From the IMG/VR virus record IMGVR_UViG_2924263452_000001, positions 1-64,000 of that record: a DNA stretch of 64,000 bases; one strand, 5' to 3'. The stretch comes from a virus (Duplodnaviria; Caudoviricetes). Positions 1-64,000 of this stretch are shown here, one piece after another. The position numbers were made by a program, and so were the translations under genes. The stretch's first letter is position 1. The number at the start of each line of letters is the position of its first letter. Below the pieces are notes generated by a model. That model made no database searches. It saw nothing but the letters and a program-made list of their open reading frames with translations, and was not told where the DNA came from.

Positions 1-265
1 TGAGATAATACACAGCTGGAATTTAGTTTTTCATTTAAGTAAATACTTAAGTTGATCTGTCACAATATATTACCACCTATTTTGAGTATAATACACTTAA
101 GATTCTATACAACATACAGCAGACTAACACATGGATGGATATGAGTTCGAATATCAGTGTGCAAAAATACCCTGATTCCCACCTGTGTGTATCTGCCGCA
201 TGCAGGATGGTTACAACTACAGATACGTAAACCTTAAACAAAAGAATACCGCTGTGTAATATAAC

Positions 266-309
266 AAAAAAGACCCTGAAGAACTGTATTTCTACAATTC
301 TCCAAGGTC
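266..309 (-). terminator. Intrinsic terminator downstream of the integrase and the displaced ppdK tail
   Basis: Imperfect hairpin GACCCTGAAGAACTGTA-TTTC-TACAATTCTCCAAGGTC with a T-run on the minus strand. Confidence 0.7.
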
Positions 310-391
310 AAATTTTACGTTTGGACACTTTAGGGCTGGTTGGCTATTTTACCTCTTTAGAGGATATTTCGCTTTGCCCCTTAACATTATG

Positions 392-2113
392 TTAATTATG
401 CATTCTTCTCAGCGATAGCTGCCTGTGCTGCGGTGAACAAAATGCGGAAACTTTTGCCCCTCTTTTTCGTTTCCCATCAACTAAACACCCCATAGGACTT
501 TCTTCTGGATTAAACCGCAAATACCAATCGAATCCATCTTTTCTTGCAATTATTTTTTCCACAAAAGCTTCAATTACTGACTCTGGTATGTCTGCATCGC
601 TATCAAAGTTAGTGTATTGATCCAAAGCATATTTTAAAATAGTTATCTTTTCTTTTGAAGTAACTTCGTCAATCTCACTTTCAATTTCACTTGGTTCTAA
701 TTCCGCAAGTTCTTTTTTTAACTGAGAGATGCTGTTTTCTGTGCTTTCCTTCTTTAATATGAAGATATCTCTTGCAAGTTCTCCATCAGCACGCATTTCA
801 ATTAAGTTGTCAAGTCGTTTCAGGAGTTTCTGTAATTCTTCTTTTTTCTGATTAATTATATCTGTATTGTCGCATACTTCCTCTTCATCGTCAATATGCT
901 TCTCTAACATAGATTCAGCCAGCGATAAAACTTGATCCGTGTCAGAAAGATAATTCTTAAAAATATACTTAGCCATCATCTGCAGTTTCCATCCGGCAAT
1001 CATTGGAGTTTGGCATATACCATCAATCGGCAATCCCTTATTCAGTCTAGTTCTTACTGTTCCGGTTCTAATGGAACTATAGCACTGATACCCATATTGT
1101 TTTCCCTCTGTCGTATTGTGCCACATTTTACGGTTGAATTTATGCCCGCATTCGCATTCAAGCAGTTTCACCCACACATCGCTAGGTGGTTTTTCGCCAT
1201 ACATACGTTGACCGGAAGTGTCTACTGATAAAGTTTTTCTGCGACTATTTATCCTTTTTTGTGCTTGGTCGTATTCTTCTTCTGTGATAATCGGTTTATG
1301 ATTTCCTCTTACCTGTGTAAATTCCATATCACCAAAATTGCGTATTTTCTTTTGTTCCAAGAAATCTGGTGTAAATTCCTTATGATATGTAATAATGCCA
1401 CAATAAAAAGAATTGCGTAGTATTTTAGAGATATTACTTACATGCCAATTTGATTTCCCCATAGCAGTTAAACGCCCGGCTTTTTCCAGCTCAAACTGAA
1501 TTTTTCGCATTCCCCAACCGTCCAAATACCAATCAAAAATCATTCTGACAGTTTTCGCCTGTTCCGGATTTATAACCATATCTTTACCGACACGATCATA
1601 TCCAAGTATGTTGCCATTTCCATAGAAAACTCCATTTTCCATAGAAGTCTGCTGCCCGGATTTTACACGAACTGATGTTTTGCGGCTCTCATCTTGTGCC
1701 AAAGTTGCCATTATAGTTAAGCGTAGTTCTCCATCACCATCAAAAGTTTTAATGTTATCATTCAGGAAAAATACTTCTACACCTTTGCTTTTTAGTTCTC
1801 TTGTATATTGAAGCGTATCAACAGTGTTTCGGGCAAAACGTGATACTTCTCTGGTTAGTATAAGGTCAAAATTGCCACTTGACGCGTCTTGGATCATCTG
1901 CATAAATTGAGGTCTTTTCTTCGCAGAAGTCCCAGTAATACCTTCATCTACATACATTTTTACAATGTCCCACTCAGGATGTTGTTGTAAAATTGGTTTG
2001 TACCAGTCTTTTTGGTTTTCAAGTGCTGATAATTGTGCTTCGTGTTCAGTTGAAACACGCGCATAAATTACAACTTTTCGGCTGGTTGGTTTTTGATTGT
2101 AAATATCATACAT
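392..2113 (-). CDS. Large serine recombinase (phage integrase)
   Basis: YARVST catalytic motif, SRFARN, recombinase domain, CECG zinc ribbon, coiled coil. Confidence 0.95.
   Translation of the reverse strand: MYDIYNQKPTSRKVVIYARVSTEHEAQLSALENQKDWYKPILQQHPEWDIVKMYVDEGITGTSAKKRPQFMQMIQDASSGNFDLILTREVSRFARNTVDTLQYTRELKSKGVEVFFLNDNIKTFDGDGELRLTIMATLAQDESRKTSVRVKSGQQTSMENGVFYGNGNILGYDRVGKDMVINPEQAKTVRMIFDWYLDGWGMRKIQFELEKAGRLTAMGKSNWHVSNISKILRNSFYCGIITYHKEFTPDFLEQKKIRNFGDMEFTQVRGNHKPIITEEEYDQAQKRINSRRKTLSVDTSGQRMYGEKPPSDVWVKLLECECGHKFNRKMWHNTTEGKQYGYQCYSSIRTGTVRTRLNKGLPIDGICQTPMIAGWKLQMMAKYIFKNYLSDTDQVLSLAESMLEKHIDDEEEVCDNTDIINQKKEELQKLLKRLDNLIEMRADGELARDIFILKKESTENSISQLKKELAELEPSEIESEIDEVTSKEKITILKYALDQYTNFDSDADIPESVIEAFVEKIIARKDGFDWYLRFNPEESPMGCLVDGKRKRGAKVSAFCSPQHRQLSLRRMHN
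396..434 (-). other. Probable prophage att junction; displaced 3' end of host pyruvate phosphate dikinase
   Basis: An alternative minus frame reads AAQAAIAEKNA* (396-431), like the PPDK C-terminus (RLAAAQAA...). The similarity stops abruptly at about 432. Confidence 0.6.
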
Positions 2114-2158
2114 TTATTTTTATTCCTCATAATAATACGATGTTTGTTAATAGATGTA

Positions 2159-2323
2159 TCAAGTATAGCATTTAAACTCAGATAAATCAACAACATCTTT
2201 ATAGTCATCTAGGATATTTCTAAATACATGATATTTTATTTTCCCATCAATAAACAATGCTTCTATTAGTTTCAATGCGGCGAATATTTTATTATATTCA
2301 TTTTTATCAATTTCTTTTTCCAT
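2159..2323 (-). CDS. 54-aa protein upstream of the integrase; candidate recombination directionality factor
   Basis: Not in the ORF track; AAAGGA RBS; MEKEIDKNEYNKIFAALKLIEALFIDGKIKYHVFRNILDDYKDVVDLSEFKCYT. Confidence 0.55.
   Translation of the reverse strand: MEKEIDKNEYNKIFAALKLIEALFIDGKIKYHVFRNILDDYKDVVDLSEFKCYT
2162..2190 (-). promoter_or_regulatory. sigmaA-like promoter for the integrase
   Basis: TTGATT-N17-TATACT with TG extension. Confidence 0.55.
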
Positions 2324-2337
2324 ATTTTATGTCCTTT

Positions 2338-2367
2338 ATAAAAAAGGGTAACTATTTCAGTTACCCA
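2338..2367 (-). terminator. Intrinsic terminator after dut
   Basis: GGGTAACT-GAAAT-AGTTACCC followed by a T-run. Confidence 0.8.
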
Positions 2368-2376
2368 AATTTAATA

Positions 2377-2934
2377 TTATTTTGTTGTGCTTCCGAAACC
2401 GCCAGTTCTGATACCATCTGCATCATCATCTTCTGTTATACCGTATTCTACAAAAATTCCCTGCATGAACCCTTTACCACTCTCGATTTCTATGGTCTTT
2501 CCTTCGTTAGTGTCATTTGTAATTTTCGCCATAATATGTCCTTCGTTATCAGCACCGAAATAATCACTATCAATGATACCTACTGTATTGTTGAGCTGCA
2601 TACGATATTTAAAGCCCAGCCCACTTCTAGGATAACATTTTAATACCCAATCATTGTCGATACGGCAACGAATACCAGTAGGAATCTTTACAGTCTGTCC
2701 AGGGGCAATTTTAATTTTAACTGGTGCAAAGAAATCATATCCTGCCGAACCAATAGTCCCACGTTTCGGCAACTTAATTGAGTCGTAGATTTTGCGAACT
2801 CCTGTTTCAAAACCGCTTTCATCTAAAACAACTCCAAAATCTGTAATTATTACATTTTTATTAAAACAATCAAAGAAATCTTTCTTAAACTGTTCGTATG
2901 AAACCTTGTGAAATTTTGCTACAACTTTTGCCAT
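2377..2934 (-). CDS. dut: Trimeric dUTPase
   Basis: SAGYDF, PRSG, GIIDSDY and C-terminal RTGGFGST motifs. Confidence 0.93.
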   Translation of the reverse strand: MAKVVAKFHKVSYEQFKKDFFDCFNKNVIITDFGVVLDESGFETGVRKIYDSIKLPKRGTIGSAGYDFFAPVKIKIAPGQTVKIPTGIRCRIDNDWVLKCYPRSGLGFKYRMQLNNTVGIIDSDYFGADNEGHIMAKITNDTNEGKTIEIESGKGFMQGIFVEYGITEDDDADGIRTGGFGSTTK

Positions 2935-2940
2935 TTGTAT

Positions 2941-3474
2941 TTATCCTTTCTTATTCCATAATACTGTTCTATTATCATTTATGCTTTTTTGTACATCTAT
3001 AATTCGCTGGTTTTTACTTCCACGAAACTGCAATCTCAAATCTTTTTCTTCTATCTTAAATTCTCCATCAACTAAGACATTGCATAATTCTAATATCTTT
3101 AAATATGTAGGATTTTGAATTATCGCTTCATATGTATATCCTGTATATATCCAAAGTTGCTTGCCTGGATATAAAGATTTGAATTTTTTGCATAAATAAT
3201 ATGTAAACTCCACGTTATCAAGTGGATCTCCACCAGATAATGTGAACCTCGAAATTGACGGTTTTGATAATATGTCAAATAAGTAATCAAATGTATTTTG
3301 TGTAAATGGGAATCCTCCACATTTATTCCATGTTGATTGATTGTGACATCCTTTGCAATGATGGGAGCAGCCTTGCACAAACAAAGTTACTCCTACACCA
3401 TTACCATTATTTACGTCAAAATTATCAATTCCGGCATATCTGAAGTCGGTTTGTTCACCGTTAATGAGGTTCAT
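2941..3474 (-). CDS. nrdG: Anaerobic RNR activating protein (radical SAM)
   Basis: CSHHCKGC, SGGDP, FRGSKNQR; adjacent to nrdD. Confidence 0.95.
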   Translation of the reverse strand: MNLINGEQTDFRYAGIDNFDVNNGNGVGVTLFVQGCSHHCKGCHNQSTWNKCGGFPFTQNTFDYLFDILSKPSISRFTLSGGDPLDNVEFTYYLCKKFKSLYPGKQLWIYTGYTYEAIIQNPTYLKILELCNVLVDGEFKIEEKDLRLQFRGSKNQRIIDVQKSINDNRTVLWNKKG

Positions 3475-5815
3475 TCCTCTTAACTTTTTTCTCCAGATTA
3501 TTATTAAAGTGTTTCACTCTGAAATCAACTTCCTGCTGTTTGCCCTCGTTGAATGCTTCAGTATAGTCCCCGGTAAGATATCCGGTCACACGTCTTAATC
3601 TTCTGATCTTTTTACATCCGCACATAGGACACGCTTCTCCGATTTCATCTGTATACCCACAATTAGTACACATATCATTCGGAACATTTACTGCGAAGTA
3701 CGGAATATCTTTATCCATTGCATAGTTGACAATTTCTTCAAGTGCATCAATATTGTTTTTAATGCTTGACGCAAGCTCTACATATGTAATACAACCAGCA
3801 GAACTATATCCAGTAAGTTGCGATTCAATGTCAATTTTTTCAAATGGACTCATTTCTTCCCATACTGGCACATGCATTGAGTTTGTGAAGAATTTTTTAT
3901 CAGAGACATTTGGAATTTCTCCGTACTTTTCTTTGAATTTAGTCATAGCAGTAAAACATAAGTTTTCTGCCGGAGTATAATAAACCCCGAAGTTTAAACT
4001 ATATTCTTTTTTATACTCAGTACATCTGTCTTTGAATAACTGCTCAATTCCTTTTGCTAACATCATACCTTTTTCTGTTGTATGATTACAGCCAACAAGA
4101 ATCTGTAAAGTCTCAGCAAGACCAAGCTGCCCGATAGCAAGAGTTCCATGTTTCATGGCGGATTCGATGTTTTTACCATCGTAGCCCTCCATAGTATAAT
4201 TTTCATACATGAATTTTGCAGAATCTGGAGATTGTTTACATATCCATAAATATCTCTCAATCAGCATTTCTTTTGCTTCACCAATCTTTTCATCAAGATA
4301 ATCCATAAAGCAACTCACAAGTAGTCCTTCGTCAAAATCTTTGTTTCCAGTAAACAGTTTTTTATTTTTTAATTTTTCTTTTGTTTCCATTGCAAGAGTT
4401 GGCATAATGATTGTTACCGGGCAAATATTTCCACGTCCATCTTTTGTCTGACCAAATCCGTTAATATCCCAACCATTTGCAGTTCTGCAACCCATCGTTG
4501 AGAAATATGTCTTTGGATCATTTGGATCATATCCTTCATTTCCAGACCAATCACAATTTGCATAATTAGGATAAAGCCTCTGAGCTGTTGACCTGAGTGC
4601 CAATCTGTACAAATCATAATTAGGATCTCCTGGTTTTCTGTTTACGCCTTTCATTAACTGGAAAATTCCACATGGGAAAATACTTGTTTTATGTAATTTT
4701 CCAATTCCTGATATTGATACGTCTAATAACGCTTTAATTACCATTCTTCCTTCTGGTTCTGTACATGTACCATAGTTAATAGAAGTAAATGGCAACTGAT
4801 TTCCAGACCTTGACTGCAAAGTATTAAGATTGTGATATAAAGCTTCAACCGCTTGCTTTGTTTCGAGGATTGTATCATACATTGCTGATTGATAAAGTAA
4901 CGGATCAAGCTTTTCTTTATTTGCGAAAAAGAAATCTTCTTCTTTTAATCCAGTTTCTTCATAAAATCTTTCTTTGTTTGTGTCAATCCAATCTTCAAAT
5001 CGGTTTCGTACAATTCCAATTTCATCTTCATAACTGTCAAATAACATCCCCATAAGGTCTATTTGAGAAAATGCTGCTGTGTTTTTTAAATATGCTACAA
5101 TGTAATGTTTTCTGAAAGATTTTTTTACATATGGTATTAACGTCCAGTCAATATGCGTTGCAGAAACGCCACCAAACTGCTGTAAAGATTGTAGCTGGAA
5201 TATTACTGCGATTAATTGTCCCGCAGTATTTACAGACTGAGCAGGACGAACATCTGTCTGTCTTGTGTTAAATCCATTTGCAAGTAATTTGTCGAATGGT
5301 ATGCTCAAACAGTTATGCATACCTGCTGCGTAACTATCAAGGTCGTGGATATATATTCTATTGCTCAAATGATTTGTCCTTGACATTTCCGACATATATT
5401 CATCTAAAGCAATTTGCTTCATCACTTCACTGTTAACTGCGCCCACACGTCCACCGAATGACTTTCCATCAACATTTGCATTCTGTCTATCATCATTCTG
5501 CGAATTTAAAGTATTTCTTGCTTTTATTCGAATAGGGCTTTTCATTTCCCTTATCCTTGATCTGTCGTTTCTATAAATGATATATTTTCTAGCAACGTCC
5601 ATATCAAATTGTGCGATTTTTTCTTCAACAAGATCCTGAATTTCTTCCACTCCAAGATCTCTCTGAATTTCACTAATACTTGTGGAAATACGTTCTGCTA
5701 TTTCTTTAGCACGTTCTGTTTCCTCACCATCTACTTCATAGAATGCCTTTAATACTGCATTCTGAATTTTTTCGGGTTTAAAAACCTCTGATCTACCATC
5801 TCTCTTGTAAACCAA
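3461..5815 (-). CDS. nrdD: Class III ribonucleoside-triphosphate reductase with ATP cone
   Basis: N-terminal KRDG ATP cone, IHDLD, MGCR, RRVTGY glycyl radical loop. Confidence 0.96.
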   Translation of the reverse strand: MVYKRDGRSEVFKPEKIQNAVLKAFYEVDGEETERAKEIAERISTSISEIQRDLGVEEIQDLVEEKIAQFDMDVARKYIIYRNDRSRIREMKSPIRIKARNTLNSQNDDRQNANVDGKSFGGRVGAVNSEVMKQIALDEYMSEMSRTNHLSNRIYIHDLDSYAAGMHNCLSIPFDKLLANGFNTRQTDVRPAQSVNTAGQLIAVIFQLQSLQQFGGVSATHIDWTLIPYVKKSFRKHYIVAYLKNTAAFSQIDLMGMLFDSYEDEIGIVRNRFEDWIDTNKERFYEETGLKEEDFFFANKEKLDPLLYQSAMYDTILETKQAVEALYHNLNTLQSRSGNQLPFTSINYGTCTEPEGRMVIKALLDVSISGIGKLHKTSIFPCGIFQLMKGVNRKPGDPNYDLYRLALRSTAQRLYPNYANCDWSGNEGYDPNDPKTYFSTMGCRTANGWDINGFGQTKDGRGNICPVTIIMPTLAMETKEKLKNKKLFTGNKDFDEGLLVSCFMDYLDEKIGEAKEMLIERYLWICKQSPDSAKFMYENYTMEGYDGKNIESAMKHGTLAIGQLGLAETLQILVGCNHTTEKGMMLAKGIEQLFKDRCTEYKKEYSLNFGVYYTPAENLCFTAMTKFKEKYGEIPNVSDKKFFTNSMHVPVWEEMSPFEKIDIESQLTGYSSAGCITYVELASSIKNNIDALEEIVNYAMDKDIPYFAVNVPNDMCTNCGYTDEIGEACPMCGCKKIRRLRRVTGYLTGDYTEAFNEGKQQEVDFRVKHFNNNLEKKVKRNEPH

Positions 5816-6925
5816 TCAATCTTCCTCCAGTTTACTTATTAATTCGTATATTTCTTCCCATCCATGAACACGGAAAGTTTTTGTGCCATCTTCTCGAACA
5901 TCTCTATTCCAAGGTTTATCGAATATAATGTTATATTTAACTGGTGCATTTTTAGAGTGTTCAAAAACGAAATTATCCAAGCAATCGTCAATAAGCACAT
6001 CACCATGAATAAGACGTTTATCGCGGCTTGTAATCAACATACTGCTGTCATATCCAGGAAAGATACACTTCAACCATTCATCTTTTGCTTTCACATGGTC
6101 TGGATAGGTTGATGTAACAAAATAAAAATCTGACGTTTCCATCAGTTTTTCAATTATTTCCTTTGCTTTTGGTTGAGCGTTTAACGATGCAAGAAATTCA
6201 TTAGTACAAAATTCTGCAAAGATATTTTTACATTCTGGCTTTAAGAAATCCTGTATATACCAACTTGTAATATCTTCAATTGTTAAATTATCATTGTATT
6301 TTTTATTGTACTCAATTAGAATCTTTTGTATTAAGTTGTTCGCCACTTCATCAATGTCGCATAATATTGTCATTTGTTTATTTCTTTTTTCTTCCCTATA
6401 CTTTTGATATGCATAATTTATATATTTAGCAATAGCTTCTGCGTCAAAAGTATAACTGAAATTTTCAATGATATAATTTGCTTCATCTTCGATACCGTCA
6501 AATTGACCAACATCACTTGCATCTCTTCTTTTTGCCTCTTCGATATTGTCACCTCGCTGCAATATCTTTATAAGTCGTTCTTTCCTTGGAACTTTGATGT
6601 ATACGCAAAATACATCTATGCCAGGCTTATTTTTAAGTTGCCGCATTCCATGAGGCGTTAATACTGCTACCTTATCATTTGTGCAATCTTCTACGGCAGT
6701 TCCATAAAACCAACCATTATACTCACCTATTTCTGCAAAAAATCCCATTTTACGTTTTTCTGCAAAATCTTCCATTGATATAAAGTGATAATCTACTCCA
6801 TCCTCTTCTCCATCTCTAGGAAGTCTTGTTGTATATGAAACTATTTTTTTATAGCCATACAATGCACATAAACATTTCTCAGTAGTAGATTTTCCGCTTG
6901 CGCTTTCACCTACAATTACTAACAT
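5816..6925 (-). CDS. Guanylate kinase fused to a 5'(3')-deoxyribonucleotidase (HAD)
   Basis: GESASGKS, TTR...GEEDGVDYHF; C-terminal DIDEV and LIDD motifs. Confidence 0.85.
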   Translation of the reverse strand: MLVIVGESASGKSTTEKCLCALYGYKKIVSYTTRLPRDGEEDGVDYHFISMEDFAEKRKMGFFAEIGEYNGWFYGTAVEDCTNDKVAVLTPHGMRQLKNKPGIDVFCVYIKVPRKERLIKILQRGDNIEEAKRRDASDVGQFDGIEDEANYIIENFSYTFDAEAIAKYINYAYQKYREEKRNKQMTILCDIDEVANNLIQKILIEYNKKYNDNLTIEDITSWYIQDFLKPECKNIFAEFCTNEFLASLNAQPKAKEIIEKLMETSDFYFVTSTYPDHVKAKDEWLKCIFPGYDSSMLITSRDKRLIHGDVLIDDCLDNFVFEHSKNAPVKYNIIFDKPWNRDVREDGTKTFRVHGWEEIYELISKLEED

Positions 6926-7435
6926 TTAGTTTCTCCTTTTATATGTAACAAACTGATATATTGGATAATCGTATAATGAATAAGTTTCATCGTCCATTTC
7001 CATTACTTCAGTTATTTTCCATTCATTTCTGAGCTTATCCAGATTAGTGAAAAATGTATCAGCAGTATATCTACTATATATTTTTGTTGCGTATACAGTA
7101 TCGCAATACGGCAGCAGTAATTTATATATTTCACCGCCACCAATAATAAATACCTTTTCTTCTTTGGTTGTAGATTTAATAATCTGAATAGCTTCTTCTA
7201 AAGTTATAACATGAGAATTTTCACCAACCGAAAAAGAATTTCTACTTATTATATAGTTTGTTCTATTTGGAAGTGGCTTTATTGGTAAGCTATCCCATGT
7301 TTTTCTTCCCATTATAACTATCGAATCTTTTGTTTTTTCTCGAAAGAATTTCTTATCTTCTGGGATATCGACTAGCAAATCTCTGTTATATCCAATACCC
7401 CAGTTAATATCAACCGCTACTATTGCTGCTACCAT
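6926..7435 (-). CDS. folA: Dihydrofolate reductase
   Basis: MGRKTWDSLP, PLPNR, IIGGGEIY. Confidence 0.95.
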   Translation of the reverse strand: MVAAIVAVDINWGIGYNRDLLVDIPEDKKFFREKTKDSIVIMGRKTWDSLPIKPLPNRTNYIISRNSFSVGENSHVITLEEAIQIIKSTTKEEKVFIIGGGEIYKLLLPYCDTVYATKIYSRYTADTFFTNLDKLRNEWKITEVMEMDDETYSLYDYPIYQFVTYKRRN

Positions 7436-7443
7436 ACTTTCTC

Positions 7444-8289
7444 CTAAATCCCTAATTCAAGTGATATTTGTGGAGATACCGGATTGTAGTCAACAATAGT
7501 AAAATCATCAATATCCATATTATAGAAATCTTTTTTATCTGGGTTTAAAATTAGTCGTGGCATAATACCCGCATCTTTTACAGATTCCACTCTTGAAAGT
7601 AGTTCTTTTGCCTGTTCAACGTGTCGATCATAAATTTGTTCGTTGGCAACAAAATGAGTAAAGATTCCAGGCTCATATCCAGTATGTCTTGCTACCATCA
7701 TAAGTAAAGCTGCATACTGAACTTCATTAATTCCTCCTGCTCCGCTTGCAGCAAGTAAATCTCCGGATCTCTGATTTAAAAACATATTCAACTTGTTTCC
7801 AGTGACACTCCAAATTGTTTCGTATGCACAAGGTTTCAATCCTTTTGGACGGTCTTTAAACTCTTCCTCCTGCCATAAGTTACAAATATGATATCTTCCA
7901 TATGGATCATTTTTAATATCATCCAGAACACGTTTTCTAAACATATCATATCTATCAACAGTATGACCATATCTGTATGAAATAGTTCCATCCCCAACGT
8001 CCCAGTCGTTCCAGTAATGAACTCCCATTTCATTTAAAACAGATAAATCATTTGACTGTTTCTGGAAAATCCACAGAATTTCTTTAATCGCACTTTTCCA
8101 TGCAATTTTTCTTAATGTGAGAATCGGGAACTCACCTTTGCTCAGATCATACTGTCTTATTTGATGCAGTATAAACTTTGTATGTGCTGGAGTTCCATCT
8201 GCATATTTTGGTCGTGGGTTTTCATCAAGATATCCATTACGTAAAATATCTTCAATTTCCTTAACCATATAAATGTCGGCTTTAGTCAT
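7444..8289 (-). CDS. thyA: Thymidylate synthase
   Basis: LKPC, QRSGD, IYDRH. Confidence 0.93.
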   Translation of the reverse strand: MTKADIYMVKEIEDILRNGYLDENPRPKYADGTPAHTKFILHQIRQYDLSKGEFPILTLRKIAWKSAIKEILWIFQKQSNDLSVLNEMGVHYWNDWDVGDGTISYRYGHTVDRYDMFRKRVLDDIKNDPYGRYHICNLWQEEEFKDRPKGLKPCAYETIWSVTGNKLNMFLNQRSGDLLAASGAGGINEVQYAALLMMVARHTGYEPGIFTHFVANEQIYDRHVEQAKELLSRVESVKDAGIMPRLILNPDKKDFYNMDIDDFTIVDYNPVSPQISLELGI

Positions 8290-8532
8290 TTAATCCTCCA
8301 CAATAAATCTTTTAATCATATCTTTAATTTCTTCGCATTCATCTGCATTATCTGAATGTATTTTAAGACAAAGTGTTCTTGTTAAATCAATGCTAAAAAT
8401 ACCCATAATTGATTTTGCATCAATAATATATCTTCCAACAATTAAATCCATATCTGAAGGAATTTTGTTTGTAATTTTTACAAATTCTTTTACCTTTTCA
8501 ACAGAATCAAGTTTTATATTAAATTCGTTCAT
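8290..8532 (-). CDS. HPr-like protein
   Basis: IDAKSIMGIFS (HPr Ser46-like region); catalytic His not evident. Confidence 0.75.
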   Translation of the reverse strand: MNEFNIKLDSVEKVKEFVKITNKIPSDMDLIVGRYIIDAKSIMGIFSIDLTRTLCLKIHSDNADECEEIKDMIKRFIVED

Positions 8533-8744
8533 TATTCATCTTCCCATTCTTTCTCTCTTATCCCGTTTGCTTTTTTAGCACACTCATCCGAACAATATAT
8601 ACCGCCAGAATTATCAGTTGTATAATATTCGCCCTCATAAAGTTCTTCACCACAAATTTCACAAACTGATTTAACTTTATGAATGGCGTTCGGGCATCTC
8701 GGATGACACGGTATTTGTCTACATATTTCGCAAATTGCAATCAC
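8532..8744 (-). CDS. Small Cys-rich hypothetical protein
   Basis: Several CxxC motifs; translationally coupled to neighbours. Confidence 0.6.
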   Translation of the reverse strand: MIAICEICRQIPCHPRCPNAIHKVKSVCEICGEELYEGEYYTTDNSGGIYCSDECAKKANGIREKEWEDE

Positions 8745-8772
8745 CTTTTATAGCAAAAACATTTTATTTCTT

Positions 8773-9258
8773 TTATCTTATGAAAAACTCAAAAATCTTC
8801 ATTCCGAAGATAATCGCTTGACTTTTCATATTCTTACTTCCTTTGCTTTTCCCATCCCAAAATAAAATGAGAACTCCGAAAGTATCATCAGATGTAGCAT
8901 ATTCCGCCATTTGCCTATTCCTATTATGCCCCGCCAAAGCATTGTATCTTCCATGAGAGTTTTCCATTATTTTGCATGGAACGGCATTCAAGTTTTTCCA
9001 TTCTGCCGGAAACTCAACAAGTTTTAAGCCATAGTTGTTAGCAAATTTTACTGCTAGACTATCTGCTCCGCTAGCCATTCCACTTATGATTTCTATATTC
9101 TCTGGATTGATTTTATAGGATTTTTCCGATCTTCTGACTGTGAGTATATTATATTCCGGATAAGTTTTATTTAGCTCGAACAATTTTCTTATTACTACCT
9201 CTTCAAGTGTTTTGTAGTCATTAAAGAATCTTGATCCTGCTATAACAATTCTTACCAT
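8773..9258 (-). CDS. YspA/SLOG family protein (DUF2493-like)
   Basis: IAGSR, SGMASGAD, RNRQM, FWDGKSKGS. Confidence 0.8.
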   Translation of the reverse strand: MVRIVIAGSRFFNDYKTLEEVVIRKLFELNKTYPEYNILTVRRSEKSYKINPENIEIISGMASGADSLAVKFANNYGLKLVEFPAEWKNLNAVPCKIMENSHGRYNALAGHNRNRQMAEYATSDDTFGVLILFWDGKSKGSKNMKSQAIIFGMKIFEFFIR

Positions 9259-9285
9259 ATTTCCTCACTTTCTTTGTTCTCATTT

Positions 9286-9332
9286 ATTATATCACATTTT
9301 ATTTATTTGTCAATATTTATTTCGTTTTTCTT
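9286..9332 (-). promoter_or_regulatory. sigmaA-like promoter with the repeated upstream motif
   Basis: TTGACA...TGATATAAT preceded by AAGAAAAACGAAATAAA. Confidence 0.65.
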
Positions 9333-9663
9333 AGTGGCAATATTTTTCAAACACATTATTATAATGTTTGTTTTTTGTAAGTTTGCGAATAATACACATT
9401 GCAAGTCCTGTTTCTTTGTTAAATGCATCGCCTGCATGACATTTTGTTACAGTTTTTGTACCGTCTTTCCAGAATACAATAGTTGCCGGATCATTGAATA
9501 CAACATGGTCAATTTCTTCGTCAAGATTAATACTATTCCCACATGCTTTTGCCGCGTTGGTTGTATTGTTGCCGAAGATTTCATCTAAAATATCTATAAT
9601 CCCCATTAATACTCCAACTTCTACTTCATTTCCGTTTTCTACTTTCTTTTCACATTTACACAT
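9331..9663 (-). CDS. Phage hypothetical protein
   Basis: FNDPATIVFWKDGTKT motif typical of phage proteins. Confidence 0.65.
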   Translation of the reverse strand: MCKCEKKVENGNEVEVGVLMGIIDILDEIFGNNTTNAAKACGNSINLDEEIDHVVFNDPATIVFWKDGTKTVTKCHAGDAFNKETGLAMCIIRKLTKNKHYNNVFEKYCH

Positions 9664-9679
9664 AATTTTGTTCTCCTTT

Positions 9680-10546
9680 TTATTTAACTTTATTGAAAAT
9701 CATTTTTTCACTTACAAATCCGGAAGCTCCTTTATGACCTCCGCCGCCGTATCTTTCGGCAATTTTTGAGCAATTAACATCTGGTTTATCGGAATAGATA
9801 GAGTATTTATATTTCTCCCCATCAAATACCCAGATAGCCACGATGGGGTAATCTTTGATAAGATTTCCAAAAATGAGACTGTTGCATCTTCTGTTTACAA
9901 CCAGACATTTTACGCCATCTATGCGAGATTCATATGCATACGCTTTACGGTACTGTTCATATTCTTTCTCGACATATTTGCTAATCGCTTTTCCAGATTC
10001 AATCATCTTATCAAGAAGATCATTTGAATCTGAATATTCTGCTCTGAATAATTGATTCCAGATAATATCCAGTGCTTCATAATCAGTTGCTTCGAGTGCG
10101 TACTTGAAGAATAATGTATCTTCTAATTTAAACTGCCAGCAATCAAAATCACTGATATATTTGAGAAACATAGGAATATCATCAAACTCACAATCAAACA
10201 AATACATATATGTAAGAGCTGCCCCACTAATTCCTTCTTTACGGATTCCCTTAACTTTTTCATATTCTGGATATGTTTTAAGGATTTCCATGCTTGAACT
10301 GTGGTGATCGCACCAAATGAGGTTACAATGTTTCTTTTCCAAAATTTCTTTTAGCTTATCTACAGAATTTACAGAAAAGGATAAATCTACAAAATACACT
10401 GTTTCACCATCTTCGATCAGTTCTGTTGGAATTGGTGTTGAATAGTCATACATAATGTAATCGGCTTTATTGTAATTACCAGTTTTTCTTGCTACAATAG
10501 CTCCAGCAGCTTTTCCATCAATATCATTGTGATGAAAACATTTCAT
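9680..10546 (-). CDS. DHH/DHHA1 phosphoesterase
   Basis: DIDG, DHH, GGGHKGASG. Confidence 0.9.
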   Translation of the reverse strand: MKCFHHNDIDGKAAGAIVARKTGNYNKADYIMYDYSTPIPTELIEDGETVYFVDLSFSVNSVDKLKEILEKKHCNLIWCDHHSSSMEILKTYPEYEKVKGIRKEGISGAALTYMYLFDCEFDDIPMFLKYISDFDCWQFKLEDTLFFKYALEATDYEALDIIWNQLFRAEYSDSNDLLDKMIESGKAISKYVEKEYEQYRKAYAYESRIDGVKCLVVNRRCNSLIFGNLIKDYPIVAIWVFDGEKYKYSIYSDKPDVNCSKIAERYGGGGHKGASGFVSEKMIFNKVK

Positions 10547-11208
10547 TATTTTTTATCCTCCACTTCATCAAGTACAGATGACATACAGCACTTAGTATGT
10601 GCATTGTTAAGCGAATCTACACTAACGCCTCTTGCAAAAGACATAGTTTTTGATGTAGCACTAAATACTTTCTGTGTTCCAATCTTACTTGCTGTATATC
10701 TTTTTGATAGCATTTTATCAATTCCAAGATTATCGCTTACTCTATCAACGTCGATATTTGCACCAAGAAATGTGAAAACCCAACTATATTTTTCACGTTG
10801 ATGTTTAATCATATTTCTTACAGTTTCCCAGTCAAACTCTTTACTGCTATTTTCTGCGCCATCTGTAACGATAGTAAAAATAACTTTCTCAGGACGTTCC
10901 TCTTCTGGCATTGATGCTAATTTCTGACCAACATGATTAACTGTTCTTCCAACTGCATCAAGCATAGCAGTCATTCCAGATGGCATATATTCATTAGTAG
11001 TCATATTTTCTACTTCTTTAATATTTACGCCATCGTGAATCATGTTATATCTGTGATCGAAAAGAACGGTCGTAACAAGAGCATCGCCCTCTTCTTTTTT
11101 CTGGTCGGCAATCATTGCATTGTAACCGCCAATTGTTTCCATTGTAAGCGGCGACATAGAACCACTCATATCAAGTACAAAGACCATCTGTGTTAATCCT
11201 TTTTTCAT
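10546..11208 (-). CDS. vWA domain protein
   Basis: DMSGS MIDAS motif, TDG. Confidence 0.85.
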   Translation of the reverse strand: MKKGLTQMVFVLDMSGSMSPLTMETIGGYNAMIADQKKEEGDALVTTVLFDHRYNMIHDGVNIKEVENMTTNEYMPSGMTAMLDAVGRTVNHVGQKLASMPEEERPEKVIFTIVTDGAENSSKEFDWETVRNMIKHQREKYSWVFTFLGANIDVDRVSDNLGIDKMLSKRYTASKIGTQKVFSATSKTMSFARGVSVDSLNNAHTKCCMSSVLDEVEDKK

Positions 11209-11498
11209 TTTTTGCTTTCTCCTTTAAATTTAAGTGTTGTTTTATTTTTATAAGCAATATTAGCAACTATACTCATACATTGCTTACAAGTACATTTTTT
11301 AATATCATCTGTTAATAGAATAGGTGATATACACCAACTACTACACAATGGAACTTTCATACTCATATGTTCCTTGTTATTAAGACTTATCACTTCTTTT
11401 TCAAGATGAATCGGAGCGTTTACTGCCATTGCAAGCATCGGTAATTCTGTTAATACTGTTATCCTTGGTTTTTTAACTATAGTTCCAATCATTCCCAT
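11205..11498 (-). CDS. Hypothetical protein
   Basis: Coupled ORF within the operon. Confidence 0.5.
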   Translation of the reverse strand: MGMIGTIVKKPRITVLTELPMLAMAVNAPIHLEKEVISLNNKEHMSMKVPLCSSWCISPILLTDDIKKCTCKQCMSIVANIAYKNKTTLKFKGESKK

Positions 11499-12256
11499 GC
11501 TTTCTCAAGTGCTGAAAATATCTCATATTCAAAACACGGCATCAACTGCAGCTTGAACAGATTCTTTTTATGCATTGTATCAATTTTCTGTTTAAGTTCT
11601 TCGGAATCAATCTCTCCAGTTCTGATATAACGATCAAGTACATCGTATGTAAATCCAAGATTGTCCTCATCTGTTTTACCACAAAGCCCATCTGTCGGTA
11701 CTTTATCAACCAACTCAGAAGGTAAACCAAGTTCTCTTCCGATAGCTTTTACTTCTGTTACAGTGAGTCTTGATAATGGCGAAAAATCTCCTGCTGCATC
11801 ACCATATCTTGTAGCATATCCAACCCAATCTTCAGATAAGTTACAAGTGTTTGCAACCCTGCCATTTACAGTCTGAGAAACAGCGTAGAGTACAGCCATT
11901 CTAATTCGTGCCGGAAGATTAGTAGAACTCTGTGCGCTCCAGTGTCCTCCAGTATTATCTTTTACCTGATGCTTAATATTTCTGCACACATTGAAAATAT
12001 CAACAGTAAAGTTTACAATTCCAAGATGATCGCAAAGCATTTTGGAATAATCAATGTCTGGCTGATTTCCCTGTGGCATAAGTACACCAATTACCCTGTC
12101 TTTTCCTAATGCTTCGACACATAATGCAGCCACAACAGAAGAATCTTTGCCTCCAGAGATTCCCACAACTGCATTACAGTCCTTTCCGTTTTCATAGAAA
12201 AAATCCTGAATCCATTTTACAATTTCATTTTTTACTTTCTTTGCATCAAATGCCAT
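11489..12256 (-). CDS. nadE: NH3-dependent NAD+ synthetase
   Basis: SGGKDS, ARIRM, GYATRYGD, DEDNLG. Confidence 0.93.
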   Translation of the reverse strand: MAFDAKKVKNEIVKWIQDFFYENGKDCNAVVGISGGKDSSVVAALCVEALGKDRVIGVLMPQGNQPDIDYSKMLCDHLGIVNFTVDIFNVCRNIKHQVKDNTGGHWSAQSSTNLPARIRMAVLYAVSQTVNGRVANTCNLSEDWVGYATRYGDAAGDFSPLSRLTVTEVKAIGRELGLPSELVDKVPTDGLCGKTDEDNLGFTYDVLDRYIRTGEIDSEELKQKIDTMHKKNLFKLQLMPCFEYEIFSALEKAWE

Positions 12257-12656
12257 GTTTTACTTCTCCCTTCTTTATTTTCTCGATAAGTCTCTGTAAA
12301 TGCTCATATACCAGTGGCAGACCACCTCTATCGTCTATATACACATTTGCATAGGTTTTTCTTCCAGTAACTTCGATAGAACTGTCACAGTTTATACCTT
12401 TATACTTGATTTCGTAAGTAGCAAGATAATTTTCAATCATTTGGTATTTATCTTCACCATTACCAGTAAAAATAACTACCTCTGAATAATCTTCCCATTC
12501 TTTTAACAATGCCATTACATCGGTATATGTTCTTCCGACATTATGAAAGTCATATAGTGTATCATCGAAATCTACACAGAAAATAAGTTTTCCGTATTTC
12601 TTAAATTCATCTTCGAGACGCTGATAACAATTCTCAGGATCTAAGTAAAAGTCCAT
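12246..12656 (-). CDS. HAD-superfamily protein
   Basis: DFDDT and YIDDR motifs. Confidence 0.75.
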   Translation of the reverse strand: MDFYLDPENCYQRLEDEFKKYGKLIFCVDFDDTLYDFHNVGRTYTDVMALLKEWEDYSEVVIFTGNGEDKYQMIENYLATYEIKYKGINCDSSIEVTGRKTYANVYIDDRGGLPLVYEHLQRLIEKIKKGEVKHGI

Positions 12657-14143
12657 TAGAATTTACCTCCATAAAGAATATCTCTGATTTCTGCAAGGCT
12701 CTGTTCCTTGATAAGCTGTCCATCTTTAAATATCGTCCGTAAGAGATTTACTTCTGCGTCTTTACCGGAAACATGAGCCTCTTCCCATGTTCTACCATCT
12801 ACATAAATAAGTTTGTCATCTGAATTTTTTACAACTACGCAACAACCTTTCTGGGATTTCTTAAATCCACCATCTTTCGGATTCTTGAAAATCGGGAATG
12901 GTTTGTCATCAATCTCACAGTATGTTGCTTTAATGCAAGAGCTGAATGTGTCTCTGGTAAATGGTTTTAAAATACCATTCTCTTCGATGCACTGAAATGA
13001 GAACGATCCAACACCTAATGCCACGTTGGAGCAAGCAAATCCATTTTCCATGAGGATTTTATAAATCTGCTCACATCTCTGTACTGTTATGGAATCACCA
13101 TAAATAGCCTTTACATGAGGATCAAGCACTTTATATCCTTTACTGTTGGTCGTCCCTCCAAATTCTTCCCACAGTTTGAATACTGTTTTTGTGACCACTT
13201 CTACACAGTCACCAGAATCGCCACGCATAAGCATACAACCATTATGTGCCAGGATTTCATGTTTTAACTGTGGAAGAATATTATCAATTACATTCCAGTA
13301 ATCATATGAATCCAGAACAGCGGAAAAACTTGTGTTTGGATAAATTTCAGTAAGTAGTCTACGAAGAAGAGTGGTTTCGTCACCGTCAACTGCGAAGTTG
13401 CTACACATTACTGAATGTTCTGTGCTAGGGCTTCCAAATGCAACCGGCTCTTTTGTACAATCACACTTATAGTTCTTTTCCAGATAAGGGATTGTCGGGA
13501 CTGTGGCAGTATTAAGAAATGATAAACACCATCCTGCACCAGCTTTAATTGCTGAGTCTGTACATTCTTCACCTCTGAAATCAAAAGCACCTAATGCTTT
13601 CGCTCTGGATGTTTCATCATCACAAGTAAGATCATAATAATAATTTACAATCTGTCGATATGTATATCCAACTGTTGCAGCAATCATAGGATGCCAACTT
13701 TCCGCAGAAATCAAGCTTTCAAGGCTCTGTGGCAACCAGGCAAAATCTTTATGTGTATTTGTAATACCGAACATTGGTACGTGCATTGGTACAATAGTCC
13801 CTTCCGGAAGTGCAACAATTTCAATTGGAAGATAACCAAGTTTATGCAGCTTTTCAATTTTCTCAATTTTATAGGCATTTTCGCCCAGTGTTGCATCCAT
13901 AACTCTCTTATATCCGCCAATTACTTCATCAAATGGTTTGTTAAAAAATTCATCATTGAAATAATCAACAAGGTATGTTTTGATGAATCCCTGCAGTCCA
14001 AACATTACCACACTGTCCCATCTGTTTACCCGGCTCATTCGTGGAGTAAAATATGAAACAGATTTCGTAATATCTTTCGGTAGCATTTCTGCATGAACCG
14101 CCTTATAGAAATCAATTAATAACATAGGATTTGTGTTAATCAT
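12656..14143 (-). CDS. Nicotinamide/nicotinate phosphoribosyltransferase family (NAMPT/Namat-like)
   Basis: DFYK, STEHS, DSYD, RGDSGD, YGDSIT, KKSQKG. Confidence 0.9.
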   Translation of the reverse strand: MINTNPMLLIDFYKAVHAEMLPKDITKSVSYFTPRMSRVNRWDSVVMFGLQGFIKTYLVDYFNDEFFNKPFDEVIGGYKRVMDATLGENAYKIEKIEKLHKLGYLPIEIVALPEGTIVPMHVPMFGITNTHKDFAWLPQSLESLISAESWHPMIAATVGYTYRQIVNYYYDLTCDDETSRAKALGAFDFRGEECTDSAIKAGAGWCLSFLNTATVPTIPYLEKNYKCDCTKEPVAFGSPSTEHSVMCSNFAVDGDETTLLRRLLTEIYPNTSFSAVLDSYDYWNVIDNILPQLKHEILAHNGCMLMRGDSGDCVEVVTKTVFKLWEEFGGTTNSKGYKVLDPHVKAIYGDSITVQRCEQIYKILMENGFACSNVALGVGSFSFQCIEENGILKPFTRDTFSSCIKATYCEIDDKPFPIFKNPKDGGFKKSQKGCCVVVKNSDDKLIYVDGRTWEEAHVSGKDAEVNLLRTIFKDGQLIKEQSLAEIRDILYGGKF

Positions 14144-14934
14144 TTTAATACCTCAACTTTCTCTTCATCTAAACTGTAGATGGAATCTGTTGTAAAAATC
14201 TTTTTGATAAGCCCGTTATCTTTTAAAAGTTCACCATCTTTAATGGTGTTCTCACAATGAGTTACATAGAGGTAGATATCATTCGCACCGTATTCTTTTA
14301 ATTTCAATGCTGAATAATAGAATGTGCCACCTTTTGAGCAGATATCATCAATAATAAGGACATCTTTTCCAGGAATATAAATTCCATTTGTGATAATGTC
14401 TAATCCTAGAATTTCACCCGTTCGCCAGTCGCGTGTTTTTGATCCATAGCAGAATGGGCGTTTAAGTGCATTTCCGTATCTTTTTGCTGCACCATTATCC
14501 GGGAAGTACAAAATCATATCTCCGTTCTTGTCGATTTTATCTAAGACTGTTAATACCATTTCGCATGTGGAGATTCCACTTTTTACATTGTCAAGTAAAG
14601 CCATAGACACGTCGCTATGCGGATCATTGACATAAACACTATCAAACTTCAAAGAGTTGATAAACTCACAAAAATATTTAAGAGTAAATACTTCATCTGA
14701 ATTTTTAACTCTATCCATTCTCGCATTTGGGATGTATGGCAAAATAAGCGTCTTTTTCTTTACGTCACCTAAATGCTTTGTGATATATAAGAGCGTTGCC
14801 AGTTCTTCATCACCCTCGTATTTCCATTCAATAGTGTATTCTTCCTCTTCTAAGAGTTCCAAAGGAATACGAATACACTGTGTTTTGTCCGGAAAATGTC
14901 CTGCTTTAATTTCAGTATCGCATAACTTAATCAT
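14140..14934 (-). CDS. Ribose-phosphate pyrophosphokinase-like protein (Adps-like)
   Basis: PYIPNARMDR, DPHS, PDNGA, DDICSKGGTF; directly upstream of the NAMPT-like gene. Confidence 0.88.
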   Translation of the reverse strand: MIKLCDTEIKAGHFPDKTQCIRIPLELLEEEEYTIEWKYEGDEELATLLYITKHLGDVKKKTLILPYIPNARMDRVKNSDEVFTLKYFCEFINSLKFDSVYVNDPHSDVSMALLDNVKSGISTCEMVLTVLDKIDKNGDMILYFPDNGAAKRYGNALKRPFCYGSKTRDWRTGEILGLDIITNGIYIPGKDVLIIDDICSKGGTFYYSALKLKEYGANDIYLYVTHCENTIKDGELLKDNGLIKKIFTTDSIYSLDEEKVEVLK

Positions 14935-15289
14935 TCCAAATCTCCTTATAATTTATTTCTCTCTGCTGTACAATGTTATCTCTTGTAAAAATGATTTCAA
15001 AATCTGAAATCTGTTTTGTGCCAACAAGCTGAAACTCATAAATCTTATACCCAAGTTTCTGAAGTTCAAGAACATCAGTAAGGCTGAACCAGTGTTTTAA
15101 TGTTTCCTTTGATGGGGCTGCTGAAAACCACTGTTTTCCACCTTCTCTGTACAATTCACTATCTTCCATCGGTAAGCTTCTACTTAATCCTTCTGAGAGC
15201 TGGTCAAATACAGGATTCCACGTTCCATCAAAGTTTCTCCACAGTCCATGTTTTTCAGCCTGATCTTCTACTCTATATCCGAAAATCAT
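14927..15289 (-). CDS. Hypothetical protein
   Basis: Coupled ORF inside the NAD cluster. Confidence 0.6.
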   Translation of the reverse strand: MIFGYRVEDQAEKHGLWRNFDGTWNPVFDQLSEGLSRSLPMEDSELYREGGKQWFSAAPSKETLKHWFSLTDVLELQKLGYKIYEFQLVGTKQISDFEIIFTRDNIVQQREINYKEIWND

Positions 15290-15290
15290 T

Positions 15291-15824
15291 TTATTCTCCT
15301 TCTACTACATTGATCTGGCAACTTTTCATTACTTCCAGGGCAGCTTTATGCTTTTCTGGTGTAACTCCTGCACAGCAGTTTGCGTGTACTGTAATTTCCA
15401 TATTTGGATATAACATTCGTAGAACCAGAGCATTTGACACTACACAAATATCTGTACAAACTCCCATTAATTCGATTTCTTCTACTTCATCATTTCTAAG
15501 TGCTAAACTGAACATTTTGTCCCACGCATTATATCCAAATGTATATTTTCTTAAATAGAATCCTGGGATATTTCTAAGCTCCGGAATAATCTGCCATCCA
15601 TCTGAGTAGTCAATGCAGTGTGGTACTGGAAGATATTTTCCTTCCAACGTTTCCATGTAATATTCATCATGTGTATCTCTTGTGAAAAATGCAGTATATC
15701 CTTCAGCTACAAGTTTTTCTGCACGTTCTTTTACATTGTCCACAATAGCAACTGCTTCTTTTGAACCAAGTGCGCCATGAATGAAATCATTTTGCATATC
15801 CACGATAATCAACGCCTTTGCCAT
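15291..15824 (-). CDS. pncA: Nicotinamidase/isochorismatase family cysteine hydrolase
   Basis: VDMQNDF, DTH, HC, GVCTDICV. Confidence 0.85.
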   Translation of the reverse strand: MAKALIIVDMQNDFIHGALGSKEAVAIVDNVKERAEKLVAEGYTAFFTRDTHDEYYMETLEGKYLPVPHCIDYSDGWQIIPELRNIPGFYLRKYTFGYNAWDKMFSLALRNDEVEEIELMGVCTDICVVSNALVLRMLYPNMEITVHANCCAGVTPEKHKAALEVMKSCQINVVEGE

Positions 15825-16243
15825 TTTATATTCCCTCCTGTTTTTATTTTTCTCTATTCATTATTTCTTTTATTTTGCTTTGTGTGTCATAATTCAGCAT
15901 TTTAATTGCATGTTTTACATCGTTTAAAGCCTTATGCTGAAATGTATTTTTCTGTTGGTTGTTCATATCTTTTTCTATTCTACTACTCACAATTTCTAAA
16001 AGATCTGTACTGCTAAATATATCAATATCAATCATTTTCATATAAATTTACCCTCATATTAATGAGTATATACTTTTCTCTCACATTCCGGACATGCAGA
16101 ATAAAAATGGTATTTGGAATAATATGAATCAATTTCATATTCATCTGTTTTATATATACATCTGCAATAATCACAACAGAATTTTTTAATCGGCTTATGC
16201 TTCATATAACCGCTTGATAATATTTTAATCATATTGCCTCTCA

Positions 16244-16318
16244 ATAAAAACCAGATTTTATTTAGATTTTTATACTATATATAGTGTATTTATAAGTCAT
16301 TAACACTATATATGGTAT
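16244..16318. promoter_or_regulatory. Orphan 18-bp recombination-like site plus tandem NrdR-box-like palindromes
   Basis: ATAAAA-ACCAGA-TTTTAT (16244-16261); ATACTATATATAGTGT (16272) and ACACTATATATGGTAT (16303), 31 bp apart. Confidence 0.6.
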
Positions 16319-16399
16319 ACTCTAAGTTTTCATTTTTCCACTGTATCTTATTTTCATAATAATCAATGTCATCTCCTTTTTTATTATATTTTATAGTAC

Positions 16400-16730
16400 A
16401 TAATTGACTCCATTCTCAGCCTCACCCATTGCCTTTACGTATGGCGATATTCCAACCACAGTAATATCTCAAGTATAATGTTGATAGTCTTTTCAGCTTG
16501 TCTATCGGAGAACAGGGGGATTCGTGTTTCCCATCGTAATTTACTAAGGTATTTCATTGTCTGCGCCCAACCGGAAAACCTACGGGCTTTTTGTAGTGTA
16601 CTTCTACTCACAAACTATTTCTTTAACGTCCAACAGCACTGCTGCCACCTTAGATCCCGACTGCCAATTAAGCCGTGTCATGTTATCTCATACGGACAAT
16701 CATGTATTAATACATTTATTTCTTTTGCCT
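16400..16730 (-). ncRNA. Candidate structured non-coding RNA
   Basis: About 330 bp intergenic, GC-richer than its surroundings, several hairpins, no credible ORF. Confidence 0.35.
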
Positions 16731-17678
16731 TTAATGTGCTGCTTCATCTGCTTTATGAAGTAACATTATCTTCCTGTATAACTCTTCACCCCATAAGTTT
16801 CTATATTTCTTTTCCATCTTTTTATTATTATCTTTTTCCCAGAAATACGGAAACATATGCCACTGAATAAGTGCCGAAATTTCAAGCATATCCTTTGTTG
16901 AAAAGTTATTCAAATACTTAATCGCATCGTATGCACTTACTAAATGATGCTGATAATAATGCGCCACATCAGTAGGATTACCATTGCTATCTTTGTATTC
17001 TTTTGTGAATTTCTTTCCAATATCATGTAGTAATGCTGCCATATGTAAGTTTATGTCTGCTTTATTACCAAACTCAAGAGTATTCAAGTAACAAGCAAGG
17101 CAGTGATTTCCAATTGATAATGTATGATGCGGATTATCATGTTTGATACTGAAAAGACCATTTTCTCCATAGAATAAATTAGTTAATTCATACTGTTCAT
17201 GTACTTTACTTTGTGTATCAATAATAATCTCATCCCATCCCTCATAATACTGTGGAATATAAATGTTTTTATACATTCTTTCGATTGCATACTCCGGTAC
17301 AAATCTTCCACCATTTTCGGCTCGCTTTTTATTGTTTTCCAAACACATTTCAAACGGTGTATATACGAAATAACAAACTTTACGACAATTAATTTTATTC
17401 AGCTCATTCAAGAACGCCATTCGCTTTTTGTAGCTGATATTACAAGCATCGTAAATTACAGTTTGGCTTTTATTGTGAAGCAATTCGTCTTTTACTCTTT
17501 GGTGAAGAACTTTAAATACTTCTTCGTTACATTCCTGGCTATCTTCAGAACCAGTGATTTCTTTTCTGATTTCATCCGATGAGATTGTCTGGCAAACATA
17601 AATACGACTCAATTCATGAGCTTTCGTAGTTTTTCCAGATCCAGGTAATCCCATCATCATAATAAGTGTTGGCTGCAT
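16731..17678 (-). CDS. P-loop polynucleotide kinase fused to an HD domain (Pnkp-like)
   Basis: GLPGSGKT, DACN, LLHDIGK; coupled to the RNA ligase. Confidence 0.85.
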   Translation of the reverse strand: MQPTLIMMMGLPGSGKTTKAHELSRIYVCQTISSDEIRKEITGSEDSQECNEEVFKVLHQRVKDELLHNKSQTVIYDACNISYKKRMAFLNELNKINCRKVCYFVYTPFEMCLENNKKRAENGGRFVPEYAIERMYKNIYIPQYYEGWDEIIIDTQSKVHEQYELTNLFYGENGLFSIKHDNPHHTLSIGNHCLACYLNTLEFGNKADINLHMAALLHDIGKKFTKEYKDSNGNPTDVAHYYQHHLVSAYDAIKYLNNFSTKDMLEISALIQWHMFPYFWEKDNNKKMEKKYRNLWGEELYRKIMLLHKADEAAH

Positions 17679-18970
17679 TATTCAATCTCGCTTTCTTCAA
17701 AAATAGCTTTATAGTCTGAAACTCCCATTTCTTTTAACTTTTTATATGCCGGGCATTTTTCACTACCATACTTGATATAATTGTTTTCAATGCCAAGATA
17801 TTTGTTTTTTACATATCTTTTATATTTCTTTGGGACATTGCTTTCCGCCCAAATCATAAAGGATTTCTTATCACTTTTTGGTGCTTTGTCAAAATACTTC
17901 TGTACTTCTGCTTCCATATTTTTCACATAATCCAGAACAATTTTTTCAACAATGAATACCCTTTCTCTGTATGCTGCTGGCACTTTGCTGATTAAATCGT
18001 CTATTTTGTTTTCCGCAACGCTTTCAATGATAAGATTGATGGAAGAAATTTTTGATAAAACTCTATGAATTTGAACATAATCATCACCCTTGACTTTAAT
18101 CATATGTCCGTCAATATTTACTACAAATCCCTCTTGCTCATCAGATTTAATAGTTTTAACATCTTCAAGGATTTCTTCGAATGTTTTATCATAAATCTCA
18201 GTCATCGGAACTCCATAACGTGTGGCAAAATCAGATACTTCTTTATACGAAAATTGTCTACCCGTTTTTACATCTCTGATTCCAATTAAATACAAACCTT
18301 CTTGATCTTTTGTGTATTTAACAACATGTGCATCTTCCAGTGAAATGTATTCATAAATAAACGTTAAATCATCATTTGATTCAGCCATACATTTATTTCT
18401 TTCATCTAGCATTTTAAGACCATCTGCTAACCTCCATGATTTCTCCTGGCATAAAGCTTGGCTTCCAGTCATAAAGATCTTACCATTATACCAACGAACA
18501 CATTGCATACTACCATCAAGCTTATTTGTAATTTCAATTGTCTTTGCATTTTTAATTTCTTCTGTTACTACTGCAATATCATTTTCCGGACATTCATTTA
18601 AGTTTCTGAACTTTCTAAACGGGGCAACTACAATCTCTTCGGCTTTCAGATTGATGACTACGCTTCTACATTCAAGGAAGAATCCATCATCTGCATTCCA
18701 TAAATCATTTGCTGTAATTTCATATTGACCATCTCCGGCACTACTGAATTTACCATACCGTATTAATACAAATTCGTTATGCTGGTTGACTTCAAGATAT
18801 TTGATTTTCTCTGCTGCTGCATTATCTCCCAGTTTAATAATCCAATGTTCAAGTGAAGAAATTTCTTTTTCTTCTGCAATATATGTTTTGTATTCAGGTT
18901 CACCAAATTTTTCAGTATATCTTCTTTTGATATCCATTACGAATCTGAATACCGGATTCCATTCATACAT
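17678..18970 (-). CDS. T4 Rnl1-like RNA ligase
   Basis: ECR, PFRKFRN, KLDGS (motif I), EGFV, KVK. Confidence 0.85.
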   Translation of the reverse strand: MYEWNPVFRFVMDIKRRYTEKFGEPEYKTYIAEEKEISSLEHWIIKLGDNAAAEKIKYLEVNQHNEFVLIRYGKFSSAGDGQYEITANDLWNADDGFFLECRSVVINLKAEEIVVAPFRKFRNLNECPENDIAVVTEEIKNAKTIEITNKLDGSMQCVRWYNGKIFMTGSQALCQEKSWRLADGLKMLDERNKCMAESNDDLTFIYEYISLEDAHVVKYTKDQEGLYLIGIRDVKTGRQFSYKEVSDFATRYGVPMTEIYDKTFEEILEDVKTIKSDEQEGFVVNIDGHMIKVKGDDYVQIHRVLSKISSINLIIESVAENKIDDLISKVPAAYRERVFIVEKIVLDYVKNMEAEVQKYFDKAPKSDKKSFMIWAESNVPKKYKRYVKNKYLGIENNYIKYGSEKCPAYKKLKEMGVSDYKAIFEESEIE

Positions 18971-18989
18971 TAAGTTCCTTTCTTGGTTT

Positions 18990-19036
18990 ATTATACCACT
19001 TTTATTATAAATGTCAATATTTATTTCTTTTATCTT
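18990..19036 (-). promoter_or_regulatory. sigmaA-like promoter with the repeated upstream motif
   Basis: TTGACA...TGGTATAAT preceded by AAGATAAAAGAAATAAA. Confidence 0.65.
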
Positions 19037-19592
19037 AGTTATTTTTATAATGCTTTACTATAAAATCTAGTGTACGTGGCGTATAATCCATATACGGTAA
19101 CATACAACCAACATTAAAAGCATTTTTCATCTCTGGCTGTTCAAGGATATTATGAGTCGCATTCCCATCTTCATTTATATTTGAATGAACATGTCCATAT
19201 AAATGATAACTTCCTCTATGCGATTGATCCCATACTGCAATTGGATAGTGGCATAAAACAACAATCCTTCCTTTATCATCTACTCTTTTTAAATCATAAA
19301 TGCCCTGAAACAGTTTTTTGCAGTACCCATTCTTAACCCAGCTATCATGATTTCCAACAATAAGAAATCTGTTTTTACAATTGATGCTTTTTATAAGTTC
19401 TGCAGTCTTATCAGGTTTATACCATGATACGTCGCCTAAAAGATATAATTCGTCTTGTGGCGTTACCACCTGATTTATATTCTGGATTATTTTCTTATCC
19501 ATTTCATCTAGTGTCTTAAATGGTCTATGATCGAAACGACTCATAGCATTGTAATGACCGAGATGCAAGTCTGATATGTAGTATTTACTCAT
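19035..19592 (-). CDS. Calcineurin-like metallophosphoesterase
   Basis: SDLH, LGD, GNHD, GHVH. Confidence 0.9.
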   Translation of the reverse strand: MSKYYISDLHLGHYNAMSRFDHRPFKTLDEMDKKIIQNINQVVTPQDELYLLGDVSWYKPDKTAELIKSINCKNRFLIVGNHDSWVKNGYCKKLFQGIYDLKRVDDKGRIVVLCHYPIAVWDQSHRGSYHLYGHVHSNINEDGNATHNILEQPEMKNAFNVGCMLPYMDYTPRTLDFIVKHYKNN

Positions 19593-20093
19593 ATAATTCC
19601 TTTCTCTCTTAATTCGTTAACAGATCTTGTTAAGAAGTACGAAATGTACTCTTCGCCATCTGGATCTCTTTTAATCCCACCAGGCATTACTTCGGTAAGT
19701 ATCTTCATTGGATATAAGTCTAAGTCTCCCATTGGATTTTGACGCAACATTTTTCCGACAATTTCTAAAGCATGATACATTACTTTTTCGCGTGGTGAGA
19801 AAGAGTCCTTTATACTTTGTGAAATCTTCATCTGGCAATCGCCGTTTCATGTTTCACTACTCTATGCGGTATTTTAAGTATTTTTAGCATATCTGTAACT
19901 CCAGAGCCAAATCCGCTTGCATCTAAATAAATATCGTATTTTTTACCAAGTTCAACTACAATCTGTATCGCTACACCAAAACTATCTGTACAATATACTT
20001 TCCTAATCCCATTACAAAGAGTGACAACTTGATAACCTCTAACGTTACGTTCAATTTCTACATACATAATATATAAAACTTCCATTCCCTTAC

Positions 20094-20423
20094 CTACTCT
20101 TCATAAATGATATCAAGCCCATATGCTTTTGCAACTTCATTTTCAAGAATACATCCTCTTGCTCTATCCCATCCTTTACAAAAATAAACCGCATGGCAAA
20201 GAGACATATTCTCGATAGATTTTGCAAGAAAACACACTGGAATTTGTACAACACCACGTTCTTCCATTTTTTCTTTGCTATACCATTCATCCGTAAACGG
20301 TGTATTTACCACTTCATATCCAGCAGCTTCAAGTGCTTTAATCGCACGATTTCTTGTTTCAATAATTTCTTCGTCTGTCTTTCCTCTCATTGGCTGTGAC
20401 AACATTGCTTTTTTCTTATCCAA
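20094..20423 (-). CDS. DUF4406 / nucleoside deoxyribosyltransferase-like protein
   Basis: SQPM, GW..ARGCILE. Confidence 0.65.
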   Translation of the reverse strand: MDKKKAMLSQPMRGKTDEEIIETRNRAIKALEAAGYEVVNTPFTDEWYSKEKMEERGVVQIPVCFLAKSIENMSLCHAVYFCKGWDRARGCILENEVAKAYGLDIIYEE

Positions 20424-20647
20424 TTTAATAGCCCTCCTTCAAAAATCCTAATCTTTTGGCACAATCAGGGCAATAATTATATCTTCCGAAAATGGTTTTC
20501 CCGCATTTTCTACACTCATGTCCTTTTGAAATTGATGTGCCATATGGTGATCCAAGTGCGATATAGCAACGCTTACAAAACGTATAATTATCAGCACAAT
20601 ATCCGCCACATCTTTGACAATATCCCATATGCAATACTCCCTTTATT

Positions 20648-21169
20648 TTAATATCTTAATTTATAATATGATTTGTATATCATTTGAGCGTACACTTCGG
20701 GTGTAATACGTTCCTGTGTCACATCACATCTCAACGCCAACCTACTTTGTATAATTACATCTTGTGTACGCGAATACCCATCTTCAATTCCTATGATAAT
20801 TCGATCTTTCCAATCTCCAGGAAATCTATGTATCATTCTTTCAAGGTGTCTGCCAAGTTCGTACAAGCAAATAGGTTGAACACTATTCTCGCTATTTGTA
20901 AAATACATTGTAAAGATATCCATACTATTGAGATACTTAAATTCCCACTCAATCTGCTTTTGACTTGCATTTTTATCTGATGCATCGAAATGTTTTCTTC
21001 TTGGATTGAATATCATTAAATCATCCAAAGAAAAAGCATTCAATTCATCAATTACTTTACTCTGCCAATCGTCGCAATTAGTAATGCCTCCCGCTAGAAA
21101 CAATTTGATATTCTTCAAATTGTAAAATTCATTTGCAGTCGGTTCGTTTAATGCTTCAAATACTTTCAT
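20648..21169 (-). CDS. Nucleoside 2-deoxyribosyltransferase-like protein
   Basis: FLAGGI..C.DWQ, FNPRR, QIEWE, LYELG. Confidence 0.75.
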   Translation of the reverse strand: MKVFEALNEPTANEFYNLKNIKLFLAGGITNCDDWQSKVIDELNAFSLDDLMIFNPRRKHFDASDKNASQKQIEWEFKYLNSMDIFTMYFTNSENSVQPICLYELGRHLERMIHRFPGDWKDRIIIGIEDGYSRTQDVIIQSRLALRCDVTQERITPEVYAQMIYKSYYKLRY

Positions 21170-21450
21170 ATTTCTCCTTTACATCCATTCAATAGGATTT
21201 AGTATTTTAATATACTATCCACTGTATTTTTAATCAAAATTTAATATGTCATTCAAAGCGTCTACTGCCGCTTCAAGTTCTCCGTATTCTTCGTAATCCC
21301 ACGCATCGTCATCTTTTAGAAACCATTCATGTCGTATTTCTTCTAGGATGTCTCTTGCATTTTTCAACGTTTTTCTTTCCTCTTCTGATATATCAAATGT
21401 CGCATTCTTATTAATACAAATACCCGCCATTTTCTTCCCTCTTGTAATTA

Positions 21451-21948
21451 TCATTCCCTATCTATAAAAGATGAAATATGAACAGTAATATAATTGCCGT
21501 TTTCACGGATTCTATCTAAAGTCTTAACTGTGTCCTCAACAATAGCAACTTCCTGATCTGATACATTTTCAATTTCTTTGATATGCTCAAGAACAGGGAT
21601 TTTGTCCTCTTGTTCTCTTACAAAAAAGATGTTTTCCGGAAGAATACCATATTTCTCCTGTACAAACTCTCTTTTTCCAGATTCTTCTGCAGCAGTGCAT
21701 TTAGAACATACATATACCTTTTTAATATCTTTGTGTGAAATAAATCTTCTCATTTTAGGACTATATGAGATTGCACTATATGGATTAATGCCATTACTAA
21801 CCATTTCGTCCCACTCTTCATCCGACATACTATGGCTTAAATATCCAAACTCATACGGTGCTAAAACACCATCTACATCAAAAACTACTGCGATTTCTGG
21901 CTTTAATAAATACTGTAAAATATTCATGTTTCTACCTCTTATGTTCAT
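21451..21948 (-). CDS. HAD-superfamily hydrolase
   Basis: FDVDGVL, VED; duplicated RBS/start makes the true start ambiguous. Confidence 0.75.
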   Translation of the reverse strand: MNIRGRNMNILQYLLKPEIAVVFDVDGVLAPYEFGYLSHSMSDEEWDEMVSNGINPYSAISYSPKMRRFISHKDIKKVYVCSKCTAAEESGKREFVQEKYGILPENIFFVREQEDKIPVLEHIKEIENVSDQEVAIVEDTVKTLDRIRENGNYITVHISSFIDRE

Positions 21949-21961
21949 GTTTCTACCTCTT
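21923..21961. repeat. 18-bp direct repeat duplicating the RBS and start codon
   Basis: TTCATGTTTCTACCTCTT at 21923 and 21944. Confidence 0.9.
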
Positions 21962-21963
21962 TC

Positions 21964-22599
21964 TTAATTTTTACATATATCTGCAATATGCAGACATAAC
22001 TTTTCTGGAATTACGCTACGTTCCACTGCACCCTTTAATCCCTGTGTTCCAGTTTTACTTCCTCTTGGAGCTGGTTGGTGACAAGAATCGCCATTATGAC
22101 ACATTGGCTTGAATTGCGGATCTGGATGATTAGTCCATATATCCGTAGGCTTCATTCTGGTATCTCCATACTGGCAATATGTAATTGTGTATCGTGGCAA
22201 ATTCTTCATAAATGCCATTTTCCGCAAGCCACCTCTAGGATTTTCAATAAACCAATATTTCGGTTGCAACTCACGAATAAGTTCGATTGTATGCTGCACA
22301 AGATTGTCTGACAGCTTCGCAAAATCACTTACTGGATCTAAATTCCCAGTAATGGGATTTTTCTTCCGATGATGTGAAATCGCTGCTATTGAATAACTTG
22401 TACATGGTGGACTCGCCCAGATTACATCCGGCTTGCCAAACTTATCAATAATATCTTTGGCTGTCACTTCCATAATATCAGCATACCAATCAATGTTTTT
22501 ATGTTGTTTGTCTAATTCGATTGTAAAAGTCTCATAACCACGTTGGTTAAAGGCTTTCGCAATGCTACGTGTTCCACTGAATAAATCTACACACTTCAT
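21964..22599 (-). CDS. Short C5-cytosine DNA methyltransferase (invertible 5' end in ON orientation)
   Basis: DLFSG, WASPPC, IENP. Confidence 0.85.
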   Translation of the reverse strand: MKCVDLFSGTRSIAKAFNQRGYETFTIELDKQHKNIDWYADIMEVTAKDIIDKFGKPDVIWASPPCTSYSIAAISHHRKKNPITGNLDPVSDFAKLSDNLVQHTIELIRELQPKYWFIENPRGGLRKMAFMKNLPRYTITYCQYGDTRMKPTDIWTNHPDPQFKPMCHNGDSCHQPAPRGSKTGTQGLKGAVERSVIPEKLCLHIADICKN

Positions 22600-22671
22600 T
22601 TTTATAATGTCTCCTTTTCAAATACCTATGGTTGTGGGATTTCAGAGTGCCAAATCAAAACATTGTTTTAT
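22485..22671. other. Putative invertible segment 1 (spacer ACATTG), ON
   Basis: ATAAAA-ACATTG-ATTGGT (minus, 22485-22502) and ATCAAA-ACATTG-TTTTAT (plus, 22654-22671). Confidence 0.7.
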
Positions 22672-23239
22672 CCCTATAATTCCTCAAGTTCTTTTTCTAA
22701 TTTTGCGATAGTATCAGTTATCCAGTTCTTCCAACATTCTCTTGTAGAATCTGATACTCCACAATTCAATACTTGATTTTTTAGTGCCTTAATATCAAAT
22801 TCAATCTCTTTCGCTCTTTCAAATTGTTCTTTTGTCATGTTACCTCCACTACATTGAATACTCTGGATAGAAGTCATATAAATAGTCTCTGAAGCCTATT
22901 TCTTCATCTGTAATACTGTGATTTTTCCTGCACTCTAACCAAGCTTTTCCGGCTTTTGTTTCAAGAAATCTTTCATATTTAGGCAGTAGTTTTGCCATAT
23001 TCTTTTCTTTTTCTGTCATTACGCCATAAAATATCCTTTCCCTAAATTATGTATAAATTCAGACTCTCTCCAAATCATTTCACGCTGTTCTAAGCGACCA
23101 TAACACTCTGACAAAAGTTTTACTTTAAACACATTTTCTTCAGCAGTAAAATGCGGATCTGTTTTTTGCATGGATTCTACATACGCATCTGTCACATCTT
23201 CTGTGGATTCAATCTGTATAATCAGGTGTTTTAATAGGT

Positions 23240-23554
23240 TCATGTGCTAGCCTCCGTCCTATTACTCTGTTTCACTCCATTTAAGAACTTTCTGACAGGT
23301 TGCAGACCGCTGAAAATATCTTTTGCCCTGTTTTCTTCTTGCCGCTTGAATTTTTCAACTTCTCCCACATCATTTTCAGTAGGACGATAATATCCAGATC
23401 CATTCTGAATATTTACAATTACTTCTCTTTTTCTGGCAGCATTGATAAGATCACGCATTGTTCTGTCAGAACATCCGACTTTCATTGCCAATTCTGCCCT
23501 TCCGATAGCGTTCTCCCTTCCAAACGGAATATATTTTACAATGTCAACTTCCAT
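23240..23554 (-). CDS. Putative HTH protein
   Basis: RAELAMKVGCSDRTMR helix-turn-helix-like segment. Confidence 0.55.
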   Translation of the reverse strand: MEVDIVKYIPFGRENAIGRAELAMKVGCSDRTMRDLINAARKREVIVNIQNGSGYYRPTENDVGEVEKFKRQEENRAKDIFSGLQPVRKFLNGVKQSNRTEAST

Positions 23555-23604
23555 TTATATTACCTCGTATATTTATTCTCTACTACTTATTTAAGTAATA
23601 TGTA

Positions 23605-24357
23605 TTATACAAGTTTCTCGACAGACTGCCGGTGTTCGGAAATTCTCTTCTCCATAGCTCTACAATACTTCTCTTCGGACTCCATCGCAATGTAATTCCG
23701 GCTTGTATTGATTGCAGCTATACAGGTAGTTCCACTTCCAGCACAGCTATCAAGAACTGTATCACCTTTGTTTGTGTAGGACTTAATAAGCCACTCACAC
23801 AATTCAACTGGTTTTTCTGTTGGGTGCGTTACAACTGAAGGATGTGGTTTCTGGAATCTTAGAATACTTGTGGGGTGCTTCCATTCTCCTAGTTCTTCTC
23901 GATTATCCACAAACTCATATTTTCCATAATTATTGTTGTCACACGCTTTCTTCTTTCCTTTGCTATGGTTCATTGCTCCCAGAACTTTTTGAGGATTATA
24001 CACTGGTGGCTTCTTATAAAAGATACATACCTCTTCATGTACTCTCAAAGGCTGTCTATTCGCATTAAGAAATCCAGTGGAAAGTACCTTATCCCACACA
24101 AGATTGTACTTCCATAATTTTTCCTGGCTTTTCATCAGATCAGCCATAAACATTCCATCTGCGAAAATTGCAATACAACCATTAGGTTTAATGATTCTCA
24201 AATACTGTTCCCACATTTTATCAAGTGGAATAATTGAGTCCCATTTATTATGTGTTCGCTCATATGGAGGATCTACCAGAATCATGTCAACACTTTCATC
24301 TGGAATATCCTTCATAAGCTCTAAGCAATCTCCTTTATATACTTTGTTTAATTCCAT
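23605..24357 (-). CDS. N4C/N6A DNA methyltransferase, beta class
   Basis: DPPY, HPTEKP, DSCAGSGTT. Confidence 0.92.
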   Translation of the reverse strand: MELNKVYKGDCLELMKDIPDESVDMILVDPPYERTHNKWDSIIPLDKMWEQYLRIIKPNGCIAIFADGMFMADLMKSQEKLWKYNLVWDKVLSTGFLNANRQPLRVHEEVCIFYKKPPVYNPQKVLGAMNHSKGKKKACDNNNYGKYEFVDNREELGEWKHPTSILRFQKPHPSVVTHPTEKPVELCEWLIKSYTNKGDTVLDSCAGSGTTCIAAINTSRNYIAMESEEKYCRAMEKRISEHRQSVEKLV

Positions 24358-24363
24358 TTCTGC

Positions 24364-24498
24364 TCCTAATGATAGTTTTATTCAAGAGCGATGGTTGTCG
24401 TATTTCAGGCTTCAAAACATTGTATTAAGTGATTGCCTTAATTTTAAAAGTACGTGTTCATCGTGGTTTCAAGCCACTAGATGAAACTATCATTTTAT
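24364..24498. other. Putative invertible segment 2 (spacer CTATCA), directly upstream of the MTase RBS
   Basis: ATAAAA-CTATCA-TTAGGA (minus, 24364-24381) and ATGAAA-CTATCA-TTTTAT (plus, 24481-24498). Confidence 0.75.
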
Positions 24499-25123
24499 TA
24501 ATTATTTATTTCTTTTTTCTTTCTTAAAAATCTTCCAAAAATTTCTTTTTTAAATATTCTACAAATCTACTATCACATTTTGACTTACTTTTATTGTGTA
24601 TCAATTTCTCTACAACTTCCGGAACGTCAGTTATTGTTCCTTTCCATACAACTTCATTTCTATCCTTTGAATAGATTTCCATTGTACCGTCAAATTTTCG
24701 CATCACATTGCAGCCATTATATTTTTTCATGGAGTCCAGGCAAAAATCAACATTATAAAAATATAGTATATCAATTTCTATCGAATCCCACGACTCCCAT
24801 GTAAATATATCAACACCGCAAAACGTTTCTGTCGGTCTTATTTGTTCCATATTTTTTCTTCTTCAATCTTCGTTCATTTTTTCTTTTCATTCTCTTATAT
24901 TCTCTCTTTATCTTTTTCCGTTCCTTACGAAATTCTCTACTATACTTCATAAGAATATTAAATACAATATAAGTATTAGTTTGCTGCGCTTTTTCCGGTA
25001 ACGGATCATAGTCATCAACAAGAAGATAATCAAACAAAAAGTCAAGTGCTTTTTCTGAACTCATTGGTGGATTAAAAATCCCGTAATCAGGTTGTTTTCT
25101 CAGCCATTCTGTAAATGTTTCTT

Positions 25124-25351
25124 TCATTTATTTTTTCTTTCTGTAAAATAAATTGTCACGGAGCAGCCATCACTTGTATCTTCCTTTGTATATCTGTCGT
25201 ATTTGTAATCATTTCCAATACCAATATCTAAATTATCTTCTCCCCACTCAGAACGATACACTGATATTTGAGGATATGATTCTCCGCATCCAGTTAACAT
25301 AAAAACAGATGCAAGAACGCATCCTGCCAGTAACAAAACTTTCTTTTTCAT
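25124..25351 (-). CDS. Small lipoprotein
   Basis: Signal peptide with LTGC lipobox. Confidence 0.7.
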   Translation of the reverse strand: MKKKVLLLAGCVLASVFMLTGCGESYPQISVYRSEWGEDNLDIGIGNDYKYDRYTKEDTSDGCSVTIYFTERKNK

Positions 25352-25962
25352 TATTTAGACCTCTCTATCTTTATTAAAGCTACACACTGTTCGTATGCTA
25401 TTCCCCAATTTATTGCTTCTCTTCCCTTCTCATCAAAGATCTGGAGATATGCCCGATACATCATCTTTGCAATAATGTCTGGCTCTACTCTACCAACAGA
25501 ACCACCAAATGCCGGAATAACCACAGATTTACAATTATTATTGAGTGCTTCCATAAGTGTCGTCCTCATACACTGATATATAATTGTTGGATCTTTTATT
25601 TCTGATGGTGTTCGCATTGTTGGTGTATGTATCAGCCGAATATTACGACGTGGGATTTTAAAAGAAATACTTGTTCCCACAGGTTGTTCTCCATACAATT
25701 CTTGAACAATCTTTTTCTGTACCATCAACTGTAATTCATTACCGAAATACTTAGTAAGTGCGCCATCATATCCGCCATCCATTAAACCGTAGGAATTTGC
25801 AGGAGAAACTACTGCATCAATATCTGACTCATGTTTTTCCATAAAAGTCTCGAAATCACTCCATACAAATTTTACAGGGGCAACTTCATCGAATATCGGA
25901 TGGAAGTGTCTCTTCCATGCGTCTATCATATTTTTGTTAAAATCTAACAAGCATATGTCCAT
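25351..25962 (-). CDS. Macrodomain protein
   Basis: VSPANSYGLMDGG.D, PTMR, IPAFG. Confidence 0.88.
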   Translation of the reverse strand: MDICLLDFNKNMIDAWKRHFHPIFDEVAPVKFVWSDFETFMEKHESDIDAVVSPANSYGLMDGGYDGALTKYFGNELQLMVQKKIVQELYGEQPVGTSISFKIPRRNIRLIHTPTMRTPSEIKDPTIIYQCMRTTLMEALNNNCKSVVIPAFGGSVGRVEPDIIAKMMYRAYLQIFDEKGREAINWGIAYEQCVALIKIERSK

Positions 25963-26270
25963 TATTATATTCTACCTTTCCATTTAAAAATATCTGCTAA
26001 TAATAGCAAGCACAATATTCACAATAGTATCAATGACATTCTTATATTCACCTAAGAAGTTGTCAAGTTTGTACATGAATAGTTTCATTTTTGTTTTCAT
26101 GCTCTACCTCCATATTTATGTAAAAAAGTAAAAAACAAAACACCTGTTCCTTGAAAAAATTTCCAATAAATGTTAATATTGGTGGAGGTAGTACGGTTGG
26201 TAAGAACATTGTGCATGTAGTTTAAGAAGTTATGCGTAATGTAGCACTGCCAACCTGAATCCTTTTTCTT

Positions 26271-26320
26271 AGAACAAGTGTTTGTATGTGTATTATACAA
26301 AACAAGTGTTCTGATGTCAA
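26271..26320 (-). promoter_or_regulatory. sigmaA promoter with two LexA (Cheo)-box-like sites
   Basis: TTGACA-N17-TATAAT; AGAACAAGTGTTTG (26271-26284) and AAAACAAGTGTTCT (26299-26312). Confidence 0.65.
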
Positions 26321-26400
26321 CTCTTTTATAAAATACTAATTTTAAGTATTATTCCATAGTTTCTAATGTTACAATTTGTTTTCATTTTATACCTCCTGTT

Positions 26401-26517
26401 TTACAATAACTTCTTGTCATATTTATTTAGTTTTTCTATAATCAAGTCATTTGGTAATATATTCTTACAAAAATATGCTGTTGCAAATGGACTTCCCTCT
26501 ATTGCCAAATTCATATT
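26401..26517 (-). pseudogene. Disconnected C-terminus of the adenine MTase
   Basis: Minus frame NMNLAIEGSPFATAYFCKNILPNDLIIEKLNKYDKKLL*; joins the plus-strand ORF in frame on inversion. Confidence 0.85.
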
Positions 26518-26982
26518 TTAACAAGGCGAGAGGAAGATAATGGCTAACAACATAGGATATTTAACAAGTAAACTTACTCCAGAACATCAGGAAATGTATA
26601 CCCCATATTATGCTGTTGAACCAATTGTAAAATATATCCCAAAACAATATAAAATCTGGTGTCCTTTTGATAAAGAATGGTCTGCATTCTATCAAACTTT
26701 CAAAAATCTTGGCTATAATGTAGTCAAATCACACATAGACGACGGGAAAGACTTCTTTATATATGAGCCGAATGAATACGACATAATAGTTTCTAATCCA
26801 CCATTCAGTATTAAAGACAAAATACTTGAACGGTTGTACGAATTAGGTAAACCATTTGCCGTATTGCTGCCATTAAATTCATTACAAGGGAAGTCAAGAT
26901 ACAAATTTTTCTCAAAAGGTGTCCAGCTTTTATCATTCGACCAGAGAATAGGTTTTCATAATAGATCAAATATGAATTTCGT
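26504..26982. other. Putative invertible segment 3 (spacer TATGAA), OFF
   Basis: Perfect 12-bp inverted repeat AAATATGAATTT at 26507-26518 and 26968-26979. Confidence 0.9.
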
Positions 26983-26992
26983 CTACATCTAA
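26540..26992 (+). CDS. Inverted N-terminal part of an NPPF-type adenine DNA methyltransferase
   Basis: YTP, WCPFD, NPPF; the only credible plus-strand ORF in the window; truncated at the inverted repeat. Confidence 0.85.
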   Translation: MANNIGYLTSKLTPEHQEMYTPYYAVEPIVKYIPKQYKIWCPFDKEWSAFYQTFKNLGYNVVKSHIDDGKDFFIYEPNEYDIIVSNPPFSIKDKILERLYELGKPFAVLLPLNSLQGKSRYKFFSKGVQLLSFDQRIGFHNRSNMNFVYI

Positions 26993-27253
26993 CTTTTCTA
27001 ATGTCCAACAGCCGCACATGGTTTTTAACCAATCTTCTGCCTGTTCTTTTGATGAATAAATCCCTCTAAGAAGTGATGCAGTTGTCAAATTCAACCATCT
27101 GTATCTAAGAGCAACCCCATTTACCGACCACTTATCTACAACCAGCATAATAAGAAACTCTTCTTTGTCAGTATATAAGCGTGGAATTTCTAACTGTTTC
27201 ACTTTGTATATATCCCCAACATGAATATTATTTACTTTCTTCAAATTTTTCAC
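26966..27253 (-). CDS. Hypothetical protein whose C-terminus changes with inversion
   Basis: Ends DEIHI* now and DEIHILTRREEDNG* when flipped. Confidence 0.65.
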   Translation of the reverse strand: MKNLKKVNNIHVGDIYKVKQLEIPRLYTDKEEFLIMLVVDKWSVNGVALRYRWLNLTTASLLRGIYSSKEQAEDWLKTMCGCWTLEKLDVDEIHI

Positions 27254-27941
27254 CTATACTTTCAACTTCCCAGTCTCTATTTCTTGTAGCCCATGTGATT
27301 GCTTCTTCTCTTGTAGAAAATACCTTTCCTGAAATCGTCCCGCTTGATAGGTTTACCCATCTGTATGTATTATCTATCATTGGAATCTCTGATTTATCAT
27401 TCACTAAAAAGAACCAAAAATCATCAGTATCTTCCCAATTTGTCGCATTATGCTCTGTAACCAAAAAGAGATTCTTAAATTGTTTTCCAAGTATTTCTTT
27501 GATATCCGGCAAATCCTCTGAATATAAATTCAGTTCTCCTGTAATTAAGTCAATCTTTTCTATTTCCATAGGTTTAAATGCAATTACCGCCCACTGTGGA
27601 ATATCTAAAAATTCTGTTGACTCGTCCACGACATTAAAGAAATCCTGTCTGTTGACCATTCTGCGTTCATGTGCTTTTTTAATGATTTCTTTCATAGCTT
27701 CATCATTTTCTACTTCAAGTACAATTTTGGTAAAACTGCCACTAATCCACCGAGCGAAAAGTTCTTTGTCAACTCTCGCATTTGGGCTGATTGTGTAATC
27801 ATTGTTAGTCTCATTTAAAGCAGCAACATTTCTTTTAAACCATTCACAGAAGAAAGCTGTAGCCCCATGTGCCACCATAGCCCCAAGTTTTCCAGGACTC
27901 ATATTTAAGCTTTTATTTACTACAATAACCTGTTTATACAT
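27228..27941 (-). CDS. Pth2-type peptidyl-tRNA hydrolase with an extra C-terminal domain
   Basis: KQVIVV...MSPGKLGAMVAHG, TKIVL. Confidence 0.75.
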   Translation of the reverse strand: MYKQVIVVNKSLNMSPGKLGAMVAHGATAFFCEWFKRNVAALNETNNDYTISPNARVDKELFARWISGSFTKIVLEVENDEAMKEIIKKAHERRMVNRQDFFNVVDESTEFLDIPQWAVIAFKPMEIEKIDLITGELNLYSEDLPDIKEILGKQFKNLFLVTEHNATNWEDTDDFWFFLVNDKSEIPMIDNTYRWVNLSSGTISGKVFSTREEAITWATRNRDWEVESIGEKFEESK

Positions 27942-28551
27942 TTATGTTTCCTTTTCAATATTTTTATAATATTCAGTGTTTCTACATTCTTTTTGCTTGT
28001 CCTTCAAGTTTTGCTCTGCCTTTTCAAGTTCCTCTCTGAGTGTCTGCAATTCTTCTGTAATCGCCGGATTTACCTCTTTTCGCTCTGTGTATCTGAACAT
28101 CTCGTTGGTTGTGTTAAATGCCACTGCCAGAGATCTTGCAAATCGTTCCACATTTTCATAGCTTTTAATCTGCTTTTTCAGTGATTTAACTGCAAGCCGT
28201 TCTGAGATACAGTAACTATTTATGTATCGGCGTTTTCTTTTGGCGATTTCATTTTTACGCTGTTTCTCTTGCTCTCCTTTCCACAGGCAATCTTCATATT
28301 CTTCCCTTGCTGCAATACTTGCATAAACTGAAGAAATGTAATCTTCCACATCTTCCTCTCCGTCCCATCCAGCACACGGAGGTTCAATAGGAGTCCCATC
28401 AGCCCCAGAAGTCCAACCACCGGGGCAAAGCCCTTCATCTTTTAAAGGACATTCATCGCAATCTTCTATTTCATATAATTTCATTTCTTGTTTCCTAATA
28501 TATTTTATTTATTTATTTTATCTTACGGCAAAAATTTACATTTATTTCCTG

Positions 28552-29433
28552 TCAGTTGATCTGGATTATTTGTTCATAAAGCAATATATCTTTTCCACCA
28601 GGAATCACCATATTTTCATGATAGTGTCCAAAAAACCATTTTTTATAGTTTACACTTTGTTTTATATGCTCAAAGTATTCATTGAGTTCATCTCTCTCAT
28701 TTGTTCTTAAAATCATAGTCTTATCAGATGACGGGCAATCGTGTGAAAAGATAAAGTCAACCTTATTGTTTTCTGTTGCCAATGTTTCAATGCCTTTTTC
28801 CATTTCTACTTGATTTGGCATTTCCTGTTCCCACCATGAAACATGATTTATGCGGAAAAATTTTCCTTCATGATTCCACCTATCAGCTTCTTTGTTCATT
28901 AATTTTTTATTTTCAAATTTATCAGGTTGTAAAATTCCACCACTAATATCGTGACTTCTTGCTCCACCAAAGGAAAAACATTTACAACCATCAATGTCAA
29001 ACACATACCCACGTTCCAGCATTAATATAGATGGGCGGATTTCACGAACTATACCGCCATGCCATTCTTTTTGTGGATATCCATTCAGAATTTTTCTTTT
29101 TTCGCTTTCTTCCAAGTCTTTGAAAATCCATGTGTTTATGAAGTTCTTATCACTTAAACCAGTTAGGCGATCATAGTTCTCATGGTTTCCAGGAACAAAA
29201 AGTGTTGTAAAATTGCGGGAATTAAGCCAATTAAGGTCATAAATTTCTTTCTTAGTTTCTCCAGCATAATTCCATACACCACCAAAGTCGCCACAAATAA
29301 CAACATAATCATCTTTGTTCAAATGCTTTTGTTCCGGAAATGACTCCATGTTCAAACGATTAATAAAACCATCAACACTATGAGATCCAAGTTTATCAGC
29401 ACCATGAGTATCGCCAGTTATATAAATAGACAC
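28552..29433 (-). CDS. Metallophosphoesterase
   Basis: GDTHG, GDFG, GNHE, GHYH. Confidence 0.9.
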   Translation of the reverse strand: MSIYITGDTHGADKLGSHSVDGFINRLNMESFPEQKHLNKDDYVVICGDFGGVWNYAGETKKEIYDLNWLNSRNFTTLFVPGNHENYDRLTGLSDKNFINTWIFKDLEESEKRKILNGYPQKEWHGGIVREIRPSILMLERGYVFDIDGCKCFSFGGARSHDISGGILQPDKFENKKLMNKEADRWNHEGKFFRINHVSWWEQEMPNQVEMEKGIETLATENNKVDFIFSHDCPSSDKTMILRTNERDELNEYFEHIKQSVNYKKWFFGHYHENMVIPGGKDILLYEQIIQIN

Positions 29434-30722
29434 AAGTATTTCTCCTTCCGATATTTTTATAATATACGGTTTTCAATATTTTTCCGCTTCTCTTCTAAAT
29501 ACTATTTTGTACTTATATCTTTTATTTGTCAATAAAATTAAAACTCCATGCGCATTATTAAATTTTCAACATCTCTTTTTACTGCTAATTCGGCAGCTTT
29601 ATGTCTCGCTCCAATATCTCCAATAGTTTCCTGATAATCAGTGTTTAGCTTTTCTAATTCATTGATTGCTGCTTTATACTCATTAATCTGGGCGTTATTA
29701 TCTGCAATAATACTCTGGTATGATTTCTTCTCTTCTTCGGTTTGTTTCTGGGCTTCGGCAAGTTCAGCCTTATGCTCTTCCATCCTTTTCAAAATACCAC
29801 TAATGAAGGTTTTATTAAATTCTTCATCAAGACCGAGATTTACCTTATAAACAGTAATGACTGTCTTATCCAGGATATCTGTAAGAATAACCCATGTACC
29901 AGAAAGATATACATTTACCGGACGTTCTTCGCGTTGTCCGACTCTTCCGGTATAAATGCGATTTCCAAAGTGAATCATTGTGTTTATATCTTCTGTAATT
30001 TTATCCTTGTTCAATTGAACGTATGTATTCACGTCAATGGTAGTTTCACGGTTTGCAATTCTTTTTGCATATCTCTCCATTGCATGATTTGTAATTGATA
30101 ACTGCTCCATTTTTACTACGTTTCCCTTTCTTTTTTATTTGAATCTGCAATTCTAATTGTTTCTTTGCAAAATCCAATGATTTGATCTTTAATAATTTCA
30201 AAATTTTCCGATGTCATTTCTTTTAATGTATTTACTACTTTAGTAGCATTTACCTTACATCCGAATATAATACCTCTATCATATCCTTCTTTGACAAGTA
30301 GCTTCAGCTCCTTGTCATCAAGTAAAATTTTATCATTTATTCTTTTCATATGTTTATCCTATATTTATTTCTTTTATCTTCTCTTTATATATTATACGTT
30401 TTTTCTTACTTTGTCAAGTCTTTTTTTGTAATTTATTATTTCTTTTATCTTAGTTTTAAAAAATCCACCCTTGTCAAACAAGGATGGATATTATTATTTT
30501 GACTTCCACTTTTCGCACCTGTCTGTAGGACATGTTTCATAAATACGCTCTGCTTCTTCTAGGAACACAGTACAGCAACCGTATTCTTTCTTACTTACAA
30601 TATCATTTTTTATTCCTACTTTCCAACCACAAACAGCTCCGTGACTGCCAATTGTCGCGACATATCTCTGGAACAATTTTAACGTTGAAAAGTATTTGCA
30701 GTTTTTACAACGCTCTTCATTA

Positions 30723-31148
30723 TCATTCATCTTTTATTACCATCCAGTCATTTCTTGCGATACAACCAAACGTGTACTCTGTATTTTTAGTATCTCGAAT
30801 ATCAAGTTCTTTGCCATTTTCACAATGGATCATAATTGTTTTACGATCATCAGACCAATACCAATATCCGTTCCACTCTGGCAATTTAATTTTCTTTCCT
30901 TTTTTGAGGTGGTCGTATGCTTCATTAAACTCCATACTATCCCACGCCAGACAGCTTCCATTGTGAGATAACATATCTTCAATGGTATGTCGCATTTTCA
31001 TACAGGCACAAGCTTCTGCGTTATGAATCTGCATAGCCATTATACTTCCCTCTTCCATAGCTTTCACAGAAAGTTCTGTCCGAAGATCTTCTTCTTTATT
31101 TACAAATTCTAATAATTTCTCAAGTTTTTCTTTTGCCGAAAGTGCCAT
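30723..31148 (-). CDS. DUF2829-like (Tad2-related) domain protein
   Basis: MEFNEA...LKKGKKI...WNG...DW pattern. Confidence 0.5.
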   Translation of the reverse strand: MALSAKEKLEKLLEFVNKEEDLRTELSVKAMEEGSIMAMQIHNAEACACMKMRHTIEDMLSHNGSCLAWDSMEFNEAYDHLKKGKKIKLPEWNGYWYWSDDRKTIMIHCENGKELDIRDTKNTEYTFGCIARNDWMVIKDE

Positions 31149-31158
31149 AATCTTCCTC

Positions 31159-32256
31159 CTAACCGAGCAACTTGTTTATGTACTCCATTTTCCGTTTACA
31201 CATCTTCGCGTCCATTTCATTTCTGAAACATCTAATGCAAGTATCGTTATCTATTCCTGCCTGTATAAGTCTACCGCATTTCGAACATCGTTTGAGTAAC
31301 CTTATATCTCCGCTGCATAGTTTTGACCTTTGAATTTGATCTGGTATTTTTGCAAATTTCGCCGTAGTGCCTTTATAGAAGAATGCCAAATCTTCTTCAA
31401 GAATCCTTCCAGTTTGAATAAATCGGAATATCATAGGGATATAATCGTTATCTACACATTTTAAATCGAATCTGCTTTCGTTATCGTAGACTTTCGCATA
31501 TCCTACATCTTCACCGAGATGTTTTAACTGGAATCTTTCTATTCTCATTTTTACGTTGGTTGATATATTATATTTATTTATGCATTCTTCCACGAATGGA
31601 TAGTATATATAAGTCTTTTCTGTATCATCTATAACAATTTCATCATGTGAAAAGAATACAATGTCTTTCTCAGGAATACCAACCAACAGAAAGGCAAGCA
31701 ATTTACACATAAGATATTTCTGATAAGTAACTTGGCGTTTCGGATTACATTCTCCGAAAATTCTCTGTCTCATATATTTACTTTCAATCAGTTCTTTGCG
31801 TTCGGTAAATCTTCCAATATATTCCTCCCAAGTTTTTGCCCCATCAAACATTGTATTATCAAAATGATATAATGTGCTGAAATTAGCCTGTTTCATATCA
31901 ATACTGATGAAATGTTTTCCATCAAATGACGGTTTATAAATTGGCTTTGATGGTAACTGATATTTTTTAATTACACTGTTGAATCCGGACATATCTATTT
32001 CGTTAAATTGCTGGAATGTGGCGTTATTCTTAATGGCAGAAATCGCACTATCCTTTACTTTGTTATAATGCTCATAATAATCCTGTTCTGTTTTAAACTC
32101 TGCTATTGAATCAAGAAATTCTTTATATTTTTCTACTGCCCCATATTGTTTGTCTAACAATTCAAGTCTGTTCTGGAAGTAAGGCTCTTCATATAAGCTA
32201 ATGGGGATTCCGTAAAGCTTACAGAATCGCCCTTTAAGTCCATTTGTTATTTCCAT
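31159..32256 (-). CDS. Phage hypothetical protein, possibly polymerase-palm-like
   Basis: 365-aa ORF with SIDMKQANF and SHDE motifs. Confidence 0.55.
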   Translation of the reverse strand: MEITNGLKGRFCKLYGIPISLYEEPYFQNRLELLDKQYGAVEKYKEFLDSIAEFKTEQDYYEHYNKVKDSAISAIKNNATFQQFNEIDMSGFNSVIKKYQLPSKPIYKPSFDGKHFISIDMKQANFSTLYHFDNTMFDGAKTWEEYIGRFTERKELIESKYMRQRIFGECNPKRQVTYQKYLMCKLLAFLLVGIPEKDIVFFSHDEIVIDDTEKTYIYYPFVEECINKYNISTNVKMRIERFQLKHLGEDVGYAKVYDNESRFDLKCVDNDYIPMIFRFIQTGRILEEDLAFFYKGTTAKFAKIPDQIQRSKLCSGDIRLLKRCSKCGRLIQAGIDNDTCIRCFRNEMDAKMCKRKMEYINKLLG

Positions 32257-32269
32257 TGTTGGATATCTC

Positions 32270-33403
32270 CTATTCTAATTCTTCTATGATTTTGTTAAAT
32301 TGTTCAATTGCTTCTGATGAGAAATCATTTTCATAAAAATCACGCCACTGCTGCAATTTCTCTTTTACGGAAAAATCTCTGCCCCAGGATTCTTCGGCAA
32401 GTTCTTTCATCCTTTCCTCAGTTGTACCTGATACAATTTGTGCGATTTCATATGGAACAAATACTGGCTTTCCACCAAGCTTTTTAACCTTATCATAGTC
32501 TGACTGATTTCCTACCGGAATTGCGGAATGATTGTTTTCATCGAAGTCAGAAATAATCATATCCTTAACTTTACGTCCTTTTTCGGTATAGGTTTGATAT
32601 TGGATATTACATATATCATAGAATGATCCGTCATTGGCAATTTCCATAAGGTCTTTTATATTAAGATCACCATTGTCTATTGCTTCACATATCATTTTTG
32701 AAGTTGTACTTCGCATATCCCATGTACTGCAGCTTTTTCTATCACGTTCAACAGTAATATATTGTGGCTTAAAATCATATCCAAAATATAGATTTTTCTC
32801 TTTTTCTACTGCAAGCCCATTTACAAATATTTCGCCACGCATATCTTTTTCTGTAAAAATGCGCCCATAACTTGTTTCTATTGCTTTATGATTTTCTGCA
32901 CCCGGCATACCTATCCACACATCATATAGAGAGTTGTATTCATCTAAAGTCACATTTTCGATTTCGATAACAAGTCCATCATTGTTTGTATGGTTTGGAA
33001 TTATTTCAAACATAAGAACCTTTTCATTGAATACTTCCGAGTATTCAAATTTGGAAATCCATATTTCATCTTTACTATTATTGTATACAGAAAATGTTTT
33101 ACCAAGGCGATTTAACACAAGTGCTGCGATTTTATAGCCCTCTCCAAATTGTCCAACAGTATCAGTATTATTGGATTTTGTGCTACAACCAAGTAACAAG
33201 GTATTTATTTCCAGAGTCGATTCAGAATTACTTAACTGAAGGATATTTTCCTGTTCGTCATAGGATATTTTAAACACATTCTTCGGATCAAGTGTCTGCT
33301 GGTCAGTTCCATTTTGGATTAATTCTCTTACAGCATCCTGGAAGTTCCAATCAGACACATAATTTGGCGTTATTGTTAATTCAATTTTTCTTACTTTGTC
33401 CAA
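32270..33403 (-). CDS. GHKL/HATPase domain protein
   Basis: RELIQNGTD, GQFGEGYK. Confidence 0.8.
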   Translation of the reverse strand: MDKVRKIELTITPNYVSDWNFQDAVRELIQNGTDQQTLDPKNVFKISYDEQENILQLSNSESTLEINTLLLGCSTKSNNTDTVGQFGEGYKIAALVLNRLGKTFSVYNNSKDEIWISKFEYSEVFNEKVLMFEIIPNHTNNDGLVIEIENVTLDEYNSLYDVWIGMPGAENHKAIETSYGRIFTEKDMRGEIFVNGLAVEKEKNLYFGYDFKPQYITVERDRKSCSTWDMRSTTSKMICEAIDNGDLNIKDLMEIANDGSFYDICNIQYQTYTEKGRKVKDMIISDFDENNHSAIPVGNQSDYDKVKKLGGKPVFVPYEIAQIVSGTTEERMKELAEESWGRDFSVKEKLQQWRDFYENDFSSEAIEQFNKIIEELE

Positions 33404-34562
33404 TTTTGTTTTCCTCTCTTATTCTCCTAGCTTAAATGTTGCTAATTTCTTTTCGGCTTCTTCGCAATTAGTAAACCATGTTTGTCCGTATTCTGAATCA
33501 ATACAGATGACATCTGGGGCGTATATACTATCTTTATCGCATTGTATAAACCATCCGTTTTGAGAAATTACAATGTTGTAAACTTTTTGATGATATACTC
33601 TGTTATTTGTTTTATATCCATTCAGGACATTCAAATCATACTTAACTTTGCTTGGAATCTTATAAATATCATCGCCAATTTTAACAGGTAATCTCACAAG
33701 CAATCCCTGTTTTTCTGAATCTTCGTAGGATTTCAGTTCTTTCAACAGTCCTGCGACATCTTTCAGCCAAAACAAATCCCCATCTTCAAAACAGCAACCA
33801 TATTTCTGCTGATGATACGGGCAACCAACCGTTTCCTTCCCACTGATGAAATCTCTTAAAGTTTCGCCAGTTCCACAGACAATTCGTTTATGCTCATCAT
33901 CATCCATATGTATGAAGTTTTCGTGGTCTGAATAGCAATCGCCTACAGCATCCTGGCTGGCAACACATTTAAGTGCCTTTATCATATCGTCAATTATAAT
34001 CTTTTCCATCATTTCACCTCTTTTAACTTCTCCACCGCCAGTTTCAATGATTCCTTAATTTCATCCGTTATTTTGATTTCGTGATCTGGAATTTGGATTA
34101 GTTTCTCAATATTTTTAATTGCTTTCTCTTCTTGTGATGGAACTGTAGTTCTACCCGATGCCACAATTTCAAGAATTTCGTCAATATTATCTTTCCAGTT
34201 TTCTATTCCACACAAACTTGAGTCACACTTAGTGTTATTTTTGCTCAATACACATTCTGAACATTTACGATTACCGCATGAAGAATATATATTGGCAATC
34301 CACTCAGCAAACTCTCTCGCTGTCATTTCTTTTGTGCCGAGAATTTCTGAGGCTTCGTAGACAGTGAAATCCGGATTAATACATGTAGCATAAGCAATAT
34401 CTTTATCTTCATAAAATTTTAAAATGTCTGGAAAATGTTGTGCTGGTAATGGTTCACAACTATCTCTCTTATACCAATGAAATCCTTGCTTCTCAGCTTC
34501 TTTAAGTAGTTTTTCGTTTTCTTCTTTCGTTCTAACTAGAACACATGTGTTTGTTAAATCAA

Positions 34563-35006
34563 TCATGCTTTCACCTCCAGCTTTTTCAAATCCTCAATAC
34601 TCCAAGGCTCATCATCTTCCCGTTTGATAAAGTCAAATTTAATATCAAACATATTTATTAATGCACAGTTTGCTAATCCCCAAGTTTCTAATATTTTAAT
34701 TGGCTTTTCTGTACAGGCTAATAAGAAACCATTTTTGTCTCTTGCAATATATTTATAATTAGACAAAAGTAGATCAAGGAATTTCTTTTCTTTTGATGTG
34801 ATTACAGGTTTTTCTACATATTCATATTGTGATCATTCATATCGCTTTATTCTACAAGTTTTTTCAGAATTTTTAGAACTAAATATACACTTCTCACAGC
34901 TAATCTTACTGCAAGAGGTAATTTCACTTGACTTTGTAACTGCAAATGCTCCACCTCTGCATACAATATCCAAAATTTCTTTTGCGAACTTTTCTCTATT
35001 TGTCAT
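34563..35006 (-). pseudogene. Phage gene interrupted by an in-frame TGA
   Basis: MTNREKFAKEI...RYE*SQYEYVEKP...; TGA at 34833-34835, same frame on both sides. Confidence 0.7.
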
Positions 35007-35613
35007 GCTTTTACCTCACTATCTTCCGGCATCTGGAAATACTTATCCTTTTTTCTGTTTTTTCTTCTTATATGCTTTGTTTAACTGCCTTTCCAGGGAA
35101 CTTCTTTCGAGTGGATTTTTACAATGTTTTATCTGCTTTTTGAGTTTTGAAATATTCATACACTCGTTTTCTTTCTTTTTATCAAATTCTGATAAAAAAT
35201 TTTCTGTATCTTGTACGGTAAAAATAATATCTCTAAGCGGAAGATTCTCTGGCATACAAATACAACCATCAAATATTCCTTTGGTTTCTTCACTAGAAGA
35301 GATTGCTACATCCACCAATCCAGAGACAAAATTGAACATTTCCATATGATTCATAGCTTTTACTCTTCTGGATATTTTCTCAAATGCTTCAGTTTTATCA
35401 ATGTGAAGATTTCTCCCAGCTACTTTATATTCATTCGTGCTATATGCTGGAATCGGCTTGTATAAAGTCTCAAGTTCTTCCATGTCTACCATTTCCCTTC
35501 GTATAAATCTCCGTTATTGTGTGCATACGAAATATTTACAGCACAATCATTTTCCCATTGTTCAATCATTTCGCTGCCATCCATACAACCAAACTTAACC
35601 TTTCCATCTATTA

Positions 35614-35934
35614 TTACCTTTCATATAATTCAAATCTATATTTCTGTTTAATACAGGGATATTTATAATGATCCACTTCACTCATAAACATGTCATATGG
35701 TCTTACATATAATCCAAAGTTCACATTGTCTTTTTCGCTTTTATATAATGCCTGGTATACAACCATTTTTTCTTTGGTTTCTGTATGCTCTGCAATGCCA
35801 ATTATTTTGTAGAGATACTTGCTAGATATTCTAAACGTTTCACCTTTCAGAAACTCTCTTTTGAAGTGCTTAACAATATCTCCGGGTTTAAATTCTCTTT
35901 TAGATTCCATTACTGTTCTATAATCACCTGACAT
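35614..35934 (-). CDS. DUF1653 protein
   Basis: [23 protein letters not shown]. Confidence 0.85.
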
Positions 35935-36293
35935 TTATTTTCCTCCTATAATTGCTTTTAAACACCAGTTCCACCCACATTTAAAACTTGGCAAACGATC
36001 TCCCCAACGGAATGTTTCTTTTATCTCTTTGTGTTCTGGTAGAGGTCTTAATGGACAATGTTCTGAAACTGATTCACAATCTTTTCCAGTTATATACTTT
36101 CCAATTACAGGACAATATACTGACACTTCTGATACACTATGATCTGTGGCAATAGGACACATCCAACATGATTCCGGTGTATCTATTACCAATACCGATT
36201 TATTCATCTGATTCCTCCCGTAATAATTCTGATTGATCGAAAATATTTCCAATCACTTCAACCCGCTTTGCCTTGAAAAGAATTTCTCTCATA

Positions 36294-36977
36294 TCACGCC
36301 TCCTTCGGTTTTTCACACCGTTCAAATTCGATCACCCAGACCCACGGGTTTGCATCCCAACCGTAGATGTCAAGATCAGATTTCTTGATGGTTCTGTCCC
36401 AGATTTCAATAAAATGTTCTCTAGCTGTATATATGCGATCATATTCATTCTCCGGGCTGTGAATAAGCCCTCTGTTATCTATCGCTCCTTCTGCTTCTGC
36501 ACCATCCTCTGTGATATCCTGTAACCGCTCCACCCTCACATCCGTAACCTTCAGCCAGATTCTCGCCGCTTCTTTCGGCATGTGGATGGACGGGTGCCAC
36601 TTCGCGTCTCCACTTATTTCATCTGTTGCCCGATACATGTAGCAACCACAAGCTTTATCCAAAACGCTTTTCTTTGGCTCTTTGGGGCAATTTCCTCTTT
36701 CATCTCCCTCACAGTTCCAACATTCAAAACGCTCCCATGTTTCCCGGACATACAGGATATCTCCCGGCTTGTACGGTGGAATCAACTGATTTTCGAACAT
36801 TCTCTCATCTTCGTCATATTCATATATTCCGGTAAATGAGCCGTCCGGTCTTTTCGTAACGTAGAACCCACAAGCGTCTTTTCGTCTGGTTTTTACCACC
36901 CGCCGTGTGCAAGTCTTTCTTCCGTCCAGGATTGCCTGCACCATCTCGGTATTGAATAAAATAGGCTTAATTGCCAT
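36294..36977 (-). CDS. Conserved phage protein (ASCH-like)
   Basis: AILDGRKTCTRR, PSIHMP, NPWVWVIEF. Confidence 0.75.
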   Translation of the reverse strand: MAIKPILFNTEMVQAILDGRKTCTRRVVKTRRKDACGFYVTKRPDGSFTGIYEYDEDERMFENQLIPPYKPGDILYVRETWERFECWNCEGDERGNCPKEPKKSVLDKACGCYMYRATDEISGDAKWHPSIHMPKEAARIWLKVTDVRVERLQDITEDGAEAEGAIDNRGLIHSPENEYDRIYTAREHFIEIWDRTIKKSDLDIYGWDANPWVWVIEFERCEKPKEA

Positions 36978-38516
36978 CTACTCCACCGCCTTTCACGATT
37001 TCATCAATTGTTGCATCCCCTTCTATGCAATATTTTTCAAACAAATAATTCTCTAATTGTTCTGTAACTTCATTTACATCAAAAGCTGTCGGCTGATTAT
37101 CAATTTCCATGATCGTACTCAGCAAAGCAACATCCGAGTCAATCATTTCTTCTTCTGGTTCTAACGGTTTCAAGCATTTTATTATATTTTCTTTTAATAA
37201 GTCTGCATCAATCAGTCTGCTCATCTGTTCTATATCCTTTCTCGCTGAAACCAAAATCTTATTTTAACTGGATTAATCTATTTTTGATATGGCTCATGCT
37301 TCCGCCTCCGAATCTTCTGGCATCTGAAAGATAGCAAATCCATCTGTTTTTTCTTTAAATTCGTGAAGATAACTTACACTGAAATTCAACATGATTTGAT
37401 ATTCACTATAAGCTTCCTGAATCATATCCAATACTTTAAGTGCTACTTGATATGAGTGATACTGTCCCATTGTTTTAGATCCTTTAACATATTCAAATAC
37501 AATACTTGCAGATTCATCTGTTTCTTTATATATTTTAATTCCCTGGATATTTTCTAAAAAAGTTATAAATTCTTTATTTTGACTTCTGACCATCATCATA
37601 TCTACCATTTCCCTTCATACATATCTTTTTTATCATTTGAATATGCAAGGTGTGCCGCACATTCTTCTTCCCAATATTCAATTAAATCACATGCCGAAGA
37701 TTCTCCAAAAAGAAAATATGCTACATTAATTATTCCTTTAATCTCTACTAATTTTTCGTTTATTTCTTTTACAATATCCCAACATACAATTTCACCACTT
37801 GTATCTCCAAGAACAATTTCAGATATCTTTTCTTCCAAACTATTATCTGAGTCACAACCAGTATAAGAAGTAGGGATTAATTTTTTATCTACAATCACAA
37901 TGAAAGGTATTTCATCATTTTCCACCATACATAAAATTTCTTTTTTAGTAAGTGGGTGTGTTATTAGTTCCATATGTACTCACCTCCAATTAATAAATCT
38001 GCCACCATAAGTCAAACAATTTCTTATATGCATTGCCATTGAAAAGATCGCCTTTATAGTAACGTACTTTTCTGTTGGACACTTTCTTATATGTATAATA
38101 CCGTCCTTTATTTCTTCCAAGGCTTTTGTATGATTTTACAAAATATGGCTTATTCACTGTTTTATATGGATAGTCTGCATCAACATACCAAATAGCCGGT
38201 CTAATTGCTCCAAATGAATGAAGTCTTTTAAGTTTTCTCTTATATTTCCTATCTCTCCGTTTTTAGCGGCTCTTCCATAACAATGCATATCATTACCTCC
38301 TATAAATAGCAATCTCCTGTCTTTTTAAAATCTTCCTCAAAAGTTTTAAAGCACCGATATAAAATAATAGCCGTATTTTCCTTTGAAATTTTATCCTGAA
38401 GAAATCCAGTGTAAACAATTGTTGCGCCGTATTTTTCCATTTCATCAAGTTTATTTGCTACTCTGTCAGCAAATGCTTTCATACTTTCTTTTAATCCTCT
38501 ATAAAGGACACATGTT

Positions 38517-39086
38517 TTAGTTTTGCTCACTTTCAAGTTCCTCCTTATCTCTAATCTGTAACAATACCTTGTTTACTATCACATCATATCCAGCAACTTC
38601 TCCTGGAACTTCCTGATATGTGATTCCTCTTTGAGTTAAGAGATCAATGATGGGCTTTTTCATATCGTCGGATTCTTTTTCTGTCTGCTGTCTGCCAATA
38701 GGATTGTATGGTTTTGTTCTAGTAATAAGAAAATTCACATTTTTATATCCATTAAATACATCCATTACACTTGAATTAAAATTTTCAGTAAGCAGCGGAT
38801 CATGATTATAGAAAATGCTTAGTGGTAATGGGCTGTCAGTAATGATTACATCAACCTTATTTGCACATCGGCTTATCTTGAAACTTTGTTTCCCGAAAAT
38901 ATATGCCTGATTATTAAATACTTCTTCGTTATTCTCCCACACTTTATCTTTGGCAAATTCTGTAACTAACTCCGCATTAACTCCAAGCATTTTTAATCTT
39001 GAGAAAATATATGCTGCGCCAGTGCTTTTACCAGCTCCAGGGACTCCAAATAAATTTACAATTAACGCGCTCATATGTACCTCCAT
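38517..39086 (-). CDS. AAA_28/NadR-like P-loop kinase
   Basis: GVPGAGKS, ITDSPL. Confidence 0.7.
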   Translation of the reverse strand: MEVHMSALIVNLFGVPGAGKSTGAAYIFSRLKMLGVNAELVTEFAKDKVWENNEEVFNNQAYIFGKQSFKISRCANKVDVIITDSPLPLSIFYNHDPLLTENFNSSVMDVFNGYKNVNFLITRTKPYNPIGRQQTEKESDDMKKPIIDLLTQRGITYQEVPGEVAGYDVIVNKVLLQIRDKEELESEQN

Positions 39087-39819
39087 TATTTATATAGTTC
39101 TCTTTGTTTCAAATCATATATGTAATAATAGCTTTGATTATCTCTCTGTCTGTGTCTGTGTCTAAACTTTGGAAATATTGTACAGATATCTTTTTCGCAC
39201 CTTTATCTCTCAACTCGTCCATTTCTTTATTTACTGTTTCGCAAAACTCCTCTTCTGTTTGACATCTAATATATGGTATAGTTACCTTATGATCTATGAT
39301 AGATTTTCTGTAGATTAATTTGGCTTTATAATTCAATTTTTATTCCTCACTACTCTATATTTTGAAGTATCTTCTCCAAACTGAATACCAAGATTATTTA
39401 ACTGTTTAATTGCAACATCTCTTTCAAACACTATTTGCTCATATGCAAACCCCATTGAGATCAATGTTTTTATCAGTTTTGAATACTCTTCGCTTTGGCT
39501 CTTTAAAAGCTCATTCAGCTTTTTATCGAACTCCTTGTTACTGAGAACTCCTGCTTCAAGTCGCAACTTATTCAATCTGCTTTTTATAAGATTCGGACAC
39601 CAATCTGGGACTTTTGACCACTTTCTCAAATCCCAGTCATCTGATACAATAAGTCGAGGTTTTCCGTTTTTTAGAACTTCTTTGCAGTACGCACCTACTT
39701 CATGATCCCATGAATCTGCAGTAAGTATTCTGTCAACCAAACAACTATTGCAGTCCAAACAATTATCAATGATTTTTGTGCATGTATTCATAGTTCATTC
39801 CTCCTATTTTATTTATTTC

Positions 39820-39976
39820 TTACTGGCTTTCTTTTTATTAACAACTATATAACCAAGTGCATATCCGTGAGTTCCGGCACACAATGTAGGGGAAAGCCCC
39901 CCCATGTTCTATAAATTGTTCCAGCTTGTGAATTACCAGTTGAAAGATTTCCAACTTTGAGCACCTTCTTATTCAT
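39820..39976 (-). pseudogene. Free-standing MTase target-recognition module E, out of frame at G7
   Basis: MNKKVLKVGNLSTGNSQAGTIYRTWG / LSPTLCAGTHGYALGYI; in frame with G5 or G8 (C-run 39897-39903). Confidence 0.7.
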
Positions 39977-40143
39977 GTTTTCTCCTGACGATTATTTTCG
40001 GCTGTCTTTGCCCCCCCCATCATCGTTGAAAGAGTAGGTGCTAATCCTTCTATAGAATAAATTCTTTTGATTATGTCAAGACCTTTTATATCTAATCGTC
40101 CTAATACCTTTATTTTTGGTTGTTGATTAATTGATTTCTTCAT
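39969..40143 (-). pseudogene. Free-standing MTase target-recognition module D, out of frame at G8
   Basis: RIYSIEGLAPTLSTMMGG / QRQPKII; in frame with G7 (C-run 40011-40018). Confidence 0.7.
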
Positions 40144-40536
40144 ACAATCTATCCAATCCTTTTTCAAACGCTCCGATACCAGAGAAAAAGCTACTTACCT
40201 TTAAATCTTTGAAAAGATACGGCATTGCCTGATAAAGATTTTTATAAATGTGATACAGAACTCCCACACAAATAGAATTTCCTGCCTGCTTGTAGAGCTG
40301 TGTGTCTGACATTCCAGCTTCTTTGGCTTTATCAAAATCTTCATCTGAAAAATCCATCAATCTCCAACATTCTCTTGGTGTCAAACGGCGAATACCATAA
40401 TCTTCAATATTTACATCATTTTCCACAATCACTCTTTTATCTCCTCCTGCATTAATCGTCCGGATAGTGCCAAAAAGCCCCCCTTGAACGTTCTCATTCC
40501 TTCATCGCATCTTCGTTCACAAATATATCTGTTCAT
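40127..40536 (-). CDS. Small subunit of the split, permuted C5-MTase (motifs IX, X, I) with a G6-gated N-terminal module
   Basis: RRLTPRECWRLM, QAGNS, C-terminal FFSGIGAFEKG; internal GGAGG+GTG start at 40432; upstream ATG 40536 in frame only with G7 (C-run 40478-40483). Confidence 0.8.
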
Positions 40537-40537
40537 A

Positions 40538-41494
40538 CTATTCCCTTCTGGTTGGTTTCTGTATAATCACCGCATTCATACTCTGTTTGCCAAATCCTTT
40601 ATAATCTCTTGCCATAAGTGTATTTGCACAATTGGTTATATGATTTACATGGTTTGCATAATCACTTACAATTACTCCTTGACGATATTTTTCGTCTGTA
40701 TCAGATCCCACATGTGGCGATCTAATGAACAGCCCCCCCATGTCTGATTGTATGAGAATAGGATCTATACAGTTTTCCACTGTCAATCATTTCCTGTAAT
40801 GCCTTTTTCTCTTTGGCTGAATCAACGTAATATTTATCTGGCACGTTTTCTTCATTCTCAAGAATATCGTACATTGTTATGTCACTTTCAAACCCATCTG
40901 GAAGGTTGAAATTGCCGTTATCAAGTTCTTTTCTGATGATTACAAGATATAATCGTTCTCTGTTCTGTGGAATACCAAAATCTTTGGCATTCAGAACTTT
41001 CCAGTAAGTGTTATATCCATATTCGTGAAGCTCTTCGATAAACATATCGAATGTGTTTCTGAAAGATTTTCCTACAATATTTTTTACATTCTCATAAATT
41101 CCCCAGGCTGGCTTATTTGCTCGAACAACACGCAGCCATTCAACCAACAGAGAAGAACGTGTCTTATCAAGGTTTTCGCTCCCACAATTAGGACACTTAT
41201 CTCTTTTTGACCAATGAACTGTCAAAGGGTTATATGTAAATGGCTCTCCGTCATCACCTGTACAATCTTTACAAGTCCATCCACTACCAGCTTTCTTTCC
41301 AGCAATACTGAAATCTTGGCATGGCGATCCCCCACAAATCATATTGAATGGTAACATGCTGTTTTCATCAACTTTCGTAATATCTCCAATGTTAAGGTTT
41401 GGATCAACTCCATGAATAGCACAATATGAAGTTGCGGCAAACTTATCAACTTCGCAAAAATTTACCAGTTTCCAACTTTGAATTAATTTTTCAT
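40538..41494 (-). CDS. Large subunit of the split C5-MTase (motifs II-VIII); start codon lies in an inverted segment, C-terminus set by a G tract
   Basis: FCEVDK, GDI, GGSPCQDFS, ENV, PQNRER; C-run 40733-40739. Confidence 0.85.
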
Positions 41495-41652
41495 TGTAAA
41501 ACTATTGTAGAAAAGTGCTGATTTAGTGGCATTTATACTATATTTTGTATGCTATATGTATATGTTGACACTAAATATAGCGTTTATTGCCACTAAAAAT
41601 CAGGTAAAAGAGGTATAAAAATTGGAAAATAACGATAAAAAATTAATTTAAT
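41477..41652. other. Putative invertible segment 4 (spacer AATTAA), OFF
   Basis: ATGAAA-AATTAA-TTCAAA (minus, 41477-41494) and ATAAAA-AATTAA-TTTAAT (plus, 41635-41652); AAGAGGT RBS and TTG (41622) on the plus strand. Confidence 0.85.
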
Positions 41653-41819
41653 CTATTTTTGCCACATTTCATTAATAACCATTGCAGCAGATATTCCAAG
41701 TAAAGCCCAAAACTTCGGGGTATTAGGCTTTGCGTCTGCTACTGTTGTAAGTGCCGCAAATAACACACCATATATCAGGCTTCCAATAATTGTTGTTTTC
41801 ATTTATTTATTTCATCTTT

Positions 41820-42062
41820 CTACAGCATTTCCGGATGTTCGTTGAACATCTGTAAGAATTTCTTTTCGTCATTTTTATTAGAACACCAAAGTTCCAACTC
41901 ATCGCCGTGTTCGCCCACAAGTGCTGCAATCGCTACATATTGTGTTAAAGTAGATTTGAGATTATACTTATCTCCATATACAGAAGTCAGTGTTACTTCA
42001 CCTTCGCACTCATTTACTACTTTTAAAAATGTTTCAACGTCTTTTACGTTTTTGATTTTCAT
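41820..42062 (-). CDS. HPr-fold-like small protein
   Basis: Weak HPr-like pattern (YNLKSTL). Confidence 0.5.
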   Translation of the reverse strand: MKIKNVKDVETFLKVVNECEGEVTLTSVYGDKYNLKSTLTQYVAIAALVGEHGDELELWCSNKNDEKKFLQMFNEHPEML

Positions 42063-42249
42063 TTACTTTTCCTTTCTTCTCTTTCAATTTCTGTCAATCT
42101 CTCTTGTGTTCCGCCAAATTCGTAACACTTACATGGTTCATTATCAACAGATACATCTTTTCCGTATTTCTTTCCGAAACATCTTCCAAGCCATTCTTTT
42201 CTACATAGTTGGCAGTTATGCTTATTTTGTTCTGGCGTAATATGCATCA

Positions 42250-42990
42250 TTATCCTCCTATTAATTGGCTCTCATTTTCCTTCAATACAAGCTGACAAGC
42301 AATTCCGCAATCTTCCATGACTTCTAAATCCATACGCCCACGTTTAGGATCAAGTTTATCTAGGAACACTCCCTTAATGCAGCTATGCCCTATTTCCCTT
42401 TCCTGTCTTGCCCTACGTTCGAACACCTCTGGGAAATCTACTCTAATCTTATTCCAATATCCCATACCGCCTTTTACGCATCCAATACAGTTATTATTTG
42501 GATATCCAAGATCATACATAACTGGACGTTTTAATCCCAGTTCTTTTGCAAGTGCATGACAATCTTCTTTTGTGAATCCATTTTCGATTAACGGAAATTC
42601 ATGGTCGTAGTCTGTCATAGTATTTACCAATCTGTCAGCTCTACGCTTTTCATTTAAGTCATATCCCCATACATAAGTATGGTGGTCAAAGTTTTGTGCT
42701 TCCCATTTCTTTCTTACTTCTTTCTTCAAAAATTTTGTACAAGGTGCGCCATACGGAGTATTGATGCAACGTGTTTTTTCAATAACATCATCTACTGACG
42801 CATATCTTTCAGACTGTAATATGGTTATTTTTCTTCCTAATAATTTCTCGCAATCATGCAGAAAGCGTAAACTATCTGGATGCTGATTCGGAACGTGAGT
42901 ATAAATAAGCTCATCAATATCCTTTGATAAATAACATGCTACAAAACTTGAAATTCCTGTACTAAACCAACAAACTTTCACACCAGCCAC
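42250..42990 (-). CDS. PAPS-reductase / adenine nucleotide alpha hydrolase family protein
   Basis: WFSTGISS PP-loop variant, APCTKFLKKE, NNNCIGCVKG; start may be the GTG at 42981. Confidence 0.75.
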   Translation of the reverse strand: MAGVKVCWFSTGISSFVACYLSKDIDELIYTHVPNQHPDSLRFLHDCEKLLGRKITILQSERYASVDDVIEKTRCINTPYGAPCTKFLKKEVRKKWEAQNFDHHTYVWGYDLNEKRRADRLVNTMTDYDHEFPLIENGFTKEDCHALAKELGLKRPVMYDLGYPNNNCIGCVKGGMGYWNKIRVDFPEVFERRARQEREIGHSCIKGVFLDKLDPKRGRMDLEVMEDCGIACQLVLKENESQLIGG

Positions 42991-43185
42991 TAACCGAATC
43001 CGGTGAATGGCAATTTTGTGGATTGCTATGTTTCGTACAAGCCTTACGTTTAGGTTTTACTTTACTTGTACTTTAGTTCAAACAAATTATGAACTGTTAG
43101 CCACGATCAGAAATTTTCCGGGCGTATATCTCTTTTCTCCAACACCCAACCTAGTTTCACTAGGATAAGGTGTTACTCCCTTCTT
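42985..43185 (-). promoter_or_regulatory. Structured 5' leader, candidate cis-regulatory RNA
   Basis: Several hairpins, e.g. AACACC..CCTAGT-GAA-ACTAGG..GGTGTT and GTACAAG..CTTGTAC. Confidence 0.45.
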
Positions 43186-43225
43186 TTTTATTGTTATTTA
43201 TTTTATTCATCTTTTATTAAACCTT

Positions 43226-43956
43226 TCATCCCCACTGATCCGCCATTGCTTTGGCGATTCCTGGGAATGTTTTACTTCTTGCTTTTGCTCTCCCGGCTTG
43301 ACCACCAGTTGTATTTTTGATTCCCTCACACCAACCAATCCTTTTGCCTTTGCATTTTTTACCTTGGCAAATATATTGTGGCTCTGGAACTGGCAAATTA
43401 TTTTTTCTGTCAAGCACTGGAAGATTTTTAAGCCATAAACATGTTCTCTTCTGGAAATAATTCTCCGCATCATTCTTGTTACTAGCAAAATAATACGGAT
43501 GAACAATTTGATTTGGCTTTCTCCAATGTGTATTCATATACCCCACTGGATTTTCAATTGCAATTTTCTCACAATCTGCATTTGCTATTTTTAAGAAAAA
43601 TTGTTCTGCCTCATTTCTTTTTTCTATTCTAGCGGCTACTTTTTCTGGTGGATTACACTTTAATGAGTAATGCCGTGTTCCTGCAGATGTAAGATATGTA
43701 CATGGTGGAAATGCAATTATTATATCCCATTTCCCGTCTATCTTATGTTTGATTCCATCTGTTGTCTCGAACTCACAATTTCCGTTCAACAAAGGAATAA
43801 CATCTCCCATAACGTGCCATTCTGGATGATTACCAGAACATTCAATTATGTCACAGCTATATGCTTCATGTCCTTTATTTCTAAACTCAATACATACTCT
43901 TTGTGATTCTTCACACGCCACTAATATTTTTAATCTATGTTGAAAACAACTTTCAT
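43226..43956 (-). CDS. Phage C5-cytosine MTase-like protein; true start lies in an inverted segment
   Basis: KILVACEESQ, AFPPC, ENPVG, RSKTFPGIAKAMADQW. Confidence 0.8.
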
Positions 43957-44095
43957 TTTATAGTTTAAAAATACGATGGTTGTCGTATTAGAAATCAGAT
44001 ATGAAAGAGTTTCTTCCTATTATATATAGAAACAGAATTGTGAAAGGACGATTAGAACGTGAGTTCAGAGACAGTAGATAAAAGTTGTTTTTTAT
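43939..44095. other. Putative invertible segment 5 (spacer GTTGTT), OFF
   Basis: ATGAAA-GTTGTT-TTCAAC (minus, 43939-43956) and ATAAAA-GTTGTT-TTTTAT (plus, 44078-44095); GAAAGGA RBS and GTG (44059) on the plus strand. Confidence 0.88.
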
Positions 44096-44647
44096 CCTAC
44101 TTCATGCTCTTTTAACCATTTCTTGAATACTTCTATATCCGGCTCCCAGAAATAACAATCTTCTGGTTTGCCGAAAACAACGCATGTAATTTTTCCATCA
44201 ATGATGCAATTTTCGTGATGTGAGCAGTTTTCACAACATTTTTTAAATCTGCATCTTGATTCAGTTGTCGGATAACGTTCTAAGAGATAGTCCAATTTAT
44301 TCAAATCCCTGTTTATCTCTTCAACTCTCCGCTTTATGATGTTTTGCTGCTGATCCAAAGTTCTTTTATGTAACTGCAAAACTTCATATTCTCTTGCTTC
44401 TTTTTCATCAAGAAATATTGAATTACCAAGCTCTACCAGCTTATGAGAAACATTTGTTTTAAATCCCCATACTCTTACATTTCCGAAAAATTCAACATTT
44501 CTAATTTTACAAGCTGTAACTCCTTGTCGTGGAAAAATATGAAATGCATCCATTCCAACAATTTCTTCGAGTGAATTTATATTATGTTTCTGTAAATATT
44601 CACATACTTTTTCATATCCACTACCAAGCTGGATCATCTTTTCCTCC

Positions 44648-45007
44648 TTATAGATTGAGTTCTTCCAGTAATGGCAGAATCTTATCTTCCATTTCTGGGA
44701 ACAATTTATATAATGTTTGCCGGGCTGTCATAGGCTTATCTGGTTTCGTGAACCTACAGCACTCCCAGTCAATAATCATCTGAATATAATCCGCTTTTGT
44801 TCGCGCTCTTATAGGATGATGTCTGGAATATTTTCTGTGAAATTTAGAGACTTTTTTCTCCCAGCTTTTCGGAGTCACCAAATATATAAAAACTTTATCA
44901 AGGTCATGCAAAAATCCTCGAACAGTATTATGACCAAGCAATTCCTTTTCCACTCTGAGAAATGCTCTCTTATGTTTCATCGTATATACAATGTGACTTC
45001 TATTCAT
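44648..45007 (-). CDS. HD-like protein (DUF5662-like)
   Basis: HDLDK, HR..SRHH, MIIDW. Confidence 0.6.
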   Translation of the reverse strand: MNRSHIVYTMKHKRAFLRVEKELLGHNTVRGFLHDLDKVFIYLVTPKSWEKKVSKFHRKYSRHHPIRARTKADYIQMIIDWECCRFTKPDKPMTARQTLYKLFPEMEDKILPLLEELNL

Positions 45008-45795
45008 TCTCAGCTTCTTCTCTTTTCATTCCAATAACTACTAATGCATTTTCAATCACTGCTTTAAATTCATCAAGATCAAGCATTGTTCTTCTCAGAT
45101 TTTCCTTCAAATCCAGGCTAGAATCCAACCAAGCAACAAGATATTCTGATAATCCAGTGGCAGAATAACCTTCCACTTCAAGATCATTGTCAATTGTAAT
45201 GGCTGCTTTATTATTGTTTACTGGATGAAGTAATCCGTCATAACCGACAATAATTTTATCTCCGGCTTTTATCTGCAGAGTATTTTCTTTGTTTACATAC
45301 TCTCTGTCGCGATTTGCCATCAGAATGCTTCCTCTTGATACTTTTAAAGCATCTGTAGTTCCATCAACACTTTTCATCTTTTACCTCTTTTTCGTTATTA
45401 AATTCTTCCTCTTGCGAGTCCATAGAAAGAACTTTTTGTGCATCTCTATGTTTCCAATTCACTGTAGAACCATAAAATCCACGATTGTTTGTACGTCGTC
45501 TGGCTTTTGAATGATAAATAGGGATTTTCCCTTTTATATATTGCCCGTCACATTTAACACGTAATCGCTTGCCATTCTTTGCGTCATTCACTCCAATGTC
45601 CGTTGCGGTACGTTTTTTCTTTCGTGCTTTAGAAAAATTTTTCTTTCTTCGCCATCCAATAGTTCTCTCCATAAGCTTTCTCCTATCTGATTTGCTATAC
45701 TTCGCGCATTCTTTGCACTGCCAAATCATAATATTTTTGTTTCAATTCAACACCAACATGTCATATTATATAATTTGTTGTATATTTATTTCTTT

Positions 45796-46652
45796 TTACT
45801 TGATATAATCAATTAACATCTCATCTTTGGCTTTTTGATAAAATGTTCGGTCAATTTCAAATCCGTATGAACTTCTTCCTAACTCACAAGCTGCTCTCAA
45901 TGTGCTTCCGCTTCCGCAACAAGGATCAATCACAACATCGCCAGGATCGGTAAATGTTTCAATCAGTCTCTTCAATAGTGCAACTGGTTTCTGTGCAGGG
46001 TGAATCTTTGGTATTTCTTTTGTATCTTTTTCCCATGTGAACCAGTTAAATATCATATGTCCAGTCCCTCTGATTGTTTTTCCGTTCTCATCATATTGTG
46101 CGCCATTACGGAATTTAGGAAGTCTGTCTCTATATAAAAGTAATGCATATTCTGTAGCCCCTACAACTCTCATATTTGCTTTCAACACCTGTGGGCTATA
46201 ATTCTTAACAAACACAAGTGGTATGTAATGAACAAATCCGTGTTTCGCTGCTGCATTAATAAGTGTCTGAATTTGTTCAAATGAACAAAACACGATCATA
46301 CAAGGTGAATCACTACTTCTCCCACGAATAGATTTCTTTTTATCCTCTTTCTTTAACATTTTTGAACAAAAATGGAAATATTCGTAGAGATTAAAGTTAA
46401 AATCTGAATTAAACGCCGACTTTCCAGCTAACTTGCTTTCTCCGTTTTTGTTATCTCCACCTTTATACCACATAGGATTTGAACCATAAAAATTATTTCC
46501 CACATTATACGGCACATCTGCTATAATAAGTTGTGCGGGACGAATACCATACTTTTTATAATTCTGCATTGAGTCACGAAAAATTTCACATTTTATTCTC
46601 GGCTCAATTGTCCCCCCGTGTAAGATTGATTAGTCTCAAGATTATTCAACTC
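45796..46652 (-). CDS. N6A/N4C DNA methyltransferase, frameshifted at a G6 tract near the 5' end
   Basis: DVPY, HPAQKP, DPCCGSGST; AAGGAG+TTG start in frame only with G7 or G4 (C-run 46612-46617). Confidence 0.85.
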
Positions 46653-46735
46653 TTTTTCTCCTTTGGTTGCATATTTATTTAGTTTATCTTATATATAAGA
46701 AATACTGACTGGGTTTTCCCACTCAGCTTTCTTAT

Positions 46736-46783
46736 ATAATATCATATTAAGTTGTATGTGTCAATATTTATTTCGTTTATCTT
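46736..46783 (-). promoter_or_regulatory. sigmaA-like promoter upstream of the MTase cluster
   Basis: TTGACA-N17-TATTAT plus the repeated upstream motif. Confidence 0.6.
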
Positions 46784-47783
46784 ATGTGCAATAAATCTTA
46801 TTTAACTTTTCTATAATTGCTATTTCTTCCTGTCGCTTTTCTTCTTCAAATTCTTCTTTAAAGGAATCGCGCCACTTTTTCATCTCACCTGTATTTTCTG
46901 GATCAATCCATTGTGAGATAATCTTTGCAATGTCATCACCACATTTTTCCCGTACAATATCAATAACATGTCGTTTATTTCCTACGGTATCAATTTGCCC
47001 ATCTGGTAATTGTACTAAATCCATTTCTTCTTCCTTTTCACAGTTCTTCTTTAAATAATAACGTGTCGCGTCTTGTGGATTTTCAATACCATTGTAATTT
47101 TCTATAATATATTTTCCCTTAATGCCTCTCTTTGTTACTGGTACAATTTTATTGCAAAATAAATTATAATCTATCCCTTTTTGAATATATGACTCTGTTA
47201 ATGCCATTGATCTGCTAGTACAATTAACATTAAAGAATCTAATCGACGTTCCATCTGTTAATATAATTTTTAATTGATTTCTATAAATGCGGAATAAACA
47301 ATATCTTGGATAACTGTCTAAAATTTTTTCAAATAATAGTTTCGCCCATTTTATATCGTAATACCAAATACCGATATTTCTTGCGAAATTATTCATCCTT
47401 TATACTTTCCTCCAATTGCCATATAAGTCATTTGGCTATAACTCTTATGTACAATTTATTTTACAAACTCTGCTGTTCCATCTTTATAACTCTTTAGTTT
47501 CCAACCTTTGCTATTAAACCACTTTTGTTTATACCCATACCTTTTTATCCATTTTTTATTTATTCTCTTTTTCTTATGCTTTTTCGCTTGTACAGTTTTT
47601 AAATATTGGATAGTGTATGAATCTGGTTTTCCTGAAATATCCACACCAAAGATTTTCAATAATTTATCTATATTAATACCTTTATCTGGTTCTAATGTGA
47701 ATGAACTCTCAACCATATCGAACCTTTTTACACATTTTTCTTCCATTTGCATAAATTATTTCTTTGTCACCTTTCAAAATATA

Positions 47784-48733
47784 TTACTCAACTTCTACCC
47801 CTATATAATCCATTACATGTCTTATTCCTAATCCGCCATTTTCAATAGGTTTCATACAATAATTCCAAAGTTTCGGATGCGTCTTTTTGAGCATTTGGAA
47901 ACGATTTGGTTCTTTTTCAAGATGACAACCAAACCCGCACCAGACGCAGCCACTTCTTCTCACTCCTGTTGTATGATATTTTCCATCTTCAAACACAATA
48001 TCACCATAAACTGAAGCATATGGAATTTTCTTAGTGTACAAATATTCAAGTACATCCTGCTCAGTCCAGAATCCCATAGGCTGACTCTGTGGACGTTTTT
48101 TATTAAAGGCGTTACATCCAGTTTTCATGTAGTCATTTTTCCTTTTATGACTTTCTTCTGCCATTAAGCCTAAAATTGGATGCTTACCTGTTTCTTTTTC
48201 ATACTCTAATGATGGTTTCTTTTTCATGATCGTACAACACTTATCAGAAATCAAGAAATCTGCATCAAGCAAATATTCATACTTCTTAAAATTATACTGA
48301 GTAGAAAGCTCGCCCGTTTTAGGATTTATGTACTCTCCGTGTAATTGCTGCCATCTGGTATTCCCAGGCTTCGCATAATGGACTTTGTTCGCCACCTCTT
48401 TGCTGATTACCGGATAGCCGTATTTTTGCACAACCTTTTTAAAATTTTCCTTTGGTCGTAGCCATGTGACATTATCAATAGTTTTTACAAATTCACGAAG
48501 TTCCGGATATTCTAAGCCAGTGTCAGTATATACAGCTTCAATGTCAGGATATATCTTTCTTGCTATATCAAGTAATACTGTACTGTCTTTACCACCGGAA
48601 AAAGCCACATAAACCTCTCCGCCATAAAACTCATACCATTCACGTATACGATTTTCAGTCTTTTTTATTTTCAGTTCAAGGGGAAGTGTCTGCAGTATCT
48701 TAAGACTTTCTTCCGTGTAAATTCTGTTTTTAT
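47784..48733 (-). CDS. PAPS-reductase family protein; true start lies in an inverted segment
   Basis: FSGGKDS, DTGLEY, CC..MKKKP, RSGCVWC; frame is open upstream of 48608 but has no start codon. Confidence 0.85.
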
Positions 48734-48872
48734 TATGGACTCTGGAAAGCCTTAACTACGGCATTCCAGAATTGTACATAATAAACAAACAGTTAGTAAT
48801 ATAAGAACAATTATAAAAGGAATAGCATATTTATGGGAAAAATTGAAATAAACAATAAAAACAGAATTTTAT
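48716..48872. other. Putative invertible segment 6 (spacer ACAGAA), OFF
   Basis: Perfect 16-bp inverted repeat AATAAAAACAGAATTT at 48719-48734 and 48854-48869; RBS and ATG (48833) on the plus strand. Confidence 0.9.
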
Positions 48873-48882
48873 TTAGTTTTAA

Positions 48883-48929
48883 TATCTATATATTGTGTCT
48901 GTGATATTTTCAAGCACCATATATTGTGT
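48883..48929. promoter_or_regulatory. Tandem NrdR-box-like palindromes
   Basis: TATCTATATATTGTGT (48883) and GCACCATATATTGTGT (48914), 31 bp apart. Confidence 0.6.
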
Positions 48930-49164
48930 GCTAATCTTTCCAAATAAAAGATCCTTGCACAACAGCTAATAATGCAAATATGAAATACAACAGTAAACAT
49001 TTTCCACATATTTCCAAAAATGCAATAATCGTAAATCCTTTTGTCATAATCAACGTGCAAGTTAAATATGCCGGGCATATAGTCATACAGCACGACATAG
49101 CAGCCAACAAAAGAATAAAAACGATAATCTGTATGTACCTAACATACTTTTTTATATATTTCAT

Positions 49165-50373
49165 TTATCTCAGCTCCACAAGATATTTTATAGTACATTG
49201 TTCTTCTTTATAAACAATAATCTCATCATTCCTTAACATCTTCCCAGCATGGGCGTGTAAGCAGTTTGCTCCGGGGCATTCTTTTTGTAATCGTTCATAA
49301 TTAAAGTTATAATATTTGCTATCAAATGAATGTACATCATATGGTTTTCCATATGCCACATCCATAAGTGCCATAAATCCGAAGTTTTCATGCTGTCCAC
49401 TCCAATATCCATCAAGGCTTGTATAGCCTTTTGACTTCTGAGCTTTTGGGGCATAGTACAGACCATATCCAAACATTTTTCCTGTTATTACGGCATTTGT
49501 TGGTCGAAGAACCAAACCAGTATTAATAATTGACCACCAATTCTCGTTCCTGCTGCCATGCCATAAAAGCTTTCGTGTCTTGATATTTTCTTTTTCTACA
49601 AAGTCGTCAAATCTCTTTTGTGTACGAATGTTGCGAACTCTCCAAGCTTTATGGAATCTGTTGCTGATTTCGCCCAACTTACCTTTAATCATTTCCACTT
49701 CTGAAGCATCAACTTCTTCAAAAATCAGCCCCATTGCTTCAATGATTGTTTCTTCATTATTTTCTTCTACTTTTTCTGGCTCGTTTTGAACAGTGTGTGT
49801 AACAACCTGACCTCTCATAACGTCAAGAAGATCCTGTTCATCTTTCAGAATTTTTGCGAAGTCATCTTTTCTTTTTGAAAGGTAATCATTCACGTTTCCC
49901 ATTTTTCGTGGGATTACAGTAAATAATGTAAGGAGCGTATTATTGAAATCTTCTACAGTTTCTTTGTTCATAAGATTATCAATGACATTTTGTGCCTCGT
50001 CCACCATAGCTTGTGTTACTTGCTGCGAAGATACTTTGTAATTTGCCTGGATTTTCTGACGTGCCATATCTTGTAGCCTTTGAACAATTTCAGCAATTAC
50101 TTTGTTTTCAATTTTTTTATAGCCATCATTAGATTTTACTGGTTCTTTCTGAATAAGATCCTGAACTAAGTGTGTCTGATCGACATAGCCTTTTTTGATT
50201 TTTTCTTTATACTTTTTATCCCACTGTGACATTGAGTAGGAAGCGTGCTGGCAAGTTGCACCAACACGTCCATATTCAACTTCAAAGATATCGCCATGTG
50301 GAATCATCTTATAATATTTGTTATTATTGTTTCTCGTTACCATAAGAAGGTAAACTGGCGATTTTTCTGACAT
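49165..50373 (-). CDS. PARP-like ADP-ribosyltransferase (WGR, helical and catalytic domains)
   Basis: NNNKYY..YGRVG, LLWHGSR, GKMFGYGLYYA, NDEIIVY (H-Y-E triad). Confidence 0.88.
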   Translation of the reverse strand: MSEKSPVYLLMVTRNNNNKYYKMIPHGDIFEVEYGRVGATCQHASYSMSQWDKKYKEKIKKGYVDQTHLVQDLIQKEPVKSNDGYKKIENKVIAEIVQRLQDMARQKIQANYKVSSQQVTQAMVDEAQNVIDNLMNKETVEDFNNTLLTLFTVIPRKMGNVNDYLSKRKDDFAKILKDEQDLLDVMRGQVVTHTVQNEPEKVEENNEETIIEAMGLIFEEVDASEVEMIKGKLGEISNRFHKAWRVRNIRTQKRFDDFVEKENIKTRKLLWHGSRNENWWSIINTGLVLRPTNAVITGKMFGYGLYYAPKAQKSKGYTSLDGYWSGQHENFGFMALMDVAYGKPYDVHSFDSKYYNFNYERLQKECPGANCLHAHAGKMLRNDEIIVYKEEQCTIKYLVELR

Positions 50374-50382
50374 TCTTACCTC

Positions 50383-50829
50383 CTACTGTATACAAACAAG
50401 AATCTGTACATCAGAATCCGCGAAAACAAATTCAAACATACTCCGCACATCGTCCCACTCTAAACCATTTCTGCCACAACAAATTTTCGGTATAGCCAAT
50501 TTTTTAATCATCTTTGCGTCCATCTGATCTCTCATATTTACAATAGCATCCAGAAGTCTGTCAGAGTCCGGCTTGTTATAACTGTTTTCTTTTACAATCA
50601 AATTAAAAACATTATCAACAAGAATGGCTTCACCAAGTTCAATGTCAACATTATCTGTATAGTCATCTACATAGGACGCTTCAATTTTCTCTTTCATTCC
50701 ATACATTCTCTCAAAGAGTGCCGGAAGTCCTGTGGAAAAATTGAGATCTTTTGAAATCCCCTGTGCCAGATAATAGCTCTGTGGTGCGCTCATAATATTC
50801 AAATCAATTTCAATCATCTTCATATTCAT
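50383..50829 (-). CDS. Macrodomain protein (TARG1/Poa1-like)
   Basis: FNLIVKE, LAIPKICCGRNGLEW. Confidence 0.75.
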   Translation of the reverse strand: MNMKMIEIDLNIMSAPQSYYLAQGISKDLNFSTGLPALFERMYGMKEKIEASYVDDYTDNVDIELGEAILVDNVFNLIVKENSYNKPDSDRLLDAIVNMRDQMDAKMIKKLAIPKICCGRNGLEWDDVRSMFEFVFADSDVQILVCIQ

Positions 50830-50998
50830 AATCTCCTTTATTTTGTATGTCTTTTACGGTAATCATTTTCATACGCCTCATTGCAAGACATTTCACCAAA
50901 AACTACTCTCTTATCCTCGTTGTATTTGCAAGTTTTACAATCGCGGGCAATGCAATATTTATCGAATAATTTAGCAATATGTTTATTCATTATTTTTA

Positions 50999-52993
50999 TT
51001 ATCCTTTATTTCGTTTATCTAATAGTTTTAAAAATTCTTCCTCTGTAATAATAGGTACATCATTTTTCTTTGCATCTTTATTTTTACTGGAAGAACTTTC
51101 TACATCATTATTTATAAGATATGATGTTTTCTTTGAAACACTTCCTGCTACTTTGCCACCCAAAGACTCAATTTTCTTCTGAATCTCTTTTCTACTTGCA
51201 AAAATGTGAACATTTCCAGTGATGGCAAAAATCATATCTTTAAAAATTTGTGGTTCGTCTGATACCTGTTGCACCTGAAATTTCATAAGAGATACAAGTT
51301 CTTTATATATGTCATTGGCAAAGAACACTTCTTTGAAATACTTGTGAATACTCTTATTAATCTCAACGCCAAACGTTTCAAGCTGTGTAAAATCAAATCC
51401 GGAAATAACTGCTGCCTCAAATTTGTTCCAATCGCCGTTAAACTCTCTGCTGATTATTTTTGCCTTGCTGAGTGCCACATTCGGAATGCCTAATGCAGCA
51501 ATGAAATTTTCCAGCTTTACATTTTTACTTTTTTCAATGGACGAAAGGAGTTTGTCGAATGATTTTTCGCCCATTCCTTCAAATTCCACAATCTCAACCC
51601 TATGCAAATCCAGATTGTAAATGTCAAGTGGATTACTGATAATCCCGGCATCAACCAATTTCTCAATCTTTTTGTCTGAAAGCCCATCAATATTCATGCC
51701 ATCTTTTGAAGCAAAATATGATAACCCTCTGATGCTCTGAGCCGGGCAATTTGGATTTTTGCAATAGATGTTTATTGTTTCTCCATCCCCTGCAAATGTA
51801 GTTATTCCACCACACACCGGACAAGCTCTCGGAATCTCAAATTCATAAGATGTGCCGCCTGTACACTTGATAATCTGAGGGATAATTTCGTTTGATTTAA
51901 CCACTGTAACTGTTGCATACGGTCTGATTTTTAATTTCTGCATAGTGTTAATATTATGCAATGATGCTTTTGAGACTGTAGTGTTATCCAATATGACTGG
52001 TTTAAAGACTGCCACTGGCGTTATCTTTCCGGTTCTACCAACTTGCCACTCGATATTGGTTATCGTGGTTTCTTCCTCTTCTTCTTTGAATTTCAATGCT
52101 AATCCATTGCGATAATGATGCCCTGTCTTTCCAAGACTTTTTCCATAAGCAATGTCATCGTACATAATAACGACTCCATCAATCGGAGTTTTTGTTTCCT
52201 CTGCAATATCAACCAGCTCATTCACAAAATTGTTAAATACCACAAAATCATGTTGCGCCACATCGTATTCAAAGAAGGTGCAAATATCAAATCCAAGATT
52301 GTTTACTGCATACAATCTGCCAGAAAGTGAATTGATTTCATCAAATCCCTCCAACACATTAAATGCATAAAAGCACACTTTTCTCTTTGAGCATATTTCA
52401 GAATTTAACTGCTGTACTGATCCACCAGCAAGATTTCGTGGTGTTTTGTATCTATCTTCTTCCGGTAGTTTTTCATTTATCTTTTCAAAATCGTCTCTGT
52501 GAATAATTCCTTCACCCGTAACCTTCAGATGACCTTTATACGGGATTTTCTGTGGAATATTCATAAAGGTTCTGGCATTATCCGTAATAAGACTTCCCTC
52601 TTCGCCATTTCCTCTTGTACTAGCAGAAACAAGTTCCCCATTTTTATAAATCAGGCAAATAGTAAGACCGTCCAATTTATGCATTAAAAGAGCTTTTCTA
52701 CCTTTTGCAAAATTCGCTGCAACCGTTCTATCTTTCGTCTTGTCAAGGCTCAACAACGGATAACTATGCTTAAATTTAGGTAACTCTGAATTGACAACAT
52801 ATCCAACTGTGTAATTTGGACTGTTGGCACAGTGAAAATCTGCTTTATCTTCAAGATTTTTTAATTCATCCATCATAGAATCATATGTAGAATCATCTAC
52901 CGACGGTCGAGATTCGTTATAATACTCATCACGATATTTATTCAGAATTTTAGTAAGATGTTTAATTCTTGTAATCTGGTCATTAGTATCCAT
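50999..52993 (-). CDS. ligA: NAD-dependent DNA ligase
   Basis: KLDG, TRGNG, PRN, GRTG, zinc finger, BRCT. Confidence 0.96.
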   Translation of the reverse strand: MDTNDQITRIKHLTKILNKYRDEYYNESRPSVDDSTYDSMMDELKNLEDKADFHCANSPNYTVGYVVNSELPKFKHSYPLLSLDKTKDRTVAANFAKGRKALLMHKLDGLTICLIYKNGELVSASTRGNGEEGSLITDNARTFMNIPQKIPYKGHLKVTGEGIIHRDDFEKINEKLPEEDRYKTPRNLAGGSVQQLNSEICSKRKVCFYAFNVLEGFDEINSLSGRLYAVNNLGFDICTFFEYDVAQHDFVVFNNFVNELVDIAEETKTPIDGVVIMYDDIAYGKSLGKTGHHYRNGLALKFKEEEEETTITNIEWQVGRTGKITPVAVFKPVILDNTTVSKASLHNINTMQKLKIRPYATVTVVKSNEIIPQIIKCTGGTSYEFEIPRACPVCGGITTFAGDGETINIYCKNPNCPAQSIRGLSYFASKDGMNIDGLSDKKIEKLVDAGIISNPLDIYNLDLHRVEIVEFEGMGEKSFDKLLSSIEKSKNVKLENFIAALGIPNVALSKAKIISREFNGDWNKFEAAVISGFDFTQLETFGVEINKSIHKYFKEVFFANDIYKELVSLMKFQVQQVSDEPQIFKDMIFAITGNVHIFASRKEIQKKIESLGGKVAGSVSKKTSYLINNDVESSSSKNKDAKKNDVPIITEEEFLKLLDKRNKG

Positions 52994-53027
52994 TACTGTT
53001 TTATCCTTTCATTTATTTCGTACAACA

Positions 53028-53051
53028 ATAGGGGGAATCAAATCCCCCTAT
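53028..53051. terminator. Terminator-like hairpin
   Basis: ATAGGGGGA-ATCAAA-TCCCCCTAT. Confidence 0.55.
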
Positions 53052-53055
53052 CTGT

Positions 53056-53592
53056 TTATTTAATCAGATTTCGGAGATAATACTGCATAACACCATAAAT
53101 AAAAATTGGACTGTATGCGTTATCTGGCATAAACACAATTTCAAGATTGTACTTATGATTGAAGCTGTGAATACTTCCAAGATAACTTTTCTTATTGTAC
53201 TGTGTGTTATATCTACCGTTTACAATATCTTCATAATTGGCATTTTCTATAAGCAAATATTTTTTGTGAGCTTTAGCAACTGCCAGTTCTTCTTCAAAAT
53301 CTGCACGTTTCGTAGAAAGATTTCCGGACAATTCTTCTAAACTTGCCTTTCTCTCTACAAAAATATCGTCGTGGAAATAAGTATCACGGAATATCCCTAA
53401 TTTCTCGTTTTGTGGTACGAAAAAACTATAATCTCCGTTCTTTAATGCTTTTTTCTTGTATGGTATGTCATGTTTATCAAAGTAACCTGTAATATGATCG
53501 TTTACCTTTTCCCTTGTATCTACCAATATAACAATAGAATCCAGCAATTCTTTTTCCTCGGAATCTGTGTATTTATATTTTCCAAATAACAT
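53056..53592 (-). CDS. ERCC4-domain nuclease
   Basis: VDTRE, GDY, VERK. Confidence 0.88.
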   Translation of the reverse strand: MLFGKYKYTDSEEKELLDSIVILVDTREKVNDHITGYFDKHDIPYKKKALKNGDYSFFVPQNEKLGIFRDTYFHDDIFVERKASLEELSGNLSTKRADFEEELAVAKAHKKYLLIENANYEDIVNGRYNTQYNKKSYLGSIHSFNHKYNLEIVFMPDNAYSPIFIYGVMQYYLRNLIK

Positions 53593-56500
53593 TATTTTCT
53601 TCCTATAACTTCATATTTGGTAAGCCACCAGTCAAACTCGTTTTCTACTGGAACAAATTTTCCTTCTGATGACATTTTCACCCTTGCTTTTTTCTTCTGG
53701 TCGTTTACTCTAACTACATCTCCTACTTGAAGTGGATTCTTATTAAAATCCTTTTTCGAAATTTTTACCGTTATGGTATTTCCATTGGCAAGTGCATAAA
53801 CCTTCAGTTTTGGTGTATATTTTGTTTCAACGTCCATTACAACAACATATCCTTTGTAATCTTGACTTACAATGTCAACATATCCCAAATCGTTGATCTG
53901 ATATCCTACCTTATCTACGAAAGTTGTCTTTTCATATGGCATTACTGCAACAAAATCGTGCAATAATCCATTCATATCAACTTTTGTAAATGTCTTTTCA
54001 CTTTCTTTTTCAGCGTTTTTTCTTACCAATTCAAGTGGAATACCAAGCTTTTCAGCTTTTTCTTTTTTCATCTGCTTTTTGCCAAAAAGTTCATTGAAAA
54101 AATCATACTGTTTTAATAAACATTTAGCTTCGCCAAACTCTCCAAAAAATCCAAGTTCTATCAAAATCTTCATTTGCTTTGAGTTTACCGGAAGCTTTTT
54201 TTCTTCTATAACAGCCAACAGATGAATAAAATCTTTAAACTGCATATCTTTAATTGACTGAAACGCATCCGCAACTTTGCTATTCAAATATTTAATAGAG
54301 GCAATTCCTTTATAAATTACATTTTTTTCTTTATCAAAAGTATAGTTACTTGTAGAGTGTCGAAATTTAATTCCTTCAACTTTTATTCCTTTTTTTCTGG
54401 TATAGTTTGTAATATTTAAGGTTTTTTCTTCTTTTCCCTCAAAAATATTTAACGCAGCAGTTAAAAATTCCAATGGATAATAGTGCCTTAAATATCCACA
54501 TATATATCCAATACAAGAGTACGCGTCTGAATGATTCCAGGAAAATGCGTATCTTGTTGCATCTAAAATACCCTGTTTAATAGGTGGGAATATTTCTTCT
54601 AATACTTCTACTGATGTCCCATATGTTTCATTGGAATAGCTTATAAACCTATCGTGAATTTCATCAATGAATTTCTCAGTGCCATATTTCTTTGCAATTC
54701 CACGTCGGACTGTATCTGATTCTGCATCAGAATATCCACAAAATTTTACTAGGAATCTCATGATATCTTCCTGCATGGTTATTCGTCCGGAAGTAACCGA
54801 AAGGAATTTATCCAATTCATTAAATCCCGTAATCATAATATTTCCGTCTGCAACATCATCACGGAAACTTGCACATCCAGGACGTAAAAGACCATTTCCA
54901 AACGAAAACCACTTGATATATGAGAAATCTTTGTTATGCGCTTTGGCAATAGCAATTGTTTCGTCTGACATAAATCTTTTCAAATAAGATTGTGCGGATG
55001 TGCTCTCCCACTGGAATATAAGTGTTGTGTCGTCTCGTATGTCTTTCCAAACTTCTTCATCATCCAGATCAACATTGTCAGGAGTCATTCTCTCAATTCC
55101 TGCAAGTTTGCATGTTTCGTTAATAACACCAATGTTGTCCAAACCAAGGATATCTAGTTTAACGTACATCAGTGCATCAAGTTCTTTCATATTAAGCATT
55201 GACACTGGATAATCAGAAGTTGCAAGGCTACACATTCCAACTTCTTCTTCAATATCCAAATCACTTACCAATACACCGGATGGATGAGATCCAATAGAAA
55301 CTATTGTTCCATTTACAATATCAACATATTTGAATAATTCTGGATATCTCTTTCTGAAAGCATCATCAATAACCCATTTGTTATTTTCGTCAAGATATAC
55401 AGCTTCAGAGATTGCAGATGTTTCAACAATAGACATTCTCAAAGCTCGTCCCACATCTTTTATCGCGCCTTTTAATGCAATAGTATTAAATGTAATAATC
55501 TCACTTGCTCTTATGTTCGGAAGATCCATATGATCCCTAAGAATGAATTGTTTAATAATATCTCTGTCTTTTGAGGAATAATCTGTATCTATATCGGCAT
55601 TTGTTACTCGACTTGGATTCATAAATCGGAAGAAGTTTAACCCAAATTTCTTACTATCCATCTGAGTAATACCAAGAATATACGCTACTTCACTTCCTGA
55701 AACAGATCCTCTTCCATATCCACAAAAAATACCATGTTTTCTTTCCCATTCTCTAAGATATGTTTGTAAAAGCATAAAATCTATTGACTTTGTTGTATCA
55801 TATACGCTTACTTCTTCTCTTATGGTGGGATTTATTTCTTCTGGCTTATACCTTTTTCTTACATACGGATGATGTTTATACGCTTCATTTATTTTGTTTT
55901 TGTATGTTTCTAAAGGATGGTCATAGATTTTTGGATATTTGGTATTCTTATCAAGTGTAAACTCTTCAATTCTATCTGCCATGCGGCAAGTCTCAGCAAT
56001 CGCTTCTCGCCAAACCTCTTCTGGTAAAGAATTTTGTATTTCATAGGCTTTACACAATTCAAGATAAGATTTGAATGTCAAATCCCAGGCATCTTCCTCT
56101 GCAAAATGTACGCCCTTGCTCAACTGAAGAATTTTACGTCCTGCCATATGTGACTCATTAAGTGCGTGTGTATCAGTCCCGGCAATTAACGGAATCTTAT
56201 ATTTTTTGCTAAGTTCATATAACTTCCTGTTGTATTGTATCTGATCTTCTACGTTATGGTGCTGAATTTCAAGATAACATCTATCCCTATTTTCTATGAA
56301 AAATTTTAGAAATCTATTTTTTACTTCGTCAGTTCCTTTATTTAGCGCACCTCCAAGACAAGCAGAGGTAATAATAATGTTGTCGGAAGTATTGAATAGA
56401 TCGTCCATGTAAATTCGTGGTGCATAGTAAAAATGACTATCATTTCTGCAAAAAGATTGTGATGTTAATTTATTTATTTCACGAACACCATCGAGATTTT

Positions 56501-56981
56501 TAGCAATTAAAACACAGTGATAATTGTCTCTGGTTTTAATAACTTTTTCTTCTTTAATGGTTATTGTTTCAGGATCAATTAAAACTTCTTTCCCGTCAAC
56601 ACTTTCTGCAATATATGCCCCATCTTCACGCTTCCAGTATTTTTCAAAAGTAATTTTTACTTCTTTTTTTGTTTTAACAGATGAGAGCAAATCGACTGCG
56701 GTATATGTTGTTTTTGTCTTTCTATTGGTTGTATTATTATCTTCTGTGATATATGCTTCTATTGCATGTATATATTTCATTCCGGCAGCTTCAATAGCTT
56801 CTTTTTTGTGATACCATTCAAATACTGATCCATGTTCACTAAATGCCATTGCTTTCATGCCAAATTCTTTTGCTTTTTCAATATACTCTTTGAACTTGGT
56901 AACGCTATCTACATTTGTGACACCATTTGAAAGGTCACTATGAAGATGATATACAACATAATTCAAATCAATTTGTGACAA
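53592..56981 (-). CDS. dnaE: DNA polymerase III alpha subunit (phage)
   Basis: PHP domain (HLHS, DTH), GRGS, DIDTD, HPSG, KLDILGL. Confidence 0.95.
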   Translation of the reverse strand: MSQIDLNYVVYHLHSDLSNGVTNVDSVTKFKEYIEKAKEFGMKAMAFSEHGSVFEWYHKKEAIEAAGMKYIHAIEAYITEDNNTTNRKTKTTYTAVDLLSSVKTKKEVKITFEKYWKREDGAYIAESVDGKEVLIDPETITIKEEKVIKTRDNYHCVLIAKNLDGVREINKLTSQSFCRNDSHFYYAPRIYMDDLFNTSDNIIITSACLGGALNKGTDEVKNRFLKFFIENRDRCYLEIQHHNVEDQIQYNRKLYELSKKYKIPLIAGTDTHALNESHMAGRKILQLSKGVHFAEEDAWDLTFKSYLELCKAYEIQNSLPEEVWREAIAETCRMADRIEEFTLDKNTKYPKIYDHPLETYKNKINEAYKHHPYVRKRYKPEEINPTIREEVSVYDTTKSIDFMLLQTYLREWERKHGIFCGYGRGSVSGSEVAYILGITQMDSKKFGLNFFRFMNPSRVTNADIDTDYSSKDRDIIKQFILRDHMDLPNIRASEIITFNTIALKGAIKDVGRALRMSIVETSAISEAVYLDENNKWVIDDAFRKRYPELFKYVDIVNGTIVSIGSHPSGVLVSDLDIEEEVGMCSLATSDYPVSMLNMKELDALMYVKLDILGLDNIGVINETCKLAGIERMTPDNVDLDDEEVWKDIRDDTTLIFQWESTSAQSYLKRFMSDETIAIAKAHNKDFSYIKWFSFGNGLLRPGCASFRDDVADGNIMITGFNELDKFLSVTSGRITMQEDIMRFLVKFCGYSDAESDTVRRGIAKKYGTEKFIDEIHDRFISYSNETYGTSVEVLEEIFPPIKQGILDATRYAFSWNHSDAYSCIGYICGYLRHYYPLEFLTAALNIFEGKEEKTLNITNYTRKKGIKVEGIKFRHSTSNYTFDKEKNVIYKGIASIKYLNSKVADAFQSIKDMQFKDFIHLLAVIEEKKLPVNSKQMKILIELGFFGEFGEAKCLLKQYDFFNELFGKKQMKKEKAEKLGIPLELVRKNAEKESEKTFTKVDMNGLLHDFVAVMPYEKTTFVDKVGYQINDLGYVDIVSQDYKGYVVVMDVETKYTPKLKVYALANGNTITVKISKKDFNKNPLQVGDVVRVNDQKKKARVKMSSEGKFVPVENEFDWWLTKYEVIGRK

Positions 56982-56992
56982 ATCAGCACCTC

Positions 56993-57781
56993 CTAATAGT
57001 TCTTATATTCACAATAGGAGTTTCTATATCTGCAGAGATTGTGACAGTAGTAAAAATCTACGTTTGGATTAAAATTCTCTTCTTCGTTTATTTCTGCTAT
57101 CGTACTTAAAGCCCAGTTCTGTGCTTCGTCATAATCTTCCTTATCAAAGTCAAGAAACAACCATTTCCTATTCTTAAAGTAATTCCATCCAACCTTTTCC
57201 GGGTAAACTCCGTATTCGTTGTATACTTGAATTGCATATAAATATAGCTGCCGCTTATATGATTTGAATTTCTTTTCTTCTGACTTTAAAACCTGTCCTC
57301 TTTTGCCTAGCGGATATTCTGAAGATTTATGATCTAGTATTATAATTCCGCCTGTCTTTTTATCTCTGAGAAGTAAATCTATGTAACCGACAAATGGTTT
57401 ACCACCAACCGTAAAATTACATTTCTTTTCAATTCCCAGGATTTCATATTTTTCAAGATCAAGATCAATGTTTTCAAAATACTCAACCGCTTTATCTCTA
57501 TAATTCTTCCGGATATCTGCAGTCTTGTGATATACCATTGATGGAACTTCTTCATCATAATGAGCGTCAAAATAATCAGCCAGCTCAAAAAGACTAAGTT
57601 CACCTTTGGCATATTTCTCTAATATGGTGTGGCAAAACTTTCCAAATTCTGCATAAAAATTATTTTGTCCTACTGCCGATTCGATATATTGCAAGTACCA
57701 TTCATACTTACATTGACAAAATGAATTTATGCGGCTAAAAGACCACTCCATAGAATCTATCAGAAATGAATACTCTGACAT
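56993..57781 (-). CDS. PD-(D/E)XK (Cas4/RecB-like) nuclease
   Basis: GYIDLL, DHKS, QLYLY, C-terminal Cys cluster. Confidence 0.85.
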   Translation of the reverse strand: MSEYSFLIDSMEWSFSRINSFCQCKYEWYLQYIESAVGQNNFYAEFGKFCHTILEKYAKGELSLFELADYFDAHYDEEVPSMVYHKTADIRKNYRDKAVEYFENIDLDLEKYEILGIEKKCNFTVGGKPFVGYIDLLLRDKKTGGIIILDHKSSEYPLGKRGQVLKSEEKKFKSYKRQLYLYAIQVYNEYGVYPEKVGWNYFKNRKWLFLDFDKEDYDEAQNWALSTIAEINEEENFNPNVDFYYCHNLCRYRNSYCEYKNY

Positions 57782-57791
57782 TTTTCACCTC

Positions 57792-58796
57792 TTAAATTTT
57801 AATTCTCTGTTTATAAAGTTCTTCCCAGATTTCTTTTCCTTTGTCTACCGGACTATTTTTTTCAGTTTTACCACCTAATAATCCATTGCTGTCATATACA
57901 ACATATACATTTGTAAAGTGGCAGAGAAGTTGTATAGTATCTTTCTTTTTAATTTCTTCAAGCGAAACATCGCTATCGAATGCAATAACAACATCACAAT
58001 GAAGCTGCACTAACTCTCTGACCTGAAAAATATTAATCTGGCTTGTCTCAGAAGATATTGAATTATAGATACCGAAACTATCCAATTTCATAACTGACTT
58101 CAGTGATTCAAATATAATTACTTCTTTACTTCTATCAAGAATCTTTTTTTTGAAACAGAATGCTTGGAAGTAATCTAAATCTCCAACAGGATAATAATTC
58201 ATATATTTCGGTATATTATAATCTTTATAATTATCAAAAAGAGTTCTGCCCTTCACATTGATTAAATTCCCGGAATTATCAAATACTGGATATACAATTC
58301 TGTTTGATTCTTTATCATACATTACCATGTAATAATCCATTATTGATTGCGGTATTCCTTCTTCGATCCATTTTGTTATTTTTCGTCGCTCGAAATCAGA
58401 CAGAACACTTTTATCAAGTATCTTATGTGGCTCTGGGATTTGTTTATTTTTTCTTTTTCTGGTTGATTTTCTCAGATAGCGCACAGTGGGAGAAATTTTT
58501 GTTTTTACAGTGCTTATTCCAGCTTCACTACCAAGATAATTAATAGCCTGCTCATAAGTCATATTTAAGTAGTCTTGGCAAAAATCAATAATATCTCCAC
58601 CCTTTTTGCAACCAAAGCAATAGTAGACACCTTTATGCGGCGTTACTGAAAATGATCCCGTTCTTTCATCATGAAACGGACAATTTCCAAAATATTCTCT
58701 ACCTTTCTTTTTAAGTTCAACGTATTCTCCGATGAAATCAACTATATCTATACTTTCTTTGATTTTCTCAATAAGTTCTTCGCTGTACTCTTCCAT
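57792..58796 (-). CDS. dnaG: DNA primase (CHC2 zinc finger plus Toprim)
   Basis: CPFH..CFGC, FDSD. Confidence 0.88.
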   Translation of the reverse strand: MEEYSEELIEKIKESIDIVDFIGEYVELKKKGREYFGNCPFHDERTGSFSVTPHKGVYYCFGCKKGGDIIDFCQDYLNMTYEQAINYLGSEAGISTVKTKISPTVRYLRKSTRKRKNKQIPEPHKILDKSVLSDFERRKITKWIEEGIPQSIMDYYMVMYDKESNRIVYPVFDNSGNLINVKGRTLFDNYKDYNIPKYMNYYPVGDLDYFQAFCFKKKILDRSKEVIIFESLKSVMKLDSFGIYNSISSETSQINIFQVRELVQLHCDVVIAFDSDVSLEEIKKKDTIQLLCHFTNVYVVYDSNGLLGGKTEKNSPVDKGKEIWEELYKQRIKI

Positions 58797-58807
58797 TTAG
58801 TTCACCT

Positions 58808-60151
58808 TTAAAATGGTTTCTCTTGCTCCGTATGCTGTTTCGCCTCTTCAATTCGCATGACTGATCCAGAAAATTTGAAATCAATATATTCGTCCTCAAA
58901 CATTCCCTCTCCCAATCTGTTTAGTTTTACATTAAGTGCATAATTTCCGCATTCTTTTCCATCGTTTGCAATTTCATCAGAAGTCTTTTTCCTCCACTTT
59001 GCACTTACACTCGCATATCTCTCCAACTTGTCTGAATCTGCAACTTCATCATTTCTATTAAGCTGCGCTCCAGCCAACACAGGAAGATCAAGTTCACCAG
59101 CAATTCTATTTTTCATAAAATCACATTTTGCTCCCAAATCATTGTATTGTGCTGAAGAATCTGATTCGGAACTTTTAAAATAATCATAAATTACAAATTG
59201 GAGATTCATACTATACTTTAAAGATTTGCAGATTAGATAGAGTTCTTCATTTGTAGAATTTGGAATAAAGATATGTACAAACGGTTTACCGGAAAGCCAA
59301 TCATTTGTTTCATCAATTATTTTTTCTTCCTCTGGTAACAAATTACCTTTTTTTATTTTATCCTGTGGTATACCAGTAAGATTTGCCATCATCCTGATAT
59401 AAAATAGTCTGTCGCTCATTTCCGTATCGAAGTATACAGTAGGAATATCTTTCTGTATTTTATCCATTGCCTCATTAAGCATATAGGAACTTTTTCCCAT
59501 CTTCATTCGTCCAGAAATCATCACCAGTTCACCACGTTCGTAGCAGAAATATTGTCCTACTTTATTGAATTTTGATGGAATACCGATAATACCATTTTCG
59601 TCACGCCTATCTTTAATCTCCTGATATATGTCTTTTGCTTTATCACCAAATCTCAACACATTTCTGTTGAATATATATTTGCTTGTTAATTTTTCAAGTT
59701 CTGTGTATACATCATTACTTAATTCATTCAATTCCATTGGAGTCTGAATTATCTTTTTCTTCATTCTATCAAACAGTTTGATAAGATCTCTTTTAAAAGA
59801 TAATGTAACAACTTGAGCAACAAGCAAGTTATATTCTTCTATGGTCGTTCTGGCAGCATCTTCACACATATCAAAGAAATCATCCATGTCTGGCATGTTG
59901 ACACTATCAATTTTCTTTTTTACTGCCGCATTCGATTGTAGCTTATTTGTAATATTAAAAGTATCAATAACTTTTACACCGGACTTAAATAATTCATCTA
60001 TAGCCCAGTATATGCAGCCATTTTCTTTGTGGTAAAAATATCCGGGCTTCAAGTAATCGCTCTGAAGTATAAATTCCGGGTGATGAACTAATGTCGCAAT
60101 CACACCAGCTTCCGCTTGGGTATCACATAATACATTTAATTCATCTGACAT
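58808..60151 (-). CDS. dnaB: DnaB-like replicative helicase
   Basis: GRMKMGKS, YDY, AQLNR. Confidence 0.9.
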   Translation of the reverse strand: MSDELNVLCDTQAEAGVIATLVHHPEFILQSDYLKPGYFYHKENGCIYWAIDELFKSGVKVIDTFNITNKLQSNAAVKKKIDSVNMPDMDDFFDMCEDAARTTIEEYNLLVAQVVTLSFKRDLIKLFDRMKKKIIQTPMELNELSNDVYTELEKLTSKYIFNRNVLRFGDKAKDIYQEIKDRRDENGIIGIPSKFNKVGQYFCYERGELVMISGRMKMGKSSYMLNEAMDKIQKDIPTVYFDTEMSDRLFYIRMMANLTGIPQDKIKKGNLLPEEEKIIDETNDWLSGKPFVHIFIPNSTNEELYLICKSLKYSMNLQFVIYDYFKSSESDSSAQYNDLGAKCDFMKNRIAGELDLPVLAGAQLNRNDEVADSDKLERYASVSAKWRKKTSDEIANDGKECGNYALNVKLNRLGEGMFEDEYIDFKFSGSVMRIEEAKQHTEQEKPF

Positions 60152-60702
60152 TATTTTCCTCCTTTTAAGATGCTACCAAATCCAATTGTATTTCCTTTTT
60201 GAGTGGTAGATTTAACTTGCACACTTACTGGCACACTTACTGGAGCAGAAGCAGTATTCTCTTCGTGTTTCATTTCTTCTTTTATTTCTTTTTGTATTCT
60301 CAATTCATTCTCTTTTTGATATGCTTTTTTAATTCTTGCGTTATCAATCAGATAATACATTCCTGGTGGATGTGTTAATGGAATTTTATTCGCAATAGCA
60401 AATTTAAGACAAAAACTTAAATATCTTCCGGCATTAAGATTTGATTCCCACTTTTCAATATTTGCATTTTCCAATTTTTCCCCAAATACAATTTCATTAA
60501 TAACTTTTCTTAAATATGCGATAGGGACAGATTTGCTAACATGTTGTATATAATCTTCTTCAATTTCTGCAATTAGTCCTTGAAGTTCATAGCAATCTTT
60601 ATGCCATCTTCTAGTATTAATTTTTACAGACTCAGGCTCATAGACAATTTTGTTTTTGTGGGCGCAATGTCCATAACCACATTTGAATTGTTTTGTACCC
60701 AT
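60151..60702 (-). CDS. Hypothetical replication-region protein
   Basis: Cys/His-rich N-terminus; coupled to the helicase. Confidence 0.6.
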   Translation of the reverse strand: MGTKQFKCGYGHCAHKNKIVYEPESVKINTRRWHKDCYELQGLIAEIEEDYIQHVSKSVPIAYLRKVINEIVFGEKLENANIEKWESNLNAGRYLSFCLKFAIANKIPLTHPPGMYYLIDNARIKKAYQKENELRIQKEIKEEMKHEENTASAPVSVPVSVQVKSTTQKGNTIGFGSILKGGK

Positions 60703-60759
60703 TGATTATTCCTCTTTCTATATAATAAAAAGGGAGAACATAAGCTCTCCCAAATTTCA

Positions 60760-61401
60760 TTAATCAGACTTCATATCTTTTTCAAGAAGATATGTTGCTT
60801 CCAAATCAGATTGATGTAGAGCCAATATTACCGGATATTTTTCAATTGCTGTTCCAAGAGTATTCCAGTTTTCCTTTGGCTCTGAAAAACCCATATGCCA
60901 TCTAATAGCATATCTCTCAAAAGGTTGCAATTTAATATACTCTTCGATCATCATGACCGATTTTTCTCCGTGTCCATAAGGAACACGATCATTTATTGTG
61001 TAATATTCGACTGCCGCCCAATCGAATCTTCCTTTTTCATCTCTCTTTGATCCAGTATCATTGTAGATTTTCTTATTCCTATAATCAATCTCATACATAT
61101 ATGTCTTACATACATCATGCAAAAGAGTAATTATTTTTCTGGAATCTTCCGGCATATCACCTAAAATGCCTTTAAATGGTTCTGACTTGCATTTATGCTC
61201 GAACATATGATATACATTTAAGCTATGTAATGCTAATCCACCAGGGAGTGAGCAATGGAATCTTGTGGAGGCTGGGGCTGTGAAAAAATCAGATTTTTCT
61301 AAAAATACCACAAGCTCCTTAATTCCATCTCTTTCAATTGAGCCAACCAGATCAAGAAAAAGTTTCTTATTTTCTTTAATATTTATTGTTGGTGCGTTCA
61401 T
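60760..61401 (-). CDS. HD domain hydrolase
   Basis: APASTRFH, GGLALHS, LLHDVCK, GHGEKS. Confidence 0.85.
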   Translation of the reverse strand: MNAPTINIKENKKLFLDLVGSIERDGIKELVVFLEKSDFFTAPASTRFHCSLPGGLALHSLNVYHMFEHKCKSEPFKGILGDMPEDSRKIITLLHDVCKTYMYEIDYRNKKIYNDTGSKRDEKGRFDWAAVEYYTINDRVPYGHGEKSVMMIEEYIKLQPFERYAIRWHMGFSEPKENWNTLGTAIEKYPVILALHQSDLEATYLLEKDMKSD

Positions 61402-61409
61402 ATTTTCTC

Positions 61410-61841
61410 CTAGTTAAATGGCAGCTCGTCATCTACTCCGTCCGGAATATTCATAAATCCGTCTTTTGATGGTACTGATTTAGCTGGTTTTGCTGTATTT
61501 CCCGCTGCTGGCGCATCGCCTTTTTTCTCACAAAATTCCTGTGTAGCAACAACAACGTCTGTTGTATATACTTTCTTTCCGTCTTTTCCATCGTAATTTC
61601 CTGTCTGGATTCTTCCAGTAACAGCAAACATCATACCCTGTTTCATGTATTTCTCTGCAAACTCAGCAGATTTTCCGAAAGCTACACATGAAATGAAATC
61701 TGCATCCTGCCCGCCATTATTGCTTTTAAATGGACGTGATACTGCAAGTGTATATCTCGCAACACCAGTAGGATTTTCTCCCTGGCTATAACGTACTTCC
61801 GGATCTCTCACTAATCTTCCTGTTAAACTAACGTTATTCAT
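61410..61841 (-). CDS. ssb: Single-stranded DNA-binding protein
   Basis: GRLVRDPE, DFISC, acidic tail DELPFN. Confidence 0.95.
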   Translation of the reverse strand: MNNVSLTGRLVRDPEVRYSQGENPTGVARYTLAVSRPFKSNNGGQDADFISCVAFGKSAEFAEKYMKQGMMFAVTGRIQTGNYDGKDGKKVYTTDVVVATQEFCEKKGDAPAAGNTAKPAKSVPSKDGFMNIPDGVDDELPFN

Positions 61842-61865
61842 TATTTCTTTCTCCTTATAAGATAA

Positions 61866-62495
61866 TTATTTTAATTTTTTTAACTCTTCAATCAAAGATT
61901 TTGTATCTTCAATATTTTTAATAGTTTTTGGGTTACCATTTGTAGTGTATTTTTTACAAATAGCTGCCACTTCAGTATTATGTTGTTTTGAAAGTTCTTT
62001 TGCTAATTGAAATGCTTCTGTGTTTGCAATGTCCAGTTCACTTTTAGCTTTTTCCTGTTTTTTCTTTTCTTCTTTTGCTTCTTCAGGAAGATCTTCTCCC
62101 TCGTAAATATACAGCCCTAATCCATGACGCGCGCACGCTTTTGTAAGAGAACGCTGAATTGCTTTATTAGCATCGACAGATGTAACCTCTGTGCTTAACA
62201 TTGATTTATTTTTAAAGTTCATAATCGGAAGATCTTCAATATGTTCAATCTCATTTATCTTCACGCCAGTTTTAACCCAGCATGTGCCACTAATCGGATC
62301 AACGAACCAAGGACGTTTATTTCCCATATCATCCATTGTTTGTTCATAGATTGTGAACTCTGCATCAGGATGACGTTTTTTTACTTCAGCCCATGCAGCA
62401 CTCCAGCTCAGATAATTCAGCCCATTTTTAGCTTTTACCTTTTCTGAAACATCTACATTATAAAGCTCACTAAAATAATTTTTTGAATCCATCAA
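61866..62495 (-). CDS. Sak3/DUF1071 single-strand annealing protein
   Basis: YLSWSAAW, QRSLTKACARHGLGLYIYEGED. Confidence 0.85.
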   Translation of the reverse strand: MMDSKNYFSELYNVDVSEKVKAKNGLNYLSWSAAWAEVKKRHPDAEFTIYEQTMDDMGNKRPWFVDPISGTCWVKTGVKINEIEHIEDLPIMNFKNKSMLSTEVTSVDANKAIQRSLTKACARHGLGLYIYEGEDLPEEAKEEKKKQEKAKSELDIANTEAFQLAKELSKQHNTEVAAICKKYTTNGNPKTIKNIEDTKSLIEELKKLK

Positions 62496-62844
62496 TTTAC
62501 CTTCTTTATATTTATTTTTATTATCTTATCTATTTATTTTTTTGTAGAATTTACAGAGGTAGAAACCTGTTTCATGTTTTTTATAAGCTGCAAATTATCG
62601 TTTAACATAAGCGCAAGTGCCTGATCTTCTGTGAATCCAACTTCTGTATATGCCAAAAATGTTTTTCTTTTCGCCATTGCACATAAGCGGTGTAATTCAT
62701 CATTTTCAACATAGTCTTTTGCAATCTCCAGGCATTCATTGCCAAGTCCATAGACAACAGGTTTATATTTTTCAATATATCCATGTACCAGGTTAATTGC
62801 TACTTCTGGATTTTCATTAAGAAGCTTTAATATAATTTCTAACA

Positions 62845-63405
62845 TTACATGTGTTCCTTTCCTTCTTTAATAATTCTAAGTCCTTTTGCATCCGCTTTCG
62901 CACCGTTGTATTCTTTCCCAGTTTTAATAATCATGTTTACTAATCGTTTGCTCAGATTATATTTTTCTGCACAATATAGAAACAATTCGGATTTTTTATC
63001 AAAATACCAATACTCATCATCTTTGTATAAATGGTATCTTAATTTTGGATATTTCCGTTGAAATGAAGTATCACCCTCATTATTACAATATGCTTCTCCA
63101 ATTTTCTTCAGTTTATATATAAGTTGAAACTCTGCTTTTTGAGCTTCTATTGGATCGTCACAGTATTGCACGATTTCAACTATAAGATTACAAGTGCCAC
63201 CAAAAGATTTTACTTCTTCTTTCCATTGTTGGTTGCGGTGTTTATCGAACTCATAAGCCCTCATACAGTTCCCTTGTGCTGATCCGACATAGAATATTTT
63301 GTTTGTCAGAGGATTTTTATGGACATATACATAATATTTTTCTGTCGGTAGCACAAGATCCTTATGGTATAACATATACAAGTCAAACTTAGTTGTCATA
63401 ATCAA
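62845..63405 (-). CDS. GIY-YIG-like nuclease domain protein
   Basis: YYVYVH...FYVG..R. Confidence 0.6.
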   Translation of the reverse strand: MIMTTKFDLYMLYHKDLVLPTEKYYVYVHKNPLTNKIFYVGSAQGNCMRAYEFDKHRNQQWKEEVKSFGGTCNLIVEIVQYCDDPIEAQKAEFQLIYKLKKIGEAYCNNEGDTSFQRKYPKLRYHLYKDDEYWYFDKKSELFLYCAEKYNLSKRLVNMIIKTGKEYNGAKADAKGLRIIKEGKEHM

Positions 63406-63442
63406 ACTATCATGTTGTTCCGTGTAACTGTCGATATTTTAA

Positions 63443-64000
63443 TTATTTATCTGAAGAGACAACCTTAACTGTAGCTCCTGCCTGAACTGTTGCAGTTGCC
63501 ACTTCGTTCATCTTCTTGTATGCGTCATCAAGTTTATTCGTTAATTCATTGTTAGCCTGTTTTAATGATTCAACCTGACTCTTGAGGTTGGCGATTTCTG
63601 CCGCTGCCATTTCCTCTGCATGTTTTTTATCAGACTCAATTGCACGCTTCTCATATGCAAAACTTCTTTCGGCTTTCGCTTTCGCTTCTTTCGCAGCCTC
63701 TTCTTTTGCAGCTTCCAGTTCACCAGGGAATGCTTCAATCTTCTCTTTCATCTCCTGGATTTCTTTCTCTTTTTCTGTAATTGCATCTTCGCGGGCTTTT
63801 ACTGCCTCTTCCTGCTTCTGGATTTCTGCTTCTCTTTTAGATTTTTCATCATCCCATGCGTCAGAATCAACTTTCTTATTCATTCTCAGATTGTATTTGT
63901 ATTCATCTGCTTCACGGATTCTCTTCTTTTTGAGTTCTTCTTCATATTCTTCCGCTTCTTTATCAGCTTTACTTTTTGCCTTAGAAAGCTTATTTTCAAG
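63443..64000 (-). CDS. Coiled-coil protein, 5' end outside the window
   Basis: E/K-rich frame that appears to continue to the window edge. Confidence 0.6.
   Translation of the reverse strand, partial: LENKLSKAKSKADKEAEEYEEELKKKRIREADEYKYNLRMNKKVDSDAWDDEKSKREAEIQKQEEAVKAREDAITEKEKEIQEMKEKIEAFPGELEAAKEEAAKEAKAKAERSFAYEKRAIESDKKHAEEMAAAEIANLKSQVESLKQANNELTNKLDDAYKKMNEVATATVQAGATVKVVSSDK

Follow-up and report, generated by a model that had tools for sequence, protein, structure and literature searches.

The window, i.e., the whole stretch of 64,000 nucleotides analyzed here, is part of a phage of about 170 kb that occurs in gut and wastewater metagenomes. It has a whole set of DNA-modification genes, and six of them (loci L1 to L6) have a short invertible segment at their 5′ end. 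The segments (invertons), their genes and the recombinase genes considered below are the following:

21964–22599, minus strand: L1 gene, C5-MTase-like, 211 aa, intact in the window orientation
22485–22671, minus strand: inverton L1; proximal site 22485–22502 (inside the coding sequence), distal site 22654–22671; spacer ACATTG
23605–24357, minus strand: L2 gene, N6/N4 DNA MTase, 250 aa (Pfam PF01555, 1e-31)
24364–24498, minus strand: inverton L2; sites 24364–24381 and 24481–24498; spacer CTATCA; segment of 99 bp
26401–26507, minus strand: 3′ piece of the L3 gene (EcoRI-MTase-like), last ~35 codons and stop
26504–26982, plus strand: inverton L3; sites 26504–26521 and 26965–26982; spacer TATGAA
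40127–41476, minus strand: L4 gene, circularly permuted C5 MTase (Pfam PF00145, 6e-44 and 7e-13)
41477–41652, minus strand: inverton L4; sites 41477–41494 and 41635–41652; spacer AATTAA
43226–43938, minus strand: L5 gene body, DNA MTase (PHROG 757, 3e-54; no Pfam match)
43939–44095, minus strand: inverton L5; sites 43939–43956 and 44078–44095; spacer GTTGTT
47784–48715, minus strand: L6 gene body, PAPS-reductase family (PAPS_reduct; Pfam PF01507, 7e-20; PHROG 424; PP-loop motif SGGKDS)
48716–48872, minus strand: inverton L6; sites 48716–48733 and 48855–48872; spacer ACAGAA; 16-nt perfect repeat
392–2113, minus strand: large serine recombinase, 573 aa (PF00239 and PF07508)
G000 97242–97964, minus strand, outside the window: tyrosine recombinase, 240 aa
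L149:8221–9258, minus strand, outside the window and only in fuller relatives: tyrosine recombinase, 345 aa

The original prediction had placed every pair of sites at the 5′ part of a DNA-modification gene, and the Pfam and PHROG assignments agree with it (five MTase genes and one PAPS-reductase-like gene). At five of the six loci (L1, L3, L4, L5 and L6) inversion makes or breaks the reading frame: the segment contains the ribosome-binding site (RBS), the start codon and the first codons of the gene (0 to 141 of them), so the gene is complete in one orientation and start-less or split in the other. L1 is ON in the window, while L3, L4, L5 and L6 are OFF; these are the four loci where RBS, start and N-terminus had been said to face away from the gene body, and flipping does restore the frame exactly in each of them.

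Concerning the individual loci, the L1 segment holds the RBS, the ATG (22597–22599) and codons 1–32, including motif I; the L1 protein aligns across the junction with positions 1–113 of the PF00145 profile and matches PHROG 757 (DNA methyltransferase, 4e-46). The L3 segment, now on the plus strand, contains the RBS, the ATG at 26540 and the N-terminal part of the MTase up to about codon 141, and flipping it gives a single frame of 181 aa. The translation of the L3 3′ piece is the continuation of the conserved C-terminus of its homologues (G-SFATAYFC motif). Among 11 close relatives the L3 gene is contiguous in seven and split as in the window in four, and it is contiguous in all of about 50 more distant homologues. 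In L4, the RBS (41606–41613) and a TTG start (41622–41624) lie on the plus strand and come in frame with the gene upon flipping. This MTase occupies two reading frames (40722–41476 and 40127–40432) with poly-G tracts between them. Its motif I (FFSGIGAFE) follows motifs IX–X, at the C-terminal end; since the MTase is circularly permuted, an N-terminus devoid of motif I is genuine. In L5, the RBS (44043–44048) and a GTG start (44059–44061) are on the plus strand and in frame after the flip; the frame stays open through the proximal site, and distant homologues begin MKILVACEES, the corresponding ATG being TTA here. The L6 segment carries its RBS (48815–48821) and ATG (48833–48835) on the plus strand, and flipping it yields a 323-aa protein with the N-terminal helix that is conserved in its homologues; the L6 repeat was absent from the thirty more distant homologous loci examined. 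L2 is different, as its segment lies upstream of an intact RBS and an ATG at 24357, both left untouched by the flip. Promoter scans of L2 gave a result no better than chance, and the segment, located in the leader, probably acts on transcription or on the leader RNA.

The six site pairs had been described with the consensus ATRAAA-N6-TTTTAT. All six were found at the predicted positions, but the full palindromic form fits only the gene-distal sites, being exact at 24481, 44078 and 48855 and near-exact at 22654, 26965 and 41635. The gene-proximal sites are half sites, in which inner arm, spacer and TT are retained and coding sequence follows, and the arms of L1 and L3 depart from the consensus (ATCAAA, TTAAAA). 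In this asymmetry the proximal sites resemble the sfx sites of the Rci shufflon, with one conserved and one degenerate arm. The bracketed segments span about 100–460 bp and the repeats 11–16 nt. Plain inverted repeats are weak evidence on their own, because 94 pairs of 11 nt occur no more than 1.5 kb apart in the same AT-rich genome. The motif is another matter: the exact pattern matches eight times in the window versus 0.34 expected, a number reached by 0 of 100 shuffles. A scan for pairs made up of arm, identical spacer and TT (at most one mismatch, 60–700 bp between sites) found five pairs in the 127-kb genome, four of them among the six loci, versus a mean of 0.13 in 30 Markov-simulated genomes; per genome, 4–5 motif pairs stand against that expectation.

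The site rules were surveyed in two phage clades, over 22 sites (11 pairs). The inner arm AT-N-AAA is conserved (A in 21/22, T in 22/22, AAA in 22/22), the distal outer arm reads TTT-N-R-T in all 11 pairs, and the spacer is matched in every pair, with 11 distinct 6-bp spacers among the 11. That spacers are identical within a pair and different between pairs, as anticipated, thus holds for all six pairs of the window and, at orthologous loci, the spacers differ between the clades yet match inside each pair. Judged from sequence, these arm and spacer rules are those of tyrosine-recombinase sites, as had been proposed. Against this reading count the deviating arms of L1 and L3 and the length of the conserved arms, only 6 bp where longer half sites would be expected for a tyrosine recombinase.

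The comparison of orientations among related phages, suggested together with the prediction, was made by BLAST and junction probes on genomes 87–99% identical to the window. Both orientations occurred at L1–L5 among these relatives, and at L6 in a sister clade (one locus, L010, ON and 10 OFF, with spacer AACATA); the breakpoints of the inverted segments fall inside the repeats. With the window as reference (S, same; I, inverted; -, absent), the states of L1–L6 were III-SS in G001, IIIIIS in G002, SISSSS in G003, SISISS in G005, ISISI- in G008, IISSS- in G010 and IIISS- in G011, with ISIS in G007 and G009. By locus, L1 was inverted in G001, G002 and G007–G011 and the same in G003 and G005 (BLAST piece 22488–22668 on the opposite strand, and junction probes); L2 was inverted at 100% identity (24368–24494) in G001, G002, G003, G005, G010 and G011 and the same in G007–G009; L4 was inverted in G002 and G005, and L5 in G002 and G008. 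All four state combinations were seen for the L1/L2 pair and for the L2/L3 pair. Because ten relatives plus the window display at least eight different combinations, the loci switch independently of one another, as expected from the original prediction.

When G000 was compared with the complete G002, the sole inversions in about 125 kb aligned were the five segments L1–L5. In contigs assembled from public runs, strand-switch joints appeared at 26507/26980 (L3) in run X1 and at 41492/41638 (L4) in runs X1, X2 and X3, while a Logan contig of run X4 left precisely 24368–24494 (L2) unaligned. The read-level data are these contigs, and we infer that switching may be reversible within one clone. In the sister clade, motif-defined pairs again lie 5′ of MTase and PAPS-reductase genes, and two more such pairs flip among its relatives.

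As to the mechanism, the segment would be flipped by a trans-acting, site-specific tyrosine recombinase through strand exchange inside the spacer. In Cre/lox and FLP/FRT, a spacer mismatch between sites blocks cross-recombination, and heterospecific lox/FRT variants with different spacers behave as orthogonal site pairs, because recombination needs spacer identity. By analogy, since no spacer here matches that of another pair, the loci would flip one by one, with no large inter-locus rearrangement. The lox/FRT variants are engineered, whereas the orthogonal set found here, with its 11 spacers in two clades, appears natural.

A tyrosine recombinase had been expected elsewhere in the phage, and two were found, of 240 and 345 aa, both far from the loci and with catalytic residues that look intact. 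Both follow the phage backbone, including into more distant phages. The 240-aa protein, which consists of a catalytic domain only, has the catalytic Arg, His-x-x-Arg, His and Tyr of XerA at the aligned positions, matches PF00589 and is about 65% identical between the two clades. Its scores with FimB/FimE-type invertase models (23.9 and 21.3 bits) are far under the cut-offs (221–222 bits), and membership of that family was rejected. We give it about an even chance of being the flipping enzyme; the Xer/Cre-like 345-aa protein is a weaker candidate, and the smallest share goes to a host enzyme. The alternative that the switches are real but driven by the 345-aa protein or by a host-encoded invertase, and not by the 240-aa protein, is possible, though less probable. 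In its favor, the larger protein is conserved more than the small one between the inverton-bearing clades (78% identity), resembles classical two-domain recombinases in possessing a SAM-like core-binding region at its N-terminus, and is 50% identical to an orthologue in G024, where the orthologous C5 MTase gene starts with a 13-nt repeat having the same ATAAAA arm. Its size and architecture, on the other hand, fit a resolvase or integrase of the Cre/Xer type, which the phage needs as well, whereas known dedicated invertases are small (198–200 positions in the FimB/FimE models), as is the 240-aa protein, which occurs in 19/20 relatives.

A second alternative accepts tyrosine-recombinase inversion but supposes another purpose: methylases that are costly or toxic would stay silent most of the time, or be tuned to the lysogenic versus the lytic state, instead of the progeny being diversified against host defences. 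We consider it possible, somewhat less so than the preceding one. Most loci are OFF in the majority of assembled genomes (L6 in 17/18, L4 in 8/10, L5 in 6/8, L1 in 7/10), and in some relatives whole modification genes have been lost or replaced, which suggests that they are dispensable or costly. However, no locus is OFF in every genome, L3 being ON in 7/11, and an integrated prophage form of the record was not found, one genome-collection scan yielding no more than a MAG contig of 2.7 kb. One purpose does not exclude the other.

The phages Mu, P1 and p15B use serine invertases, and the window does encode a serine recombinase, so an invertase of the Hin/Gin/Cin/Min kind was also considered. 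It is very improbable: the protein is a large recombinase of the CcrB/XisF type, versus invertases of roughly 190 aa, and the identity of 6-bp spacers with short dyad arms differs from the serine-invertase site design, with its 2-bp crossover core. Moreover, it is absent from 15/20 inverton-bearing genomes, including ones 100% and 94% complete and the whole sister clade; present in only 5/20 inverton-bearing relatives, it is dispensable and was rejected as the invertase. Least probable of all is the view that inverted repeats present by chance gave rise to assembly errors, or to sporadic rearrangements outside any program that became fixed in separate lineages, for although this AT-rich genome is rich in short repeats (the 94 pairs, of at least 11 nt), there are no inversions besides the five loci in the G000–G002 alignment, the arm motif is shared and, in both clades, always found at the 5′ end of a DNA-modification gene, spacers co-vary within pairs, orientation states are homoplasic among such similar genomes, and the repeats are shorter than assembly k-mers, independent assemblies being in agreement.

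The closest known systems to the tyrosine-recombinase switches proposed here come from bacteria and from other phages. The RecV switches of Clostridioides difficile (flgB, cwpV, cmrRST, pdcB and others; PMC7446863, PMC8844915, PMC9286219) are likewise several and short, each with its own inverted repeats 5′ of the target gene or operon; a single tyrosine recombinase, RecV, encoded elsewhere, flips them, and some act in the leader after transcription initiation, which may be a model for L2. Unlike the phage loci, they are chromosomal, control surface and signalling genes, and lie in leaders or promoters without start codon and N-terminal codons. Escherichia coli fimS with FimB/FimE shares the small catalytic-domain-type tyrosine recombinase, the short inverted repeats and the ON/OFF control of one gene set, but is a single promoter switch with adjacent recombinase genes. 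In partial intergenic and intragenic invertons of gut bacteria (Milman et al., PMC9881135; Chanin et al., bioRxiv 10.1101/2023.03.11.532203), detected as here by comparing orientations, the segment also overlaps the 5′ coding sequence and gives two coding states, and there is enrichment for DNA MTase and restriction-modification genes among the targets (PMC9881135, Table 1). Those are bacterial loci, many of them domain-swapping shufflons, whereas a virus has here six pure ON/OFF start-codon switches with one site family. The type I hsdS epigenetic invertons, such as SpnD39III of Streptococcus pneumoniae with PsrA/CreX (PMC4948785, PMC7096588, PMC7672463), alter, as the phage switches would, the methylation pattern of a population by tyrosine-recombinase inversion; they shuffle target-recognition domains of one enzyme to change its specificity, while the phage loci switch individual orphan MTase genes on or off and involve no hsdS. 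Among phages, the G segment of Mu (Gin), the C segment of P1 (Cin) and p15B (Min) similarly produce heterogeneous progeny by phage-encoded inversion, but with small serine invertases and an enhancer, acting on tail-fibre (host-range) genes at one locus or in a clustered shufflon (p15B), versus dispersed DNA-modification genes here.

Considering all the above, the inversion reading is supported, and it is likely that the six loci are short flip-switches that gate phage DNA-modification genes as a tyrosine-recombinase inversion system. The original prediction knew of no phage equivalent, and our literature search likewise found no multi-locus switch system of this kind described for a phage, comparable switchboards being already known from bacteria. 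Such a system would let progeny differ in their methylation pattern, as protection from restriction and from modification-dependent defences, or may limit the cost of the methylases.

The inverted repeat pairs described at six loci (L1 to L6) were all found in the window, in each case bracketing a segment at the 5′ end of a DNA-modification gene. The positions of the paired sites and the gated genes are as follows:

L1, 22485 and 22654: 211-aa C5-MTase-like protein
L2, 24364 and 24481: N6/N4 MTase
L3, 26504 and 26965: EcoRI-MTase-like enzyme with an NPPF motif
L4, 41477 and 41635: C5 MTase, circularly permuted
L5, 43939 and 44078: PHROG-757 DNA MTase, with no Pfam match
L6, 48716 and 48855: PAPS-reductase-family PP-loop protein

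The repeats alone are little proof of a switch, since short inverted repeats are common in this genome: plain inverted repeats of at least 11 nt within 1.5 kb form 94 pairs in the whole record (G000). The scan constrained by the site motif returned 5 pairs in G000, four of them among the six loci (simulated mean 0.13, 30 genomes), and the exact 18-mer pattern gave 8 matches versus 0.34 expected.

Inversion had been proposed for every locus, and each of L1 to L6 was indeed found in both orientations among relatives, with the breakpoints in the repeats. The orientations of L1 to L5 were called from BLAST comparisons of the window with ten relatives and from junction probes of 80 nt.

Orientation of L1 to L6, in that order, relative to the window in close relatives (S, same; I, inverted; -, absent)
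G001: III-SS
G002: IIIIIS
G003: SISSSS
G005: SISISS
G007 and G009: ISIS
G008: ISISI-
G010: IISSS-
G011: IIISS-

In the whole-genome comparison of G000 with G002, the five segments L1 to L5 were the only inversions. Concerning L3, the gene was contiguous in seven and split as in the window in four of 11 loci 97–99% identical in protein, and it was contiguous in all of about 50 more distant homologues. L6 kept the window orientation in all close relatives; in the sister clade, where the PAPS-reductase is about 80% identical, it was ON (start joined to the gene body) in one genome (locus L010) and OFF (start pointing away) in ten, and the L6-type repeat was absent from thirty more distant homologous loci. 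Logan contigs from other studies also contained strand-switch joints, located at 26507/26980 and 41492/41638, the letters shared at the joints (12 and 11, respectively) being the repeats themselves; as the data for public runs are assembled contigs, they show the inverted forms and not their within-sample proportions. All four combinations of states occur for L1/L2 and for L2/L3, which indicates that switching has recurred and that the loci are independent. The homoplasy of the states among genomes 87–99% identical to the window likewise implies repeated switching.

The effect of flipping was examined by reading frame. The original reading that inversion restores the frame in four loci was borne out for L3, L4, L5 and L6. 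The L3 gene is divided between the strands, with the RBS, the ATG and 141 codons on plus and the final 35 codons on minus; the flipped form is a single 181-aa frame. The flipped L4 segment puts an RBS (AAGAGG) and a TTG start in frame, and that of L5 provides an RBS and a GTG start, also in frame; distant homologues of L5 start with MKILVACEES, and at the position of that ATG the window has TTA, with the frame uninterrupted back across the proximal site (the one nearer to the gene body). Flipping L6 places an RBS, an ATG and 17 residues before an N-terminal helix conserved in all homologues, a helix that the earliest possible start of the unflipped form would remove. L1 is intact as it stands, and a flip would break the gene, since the RBS, the ATG and 32 codons, motif I among them, lie in the segment. 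The layout of starts and gene bodies thus gives L1 as ON and L3 to L6 as OFF in the window. In L2, the RBS (AGGAG) and the ATG are outside the 99-bp segment and are unchanged by the flip.

The interpretation of L4 as a pseudogene devoid of an N-terminal motif I was ruled out, as the enzyme is circularly permuted: motif I (FFSGIGAFE) is located after motifs IX–X, where the second reading frame ends, and the short N-terminus is therefore genuine. The L4 gene is split over two frames, and four G6–G8 runs occur on its coding strand (39897-40739), in and after the target-recognition part; they may constitute a second, slipped-strand layer of L4 phase variation.

The architecture of the sites was studied in an alignment of 22 sites (11 pairs from two clades), read from the segment interior outwards. 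In the inner arm, A was found in 21/22 sites, T in 22/22, then any base, and AAA in 22/22. The 6-bp spacer was the same within all 11 pairs, and the 11 spacers were distinct and none palindromic. In the outer arm, all 11 distal sites displayed TTT-N-R-T, and the proximal ones were degenerate, with TT alone kept. The full dyad of the proposed consensus, ATRAAA-N6-TTTTAT, is approached by the distal sites only, the proximal ones entering coding sequence after TT; the core common to sites is an inner arm AT-R/N-AAA, the spacer and TT, with 9–16 nt of exact complementarity. In having one good arm, the proximal sites resemble the sfx sites of Rci. The layout attributed to tyrosine-recombinase sites, with inverted arms around a 6–8-bp spacer matched between partners, was recognizable in sequence over the 22 sites.

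Five motif-defined pairs were found in the sister-clade genome G018, upstream of the orthologous PAPS-reductase, a 191-aa L5-like gene, a permuted C5 MTase, a second PAPS-reductase-family gene and an N6/N4 MTase. Two of the five, those of the 191-aa gene and the C5 MTase, were flipped in some of G018's relatives. The spacers of orthologous loci in the two clades differ (ACAGAA/AACATA, AATTAA/AAACAA, CTATCA/TAGTTA and GTTGTT/AAGATT), with the arms unchanged. Strand exchange by tyrosine recombinases, as in Cre/lox, FLP/FRT and Xer, requires the spacers of the partners to match, and fixed arms with drifting but pair-matched spacers are what such an exchange demands. The spacers would thereby encode the mutual orthogonality of the invertons. 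In G024, a more distant phage (164 kb, 43% G+C), a 13-nt inverted repeat (19062-19222 of locus L223) that shares the ATAAAA arm and has a further distinct spacer, ACAATA, brackets the start of a permuted C5 MTase, the ON orientation being the only one seen. A second motif pair of G024, within a kinase/HD gene, is probably due to chance, and no motif pairs were found in another distant phage, G025.

A tyrosine recombinase was sought elsewhere in the phage, and two were found, one in G000 and the other in fuller genomes:

97242-97964 of G000, about 50 kb from the switches: 240-aa tyrosine recombinase (PF00589, 62 bits versus a cut-off of 27)
fuller genomes: 345-aa Xer/Cre-like tyrosine recombinase, 78% identical between clades

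The 240-aa protein has the catalytic Arg, His-x-x-Arg, His and Tyr, with only about 50 residues before the catalytic domain, and in its alignment to XerA (5hxy) the Arg of LRAGD, HSLR, NH and the tyrosine of RY all match. It is not a member of the FimB or FimE families (models NF007370 and NF007371; 23.9 and 21.3 bits versus cut-offs of 221 and 222), and it is far under the cut-offs of the Xer families too. Of 20 inverton-bearing relatives, 19 encode it, and the sister-clade version is about 65% identical. The co-occurrence of the 345-aa protein with the switches is equal, and both types are kept in the more distant phages G024 and G025, so co-occurrence cannot separate them. The 240-aa enzyme, linked to the loci by co-occurrence, is favoured as the candidate invertase by its size and by analogy. 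No serine invertase of the Hin/Gin/Cin/Min kind was found: the sole serine recombinase (392-2113) is of the large type (573 aa), and it is dispensable, being present in 5/20 inverton-bearing relatives and absent from both near-complete genomes. This CcrB/XisF-like protein lies at the contig end, in a stretch missing from the G002 alignment, and is probably part of a variable integration or mobile module.

Other elements were observed within the segments. In 5 of 11 loci, a position 8–20 nt inside one segment end is occupied by a hairpin (CTGRAA ... TTYCAG, enclosing a further stem of 3 bp) or, in L5, by a palindrome. Its stem changes between loci are compensatory, with z-scores down to −4.8. 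The hairpins and the L5 palindrome were located as follows:

48742-48769 of the window
7925-7962 of locus L201
3209-3238 of locus L202
43968-43987 of the window (L5): AATACGA-N6-TCGTATT

The hairpin was ruled out as a terminator because no U-tract follows it; it may be a site for an accessory factor. L1, L2 and L5 share a motif with the core ACAACCAT, which in L5 is part of a 7-6-7 palindrome and has a further copy near position 126965 of G000. Promoter and upstream ORF were both dropped as explanations of this motif, as its orientation is inconsistent relative to the ON state. At 24407-24425, the L2 segment contains what remains of a copy of the L1 distal site 22654-22668 (TCAAAACATTGT), adjoining the shared ACAACCAT element, from which it seems that L2 derived from a duplicated L1-type switch end. 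Around the six loci, scans predicted sigma-70 promoters and terminators no more often than in shuffled sequences, and no promoter was assignable to any segment.

Six full dyads ATRAAA-N6-TTTTAT have no partner (6835 and 16244 in the window; 64481, 84790, 101513 and 109979 in G000), the chance expectation being below 1. Some of them are merely gene starts of the form ATGAAA. At 64481, G002 carries a 281-bp insert between copies of the 9-bp direct repeat ATAAAATCA, and at 109979 a gene cassette is swapped between two site-like sequences. The solo dyads may be relics or cassette-exchange points, and the exchange reading is suggestive at 64481 and 109979.

The window covers the initial 64 kb of G000, a 127,362-bp IMG/VR virus contig (34% G+C; CheckV completeness 75%) with nearly all its genes on the minus strand; the close relative G002 has 170,884 bp and is rated 100% complete. 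An 11-mer is repeated every ~61 bp, or double that distance, across about 1.1 kb at 87687-88810 of G000, outside the window. Among public runs, those containing the phage sequence were metagenomes from pig gut, faeces and wastewater. A megablast search of 50,697 phage records yielded nothing beyond one 333-bp match, and no evidence of an integrated prophage form was obtained, including in the recombinase scan of the bacterial genome collection, where the single match was to a contig of 2.7 kb from an uncultured Clostridia MAG. This match and the strong Shine-Dalgarno sequences suggest a Firmicutes host.

In the terms used by Milman et al. (PMC9881135) and Chanin et al. (bioRxiv 10.1101/2023.03.11.532203), five of the invertons described here are 'partial intergenic' and the sixth is intergenic. 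The closest likeness, in the way of working, is to the RecV multi-switch system of C. difficile (PMC7446863, PMC8844915, PMC9286219). The inversion systems of phages Mu, P1 and p15B differ in that their serine invertases act on tail-fibre genes, and the hsdS epigenetic invertons (PMC4948785, PMC7672463) in that they shuffle specificity domains. None of the six gated genes is hsdS, as a type I shufflon would have it; the targets are stand-alone C5, N6/N4 and EcoRI-like MTases and PAPS-reductase-like genes. No description of a phage-borne set of switches on MTase genes was found in the literature searched, and a 2026 paper only proposes the possible existence of viral invertons (PMC13501310).

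Taking these data together, it is conceivable, at somewhat less than even probability, that one small phage tyrosine recombinase flips at least six spacer-orthogonal start-codon invertons, that one burst yields up to 64 modification patterns as a bet-hedge, and that this design is conserved, with new spacers, in at least two clades. Flipping would hedge against classical restriction, where the mark is needed, and against modification-dependent defences, which punish it. The gated genes are mostly OFF in the assembled genomes and at times deleted or replaced: the PAPS-reductase gene with its proximal site (47802-48811) is deleted in G006, G007, G009, G010 and G011, and G006, G007 and G009 have a replacement for the L5 MTase (43310-44063), the break falling just within the distal site. 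The mostly OFF states and the gene loss are compatible either with bet-hedging or with cost avoidance.

For annotation, the consequence is that any single assembly shows most gated genes in a seemingly truncated or split form; gene calling in the window would miss the true start in four of the six or, in the case of L3, give two pieces. If the spacer rule is confirmed, the common arms and the 11 spacers would make up a natural orthogonal site family for one small recombinase. The orphan methylases of phages are usually regarded as fixed anti-restriction equipment, and in this phage a whole methylase set appears to undergo phase variation, one gene at a time. Phage populations would then be epigenetically heterogeneous by design, with consequences for host range, for the arms race of restriction and modification-dependent defences, and for methylation-based phage–host linking in metagenomes.

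Follow-up and report, generated by a model that had tools for sequence, protein, structure and literature searches.

Why does a phage carry a DNA methyltransferase gene in two pieces on opposite strands, and is this gene lost or only switched off? The window analysed here (the whole stretch of 64,000 nucleotides) opens a 127-kb IMG/VR record of a large human-gut phage, which is about 75% complete and has a complete relative of 171 kb. In a setting of 32-37% GC content, its main genes lie on the minus strand. The exception is a 150-aa ORF (26540-26992), the sole substantial one on the plus strand near the split, which displays an NPPF motif. As judged from the comparison of near-identical genomes, the first 146 codons of this gene sit on a 473-bp segment that flips in place, and the arrangement is a real and fast ON/OFF switch. 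We consider it highly probable that the inversion is programmed, reversible and site-specific, and that it turns the phage methyltransferase gene on and off.

The split methyltransferase gene and its invertible segment

The locus is organised as follows, the segment being in OFF orientation in the window.

26401..26508, minus strand: 3' fragment of the methyltransferase gene (codons 147-181 and stop), containing the conserved GSPFATAYF strand
26504..26521, no strand: left recombination site (arm 26507-26518; 6-bp core 26510-26515, TTCATA on the plus strand)
26507..26979, no strand: invertible segment, 473 bp including both 12-nt repeats
26530..26536, plus strand: putative ribosome-binding site of the methyltransferase gene (GAGGAAG), read from the sequence and located on the invertible segment
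26540..26977, plus strand: 5' part of the methyltransferase gene (codons 1-146), with NPPF at residues 86-89
26965..26982, no strand: right recombination site (arm 26968-26979; core 26971-26976, TATGAA)
26966..27253, minus strand: upstream gene, function not assigned, 95 aa in window orientation and 104 aa when ON

The earlier note had read the plus-strand ORF as the first 146 codons of an NPPF methyltransferase whose last 35 codons are on the minus strand, and both parts are indeed present. Past codon 146, the plus-strand frame continues with four unrelated codons (FVYI) and a stop, up to 26992. The missing end is found in a 37-aa ORF on the minus strand (26401-26514) that includes GSPFATAYF. 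When 26519-26967 was flipped in silico, a 181-aa methyltransferase gene appeared on the minus strand, co-oriented with its neighbours, and the upstream ORF grew from 95 to 104 aa with LTRREEDNG as its new end, its stop falling inside ATGGCTAA of the methyltransferase start. This overlap had also been foreseen, and the contiguous relatives L009 and L148 naturally display the very same arrangement, including the 104-aa upstream ORF. Likewise, homologues continue into the GSPFATAYF segment, as anticipated: the 181-aa protein P0001, 95% identical, differs from the minus-strand fragment by a single residue in its tail after N-M-N.

Two other aspects of the initial description stood only in part. 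The inversion had been called intragenic, which holds for the site in methyltransferase codons 143-147 but not for the other, which is located in the last codons of the upstream gene; the two repeats are thus not in one coding sequence, as a strictly intragenic inverton implies. In the window, the right site overlaps both genes: the methyltransferase through codons 143-147 (plus strand) and the upstream gene through its last codons (minus strand). In the lineage of the window the upstream tail is indeed recoded, but a second lineage (see below) has its outer site just past the upstream stop codon, and this recoding is probably a lineage-specific and incidental side effect.

The perfect 12-nt inverted repeat (26507-26518 and 26968-26979) has no other copies in the window. 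By itself it is no better than chance, since the window contains six perfect 12-nt inverted pairs less than 1 kb apart and shuffled sequences contain 6.2 +/- 2.3. The case for a switch is therefore built on the split gene and on the comparison with relatives, not on the repeat. The other four 12-nt inverted repeats of the window were inverted in none of the five relatives compared.

Family assignment of the protein relied on several kinds of match. Only sub-threshold hits were obtained with Pfam, the best being EcoRI_methylase (20.9 bits for a cut-off of 26.4), and NCBIfam returned no match, while PHROG 799, annotated as DNA methyltransferase, matched at an E-value of 1e-30. The AlphaFold model of a natural ON protein (pLDDT 87, pTM 0.83) adopts a class I methyltransferase fold. 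Its best fold matches are the N6-adenine DNA methyltransferases M.TaqI, PacII, M.BseCI and CamA, with probabilities of 0.97-1.0 and modest TM scores of 0.5-0.55. The protein thus displays the NPPF/NPPY signature of gamma-type enzymes on a class I fold and scores below the curated family threshold; the 181 residues include no recognisable target-recognition domain. Together, NPPF, PHROG 799 and the modest fold matches to M.TaqI make DNA adenine methylation the likely activity. In the model, the break between residues 146 and 147 falls within strand 144-149, and the detached C-terminal fragment holds strands 156-161 and 168-171 with the invariant residues F154, Y158, P165 and L168. Since the missing two and a half beta-strands bear these invariant residues, the OFF product is expected to be inactive. 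An alternative functional C-terminus in the OFF state was also considered and appears unlikely, as OFF tails differ between lineages in both sequence and length (about 4 to 76 residues).

Both orientations in close relatives and in further lineages

A homologue search returned 1484 relatives, the best of them mostly about 181 aa long. Proteins P0002-4, P0011, P0012, P0014, P0017 and P0067 diverge exactly at the break into unrelated tails of about 4 to 76 residues, a divergence seen at the protein sequence level only for P0002-4, P0011 and P0017. Such divergence of close relatives at the break point is, as far as these sequences tell, the signature of the same break in other genomes.

Among 11 IMG/VR relatives with a methyltransferase 96-99% identical to that of the window, four were arranged like the window and seven were contiguous (5 OFF and 7 ON with the window counted). 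Metagenome contigs of the same lineage added seven of each state, bringing lineage 1 to 12 OFF (window included) and 14 ON, counts in which the same sample, assembled twice, may in some cases figure twice. In contiguous relatives, 26507-26979 aligned reversed with respect to both flanks (L005-L011, G003, G004 and G005). The alignments of flipped relatives overlapped exactly on 26507-26518 and 26968-26979, placing the breakpoints inside the repeat at both ends.

The tempo of switching is best illustrated by pairs of nearly identical sequences in opposite states. Apart from the flip, L148 (ON) and L004 (OFF) differed by 1-2 mismatches over about 5.4 kb, the segment itself being 100% matched in opposite orientations; L140 and L005, another ON/OFF pair, displayed 1-2 mismatches over about 3 kb. 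On a tree of 22 copies, inferred from 1.57 kb of sequence, the state had to change at least seven times, where shuffled labels averaged 7.6. Near-identical ON/OFF pairs, together with as many changes on the tree as with shuffled labels, indicate that switching far outpaces point substitution. The locus thus presents the features of an inverton, with breakpoints inside flanking inverted repeats and both orientations recurring among near-identical genomes. Contig L215 terminates at the very last base of the repeat, which is what is expected when an assembler meets both orientations in one sample and may be taken as a hint. Related contigs carry the label human gut metagenome, and one of them was assigned to a Clostridia bin. 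A practical consequence concerns annotation: in about half of the assembled genomes the gene appears truncated, at 150 aa, and yet is no pseudogene.

A second lineage, with a methyltransferase 75-78% identical and a genome of about 72% DNA identity over 59 kb, has the switch at the same codons. Its metagenome copies were inverted (OFF) in 12 cases and contiguous (ON) in two. The repeat is offset by one base and its core reads CATGAA instead of TATGAA, a change that the two partner sites mirror and that is silent in the methyltransferase. When two lineage-2 genomes were compared, the single local inversion between them was the 476-bp segment of the methyltransferase switch. The outer site of this lineage lies just after the stop codon of a different upstream gene.

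Beyond these two lineages, homologues of 74% identity or less were all contiguous. The repeat was confined to lineage 1 among the IMG/VR homologues screened, and an IMG/VR scan with P0002 found no third inverting lineage. A third lineage of the same gene family displayed a poly-C tract instead: 16 loci had C7 with an intact 180-aa frame and nine loci had C6 with a stop at codon 39. No slippery homopolymer tract was present in the methyltransferase gene of the window. This poly-C toggling would support selection for ON/OFF variation of the gene family. Phages of the third lineage also encode two to four unrelated tyrosine recombinases.

Sister switches and candidate recombinases

Unbiased blastn comparison of the whole 127-kb genome with five relatives revealed five local inversions and no others: 22488-22668, 24368-24494, 26507-26979, 41478-41651 and 43943-44091. 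They combine differently in each genome, and switches 1/2 and 2/3 display all four state combinations. With a sixth candidate, the pairs of sites other than those of the methyltransferase are the following.

22485..22671, no strand: sister switch 1, core ACATTG, at the 5' end of gene 21964-22599; inverted in G001, G003, G004 and G005
24364..24498, no strand: sister switch 2, core CTATCA, just upstream of a DPPY methyltransferase gene (23605-24357); inverted in G001, G002, G004 and G005
41477..41652, no strand: sister switch 4, core AATTAA; inverted in G005
43939..44095, no strand: sister switch 5, core GTTGTT; inverted in G005
48716..48872, no strand: candidate sister switch 6, core ACAGAA, perfect 12-nt repeat; no inversion polymorphism in the five relatives

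All six pairs follow one site design: a first arm with AAA (often ATRAAA) at its end, then the 6-bp core, then a second arm that starts with TT or TTT. Cores are identical within each pair and different between pairs. Owing to arm degeneracy, a strict scan for AAA-N6-TTT pairs detected two of the six switches and missed the other four. The left site falls within a gene or at its 5' end in every pair but that of switch 2, whose left site immediately precedes the start codon; in the other five pairs the cassette therefore carries the ribosome-binding site, the start codon and the first codons. The methyltransferase switch goes furthest in this respect, its cassette holding 146 of the 181 codons. 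It also has the weakest arms of the set, which fits a coding constraint, three of its four half-sites being in coding sequence.

Common arms combined with distinct cores suggest that one enzyme could flip each switch separately, without recombination between switches. We give about an even chance to the broader reading that the genome holds an addressable bank, in which one small tyrosine recombinase would serve five to six cassettes kept apart by their cores, in phages repeatedly selected to vary their own epigenetic marks. Were this so, one phage lineage could give rise to up to 32-64 methylation or modification types, and the poly-C switch found elsewhere in the gene family would reflect strong and repeated selection for varying these marks. 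Pair-specific cores would then be natural, non-cross-reacting inversion sites that may share one small recombinase, with possible use in genetic circuits. The methyltransferase switch further shows that coding sequence can accommodate recombination sites at both ends of a cassette.

An asymmetric 6-bp core between inverted arms is the usual anatomy of tyrosine recombinase sites. The same anatomy was found here, with the core identical in partner sites and with putative positions for arm binding and cleavage. The invertase is accordingly likely to be a tyrosine recombinase, most probably encoded by the phage. Two recombinase genes of this genome are relevant to the discussion.

about 97.3-97.8 kb of the same genome, strand not given: tyrosine recombinase of 240 aa with little beyond the catalytic domain, best candidate invertase
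392..2113, minus strand: large serine recombinase of 573 aa, rejected as invertase

The 240-aa enzyme scored 62 bits with PF00589 (cut-off 27) and its residues R81, H183, R186, H213 and Y222 aligned with XerA to form a complete catalytic set. Of the ten records searched, eight encode it, with both lineages represented and with all three records of 94% completeness or more among them; the remaining two are partial records (74% and 50% complete). Between lineages the enzyme is 63% identical. It also matched the FimB and FimE models weakly (E-values of 3e-5 and 2e-4), far under their cut-offs. A second conserved tyrosine recombinase, of 345-363 aa, is encoded by G003 and by the three records of 94% completeness or more, which come from both lineages. 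Most records being partial, presence and absence do not separate the short enzyme from the long one.

On present evidence the short enzyme is somewhat favoured as the invertase, the long one is a distinctly less probable choice and a host enzyme appears improbable. A possible, albeit rather unlikely, alternative is that the inversion is real but performed by the long phage enzyme, which has a full N-terminal core-binding domain, or by a host invertase. Besides its distribution, the long enzyme matches Xer-type models over its full length, and no recombinase gene adjoins any of the switches. Yet its architecture is that of an integrase or Xer enzyme, while the short one is devoid of an N-terminal domain, like FimB and FimE, whose models it weakly resembles. 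For a host enzyme to be responsible, it would need to act on arms shared by two phage lineages of about 72% identity.

Recurrent inversion without any dedicated enzyme or function, for instance when replication switches template at a short inverted repeat, is very improbable. The repeat is admittedly only 12 nt long and such repeats are as frequent as chance predicts. However, the window's four other 12-nt repeats never invert, whereas five sites of one arm design do. Two lineages have the site at identical codon positions and differ by a core change that is mirrored, the switching rate is far above that of substitution, and the cassette always takes the ribosome-binding site and start away from a DNA-modification gene.

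It is highly implausible that the segment is flipped by the large serine recombinase, as Gin does in Mu and Cin in P1, even if 392-2113 is the only recombinase gene within the window. G001, the 100%-complete G005 and all five lineage-2 records carry the switch but do not have this gene. With 573 aa and a Recombinase domain, the enzyme has the make-up of a large serine integrase rather than a small invertase, and partner sites share a 6-bp core and short arms instead of a 2-bp crossover in 26-bp sites. As regards a serine invertase system of the Hin/Gin/Cin type, the search returned only this 573-aa enzyme, which is missing from switch-carrying genomes.

Finally, mis-orientation of the segment by the assembler is scarcely credible: all data are short-read metagenome assemblies and contig L005 ends in a fold-back about 20 nt past the switch, but the repeat, at 12 nt, is below the k-mer length of assemblers, dozens of independent assemblies representing two lineages agree on the two breakpoints, and both states are internally consistent gene arrangements.

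Proposed mechanism and comparison with known systems

Programmed inversion by a tyrosine recombinase could proceed as follows. Two inverted sites, made of A-rich and T-rich arms around the asymmetric core TATGAA, would be located one in methyltransferase codons 143-147 and the other upstream of the ribosome-binding site, in the last codons of the preceding gene. The putative enzyme would pair the sites and exchange strands at the core, flipping the 473-bp cassette. Core identity within a pair would permit the reaction, and core differences between pairs would keep separate switches from recombining into large rearrangements. When ON, the 181-aa gene would be contiguous, oriented like all other genes and translationally coupled to the upstream gene. 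In the OFF state, that of the window, the ribosome-binding site and 146 codons are reversed and no active enzyme would be expected.

Comparison of L001 and lineage 2 revealed no conserved promoter serving the reversed cassette. A near-consensus promoter-like site on the plus strand (26414-26442) was considered as a driver of the truncated product and was set aside, since it is not conserved in L001 or lineage 2. A perfect promoter-like site is present on the minus strand (26320-26292) and suggests that the downstream genes may be independent of the switch.

The switch probably lets the phage vary its own DNA methylation. A population that is mixed for each DNA-modification gene could represent a hedge, some hosts restricting unmethylated DNA and others methylated DNA. 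Provided that this is the function, phage populations would already be diverse when they meet either classical restriction or systems that cleave methylated DNA, with a bearing on the interpretation of host range, of phage therapy cocktails and of host assignment by methylation. Phase-variable methylation is a well-known bacterial strategy, and inversions in phages are known mainly for tail fibres. Here, a phage toggles its own methyltransferase through a split of the gene, and does so independently of the several sister switches. The open-access texts searched contained no description of a phage that switches its own methyltransferase by inversion.

In phages Mu and P1, the G segment inverted by Gin and the C segment inverted by Cin produce mixed phage populations. 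These systems combine a small serine invertase with an enhancer, and they swap tail-fibre ends and thereby change host range. The switch described here differs in that a serine enzyme was excluded and in that its target, a DNA-modification gene, is switched off and not exchanged. A closer likeness may exist with FimB/FimE and fimS of E. coli, where a short tyrosine recombinase without N-terminal domain likewise acts on a small element with short repeats. Yet fimS carries a promoter instead of a coding cassette, and similarity of the phage enzyme to the FimB and FimE models is weak and far below cut-offs. Phasevarions and methyltransferases with homopolymer tracts, including poly-G in Campylobacter phages, share the stochastic ON/OFF behaviour of a DNA methyltransferase. 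The mechanism in the window is inversion and not slippage, whereas the third lineage does use a C6/C7 tract.

RecV of Clostridioides difficile (cwpV, flgB and pdcB among others; PMC5903667, PMC5386303) provides a parallel, being a single tyrosine recombinase reported to act on several short elements with differing repeats, and its host range is similar, considering the related phage contig in a Clostridia bin. RecV elements are mostly regulatory 5' untranslated regions of a bacterial chromosome, and the likeness noted here is one of description.

Gene-altering inversions have been described in restriction-modification genes and in prophage tail fibres (Milman et al., PMC9881135). Shuffling of Type I hsdS genes (pneumococcal PsrA), as well as inversions in BREX, DISARM and Type II methylases, resemble the phage switch in that methylation genes are inverted, epigenetic heterogeneity results and a tyrosine recombinase is often involved (PMC9881135). 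These systems belong to bacterial defence and swap specificity modules, every state being functional. The phage switch, on the contrary, is a plain ON/OFF split of a small stand-alone methyltransferase, has no alternative C-terminus and lies on the phage side of the conflict.

Close counterparts are also the intragenic and partial intergenic invertons of gut Bacteroides, among them a premature-stop class exemplified by thiC (Chanin et al., doi 10.1101/2023.03.11.532203), a report in which methyltransferases are not mentioned. Like the switch of the window, they are flipped by an enzyme at short inverted repeats, with a truncated protein in one orientation and with both orientations present side by side in nature. 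They are, however, located on a bacterial chromosome and wholly inside one gene, whereas the phage segment comprises the end of one gene and 80% of the next. Unlike them, the phage cassette carries a ribosome-binding site and a start codon, and it is one of several switches that share their arms and differ by pair-specific cores.

Poly-C tract in the third lineage

Phages of the third lineage carried a methyltransferase homologue (55-59% identical) that displayed a poly-C tract near codon 34:

L015:3090-3105, and the equivalent position in relatives' loci L022, L028, L030, L043-L046, L048-L055, L060 and L061-L069: poly-C tract

A C7 tract accompanied an intact 180-aa frame in 16 third-lineage loci, while nine others displayed C6, which shifts the frame and leads to a stop at codon 39. 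Judging from the sequences, the same methyltransferase gene family looks to be switched ON and OFF by slippage in this lineage.

Contig ends and surroundings of the methyltransferase gene

L215, a 13.4-kb IMG/VR contig from a relative, stops inside the methyltransferase gene, its end falling exactly on the final base of the 12-nt repeat (L215:2928-2939), which suggests that the assembler encountered the two orientations together in this sample. Another relative's contig, L005, terminates in a fold-back (L005:3457-3541) whose final 54 nt are complementary, in reverse, to the sequence just before them within the C-terminal fragment. This fold-back is located away from the recombination site and probably arose in assembly.

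The spacer that follows the methyltransferase end (25948-26383) was variable among relatives and interrupted the alignments. It and the neighbouring genes displayed the following features:

26320-26292, minus strand: perfect TTGACA-17-TATAAT site, in the spacer
25351-25962: neighbour gene, Macro-domain protein (E 4e-14)
27228-27941: neighbour gene, its product having a PTH2 peptidyl-tRNA hydrolase domain (E 2e-18)

Other inversions and a large serine recombinase

Local inversions in the 127-kb genome, as compared with five related genomes, were restricted to the methyltransferase switch and four additional short segments, each inverted in at least one of these relatives and in combinations that varied among them:

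22488-22668: inverted segment
24368-24494: inverted segment
41478-41651: inverted segment
43943-44091: inverted segment

The window also encodes a probable integrase:

392-2113: large serine recombinase, 573 aa

This recombinase was found in genome records G000, G003 and G004 and was missing from G001, from the complete genome G005 and from all lineage-2 genomes. Given this patchy presence, it is a variable accessory gene.

Start codon and distant matches of the methyltransferase gene

The methyltransferase start codon varied by genome in lineage 2, being TTG or ATG (loci L134:2501, L136:2501 and L215:2501 versus L125:2501). At the DNA level, the methyltransferase region 26581-26932 had matches in the Thermus phages phiYS40, TMA and YS40_Isch, at 67-71% across some 300 nt. 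The matching genes carry one of two annotations, DNA methyltransferase or sugar-phosphate nucleotidyltransferase. Such DNA-level likeness between phages whose hosts are so distant is unusual.

Follow-up and report, generated by a model that had tools for sequence, protein, structure and literature searches.

A split and permuted phage cytosine-5 methyltransferase locus with a start-codon inverton and probable poly-G switching of its target-recognition modules

Introduction

How could a phage change, module by module, the DNA motifs that it methylates? The question is raised by a locus at 39813-41652 (minus strand) of a 127-kb IMG/VR phage contig (127,362 bp), the first 64,000 nucleotides of which, here called the window, were analyzed. 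A first-pass annotation made from the letters alone had described a split, permuted cytosine-5 methyltransferase (C5-MTase) with target-recognition modules (TRDs) that contain runs of G, and an enzyme of this kind is present exactly where it had been placed. Most of what that annotation read into the locus agrees with the comparison among relatives, and each of its predictions that sequences can check is borne out. The phage is a large tailed phage of about 170 kb found in gut and wastewater samples, and its host is probably a member of the Clostridia. In the window contig, the consensus state of all four G runs and of an invertible segment ahead of the enzyme (inverton) is OFF. Taken alone, an all-OFF contig is also compatible with a dead gene.

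We compared the run lengths in the window with those in 11 related IMG/VR loci (among L002-L014) and examined additional contigs from four sequencing runs, including X2 and X3 (assembled contigs, not reads). We read the locus, with a probability of about 0.8, as a DNA C5-MTase operon that is permuted and split, has modular TRDs, and is switched by inversion and by poly-G runs.

Results

Architecture of the enzyme core

The core of the enzyme is encoded by two chains, with the following features.

40722-41480, minus strand: large (catalytic) chain, motifs II-VIII (PF00145, E = 6.6e-44)
41459-41439, minus strand: motif II of the large chain
41333-41307, minus strand: motif IV of the large chain, GGSPCQDFS
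41093-41079, minus strand: motif VI of the large chain, ENVKN
40967-40950, minus strand: motif VIII of the large chain, QNRERL
40127-40432, minus strand: small chain, 101 aa from a GTG preceded by AGGAGG, motifs IX-X-I
40390-40367, minus strand: motif IX of the small chain, RRLTPREC
40288-40271, minus strand: motif X of the small chain, QAGNSI
40189-40163, minus strand: motif I of the small chain, FFSGIGAFE, at the C-terminus

Across the two chains we found the full set of C5-MTase motifs I, IV (PCQ), VI (ENV), VIII (QxRxR), IX and X. The large chain carries a CxxC...CxxC zinc-ribbon insert between motifs IV and VI, lacks motif I, has no usable start in the window orientation and, in the G7 state of the first G run, stops at 40724-40722. 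The small chain covers positions 269-323 of the PF00145 profile (Pfam, E = 7.4e-13), and motif I is found solely at its C-terminus. The cut lies between motifs VIII and IX, the large chain stopping after VIII (with or without TRD1) and the small chain starting before IX. Pfam and an alignment to M.HhaI bear out the motif order II-VIII / IX-X-I proposed in the first-pass annotation, and the separate ribosome-binding site (RBS) and GTG start that it had given the small chain are present as AGGAGG-GTG.

The same order recurs in the relatives. In L011, L012 and L022, motifs II-VIII, the TRDs and IX-X-I all lie within one ORF, and relatives at 62% identity carry II-X-I as a single ORF. In the alignment to M.HhaI, L011, one of the single-ORF relatives, has its motif I opposite residues 11-29, positioned after IX-X. 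The order IX-X-I is common to at least 150 clusters (50% identity), and the N-terminus lies 6-10 residues ahead of motif II and the C-terminus past motif I in 14 of 14 loci and at least 150 clusters. The family itself numbers thousands of database proteins. An AlphaFold model of one member, P0166 (a relative, not the split chains of the window), has a pLDDT of 85.9 overall and >95 in the core, with motif I inside the fold (pLDDT >95); its top Foldseek matches are M.HhaI structures (E = 5e-18). The II-VIII / IX-X-I permutation is conserved.

Naturally split C5-MTases such as M.AquI (alpha/beta) and M.EcoHK31I are unpermuted and have one specificity. The window enzyme resembles them in being divided into two polypeptides at a point between VIII and IX, but it is permuted and has separate TRD cistrons and switches. 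It is also like the natural permuted C5-MTases M.BssHII, M.Alw26I, M2.Eco31I, M.Esp3I and M2.BsaI (PMC5944983) in that the motif order is circularly permuted, with X before I. The M.BssHII-type arrangement, a break in the variable region with IX-X before I-VIII, is not the one found here. Unlike in the natural permutants, the break falls between motifs I and II, a position absent from the natural enzymes in a REBASE-wide survey (PMC5944983). Engineered permutants with the N-terminus at residue 35 (cp35M.MpeI) or 33 (cp33M.SssI) are active, and the split permutant fragments [280-61] and [62-279] complement each other (PMC5944983). By motif order, the break between motifs I and II is a new permutation class of C5-MTase.

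We found no description of a permuted, split and switchable C5-MTase in the literature searched, and blastn against cultured phages returned only short matches to motifs IX-X. In a tblastn search of cultured phages with IX-X-I, the matches that reach motif I were Bacillus phage Deep Blue and its relatives. Deep Blue, the only one of these records that was opened, was rejected as a cultured permuted form, the record holding two abutting full-length MTase genes.

A start-codon inverton ahead of the catalytic chain

The large chain adjoins an invertible segment.

41481-41648, no strand: invertible segment, 168 bp including its arms, with 11-bp inverted repeats; OFF orientation in the window
41481-41491: left 11-bp inverted repeat, AATTAATTTTT
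41638-41648: right 11-bp inverted repeat, AAAAATTAATT
41477-41494 and 41635-41652: 18-bp recombinase-type sites enclosing the inverted repeats
41607-41651, plus strand: RBS AAAGAGG (41607-41613) and TTG (41622-41624), inside the invertible segment

In the window orientation, the RBS and TTG point away from the MTase and open an ORF of only nine codons. Flipping the segment yields a start for the large chain (MENNDKKLIQSW...), with AAAGAGG-N8-TTG in frame with motif II. This is the state in L002, L014, L006 and L007, which read (K)LENNDKK or LENDDKK uninterrupted into KLVNFCEVDKF. Measured against either flank, the segment is flipped in L002 and L014. In L006 and L007 it is flipped against the low (MTase-side) flank, the other flank is unrelated sequence, and both repeat arms have changed together to AATAATTTTTT. 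The flipped form also occurs in X2 and X3 contigs; its joints fall at 41480/41481 and 41648/41649 and share 11 letters. The master inversion switch that had been proposed at 41477-41652 thus holds in that both orientations exist with exact joints, but the invertible segment itself is 41481-41648.

A promoter scan of the segment in both orientations gave no more matches than shuffled sequence, and we therefore call the inverton a start-codon/RBS switch and not a promoter switch. The comparison among relatives shows this first layer of switching at the level of assembled sequences: a 168-bp site-specific inversion would move the RBS and TTG start of the catalytic chain and, since these belong to that chain, would turn the whole enzyme on or off. 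The candidate invertase, by co-occurrence with invertons only, is a tyrosine recombinase of 240 aa, encoded at about 97.2-98.0 kb of the genome. It is 94% conserved in the inverton-bearing relatives G001-G003 and is absent from G005 and from the 98%-complete genome of L012; on the L012 contig the MTase start region (SD and TTG) is in the expressed orientation. A second inverton, at 43957-44077, flips independently; the window has six invertons in all, and their spacers vary from pair to pair.

Poly-G runs in the target-recognition modules

Each of four poly-G runs sits in one TRD module.

40733-40739, minus strand: poly-G run 1, G7, OFF; after motif VIII, at the entry to TRD1
40538-40732, minus strand: TRD1 frame, ...RSPHVGSDTDEKYRQG...NTLMARDYKGFGKQSMNAV..., continuous with the large chain only if run 1 is in frame
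40478-40483, minus strand: poly-G run 2, G6, OFF; inside the TRD2 leader ORF
40429-40536, minus strand: TRD2 leader ORF, ATG at 40536, MNRYICERRCDEGMRTFKGG..., containing run 2
40011-40018, minus strand: poly-G run 3, G8, OFF; inside mini-gene TRD3
39969-40143, minus strand: mini-gene TRD3, ATG at 40143-40141, ...RIYSIEGLAPTLSTMMGG..., containing run 3
39897-39903, minus strand: poly-G run 4, G7, OFF; inside mini-gene TRD5
39813-39976, minus strand: mini-gene TRD5, ATG at 39976-39974 with AGGAG upstream, MNKKVLKVGNLSTGNSQAGTIYRTWGG..., containing run 4

The coordinates and frames of the four tracts, all out of frame as annotated earlier, check out. The only three G runs of at least 7 in the 127,362-bp genome, together with one G6, fall within 843 bp. 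Genome-wide there are seven C/G runs of at least 6, among them the C6 runs at 46612 and 121476, and the four found within these 843 bp are far beyond the chance expectation of about 0.02-0.05.

Across the 11 related loci the same runs measure G5-G8, in frame or out, and some are interrupted and locked ON. Run lengths differ on flanks that are identical at 190-198 of 200 positions (98-99% flank identity is possible). A comparison of tract lengths across homologues, proposed as a check in the first-pass annotation, therefore finds conserved positions and lengths that differ between near-identical relatives. The window and its relatives (12 loci) represent nine different switch combinations.

At run 1, the large chain of the G7 state ends in ...HGGAVH*, G8 gives a short dead-end tail (seen in L003) and G6 reads into TRD1, ...NTLMARDYKGFG... 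(seen in L013). These frames are as described by the earlier claim that one tract selects among three, but the G8 state is a truncation and no third product of evident function results. The in-frame length is G6 on the window-type flank (L013) and G7 on a CAAGG flank (L006 and L014); the run is G8 in L003 and L004, and interrupted and locked ON in L005. L005, L006, L013 and L014 read in frame from the core into TRD1 (ORFs of 320-328 aa), and L008-L010 have TRD1 deleted.

At run 2, the change from G6 to G7 fuses the MNRYICERRCDEG leader to GTIRTINAGG and IX-X-I, and the fusion that had been predicted on this basis is seen in L002, L005 and L006 (about 136-139 aa from the ATG). When OFF, the frame runs into a TGA that shares bases with the small-chain GTG (GTGA, 40432-40429). 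L009 and L010 have a fixed, out-of-frame TRD2. Runs 3 and 4 complete the two mini-genes at G7 and G8, as had been claimed, and in-frame alleles of both are seen in relatives. For TRD3, the G7 allele completes ...GGQRQPKIIVRRKHE* and is found in L003-L007 and in the four sequencing runs; G10 variants (+1 Gly) occur among database proteins, and the OFF-frame stop overlaps the TRD5 ATG (ATGA, 39976-39973). For TRD5, the G8 allele completes ...LSPTLCAGTHGYALGYIVV...*. Run 4 is G8 (ON) in L009, L010 and L013 and G7+A (ON) in L002 and L008, and lengths of G6, G7 and G8 occur on flanks identical at 196-198 of 200 positions. High-depth X2 contigs end exactly at three of the runs (30-nt overlaps) and at the inverted repeats, a contig-level hint of branching.

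The runs lie inside reading frames and differ in length among close relatives, with ON and OFF consequences, as in phase-variable contingency loci. The allele comparison shows a second layer of switching, in which slippage would add or remove G in the run of each TRD and so restore or break the frame of that module. Slippage would leave the core chains untouched, run 1 lying past motif VIII, the small chain having its own GTG, and the TRD3 OFF frame stopping in the ATGA overlap at the TRD5 start. Cassette recombination between runs was considered for sites 1 and 4, which share ACATGGGGGGGCT, and was rejected because motifs IX-X-I would be lost.

Selection on the locus and alternative explanations for the frameshifts

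The dN/dS is 0.064 for the large chain and 0.056 for the small chain. For the TRDs, in-frame readings give 0.07-0.24, and the other two frames give values >1 with many stops. For TRD3 the ratio is 0.23 in the part ahead of the run and 0.115 in the part past it. After its run, TRD5 offers too few substitutions for the value to be informative. The free-standing mini-genes are under purifying selection in their in-frame reading.

These values weigh heavily on the possibility that the locus is a decaying pseudogene, in which homopolymers are simply the first sites to shift frame and relatives differ through neutral decay. Such decay would agree with the OFF state of all four runs and the inverton in the window, and with the loss of TRD1 in L008-L010 and the fixed frameshift of TRD2 in L009 and L010. 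We consider it very improbable, given the low dN/dS of both core chains and of the mini-TRDs, and because each site has in-frame alleles in several relatives, locked-ON interrupted alleles occur, and no module has further stops or frameshifts. GGG makes up only about 11% of Gly codons, yet lineages about 10% diverged have kept uninterrupted G runs at the same codons. The stop-start overlaps, moreover, hold the downstream cistrons coupled in both run states. Could the genes be in frame, and the frameshifts be homopolymer errors of sequencing or assembly? The window is part of a metagenome assembly, and some platforms are prone to errors in runs of 7-8 G. We give this explanation hardly any credence: variation at these sites recurs in 11 further assemblies and in the contigs of four independent runs, the length differences go in both directions and reach 3 bases, and base-calling cannot produce an inversion. 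The genome also contains 188 T6 and 28 T7 runs, and its coding density shows no sign of frameshifts elsewhere; ORFs of at least 80 aa cover 83% of the remaining genome, and the assembly is therefore not homopolymer-noisy.

A different alternative leaves the genotypes as they are and has the G runs act mainly through slippage of RNA polymerase or the ribosome, so that each genotype makes a fixed ratio of products instead of being heritably ON or OFF. Coding-strand runs of 7-8 G can support transcriptional slippage, and the family appears to use ribosomal frameshifting elsewhere. We judge it unlikely as the main mode of action, because genotypes differ between near-identical phages and interrupted locked alleles exist, which together are the signature of contingency at the DNA level. 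Switching at the DNA level and slippage at the RNA or protein level are not mutually exclusive.

The modules as TRDs and their possible action in trans

The first-pass annotation had counted about five specificities. The window holds four TRD modules; the fifth, TRD4, which has no G run, is found only in relatives. The modules are true TRDs, for long multispecific C5-MTases contain the same modules in cis. Hundreds of PF00145 proteins of 400-900 aa have internal segments that match TRD4, which, in the normal-order proteins that were read (P0036 and P0002), lies between motifs VIII and IX. The TRD1 type (ARDYKGFGNQ) is found in cis in P0002 and P0138, and the TRD5 type in P0011. AlphaFold gave TRD4 alone a mean pLDDT of 56.6 (51-row alignment), which speaks neither for nor against autonomous folding.

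TRD1 can be appended to the large chain and TRD2 prefixed to the small chain, and TRD3 and TRD5 (with TRD4 in relatives) are separate, translationally coupled cistrons after motif I. In the mechanism that we propose, each in-frame TRD, whether covalently attached or free, would dock on the core that all of them share and add one methylation motif; many methylation patterns would therefore be held by the phage population. Action of the free TRDs in trans, a distinct motif for each and switching within one phage population are what we infer from this arrangement. On balance, we lean towards the free TRDs of 50-65 aa being exchangeable C5-MTase specificity subunits, each phase-variable through its poly-G run, under a start-codon inverton and in an enzyme with a natural permutation that breaks between motifs I and II.

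The free cistrons might instead not act in trans, and work only as fusions to the core (by ribosomal or transcriptional slippage), or be spare cassettes that recombine into the expressed site, or tolerated remnants of a second, tandem MTase copy. TRDs are fused in frame past motif I in P0019, P0146, P0231, P0254 and P0176, and P0166, which lacks a TRD between VIII and IX, has a single, covalent one after motif I; this placement speaks for the proposed mechanism as well. AlphaFold left the post-motif-I TRD of P0166 (335-383) at pLDDT <50, which gives no information on docking. In L011 and L022, a conserved heptamer, A_AAT_TTT, precedes a downstream TRD frame that lacks a start, a hint that -1 frameshifting makes the fusion, and the tandem abutting MTase genes of Deep Blue are a plausible precursor. 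In the clade of the window, however, every TRD cistron is preceded by a conserved RBS and ATG, and the mini-genes have a stop overlapping the next start. The 57-aa in-frame TRD3 protein recurs unchanged on 272 contigs, the dN/dS values are low, and no flanking repeats for cassette exchange were seen. In L008-L010, in-frame TRDs exist only as free cistrons, and under this alternative these loci would be left without any usable TRD. We therefore regard an exclusively non-trans role as rather unlikely. The permuted split MTase and its switching by poly-G runs and inversion are unaffected by this alternative.

Discussion

The multispecific C5-MTases of Bacillus phages SPR, phi3T, rho11s and SPbeta, studied in the Trautner laboratory, combine several small TRDs with one core; these enzymes are single polypeptides with canonical motif order I-X, have all TRDs between VIII and IX, and lack switches. 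The window enzyme is likewise phage-encoded, with one core and several small independent TRDs that carry a T-L/T-I signature. Its motifs IX-X are 67% identical to those of the SPR MTase, and long SPR-like enzymes contain the TRD4 type in cis. Unlike the SPR type, its core is permuted and split, and TRD3 and TRD5 are separate cistrons after motif I with poly-G runs.

Poly-G contingency loci are known from the phasevarions of Campylobacter, Helicobacter, Neisseria and Haemophilus, where the repeats change length at a high rate. As in phasevarion MTases, a simple-sequence repeat lies inside the MTase frame and has ON and OFF lengths among related strains. Phasevarions, however, are cellular, and a single repeat switches a whole enzyme (type III mod, some type II), whereas here a virus carries four runs, each of which switches one specificity module and leaves the core intact. 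We know of no free specificity subunit for C5-MTases. The closest likeness in this respect is to type I HsdS and hsdS shufflons (PMC7672463), in which specificity resides in a separate exchangeable part and varies stochastically, with site-specific recombinases. Those systems differ in that they pair an amino-MTase with an HsdS coiled-coil scaffold and shuffle half-genes, in place of the frameshifted TRD cistrons of the window.

The inverton resembles fimS, the capsule promoters of Bacteroides and the RecV switches of C. difficile in that a short segment between inverted repeats flips and turns a downstream gene on or off; in such systems a tyrosine recombinase flips the segment, and several loci share one recombinase. 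Unlike those invertible promoters, the window segment is phage-borne, carries the RBS and start including the first nine codons, and yielded no promoter in our scan.

Methyltransferases are a main counter of phages to host restriction, and methylation also exposes DNA to methyl-dependent nucleases. The flippable start-codon cassette and the G runs of the individual modules probably let the phage population carry many methylation patterns. If each free TRD is an exchangeable, phase-variable specificity subunit, one phage genotype could spawn up to 2^4-2^5 methylation states. A phage that randomises its methylated motifs module by module would hedge against both kinds of restriction, that of hosts with classical restriction, where methylation protects, and that of hosts with methyl-dependent restriction, where it harms. 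Such hedging would help to explain how large gut phages manage diverse hosts. The system also offers a natural test of an old question, how several TRDs work with a single core in multispecific C5-MTases. Its free TRDs are possibly the first free C5-MTase specificity subunits, and could become parts for programmable methylation tools.

Organization of the methyltransferase locus

The window covers the initial 64 kb of a linear IMG/VR phage contig (127,362 bp, about 75% complete, 34% G+C) whose genes lie nearly all on the minus strand. The first-pass annotation had described a split, permuted C5-methyltransferase (MTase) whose target-recognition modules (TRDs) are gated by poly-G runs. Re-reading of the minus strand confirmed this observation, and all coordinates and frame readings for the locus proved correct.

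Features of the MTase locus (minus strand, read from 41652 to 39813)
Upstream end: invertible segment, AT-rich, 168 bp between 11-bp inverted repeats
Large chain: open frame with motifs II, IV (GGSPCQDFS), VI (ENVKN) and VIII (QNRERL), without motif I and without a start codon
40733-40739 (site 1): G7 run, then the TRD1 frame (NTLMARDYKGFG), 3' of the large-chain frame
40478-40483 (site 2): G6 run in a short ORF (MNRYICERRCDEG...; TRD2) between the TRD1 frame and the small chain
Small chain: 101-aa ORF with its own AGGAGG-GTG start; motifs IX (RRLTPREC) and X (QAGNSI), then motif I (FFSGIGAFE) at the C-terminus
40011-40018 (site 3) and 39897-39903 (site 4): G8 and G7 runs interrupting two mini-ORFs with T-L signatures (TRD3 and TRD5), last in the locus, down to 39813

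The large chain matches the Pfam profile PF00145 (E = 6.6e-44), and the small chain corresponds to profile positions 269-323. Between motifs IV and VI, the large chain has a zinc-ribbon insert of the form CxxC...CxxC (window 41180-41300, residues about 68-105). This insert is kept family-wide, with cysteines invariant in the family alignment and weak Pfam matches to HypA and zinc-ribbon profiles.

Circular permutation of the enzyme

We compared the locus with 13 related viral loci and with L022, a contig of a Clostridiaceae MAG. The split layout is common to 11 of the 13 viral loci, at core identities of 89-97%. In the two others (L011 and L012, 62-63% identity) and in L022, the whole enzyme is one continuous ORF, with a TTG start 6-10 residues before motif II, then motifs II-VIII, three or four tandem TRDs, motifs IX, X and I, and a stop. 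Aligned to M.HhaI (phmmer, PDB), the L011 ORF matches M.HhaI residues in the order 38-92, 94-203, 232-258, 270-318 and then 11-29; the segment aligned to 232-258 is a TRD (RIYST..TL...GGG), and that aligned to 11-29 is motif I, at the L011 C-terminus. AlphaFold modelled a family member of 383 aa with the strand and helix of its C-terminal motif I packed inside the fold (pLDDT above 95), and the closest structural matches of the model are M.HhaI. The small chain, searched exhaustively, retrieved 8,642 proteins with E no higher than 0.001. For the top 150 cluster representatives (50% identity), without exception, the match covered the motif I region; they were either short split chains or the C-terminus of 370-880-aa single chains. 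Alignments and model together indicate that the circular permutation is real and ancestral.

Engineered C5-MTase permutants with early N-termini are active, as are split permutant fragments (PMC5944983), and the topology, new among natural enzymes as far as we found, is thus biochemically plausible. In Bacillus phage Deep Blue (NC_031056.1 74203-76485; L023), two full-length C5-MTase genes abut gap-free in the same frame, and motif X of the first runs into motif I of the second. A gene pair of this type could plausibly have given rise to the X-to-I fusion.

Insertions were also seen in the family. Single-chain relatives (L022:3503-4100 and proteins P0138 and P0176) carry an intein-like insertion exactly within motif IV, between GGSPC and QDFS. 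The small chain of the split viral locus L014 has an insertion of about 560 bp between motifs IX and X (L014:5167-5758) with an HNH-type endonuclease frame; since the host frame stays open through it, the insertion resembles a mobile intron or homing element.

Poly-G runs across relatives

C/G runs of at least 6 number just seven in the genome, and all three of at least 7, plus one G6, sit in a single 843-bp stretch of the MTase locus, each with G on the coding strand. This clustering is more than chance; the GGG share of glycine codons is about 11%. The assembly is not homopolymer-noisy, because ORFs of at least 80 aa cover 83% of the rest of the genome despite 188 T6 and 28 T7 runs. The same codons hold runs of G5-G8 in 11 close relatives.

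State of the poly-G sites in the window and related viral loci
Site 1, in-frame length G6 or G7 by flank: ON in L005 (interrupted), L006, L013 and L014; OFF in the window, L002, L003, L004 and L007
Site 2, in-frame length G7: ON in L002, L005 and L006; OFF in the remaining 9 of 12 loci
Site 3, in-frame length G7: ON in L003-L007, locked ON (GGGAGGG) in L008-L010; OFF in the window and L014 (G8), L013 (G6) and L002 (G5)
Site 4, in-frame length G8, or G7+A: ON in L002, L008, L009, L010 and L013; OFF in the window, L003, L004, L005, L006, L007 and L014

TRD1 is deleted in L008-L010. Runs and inversion combined give nine different combinations among the 12 loci, and at site 4 G6, G7 and G8 are all found on flanks identical at 196-198 of 200 positions. 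Database copies of TRD3 include G10 forms (+1 Gly), and the single-ORF relative L012 has an in-frame G8. These comparisons suggest that the runs do behave as contingency switches across relatives. Among four independent sequencing runs examined, site 3 was G7 (in frame) in all four, and sites 1 and 4 were G6 in one. The only hint of switching inside one population is that high-depth assembled contigs of one run (X2) break exactly at three G runs and at the inverted repeats. In the more distant, G+C-richer relative L024, a G9 (336-344) interrupts the catalytic chain directly past motif IV, and a TRD fused after motif I contains a G10 (1340-1349) that is in frame; since L024 carries these runs, poly-G switching seems widespread in the family.

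The locus layout shields the core from changes in run length. Because run 1 is placed after motif VIII, both OFF lengths of site 1 leave the II-VIII chain whole. In the OFF state of run 2, the leader ORF stops at a TGA overlapping the small-chain GTG (GTGA, 40432-40429), with AGGAGG upstream. In the OFF state of run 3, the stop codon shares bases with the ATG of TRD5 (ATGA); in the ON state, it lies 3 nt further on. Ribosome-binding site and ATG are conserved for every TRD cistron.

Identity, placement and selection of the TRDs

TRD4, a 64-aa cistron of relatives that is not present in the window, matches internal segments of hundreds of PF00145 proteins of 400-900 aa at 60-90% identity, and its type lies between motifs VIII and IX in P0036 and P0002, the two normal-order enzymes read. 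The TRD1 and TRD5 types occur in cis in P0002/P0138 and P0011, respectively, and motifs IX-X of the window enzyme are 67% identical to those of the SPR MTase. Judged by these matches, the modules of the window locus are true TRDs.

Selection acts on the mini-genes at the protein level. Pooled pairwise dN/dS was 0.064 for the large chain (core), 0.056 for the small chain, 0.23 and 0.115 for TRD3 before and after its run, 0.07 for TRD4, 0.08 for TRD5 before its run, and 0.17 for a neighbouring gene. The remaining two frames of the same DNA gave values above 1 and many stops. From 272 contigs, the in-frame TRD3 protein of 57 aa is recorded in identical form.

Location of TRDs after motif I is, across the sequences compared, a family feature. 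Database proteins P0019, P0146, P0231, P0254 and P0176 have TRDs fused in frame after motif I, and in P0166 motif VIII runs nearly straight into IX and the sole TRD follows motif I. TRD-only proteins of 110-170 aa are common in databases (P0094 has 193 members), and in L008-L010 free cistrons are the only in-frame TRDs. In L011 and L022, a start-less TRD frame overlaps the end of the main ORF in the -1 frame, and a conserved slippery heptamer, A_AAT_TTT, lies 7 codons before the main-ORF stop (L011:5500-5560, L022:5395-5450), a layout typical of textbook -1 frameshifting. This candidate programmed -1 frameshift would append extra TRDs after motif I. Post-motif-I TRDs thus reach expression through fusion, probably through frameshifting, or from cistrons of their own. 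Such variety fits TRDs whose docking on the core would not depend on one set covalent linkage. For the window's clade, trans action of free TRDs is the most economical inference; single-chain structure models gave no information on TRD docking.

Invertible segments and recombinases

The segment between AATTAATTTTT (41481-41491) and AAAAATTAATT (41638-41648) is inverted in L002, L014, L006 and L007 (upstream-region alignment), and both arms are altered to AATAATTTTTT in the last two. In the flipped form, AAAGAGG-N8-TTG reads MENNDKKLIQSW... directly into motif II. In the window orientation the same TTG points away from the MTase and opens nine codons, which is why the catalytic frame is without a start. 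Assembled contigs of sequencing runs X3 and X2 have the flipped form (joints 41480/41481 and 41648/41649, 11 shared letters), and those of X1 and X6 match the window colinearly. In a promoter scan of the segment, none stood out in either orientation.

The window has six inverted site pairs with common arms and 6-bp cores specific to each pair.

Inverted site pairs besides the MTase inverton (arms AAA-N6-TTTYAT)
22485/22654
24364/24481
26504/26965
43939/44078
48716/48855

In L002 and L004, segment 43957-44077 (site-pair region 43939-44095) has flipped independently of the MTase inverton; this segment lies upstream of a second MTase-like gene (43226-43921).

The contig's only tyrosine recombinase is small (240 aa, no N-terminal arm-binding domain; about 97.2-98.0 kb, L015:1456-2178, minus strand). 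Three relatives that carry invertons have it too, 94% conserved, and it is absent from the L012 genome (98% complete), whose contig has the MTase start region (SD and TTG) in the expressed orientation. It is the candidate enzyme for flipping all the invertons. A large serine recombinase (573-codon open frame, resolvase domain match at window 1631-2074) is more likely an integrase than an invertase.

Habitat and interpretation

Related sequence occurs in sequencing runs of animal gut and wastewater metagenomes, and named relatives come from MAGs labelled Lachnospiraceae, Clostridium and Clostridiaceae. A literature search for this MTase architecture found no published description. The earlier interpretation, a phase-variable multispecific MTase, is supported as far as sequence comparison reaches. 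On that basis, the locus would be a phase-variable multispecific phage C5-MTase, made of known parts in an unprecedented arrangement.

Follow-up and report, generated by a model that had tools for sequence, protein, structure and literature searches.

The PAPS-reductase-like gene of the phage DNA analysed here (a stretch of 64,000 nucleotides, referred to below as the window) is controlled by a start-codon inverton, which in this record is in the OFF state. The cassette is a working switch: inverted repeats bound the segment, and both of its orientations occur naturally. Its kinship with the switches of methyltransferase genes in the same phage is well supported, since the switches have a common site design, both orientations are met in nature and the phage group conserves a tyrosine recombinase. 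Because the same kind of switch is found at six DNA methylase genes, the gene probably acts on DNA and not in sulfate metabolism, and DNA modification or anti-restriction is, in our opinion, a rather probable function and the best reading of the switched gene.

The fixed body of the gene, supported by Pfam, PHROG, alignment and an AF2 model, occupies positions 47784-48718 on the minus strand, from the codon Y (TAC) of YTEESLK to the stop. It is adjoined by a perfect 16-bp inverted repeat with arms at 48719-48734 and 48854-48869 and a 119-nt interior, the only perfect inverted pair of 16-mers spaced by 20-600 nt within the window; 100 Markov shuffles of the window gave on average 0.01 such pairs, with at least one pair in 1/100. 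In the orientation present here the interior (48735-48853, plus strand) carries the ribosome-binding site (RBS) AAAGGAAT at 48816-48823 and an ATG at 48833 with the MGKIEINNKNRI codons behind it, all of them on the plus strand, that is, on the wrong strand relative to the gene body. The interior holds seven unique codons (MGKIEIN), which continue into the distal arm. When the cassette is flipped in silico, the minus strand acquires a single frame, ...MGKIEINNKNRIYTEESLKILQTLPLELKI...FSGGKDS, in which the MGKIEINNKNRI codons are joined in frame to YTEESLK...FSGGKDS. The present orientation is OFF: a TAG closes the frame, and the earliest start is an internal GTG at 48608. The sequence-only reading had already described a perfect 16-bp repeat flanking an RBS and start codons and an in-frame fusion upon flipping, and the repeat search and the in-silico flip both agree with it.

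The repeat and the site pattern together delimit two recombination sites. The gene-proximal one (48716-48733) reads TGTAAA-TTCTGT-TTTTAT on the plus strand, or ATAAAA-ACAGAA-TTTACA on the minus strand, and falls within the coding sequence (codons NKNRIY), while the distal one (48855-48872), ATAAAA-ACAGAA-TTTTAT, has dyad-symmetric arms and the same 6-bp core. Across 13 related contigs the arms are 100% conserved and the identity of the interior goes down to 70%. Cassette variants B and C, which bring the number of diverged cassettes to three, retain both AGGAAT-N11-ATG and the frame. A promoter consensus scan of the cassette revealed nothing exceeding the shuffle level, and we therefore term it a start-codon and RBS switch and not a promoter switch. 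The sole promoter-like match, TTCCCA-18-TATAAT, which faces the gene in the OFF state, is not significant. Stop-codon recoding, that is, reading of the OFF frame with TAG as glutamine (proteins P0125 and P0138 have Q at the in-frame TAG), was rejected on the evidence from tRNAs and TAG use: aragorn detected tRNA-Met and tmRNA only, and TAG terminates 16 of the 110 long ORFs.

As to the occurrence of the two states in nature, public assemblies contain the predicted ON protein MGKIEINNKNRIYTEESLK... (P0002), with the N-terminus exactly as predicted, as well as ON products of cassette variant B (P0127, P0137) and of other clades (P0005, P0143, P0164, P0168), accompanied by many truncated OFF gene calls. 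Products of both states are recorded for the ACAGAA cassette and three others. At the DNA level, the 198-bp cassette of a relative with 80% identity (L009) is the reverse complement (194/198) of the cassette of L010 and its sisters; the flanks of L009 and L010 are collinear, and the L009 cassette gives the ON reading frame. For the ACAGAA cassette the ON state is known only from protein records: contigs with this core and readable DNA are OFF in 15 cases out of 15, an exact scan of metagenome contigs for the ON junction gave no match, and a scan of metagenome contigs for the gene-proximal site retrieved eight contigs, 8/8 of them OFF. Distant homologues at 45-62% identity have ordinary starts without inverted repeats, and within the sample examined the switch is restricted to one phage group.

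The switch is one of a set. The 127-kb contig G000 contains seven site pairs of one design, namely ATRAAA, a pair-specific 6-bp core and TTTYAT; the strict form of this pattern yields 6 pairs in 127 kb, versus 0.35 +/- 0.54 (maximum 2) in shuffles. Six pairs adjoin DNA methyltransferase genes, and the seventh is that of the PAPS-reductase-like gene. Among those recognised by the site pattern, the pair with the core ACATTG (22485-22671) covers the beginning of a fragment gene for a C5 methyltransferase (21964-22599); the pair with the core CTATCA (24364-24498) lies directly upstream of the RBS and ATG of an N6_N4 methyltransferase gene (23605-24357), assigned by Pfam; the AATTAA pair (41477-41652) is situated at the start of a C5 cytosine methyltransferase gene, also assigned by Pfam, and the GTTGTT pair (43939-44095) at the start of a DNA methyltransferase gene of phrog_757 (43226-43921). 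One more pair belongs to an N6_Mtase-helicase gene outside the window (G000 106280-106557). A site search added a looser pair with the core TATGAA (26504-26982) around a plus-strand adenine-methyltransferase-like ORF; one of its arms is TTAAAA, which places it outside the strict pattern, and the ORF has a weak Pfam EcoRI_methylase match of 20.9 bits, below the cut-off. Hence the initial statement that all other switched genes are methyltransferases holds for the six other pairs, for one of them (26504-26982) by this weak match. The 6-bp core, being the same within a pair and different between pairs, should prevent the switches from recombining with one another, and this roughly 170-kb gut phage of Firmicutes type would possess seven orthogonal inversion switches in one genome.

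The 119-bp cassette would be flipped between its two sites by a site-specific recombinase. The most likely one, judging from co-occurrence and site logic, is a 240-aa tyrosine recombinase (G000 97242-97964), conserved in 5/5 relatives. All its matches to NCBIfam models are far below the cut-offs, both for the XerA/C/D models (the best one, XerA, 55.7 vs 220) and for the invertase models of FimB/E type (24 bits vs 221). The phage also encodes a large serine recombinase (392-2113).

The protein matches Pfam PAPS_reduct (72 bits) and phrog_424, annotated as phage 'PAPS reductase' (E 7.5e-52, residues 8-308 against profile positions 127-374 of 460), a family that comprises 3757 clusters at 50% identity (E<=1e-3). 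Its AF2 model has a pLDDT of 96.7, and residues 10-46 belong to the fold (pLDDT 98); the best Foldseek matches, 6VPU, 1SUR and 2GOY (E 4e-8 to 1e-7), assign it to the PAPS-reductase (adenine nucleotide alpha-hydrolase) fold. Conserved residues were taken from an alignment of 74 sequences (A2) and are numbered by P0001. In the PP-loop SGGKDS (residues 48-53) neither G50 nor S53 varies, and each of the remaining positions is conserved in 69-73 of the 74 sequences; K173 and R200 are strictly invariant in the same alignment, as are the four cysteines of the CC...CxxC pattern, C168, C169, C265 and C268 (74/74). C209 is likewise carried by the gene body. In the alignment with the Mycobacterium tuberculosis APS reductase (7LHR) the CC pair matches its ECC, and the whole pattern, a putative ligand set, resembles the one by which APS reductases hold a [4Fe-4S] cluster.

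Assimilatory PAPS/APS reductases (CysH) are defined by the ECGLH motif with its C-terminal catalytic cysteine, which forms the thiosulfonate intermediate. No cysteine after the CxxC is conserved in the 74 sequences (C272 occurs in 19/74 and C295 in 53/74), nor is there a cysteine of the ECGLH type. The cysH models are matched below cut-off (PRK02090, 45.6 vs 154; TIGR00434, 41 vs 165), and so is the APS reductase model TIGR02055 (28.8 vs 235), with scores 3-8 times under the cut-offs; TIGR02057 gives 23.8 vs 254. Since these scores are so low, the conserved C-terminal catalytic cysteine is missing and the PP-loop is intact, the enzyme is not CysH. An ordinary APS/PAPS reductase, the identity that would have contradicted the original proposal, was thus looked for and not found. 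Of that proposal, DNA modification instead of sulfate assimilation, the part concerning sulfate stands, while the DNA-modifying part we infer from the co-regulation, from relatives that are fused to an HTH domain or to C5 methylases, and from the precedent of the Vibrio PAPS-Dam gene.

The fusions are as follows: two relatives in the family (P0323, P0327) are fused to a C5 DNA methylase, one (P0181) to HTH_17 and one (P0320) to HerA/AAA_10. The usual partners of phosphorothioation were searched for as well. A cysteine desulfurase was found neither in the G000 contig nor in a relative rated 100% complete; DndD and BrxC gave no match in G000 (75% complete), and in G001 (100% complete) BrxC is absent and the sole DndD match, of 12.8 bits, is noise. 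With these partners missing, phosphorothioation by the switched enzyme is unproven. Among the neighbours of family members at 22 distant phage loci there is no constant partner and no constant NTPase; what surrounds them are the usual early or replication genes, and methyltransferases turn up at no more than about four of the loci. Two genes downstream of the switched one, of 98 and 204 aa and without Pfam or PHROG matches, were considered as obligatory partners and rejected because they are absent from the cassette-B relatives and from the 80% clade. A second phrog_424 paralogue (42250-42990, minus strand), identified by PHROG, has no switch site nearby according to the site pattern, and its PP-loop, FSTGISS, is degenerate; its homologues are located 1-2 kb downstream of PAPS1 homologues in three loci (L033, L045, L051). 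With no switch and such a PP-loop, the earlier suggestion that this paralogue also modifies DNA is weaker than for the switched gene.

Taken together, the following mechanism could be proposed. In the ON state the cassette would give the RBS, the ATG and seven codons, resulting in a full-length enzyme of 323 aa, while in the OFF state no start would precede the first two helices and the first strand of the fold, and nothing functional would be made. The enzyme, a stand-alone member of phrog_424, most likely adenylates a nucleic-acid oxygen and replaces it with sulfur; its target is probably the phage DNA, in which case it would alter the sensitivity of the phage to host restriction. With this enzyme and six methyltransferases all being switched, many epigenetic states would be able to coexist within the phage population. 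Our proposals for the acting recombinase, for the substrate and its chemistry and for a role in bet-hedging are inferred from these data. A narrower version, which we put forward tentatively as possible rather than probable, is that the stand-alone Fe-S PP-loop enzyme installs a sulfur DNA mark without the known partner NTPases, either a partner-independent phosphorothioate or a thio-base new to natural DNA, and is one of seven invertible epigenetic genes providing up to 2^7 states.

Several other explanations have to be weighed against DNA modification. The repeat could be accidental or a relic, e.g., left behind by a small mobile insertion, with the gene being simply a startless pseudogene. 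Such a view would agree with the OFF orientation of all 15 readable contigs with the core ACAGAA; however, it is already largely refuted, and extremely improbable, in the face of the ON protein with the predicted N-terminus in public data, the exact DNA-level inversion in the sister clade, the conservation of arms, ATG, frame and RBS over three diverged cassettes, the strong conservation of the gene body (89-100% identity) and the chance expectation of 0.01 such repeats per window. We also regard as very improbable that the gene is an auxiliary metabolic one, an assimilatory APS/PAPS reductase (CysH) boosting sulfate reduction by the host. This is the usual annotation in virome papers, and it is backed by the Pfam PAPS_reduct match and by CysH and APS reductases being the best fold matches, but the cysH models score 41-46 bits versus 154-165, the conserved C-terminal catalytic cysteine is missing, and the canonical SGGKDS stands in place of SFGIQ in CysH and SGAED in APS reductase. 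Nor would one expect a gene that boosts metabolism to share a stochastic ON/OFF switch with methyltransferases.

Two further alternatives both seem to us unlikely. The enzyme might thiolate or otherwise modify RNA (tRNA or phage tRNA-like RNAs) in the manner of TtcA, TtuA or NcsA, with the switch tuning translation or escape from tRNA-targeting defences. The PP-loop with Fe-S cysteine ligands is indeed the design of TtuA, TtcA and NcsA, and such enzymes are among the fold and profile matches, although the TtuA matches are much weaker than those of APS/PAPS reductases. Against RNA as the substrate argue all six other switches of the same design, which act on DNA methyltransferases, and the fusion of relatives to C5 DNA methylases and an HTH domain. 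Alternatively, the protein might leave phage DNA unmodified and counter a host defence based on sulfur (Dnd, Ssp or BREX type 4), acting as a decoy for the NTPase partner or the persulfide relay or as a consumer of a small molecule. This would fit the absence of a partner NTPase or desulfurase from the phage and the fact that the escape of a Vibrio phage from Dnd is documented genetically only, with no mechanism given (10.1101/2021.05.05.442762). Yet the PP-loop, K173, R200 and the four cysteines, invariant in 74 diverse sequences, point to catalysis, and the family, with its 3757 clusters, is much wider than phosphorothioation, which is present in roughly 8% of gut genomes (PMC12914056).

Few accessory genes are as common in gut, rumen and biogas phages as PAPS-reductase homologues, which are routinely reported as sulfur metabolism. 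In the phage studied here, one such gene, lacking the catalytic residue of the reductase and keeping the adenylating PP-loop, is wired into a flip-switch system of six DNA methyltransferases. This provides independent genomic evidence placing the phrog_424 family in the restriction/anti-restriction arms race and adds to the case for multi-locus phase variation by large phages of their own epigenome; the natural pair of ON and OFF alleles offers a route to the product of the enzyme. The DNA-modification idea itself has already been proposed in print for phage PAPS-reductase homologues; our literature search found no paper describing a PAPS-like gene within a multi-locus phage methyltransferase flip-switch system. 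If the enzyme does install a sulfur DNA mark, the states, up to 2^7 of them in a single phage lineage, would serve to hedge against both hosts whose restriction is blocked by modification and hosts whose restriction depends on it, and one of the genes that are most often taken for a sulfur 'auxiliary metabolic gene' in viromes of gut and rumen would be an anti-restriction DNA modifier.

With DndC, SspD and BrxP, enzymes known to act on DNA, the phage protein has in common the PF01507 superfamily, the PP-loop ATP pyrophosphatase and the cysteine/Fe-S chemistry. The best PADLOC match is BrxP (64 bits, residues 26-90 only), followed by SspD (32 bits over residues 45-108) and DndC (12 bits); these matches are confined to about 65 residues round the PP-loop and are no better than those of CysH or CysD. 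Unlike the known enzymes, of 480-780 aa, the phage protein stands alone with its 323 aa and has neither a DUF4007 domain nor an accompanying DndE or DndD/SspC/BrxC NTPase (DndD and BrxC being the profiles searched). No solved structure of DndC, SspD or BrxP was found for comparison by sequence or profile search, and a literature search on IbrA/IbrB returned unrelated papers only. In gut bacteria BrxP and BrxC produce phosphorothioate, for which an NTPase partner (DndD, SspC or BrxC) is stated to be essential (PMC12914056). The PAPS-Dam gene of the Vibrio phage P5a_red, compared here by its description, links a PAPS-reductase domain with a DNA methylase in a phage protein; it allows infection of a Dnd-carrying host and excludes the phage from its former host (Piel et al. 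2022; 10.1101/2021.05.05.442762), the escape from Dnd being shown genetically and without mechanism. In contrast to our gene, it is a fusion without a switch, in a small podovirus of a proteobacterium. Assimilatory APS reductases (Pseudomonas aeruginosa 2GOY, M. tuberculosis 7LHR) match the fold best, with a target-normalised TM of about 0.6, and the CC pair and CxxC align or recur in them, whereas the phage enzyme differs by its intact SGGKDS, the lack of the ECGLH catalytic tail, an HMM score of 1/8 of the cut-off and some 100 additional residues, in which there is a YGYPxxSK motif specific to the family.

As for the switch, the RecV-dependent switches of Clostridioides difficile (cwpV, flgB, cmrRST and others) rely on a small tyrosine recombinase whose gene lies apart from its targets; their segments are short (about 150-300 bp), have short imperfect inverted repeats at the ends and gate one gene or operon each. 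The phage system resembles them in its remote small tyrosine recombinase, in its several short invertible segments and in the low-GC Firmicutes setting. It differs in being located in a phage genome and directed at DNA-modification genes, in having a cassette that carries a start codon and not a promoter or a riboswitch-terminator, and in having sites with dyad arms and pair-specific 6-bp cores. Among gene-altering programmed inversions and partial intergenic invertons of bacteria, with which the phasevarions of DNA methyltransferases can be grouped, the most enriched targets are DNA methyltransferases, PglX and R-M genes (Milman et al. 2023, PMC9881135). These inversions are similar to ours in altering a coding sequence or a gene start, while genes of the PAPS-reductase family have 0 mentions in that survey; and, in contrast to bacterial invertons, here it is a virus that carries the switches, seven orthogonal ones in one genome.

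The fixed body of the PAPS-reductase-like gene (47784-48718, minus strand) is adjoined by a perfect 16-nt inverted repeat (48719-48734 / 48854-48869), the arms of which are separated by 119 nt; no other perfect 16-mer inverted pair with a spacing of 20-600 nt exists in the window (Markov-shuffle expectation 0.01). The frame of the gene is open on the minus strand back to ...VHNKNRIYTEESLK and is then closed by TAG, the first start codon of this frame in the OFF orientation being an internal GTG at 48608. On the plus strand the interior of the cassette carries AAAGGAAT; 9 nt further on stand an ATG (48833) and the MGKIEINNKNRI codons, and flipping in silico (the ON orientation) joins these in frame to YTEESLKILQTLPLELKI...FSGGKDS. 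The sequence-only reading, which had described a repeat flanking a ribosome-binding site and an in-frame fusion upon flipping, proved exact. In the OFF orientation, positions 48741-48790 (minus-strand sense) contain two in-frame ATGs followed by TAG (MYNSGMP*LRLSRVHNKNRIY). In some relatives (P0125, P0138, P0141) this codon specifies Q, so that an alternative full-length ORF arises, and the OFF state may be leaky in them. A suppressor tRNA was sought in the phage contig and none was found, and for this reason the TAG/Q difference was read as neutral variation.

Comparison with related phages leaves hardly any doubt that this switch is a real inverton. In the clade with 80% enzyme identity, the cassette is 198 bp long and its core differs from that of the window. 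Here the cassette of contig L009 is the reverse complement of that of L010 (194 of 198 positions identical after reverse complementation, 120 of 198 when aligned directly), the gene-side (downstream) flanks of the two are identical, and the L009 reading frame runs as MAENTIKNGG...HNKKHIHTESSLK, in frame. P0002, a protein from public data (323 aa, 92% identical), starts with MGKIEINNKNRIYTEESLK, exactly as predicted for the ON product; P0127 and P0137 start with MGI[AV]DT[SD]NKNRIY, i.e., the ON product of the second cassette variant, and ON forms occur in other clades as well (P0005, P0143, P0153, P0164, P0168). The protein clusters holding ON forms mostly consist of truncated calls (215-306 aa), which we regard as the gene caller's rendering of the OFF state. 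Counted by contig numbers among the 15 members listed per cluster, ON forms make up roughly 2% for the closest clade, and roughly 9% and 34% for two others; all readable contigs with the exact window core (the window, six viral and eight metagenomic) are OFF. Variants A (window) and B (L008, L052, L053, L056, L058) have identical arms, while their interiors are 70% and their genes 89% identical, and AGGAAT-N11-ATG is kept together with the reading frame in A, B and C, the last being the variant of the 80% clade. Distant homologues (45-62% identity), from which the inverted repeats are absent, have ordinary starts shortly before a conserved L-x-x-Q-x-x-P-L-E-x-K-I helix; therefore, the ON product has normal length.

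The whole contig was searched for facing half-sites (core' + TTT[TCG]AT ... AT[AGC]AAA + core) in which the 6-bp cores are reverse-complementary and the spacing is 40-700 nt. This gave six pairs, versus 0.35 +/- 0.54 in 200 shuffles (maximum 2), and a seventh, looser pair is located at 26504/26965. The cores (ACATTG, CTATCA, TATGAA, AATTAA, GTTGTT, ACAGAA, TTGAAA) match within each pair and differ between pairs. Near-perfect dyad symmetry (ATRAAA-N6-TTTTAT) marks the distal site of every pair; the outer arm of the gene-proximal site is degenerate, as expected where this arm falls in coding sequence. The targets, besides the PAPS-like gene, are a C5 methylase fragment (21964-22599), an N6_N4 methylase (23605-24357), an adenine-methylase-like ORF (26540-26992, weak match), a C5 methylase (40722-41477), a phrog_757 methyltransferase (43226-43921) and, outside the window, an 809-aa N6_Mtase-DEAD/ResIII protein (site pair at 106280-106557 of the whole contig, G000; gene L065:3-2429, minus strand). 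The TTGAAA pair (254 nt apart) sits within the 809-aa gene and may represent an intragenic inversion. The PAPS-like gene is the sole non-methyltransferase among the targets, and the earlier statement that all other switched genes encode methyltransferases stands for these six, in the case of the 26540-26992 ORF on a weak match. That one recombination system serves both the PAPS-like and the methyltransferase switches is, in our opinion, very probable.

Dyad arms with a 6-bp spacer obligatorily matched within a pair suit strand exchange by a tyrosine recombinase. The contig encodes one such enzyme (240 aa, Xer/FimB-like, catalytic domain only), which all five relatives tested possess as well (identity is 94-98% within the near clade; in the 80% clade, where the arms are still ATAAAA/TTTTAT and the core is changed, it is 65%), and we infer that it flips the cassettes. 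A CcrB/XisF-like large serine recombinase, likewise encoded, is more likely an integrase.

As to the genomic surroundings, the window covers the initial 64 kb of an IMG/VR phage contig of 127 kb, for which the completeness rating is ~75%; a near-identical 171-kb relative is rated complete. The GC content is 34%, nearly all genes are on the minus strand (as are the protein genes given below with window coordinates), and ribosome-binding sites are of the Shine-Dalgarno type. The 21-53 kb region is rich in DNA methyltransferases and includes two phrog_424 "PAPS reductase" genes, a WGR-PARP gene, a Macro-domain gene and an NAD-dependent DNA ligase (50999-52993). The 402-aa protein with WGR and PARP catalytic domains (49165-50373) is encoded directly upstream of the PAPS-like gene, and the two genes are also adjacent in both clades and in L025, the PAPS-like homologue of which is 58% identical; together with the Macro-domain protein (25351-25962) it could constitute a phage ADP-ribosylation writer/eraser pair. 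The PAPS-like gene is followed after 32 nt by two genes (98 aa and 204 aa; 46782-47752), which gave no family match when one was looked for and may be co-transcribed with it; they are confined to the closest relatives, the 204-aa gene being truncated or rearranged in several. Two CACAATATAT-type motifs, kept in relatives, lie just upstream of the distal switch site (48880-48945), and a palindrome at 16271-16319, TATACTATATATAGTGT, resembles them; these may be phage promoter/operator motifs. A PTH2-type peptidyl-tRNA hydrolase (27228-27941) is encoded as well, and the RNA genes of the phage (G000 68551-68625 and 99449-99800) comprise one tRNA-Met and a tmRNA with the tag AEELRMVA.

The PAPS-like protein matches Pfam PAPS_reduct with 72 bits and phrog_424 with an E-value of 7.5e-52. 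Its AF2 model, which is confident (pLDDT 96.7), most closely resembles CysH and APS reductases in fold; CysD, the FAD synthase PAPS domain, TtuA and LarE come next, and the matches extend over just ~60% of the model, with a TM of 0.42 on the query. A [4Fe-4S] cluster is bound by CC...CxxC in APS reductases. In an alignment of 74 sequences (40-92% identity), SGGKDS of the PP-loop shows little or no variation, C168, C169, C265 and C268 (P0001 numbering) are invariant, and C209 is present in 72; the CC pair lines up with ECC in the APS reductase of M. tuberculosis. No conserved cysteine follows CxxC across this alignment, hence the enzyme is without the ECGLH catalytic tail. The cysH models have cut-offs of 154-165 bits and give 41-46 for this protein; the APS reductase model gives 28.8, its cut-off being 235. 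With these scores and without the tail, an assimilatory reductase is extremely improbable, which upholds the initial view that the protein does not act in sulfate assimilation. In the model, the two helices and first strand formed by residues 10-46 belong to the fold, so that internal-start OFF products would be defective. Interrupted family members (L037, L038, L040, L048; matches spanning 1300 nt versus ~950 nt expected) and fusions to an HNH_3 domain (P0322, P0328) suggest homing-endonuclease or intron insertions in this gene family. In the second phrog_424 paralogue (42250-42990) the PP-loop is degenerate (FSTGISS), and an SspD-like match covers most of the protein. Homologues of this paralogue are located 1-2 kb downstream of switched-gene homologues in three unrelated phages (L033, L045, L051), and therefore the two phrog_424 proteins may work as a pair.

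We consider it reasonably probable that the switched enzyme is a nucleic-acid modifier with DNA as its target. It shares its switch design with six methyltransferases, and its relatives are fused to C5 DNA methylases (P0323, 767 aa; P0327, 890 aa, 5 members), an HTH_17 domain (P0181) and a HerA/AAA_10 NTPase (P0320). In a published experiment, a sister phage that had received a Vibrio phage PAPS-domain-Dam fusion gene and the gene next to it became able to infect a Dnd-bearing host and lost its old one (10.1101/2021.05.05.442762, preprint of Piel et al. 2022), and a 2026 survey of Aca-regulated operons proposed phage PAPS reductases as anti-defence DNA modifiers (PMC13551039). However, virome papers usually label these genes as sulfur AMGs (PMC8879888, PMC12323421), and in 22 distant phages family members adjoin ordinary early/replication genes, with methyltransferases at ~4 loci. 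That the product is specifically a phosphorothioate seems rather unlikely. Matches to BrxP (64 bits), SspD (32) and DndC (12) are limited to the PP-loop region, and the protein is not assigned to any of these families. BREX type 4 phosphorothioation needs both a PAPS-domain protein and an NTPase (PMC12914056); neither the window's contig nor the complete relative encodes DndD, BrxC or a cysteine desulfurase.

For a DNA-modifying enzyme, the following scheme seems the most likely. The cassette would be flipped stochastically by the tyrosine recombinase, and ON phages would produce an ATP-dependent, Fe-S-bearing enzyme that adenylates a DNA oxygen (backbone phosphate or base carbonyl) and substitutes sulfur, supplied by a host persulfide relay, at this position. 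The mark would shield the phage from some restriction systems and expose it to modification-dependent ones, and a mixed population would therefore be favoured; the predominance of OFF would reflect the cost of such exposure.

Multi-target tyrosine invertases, e.g., RecV, are already known. Gene-altering methyltransferase inversions are also well known in bacteria (PMC9881135, a paper without mention of PAPS-family genes), and a DNA-modifying role of phage PAPS-reductase homologues has already been proposed and has a single precedent from genetics. The novelty lies in the combination, since here a phage carries an orthogonal switch system of seven loci that counts this PAPS-reductase-like family among its targets.
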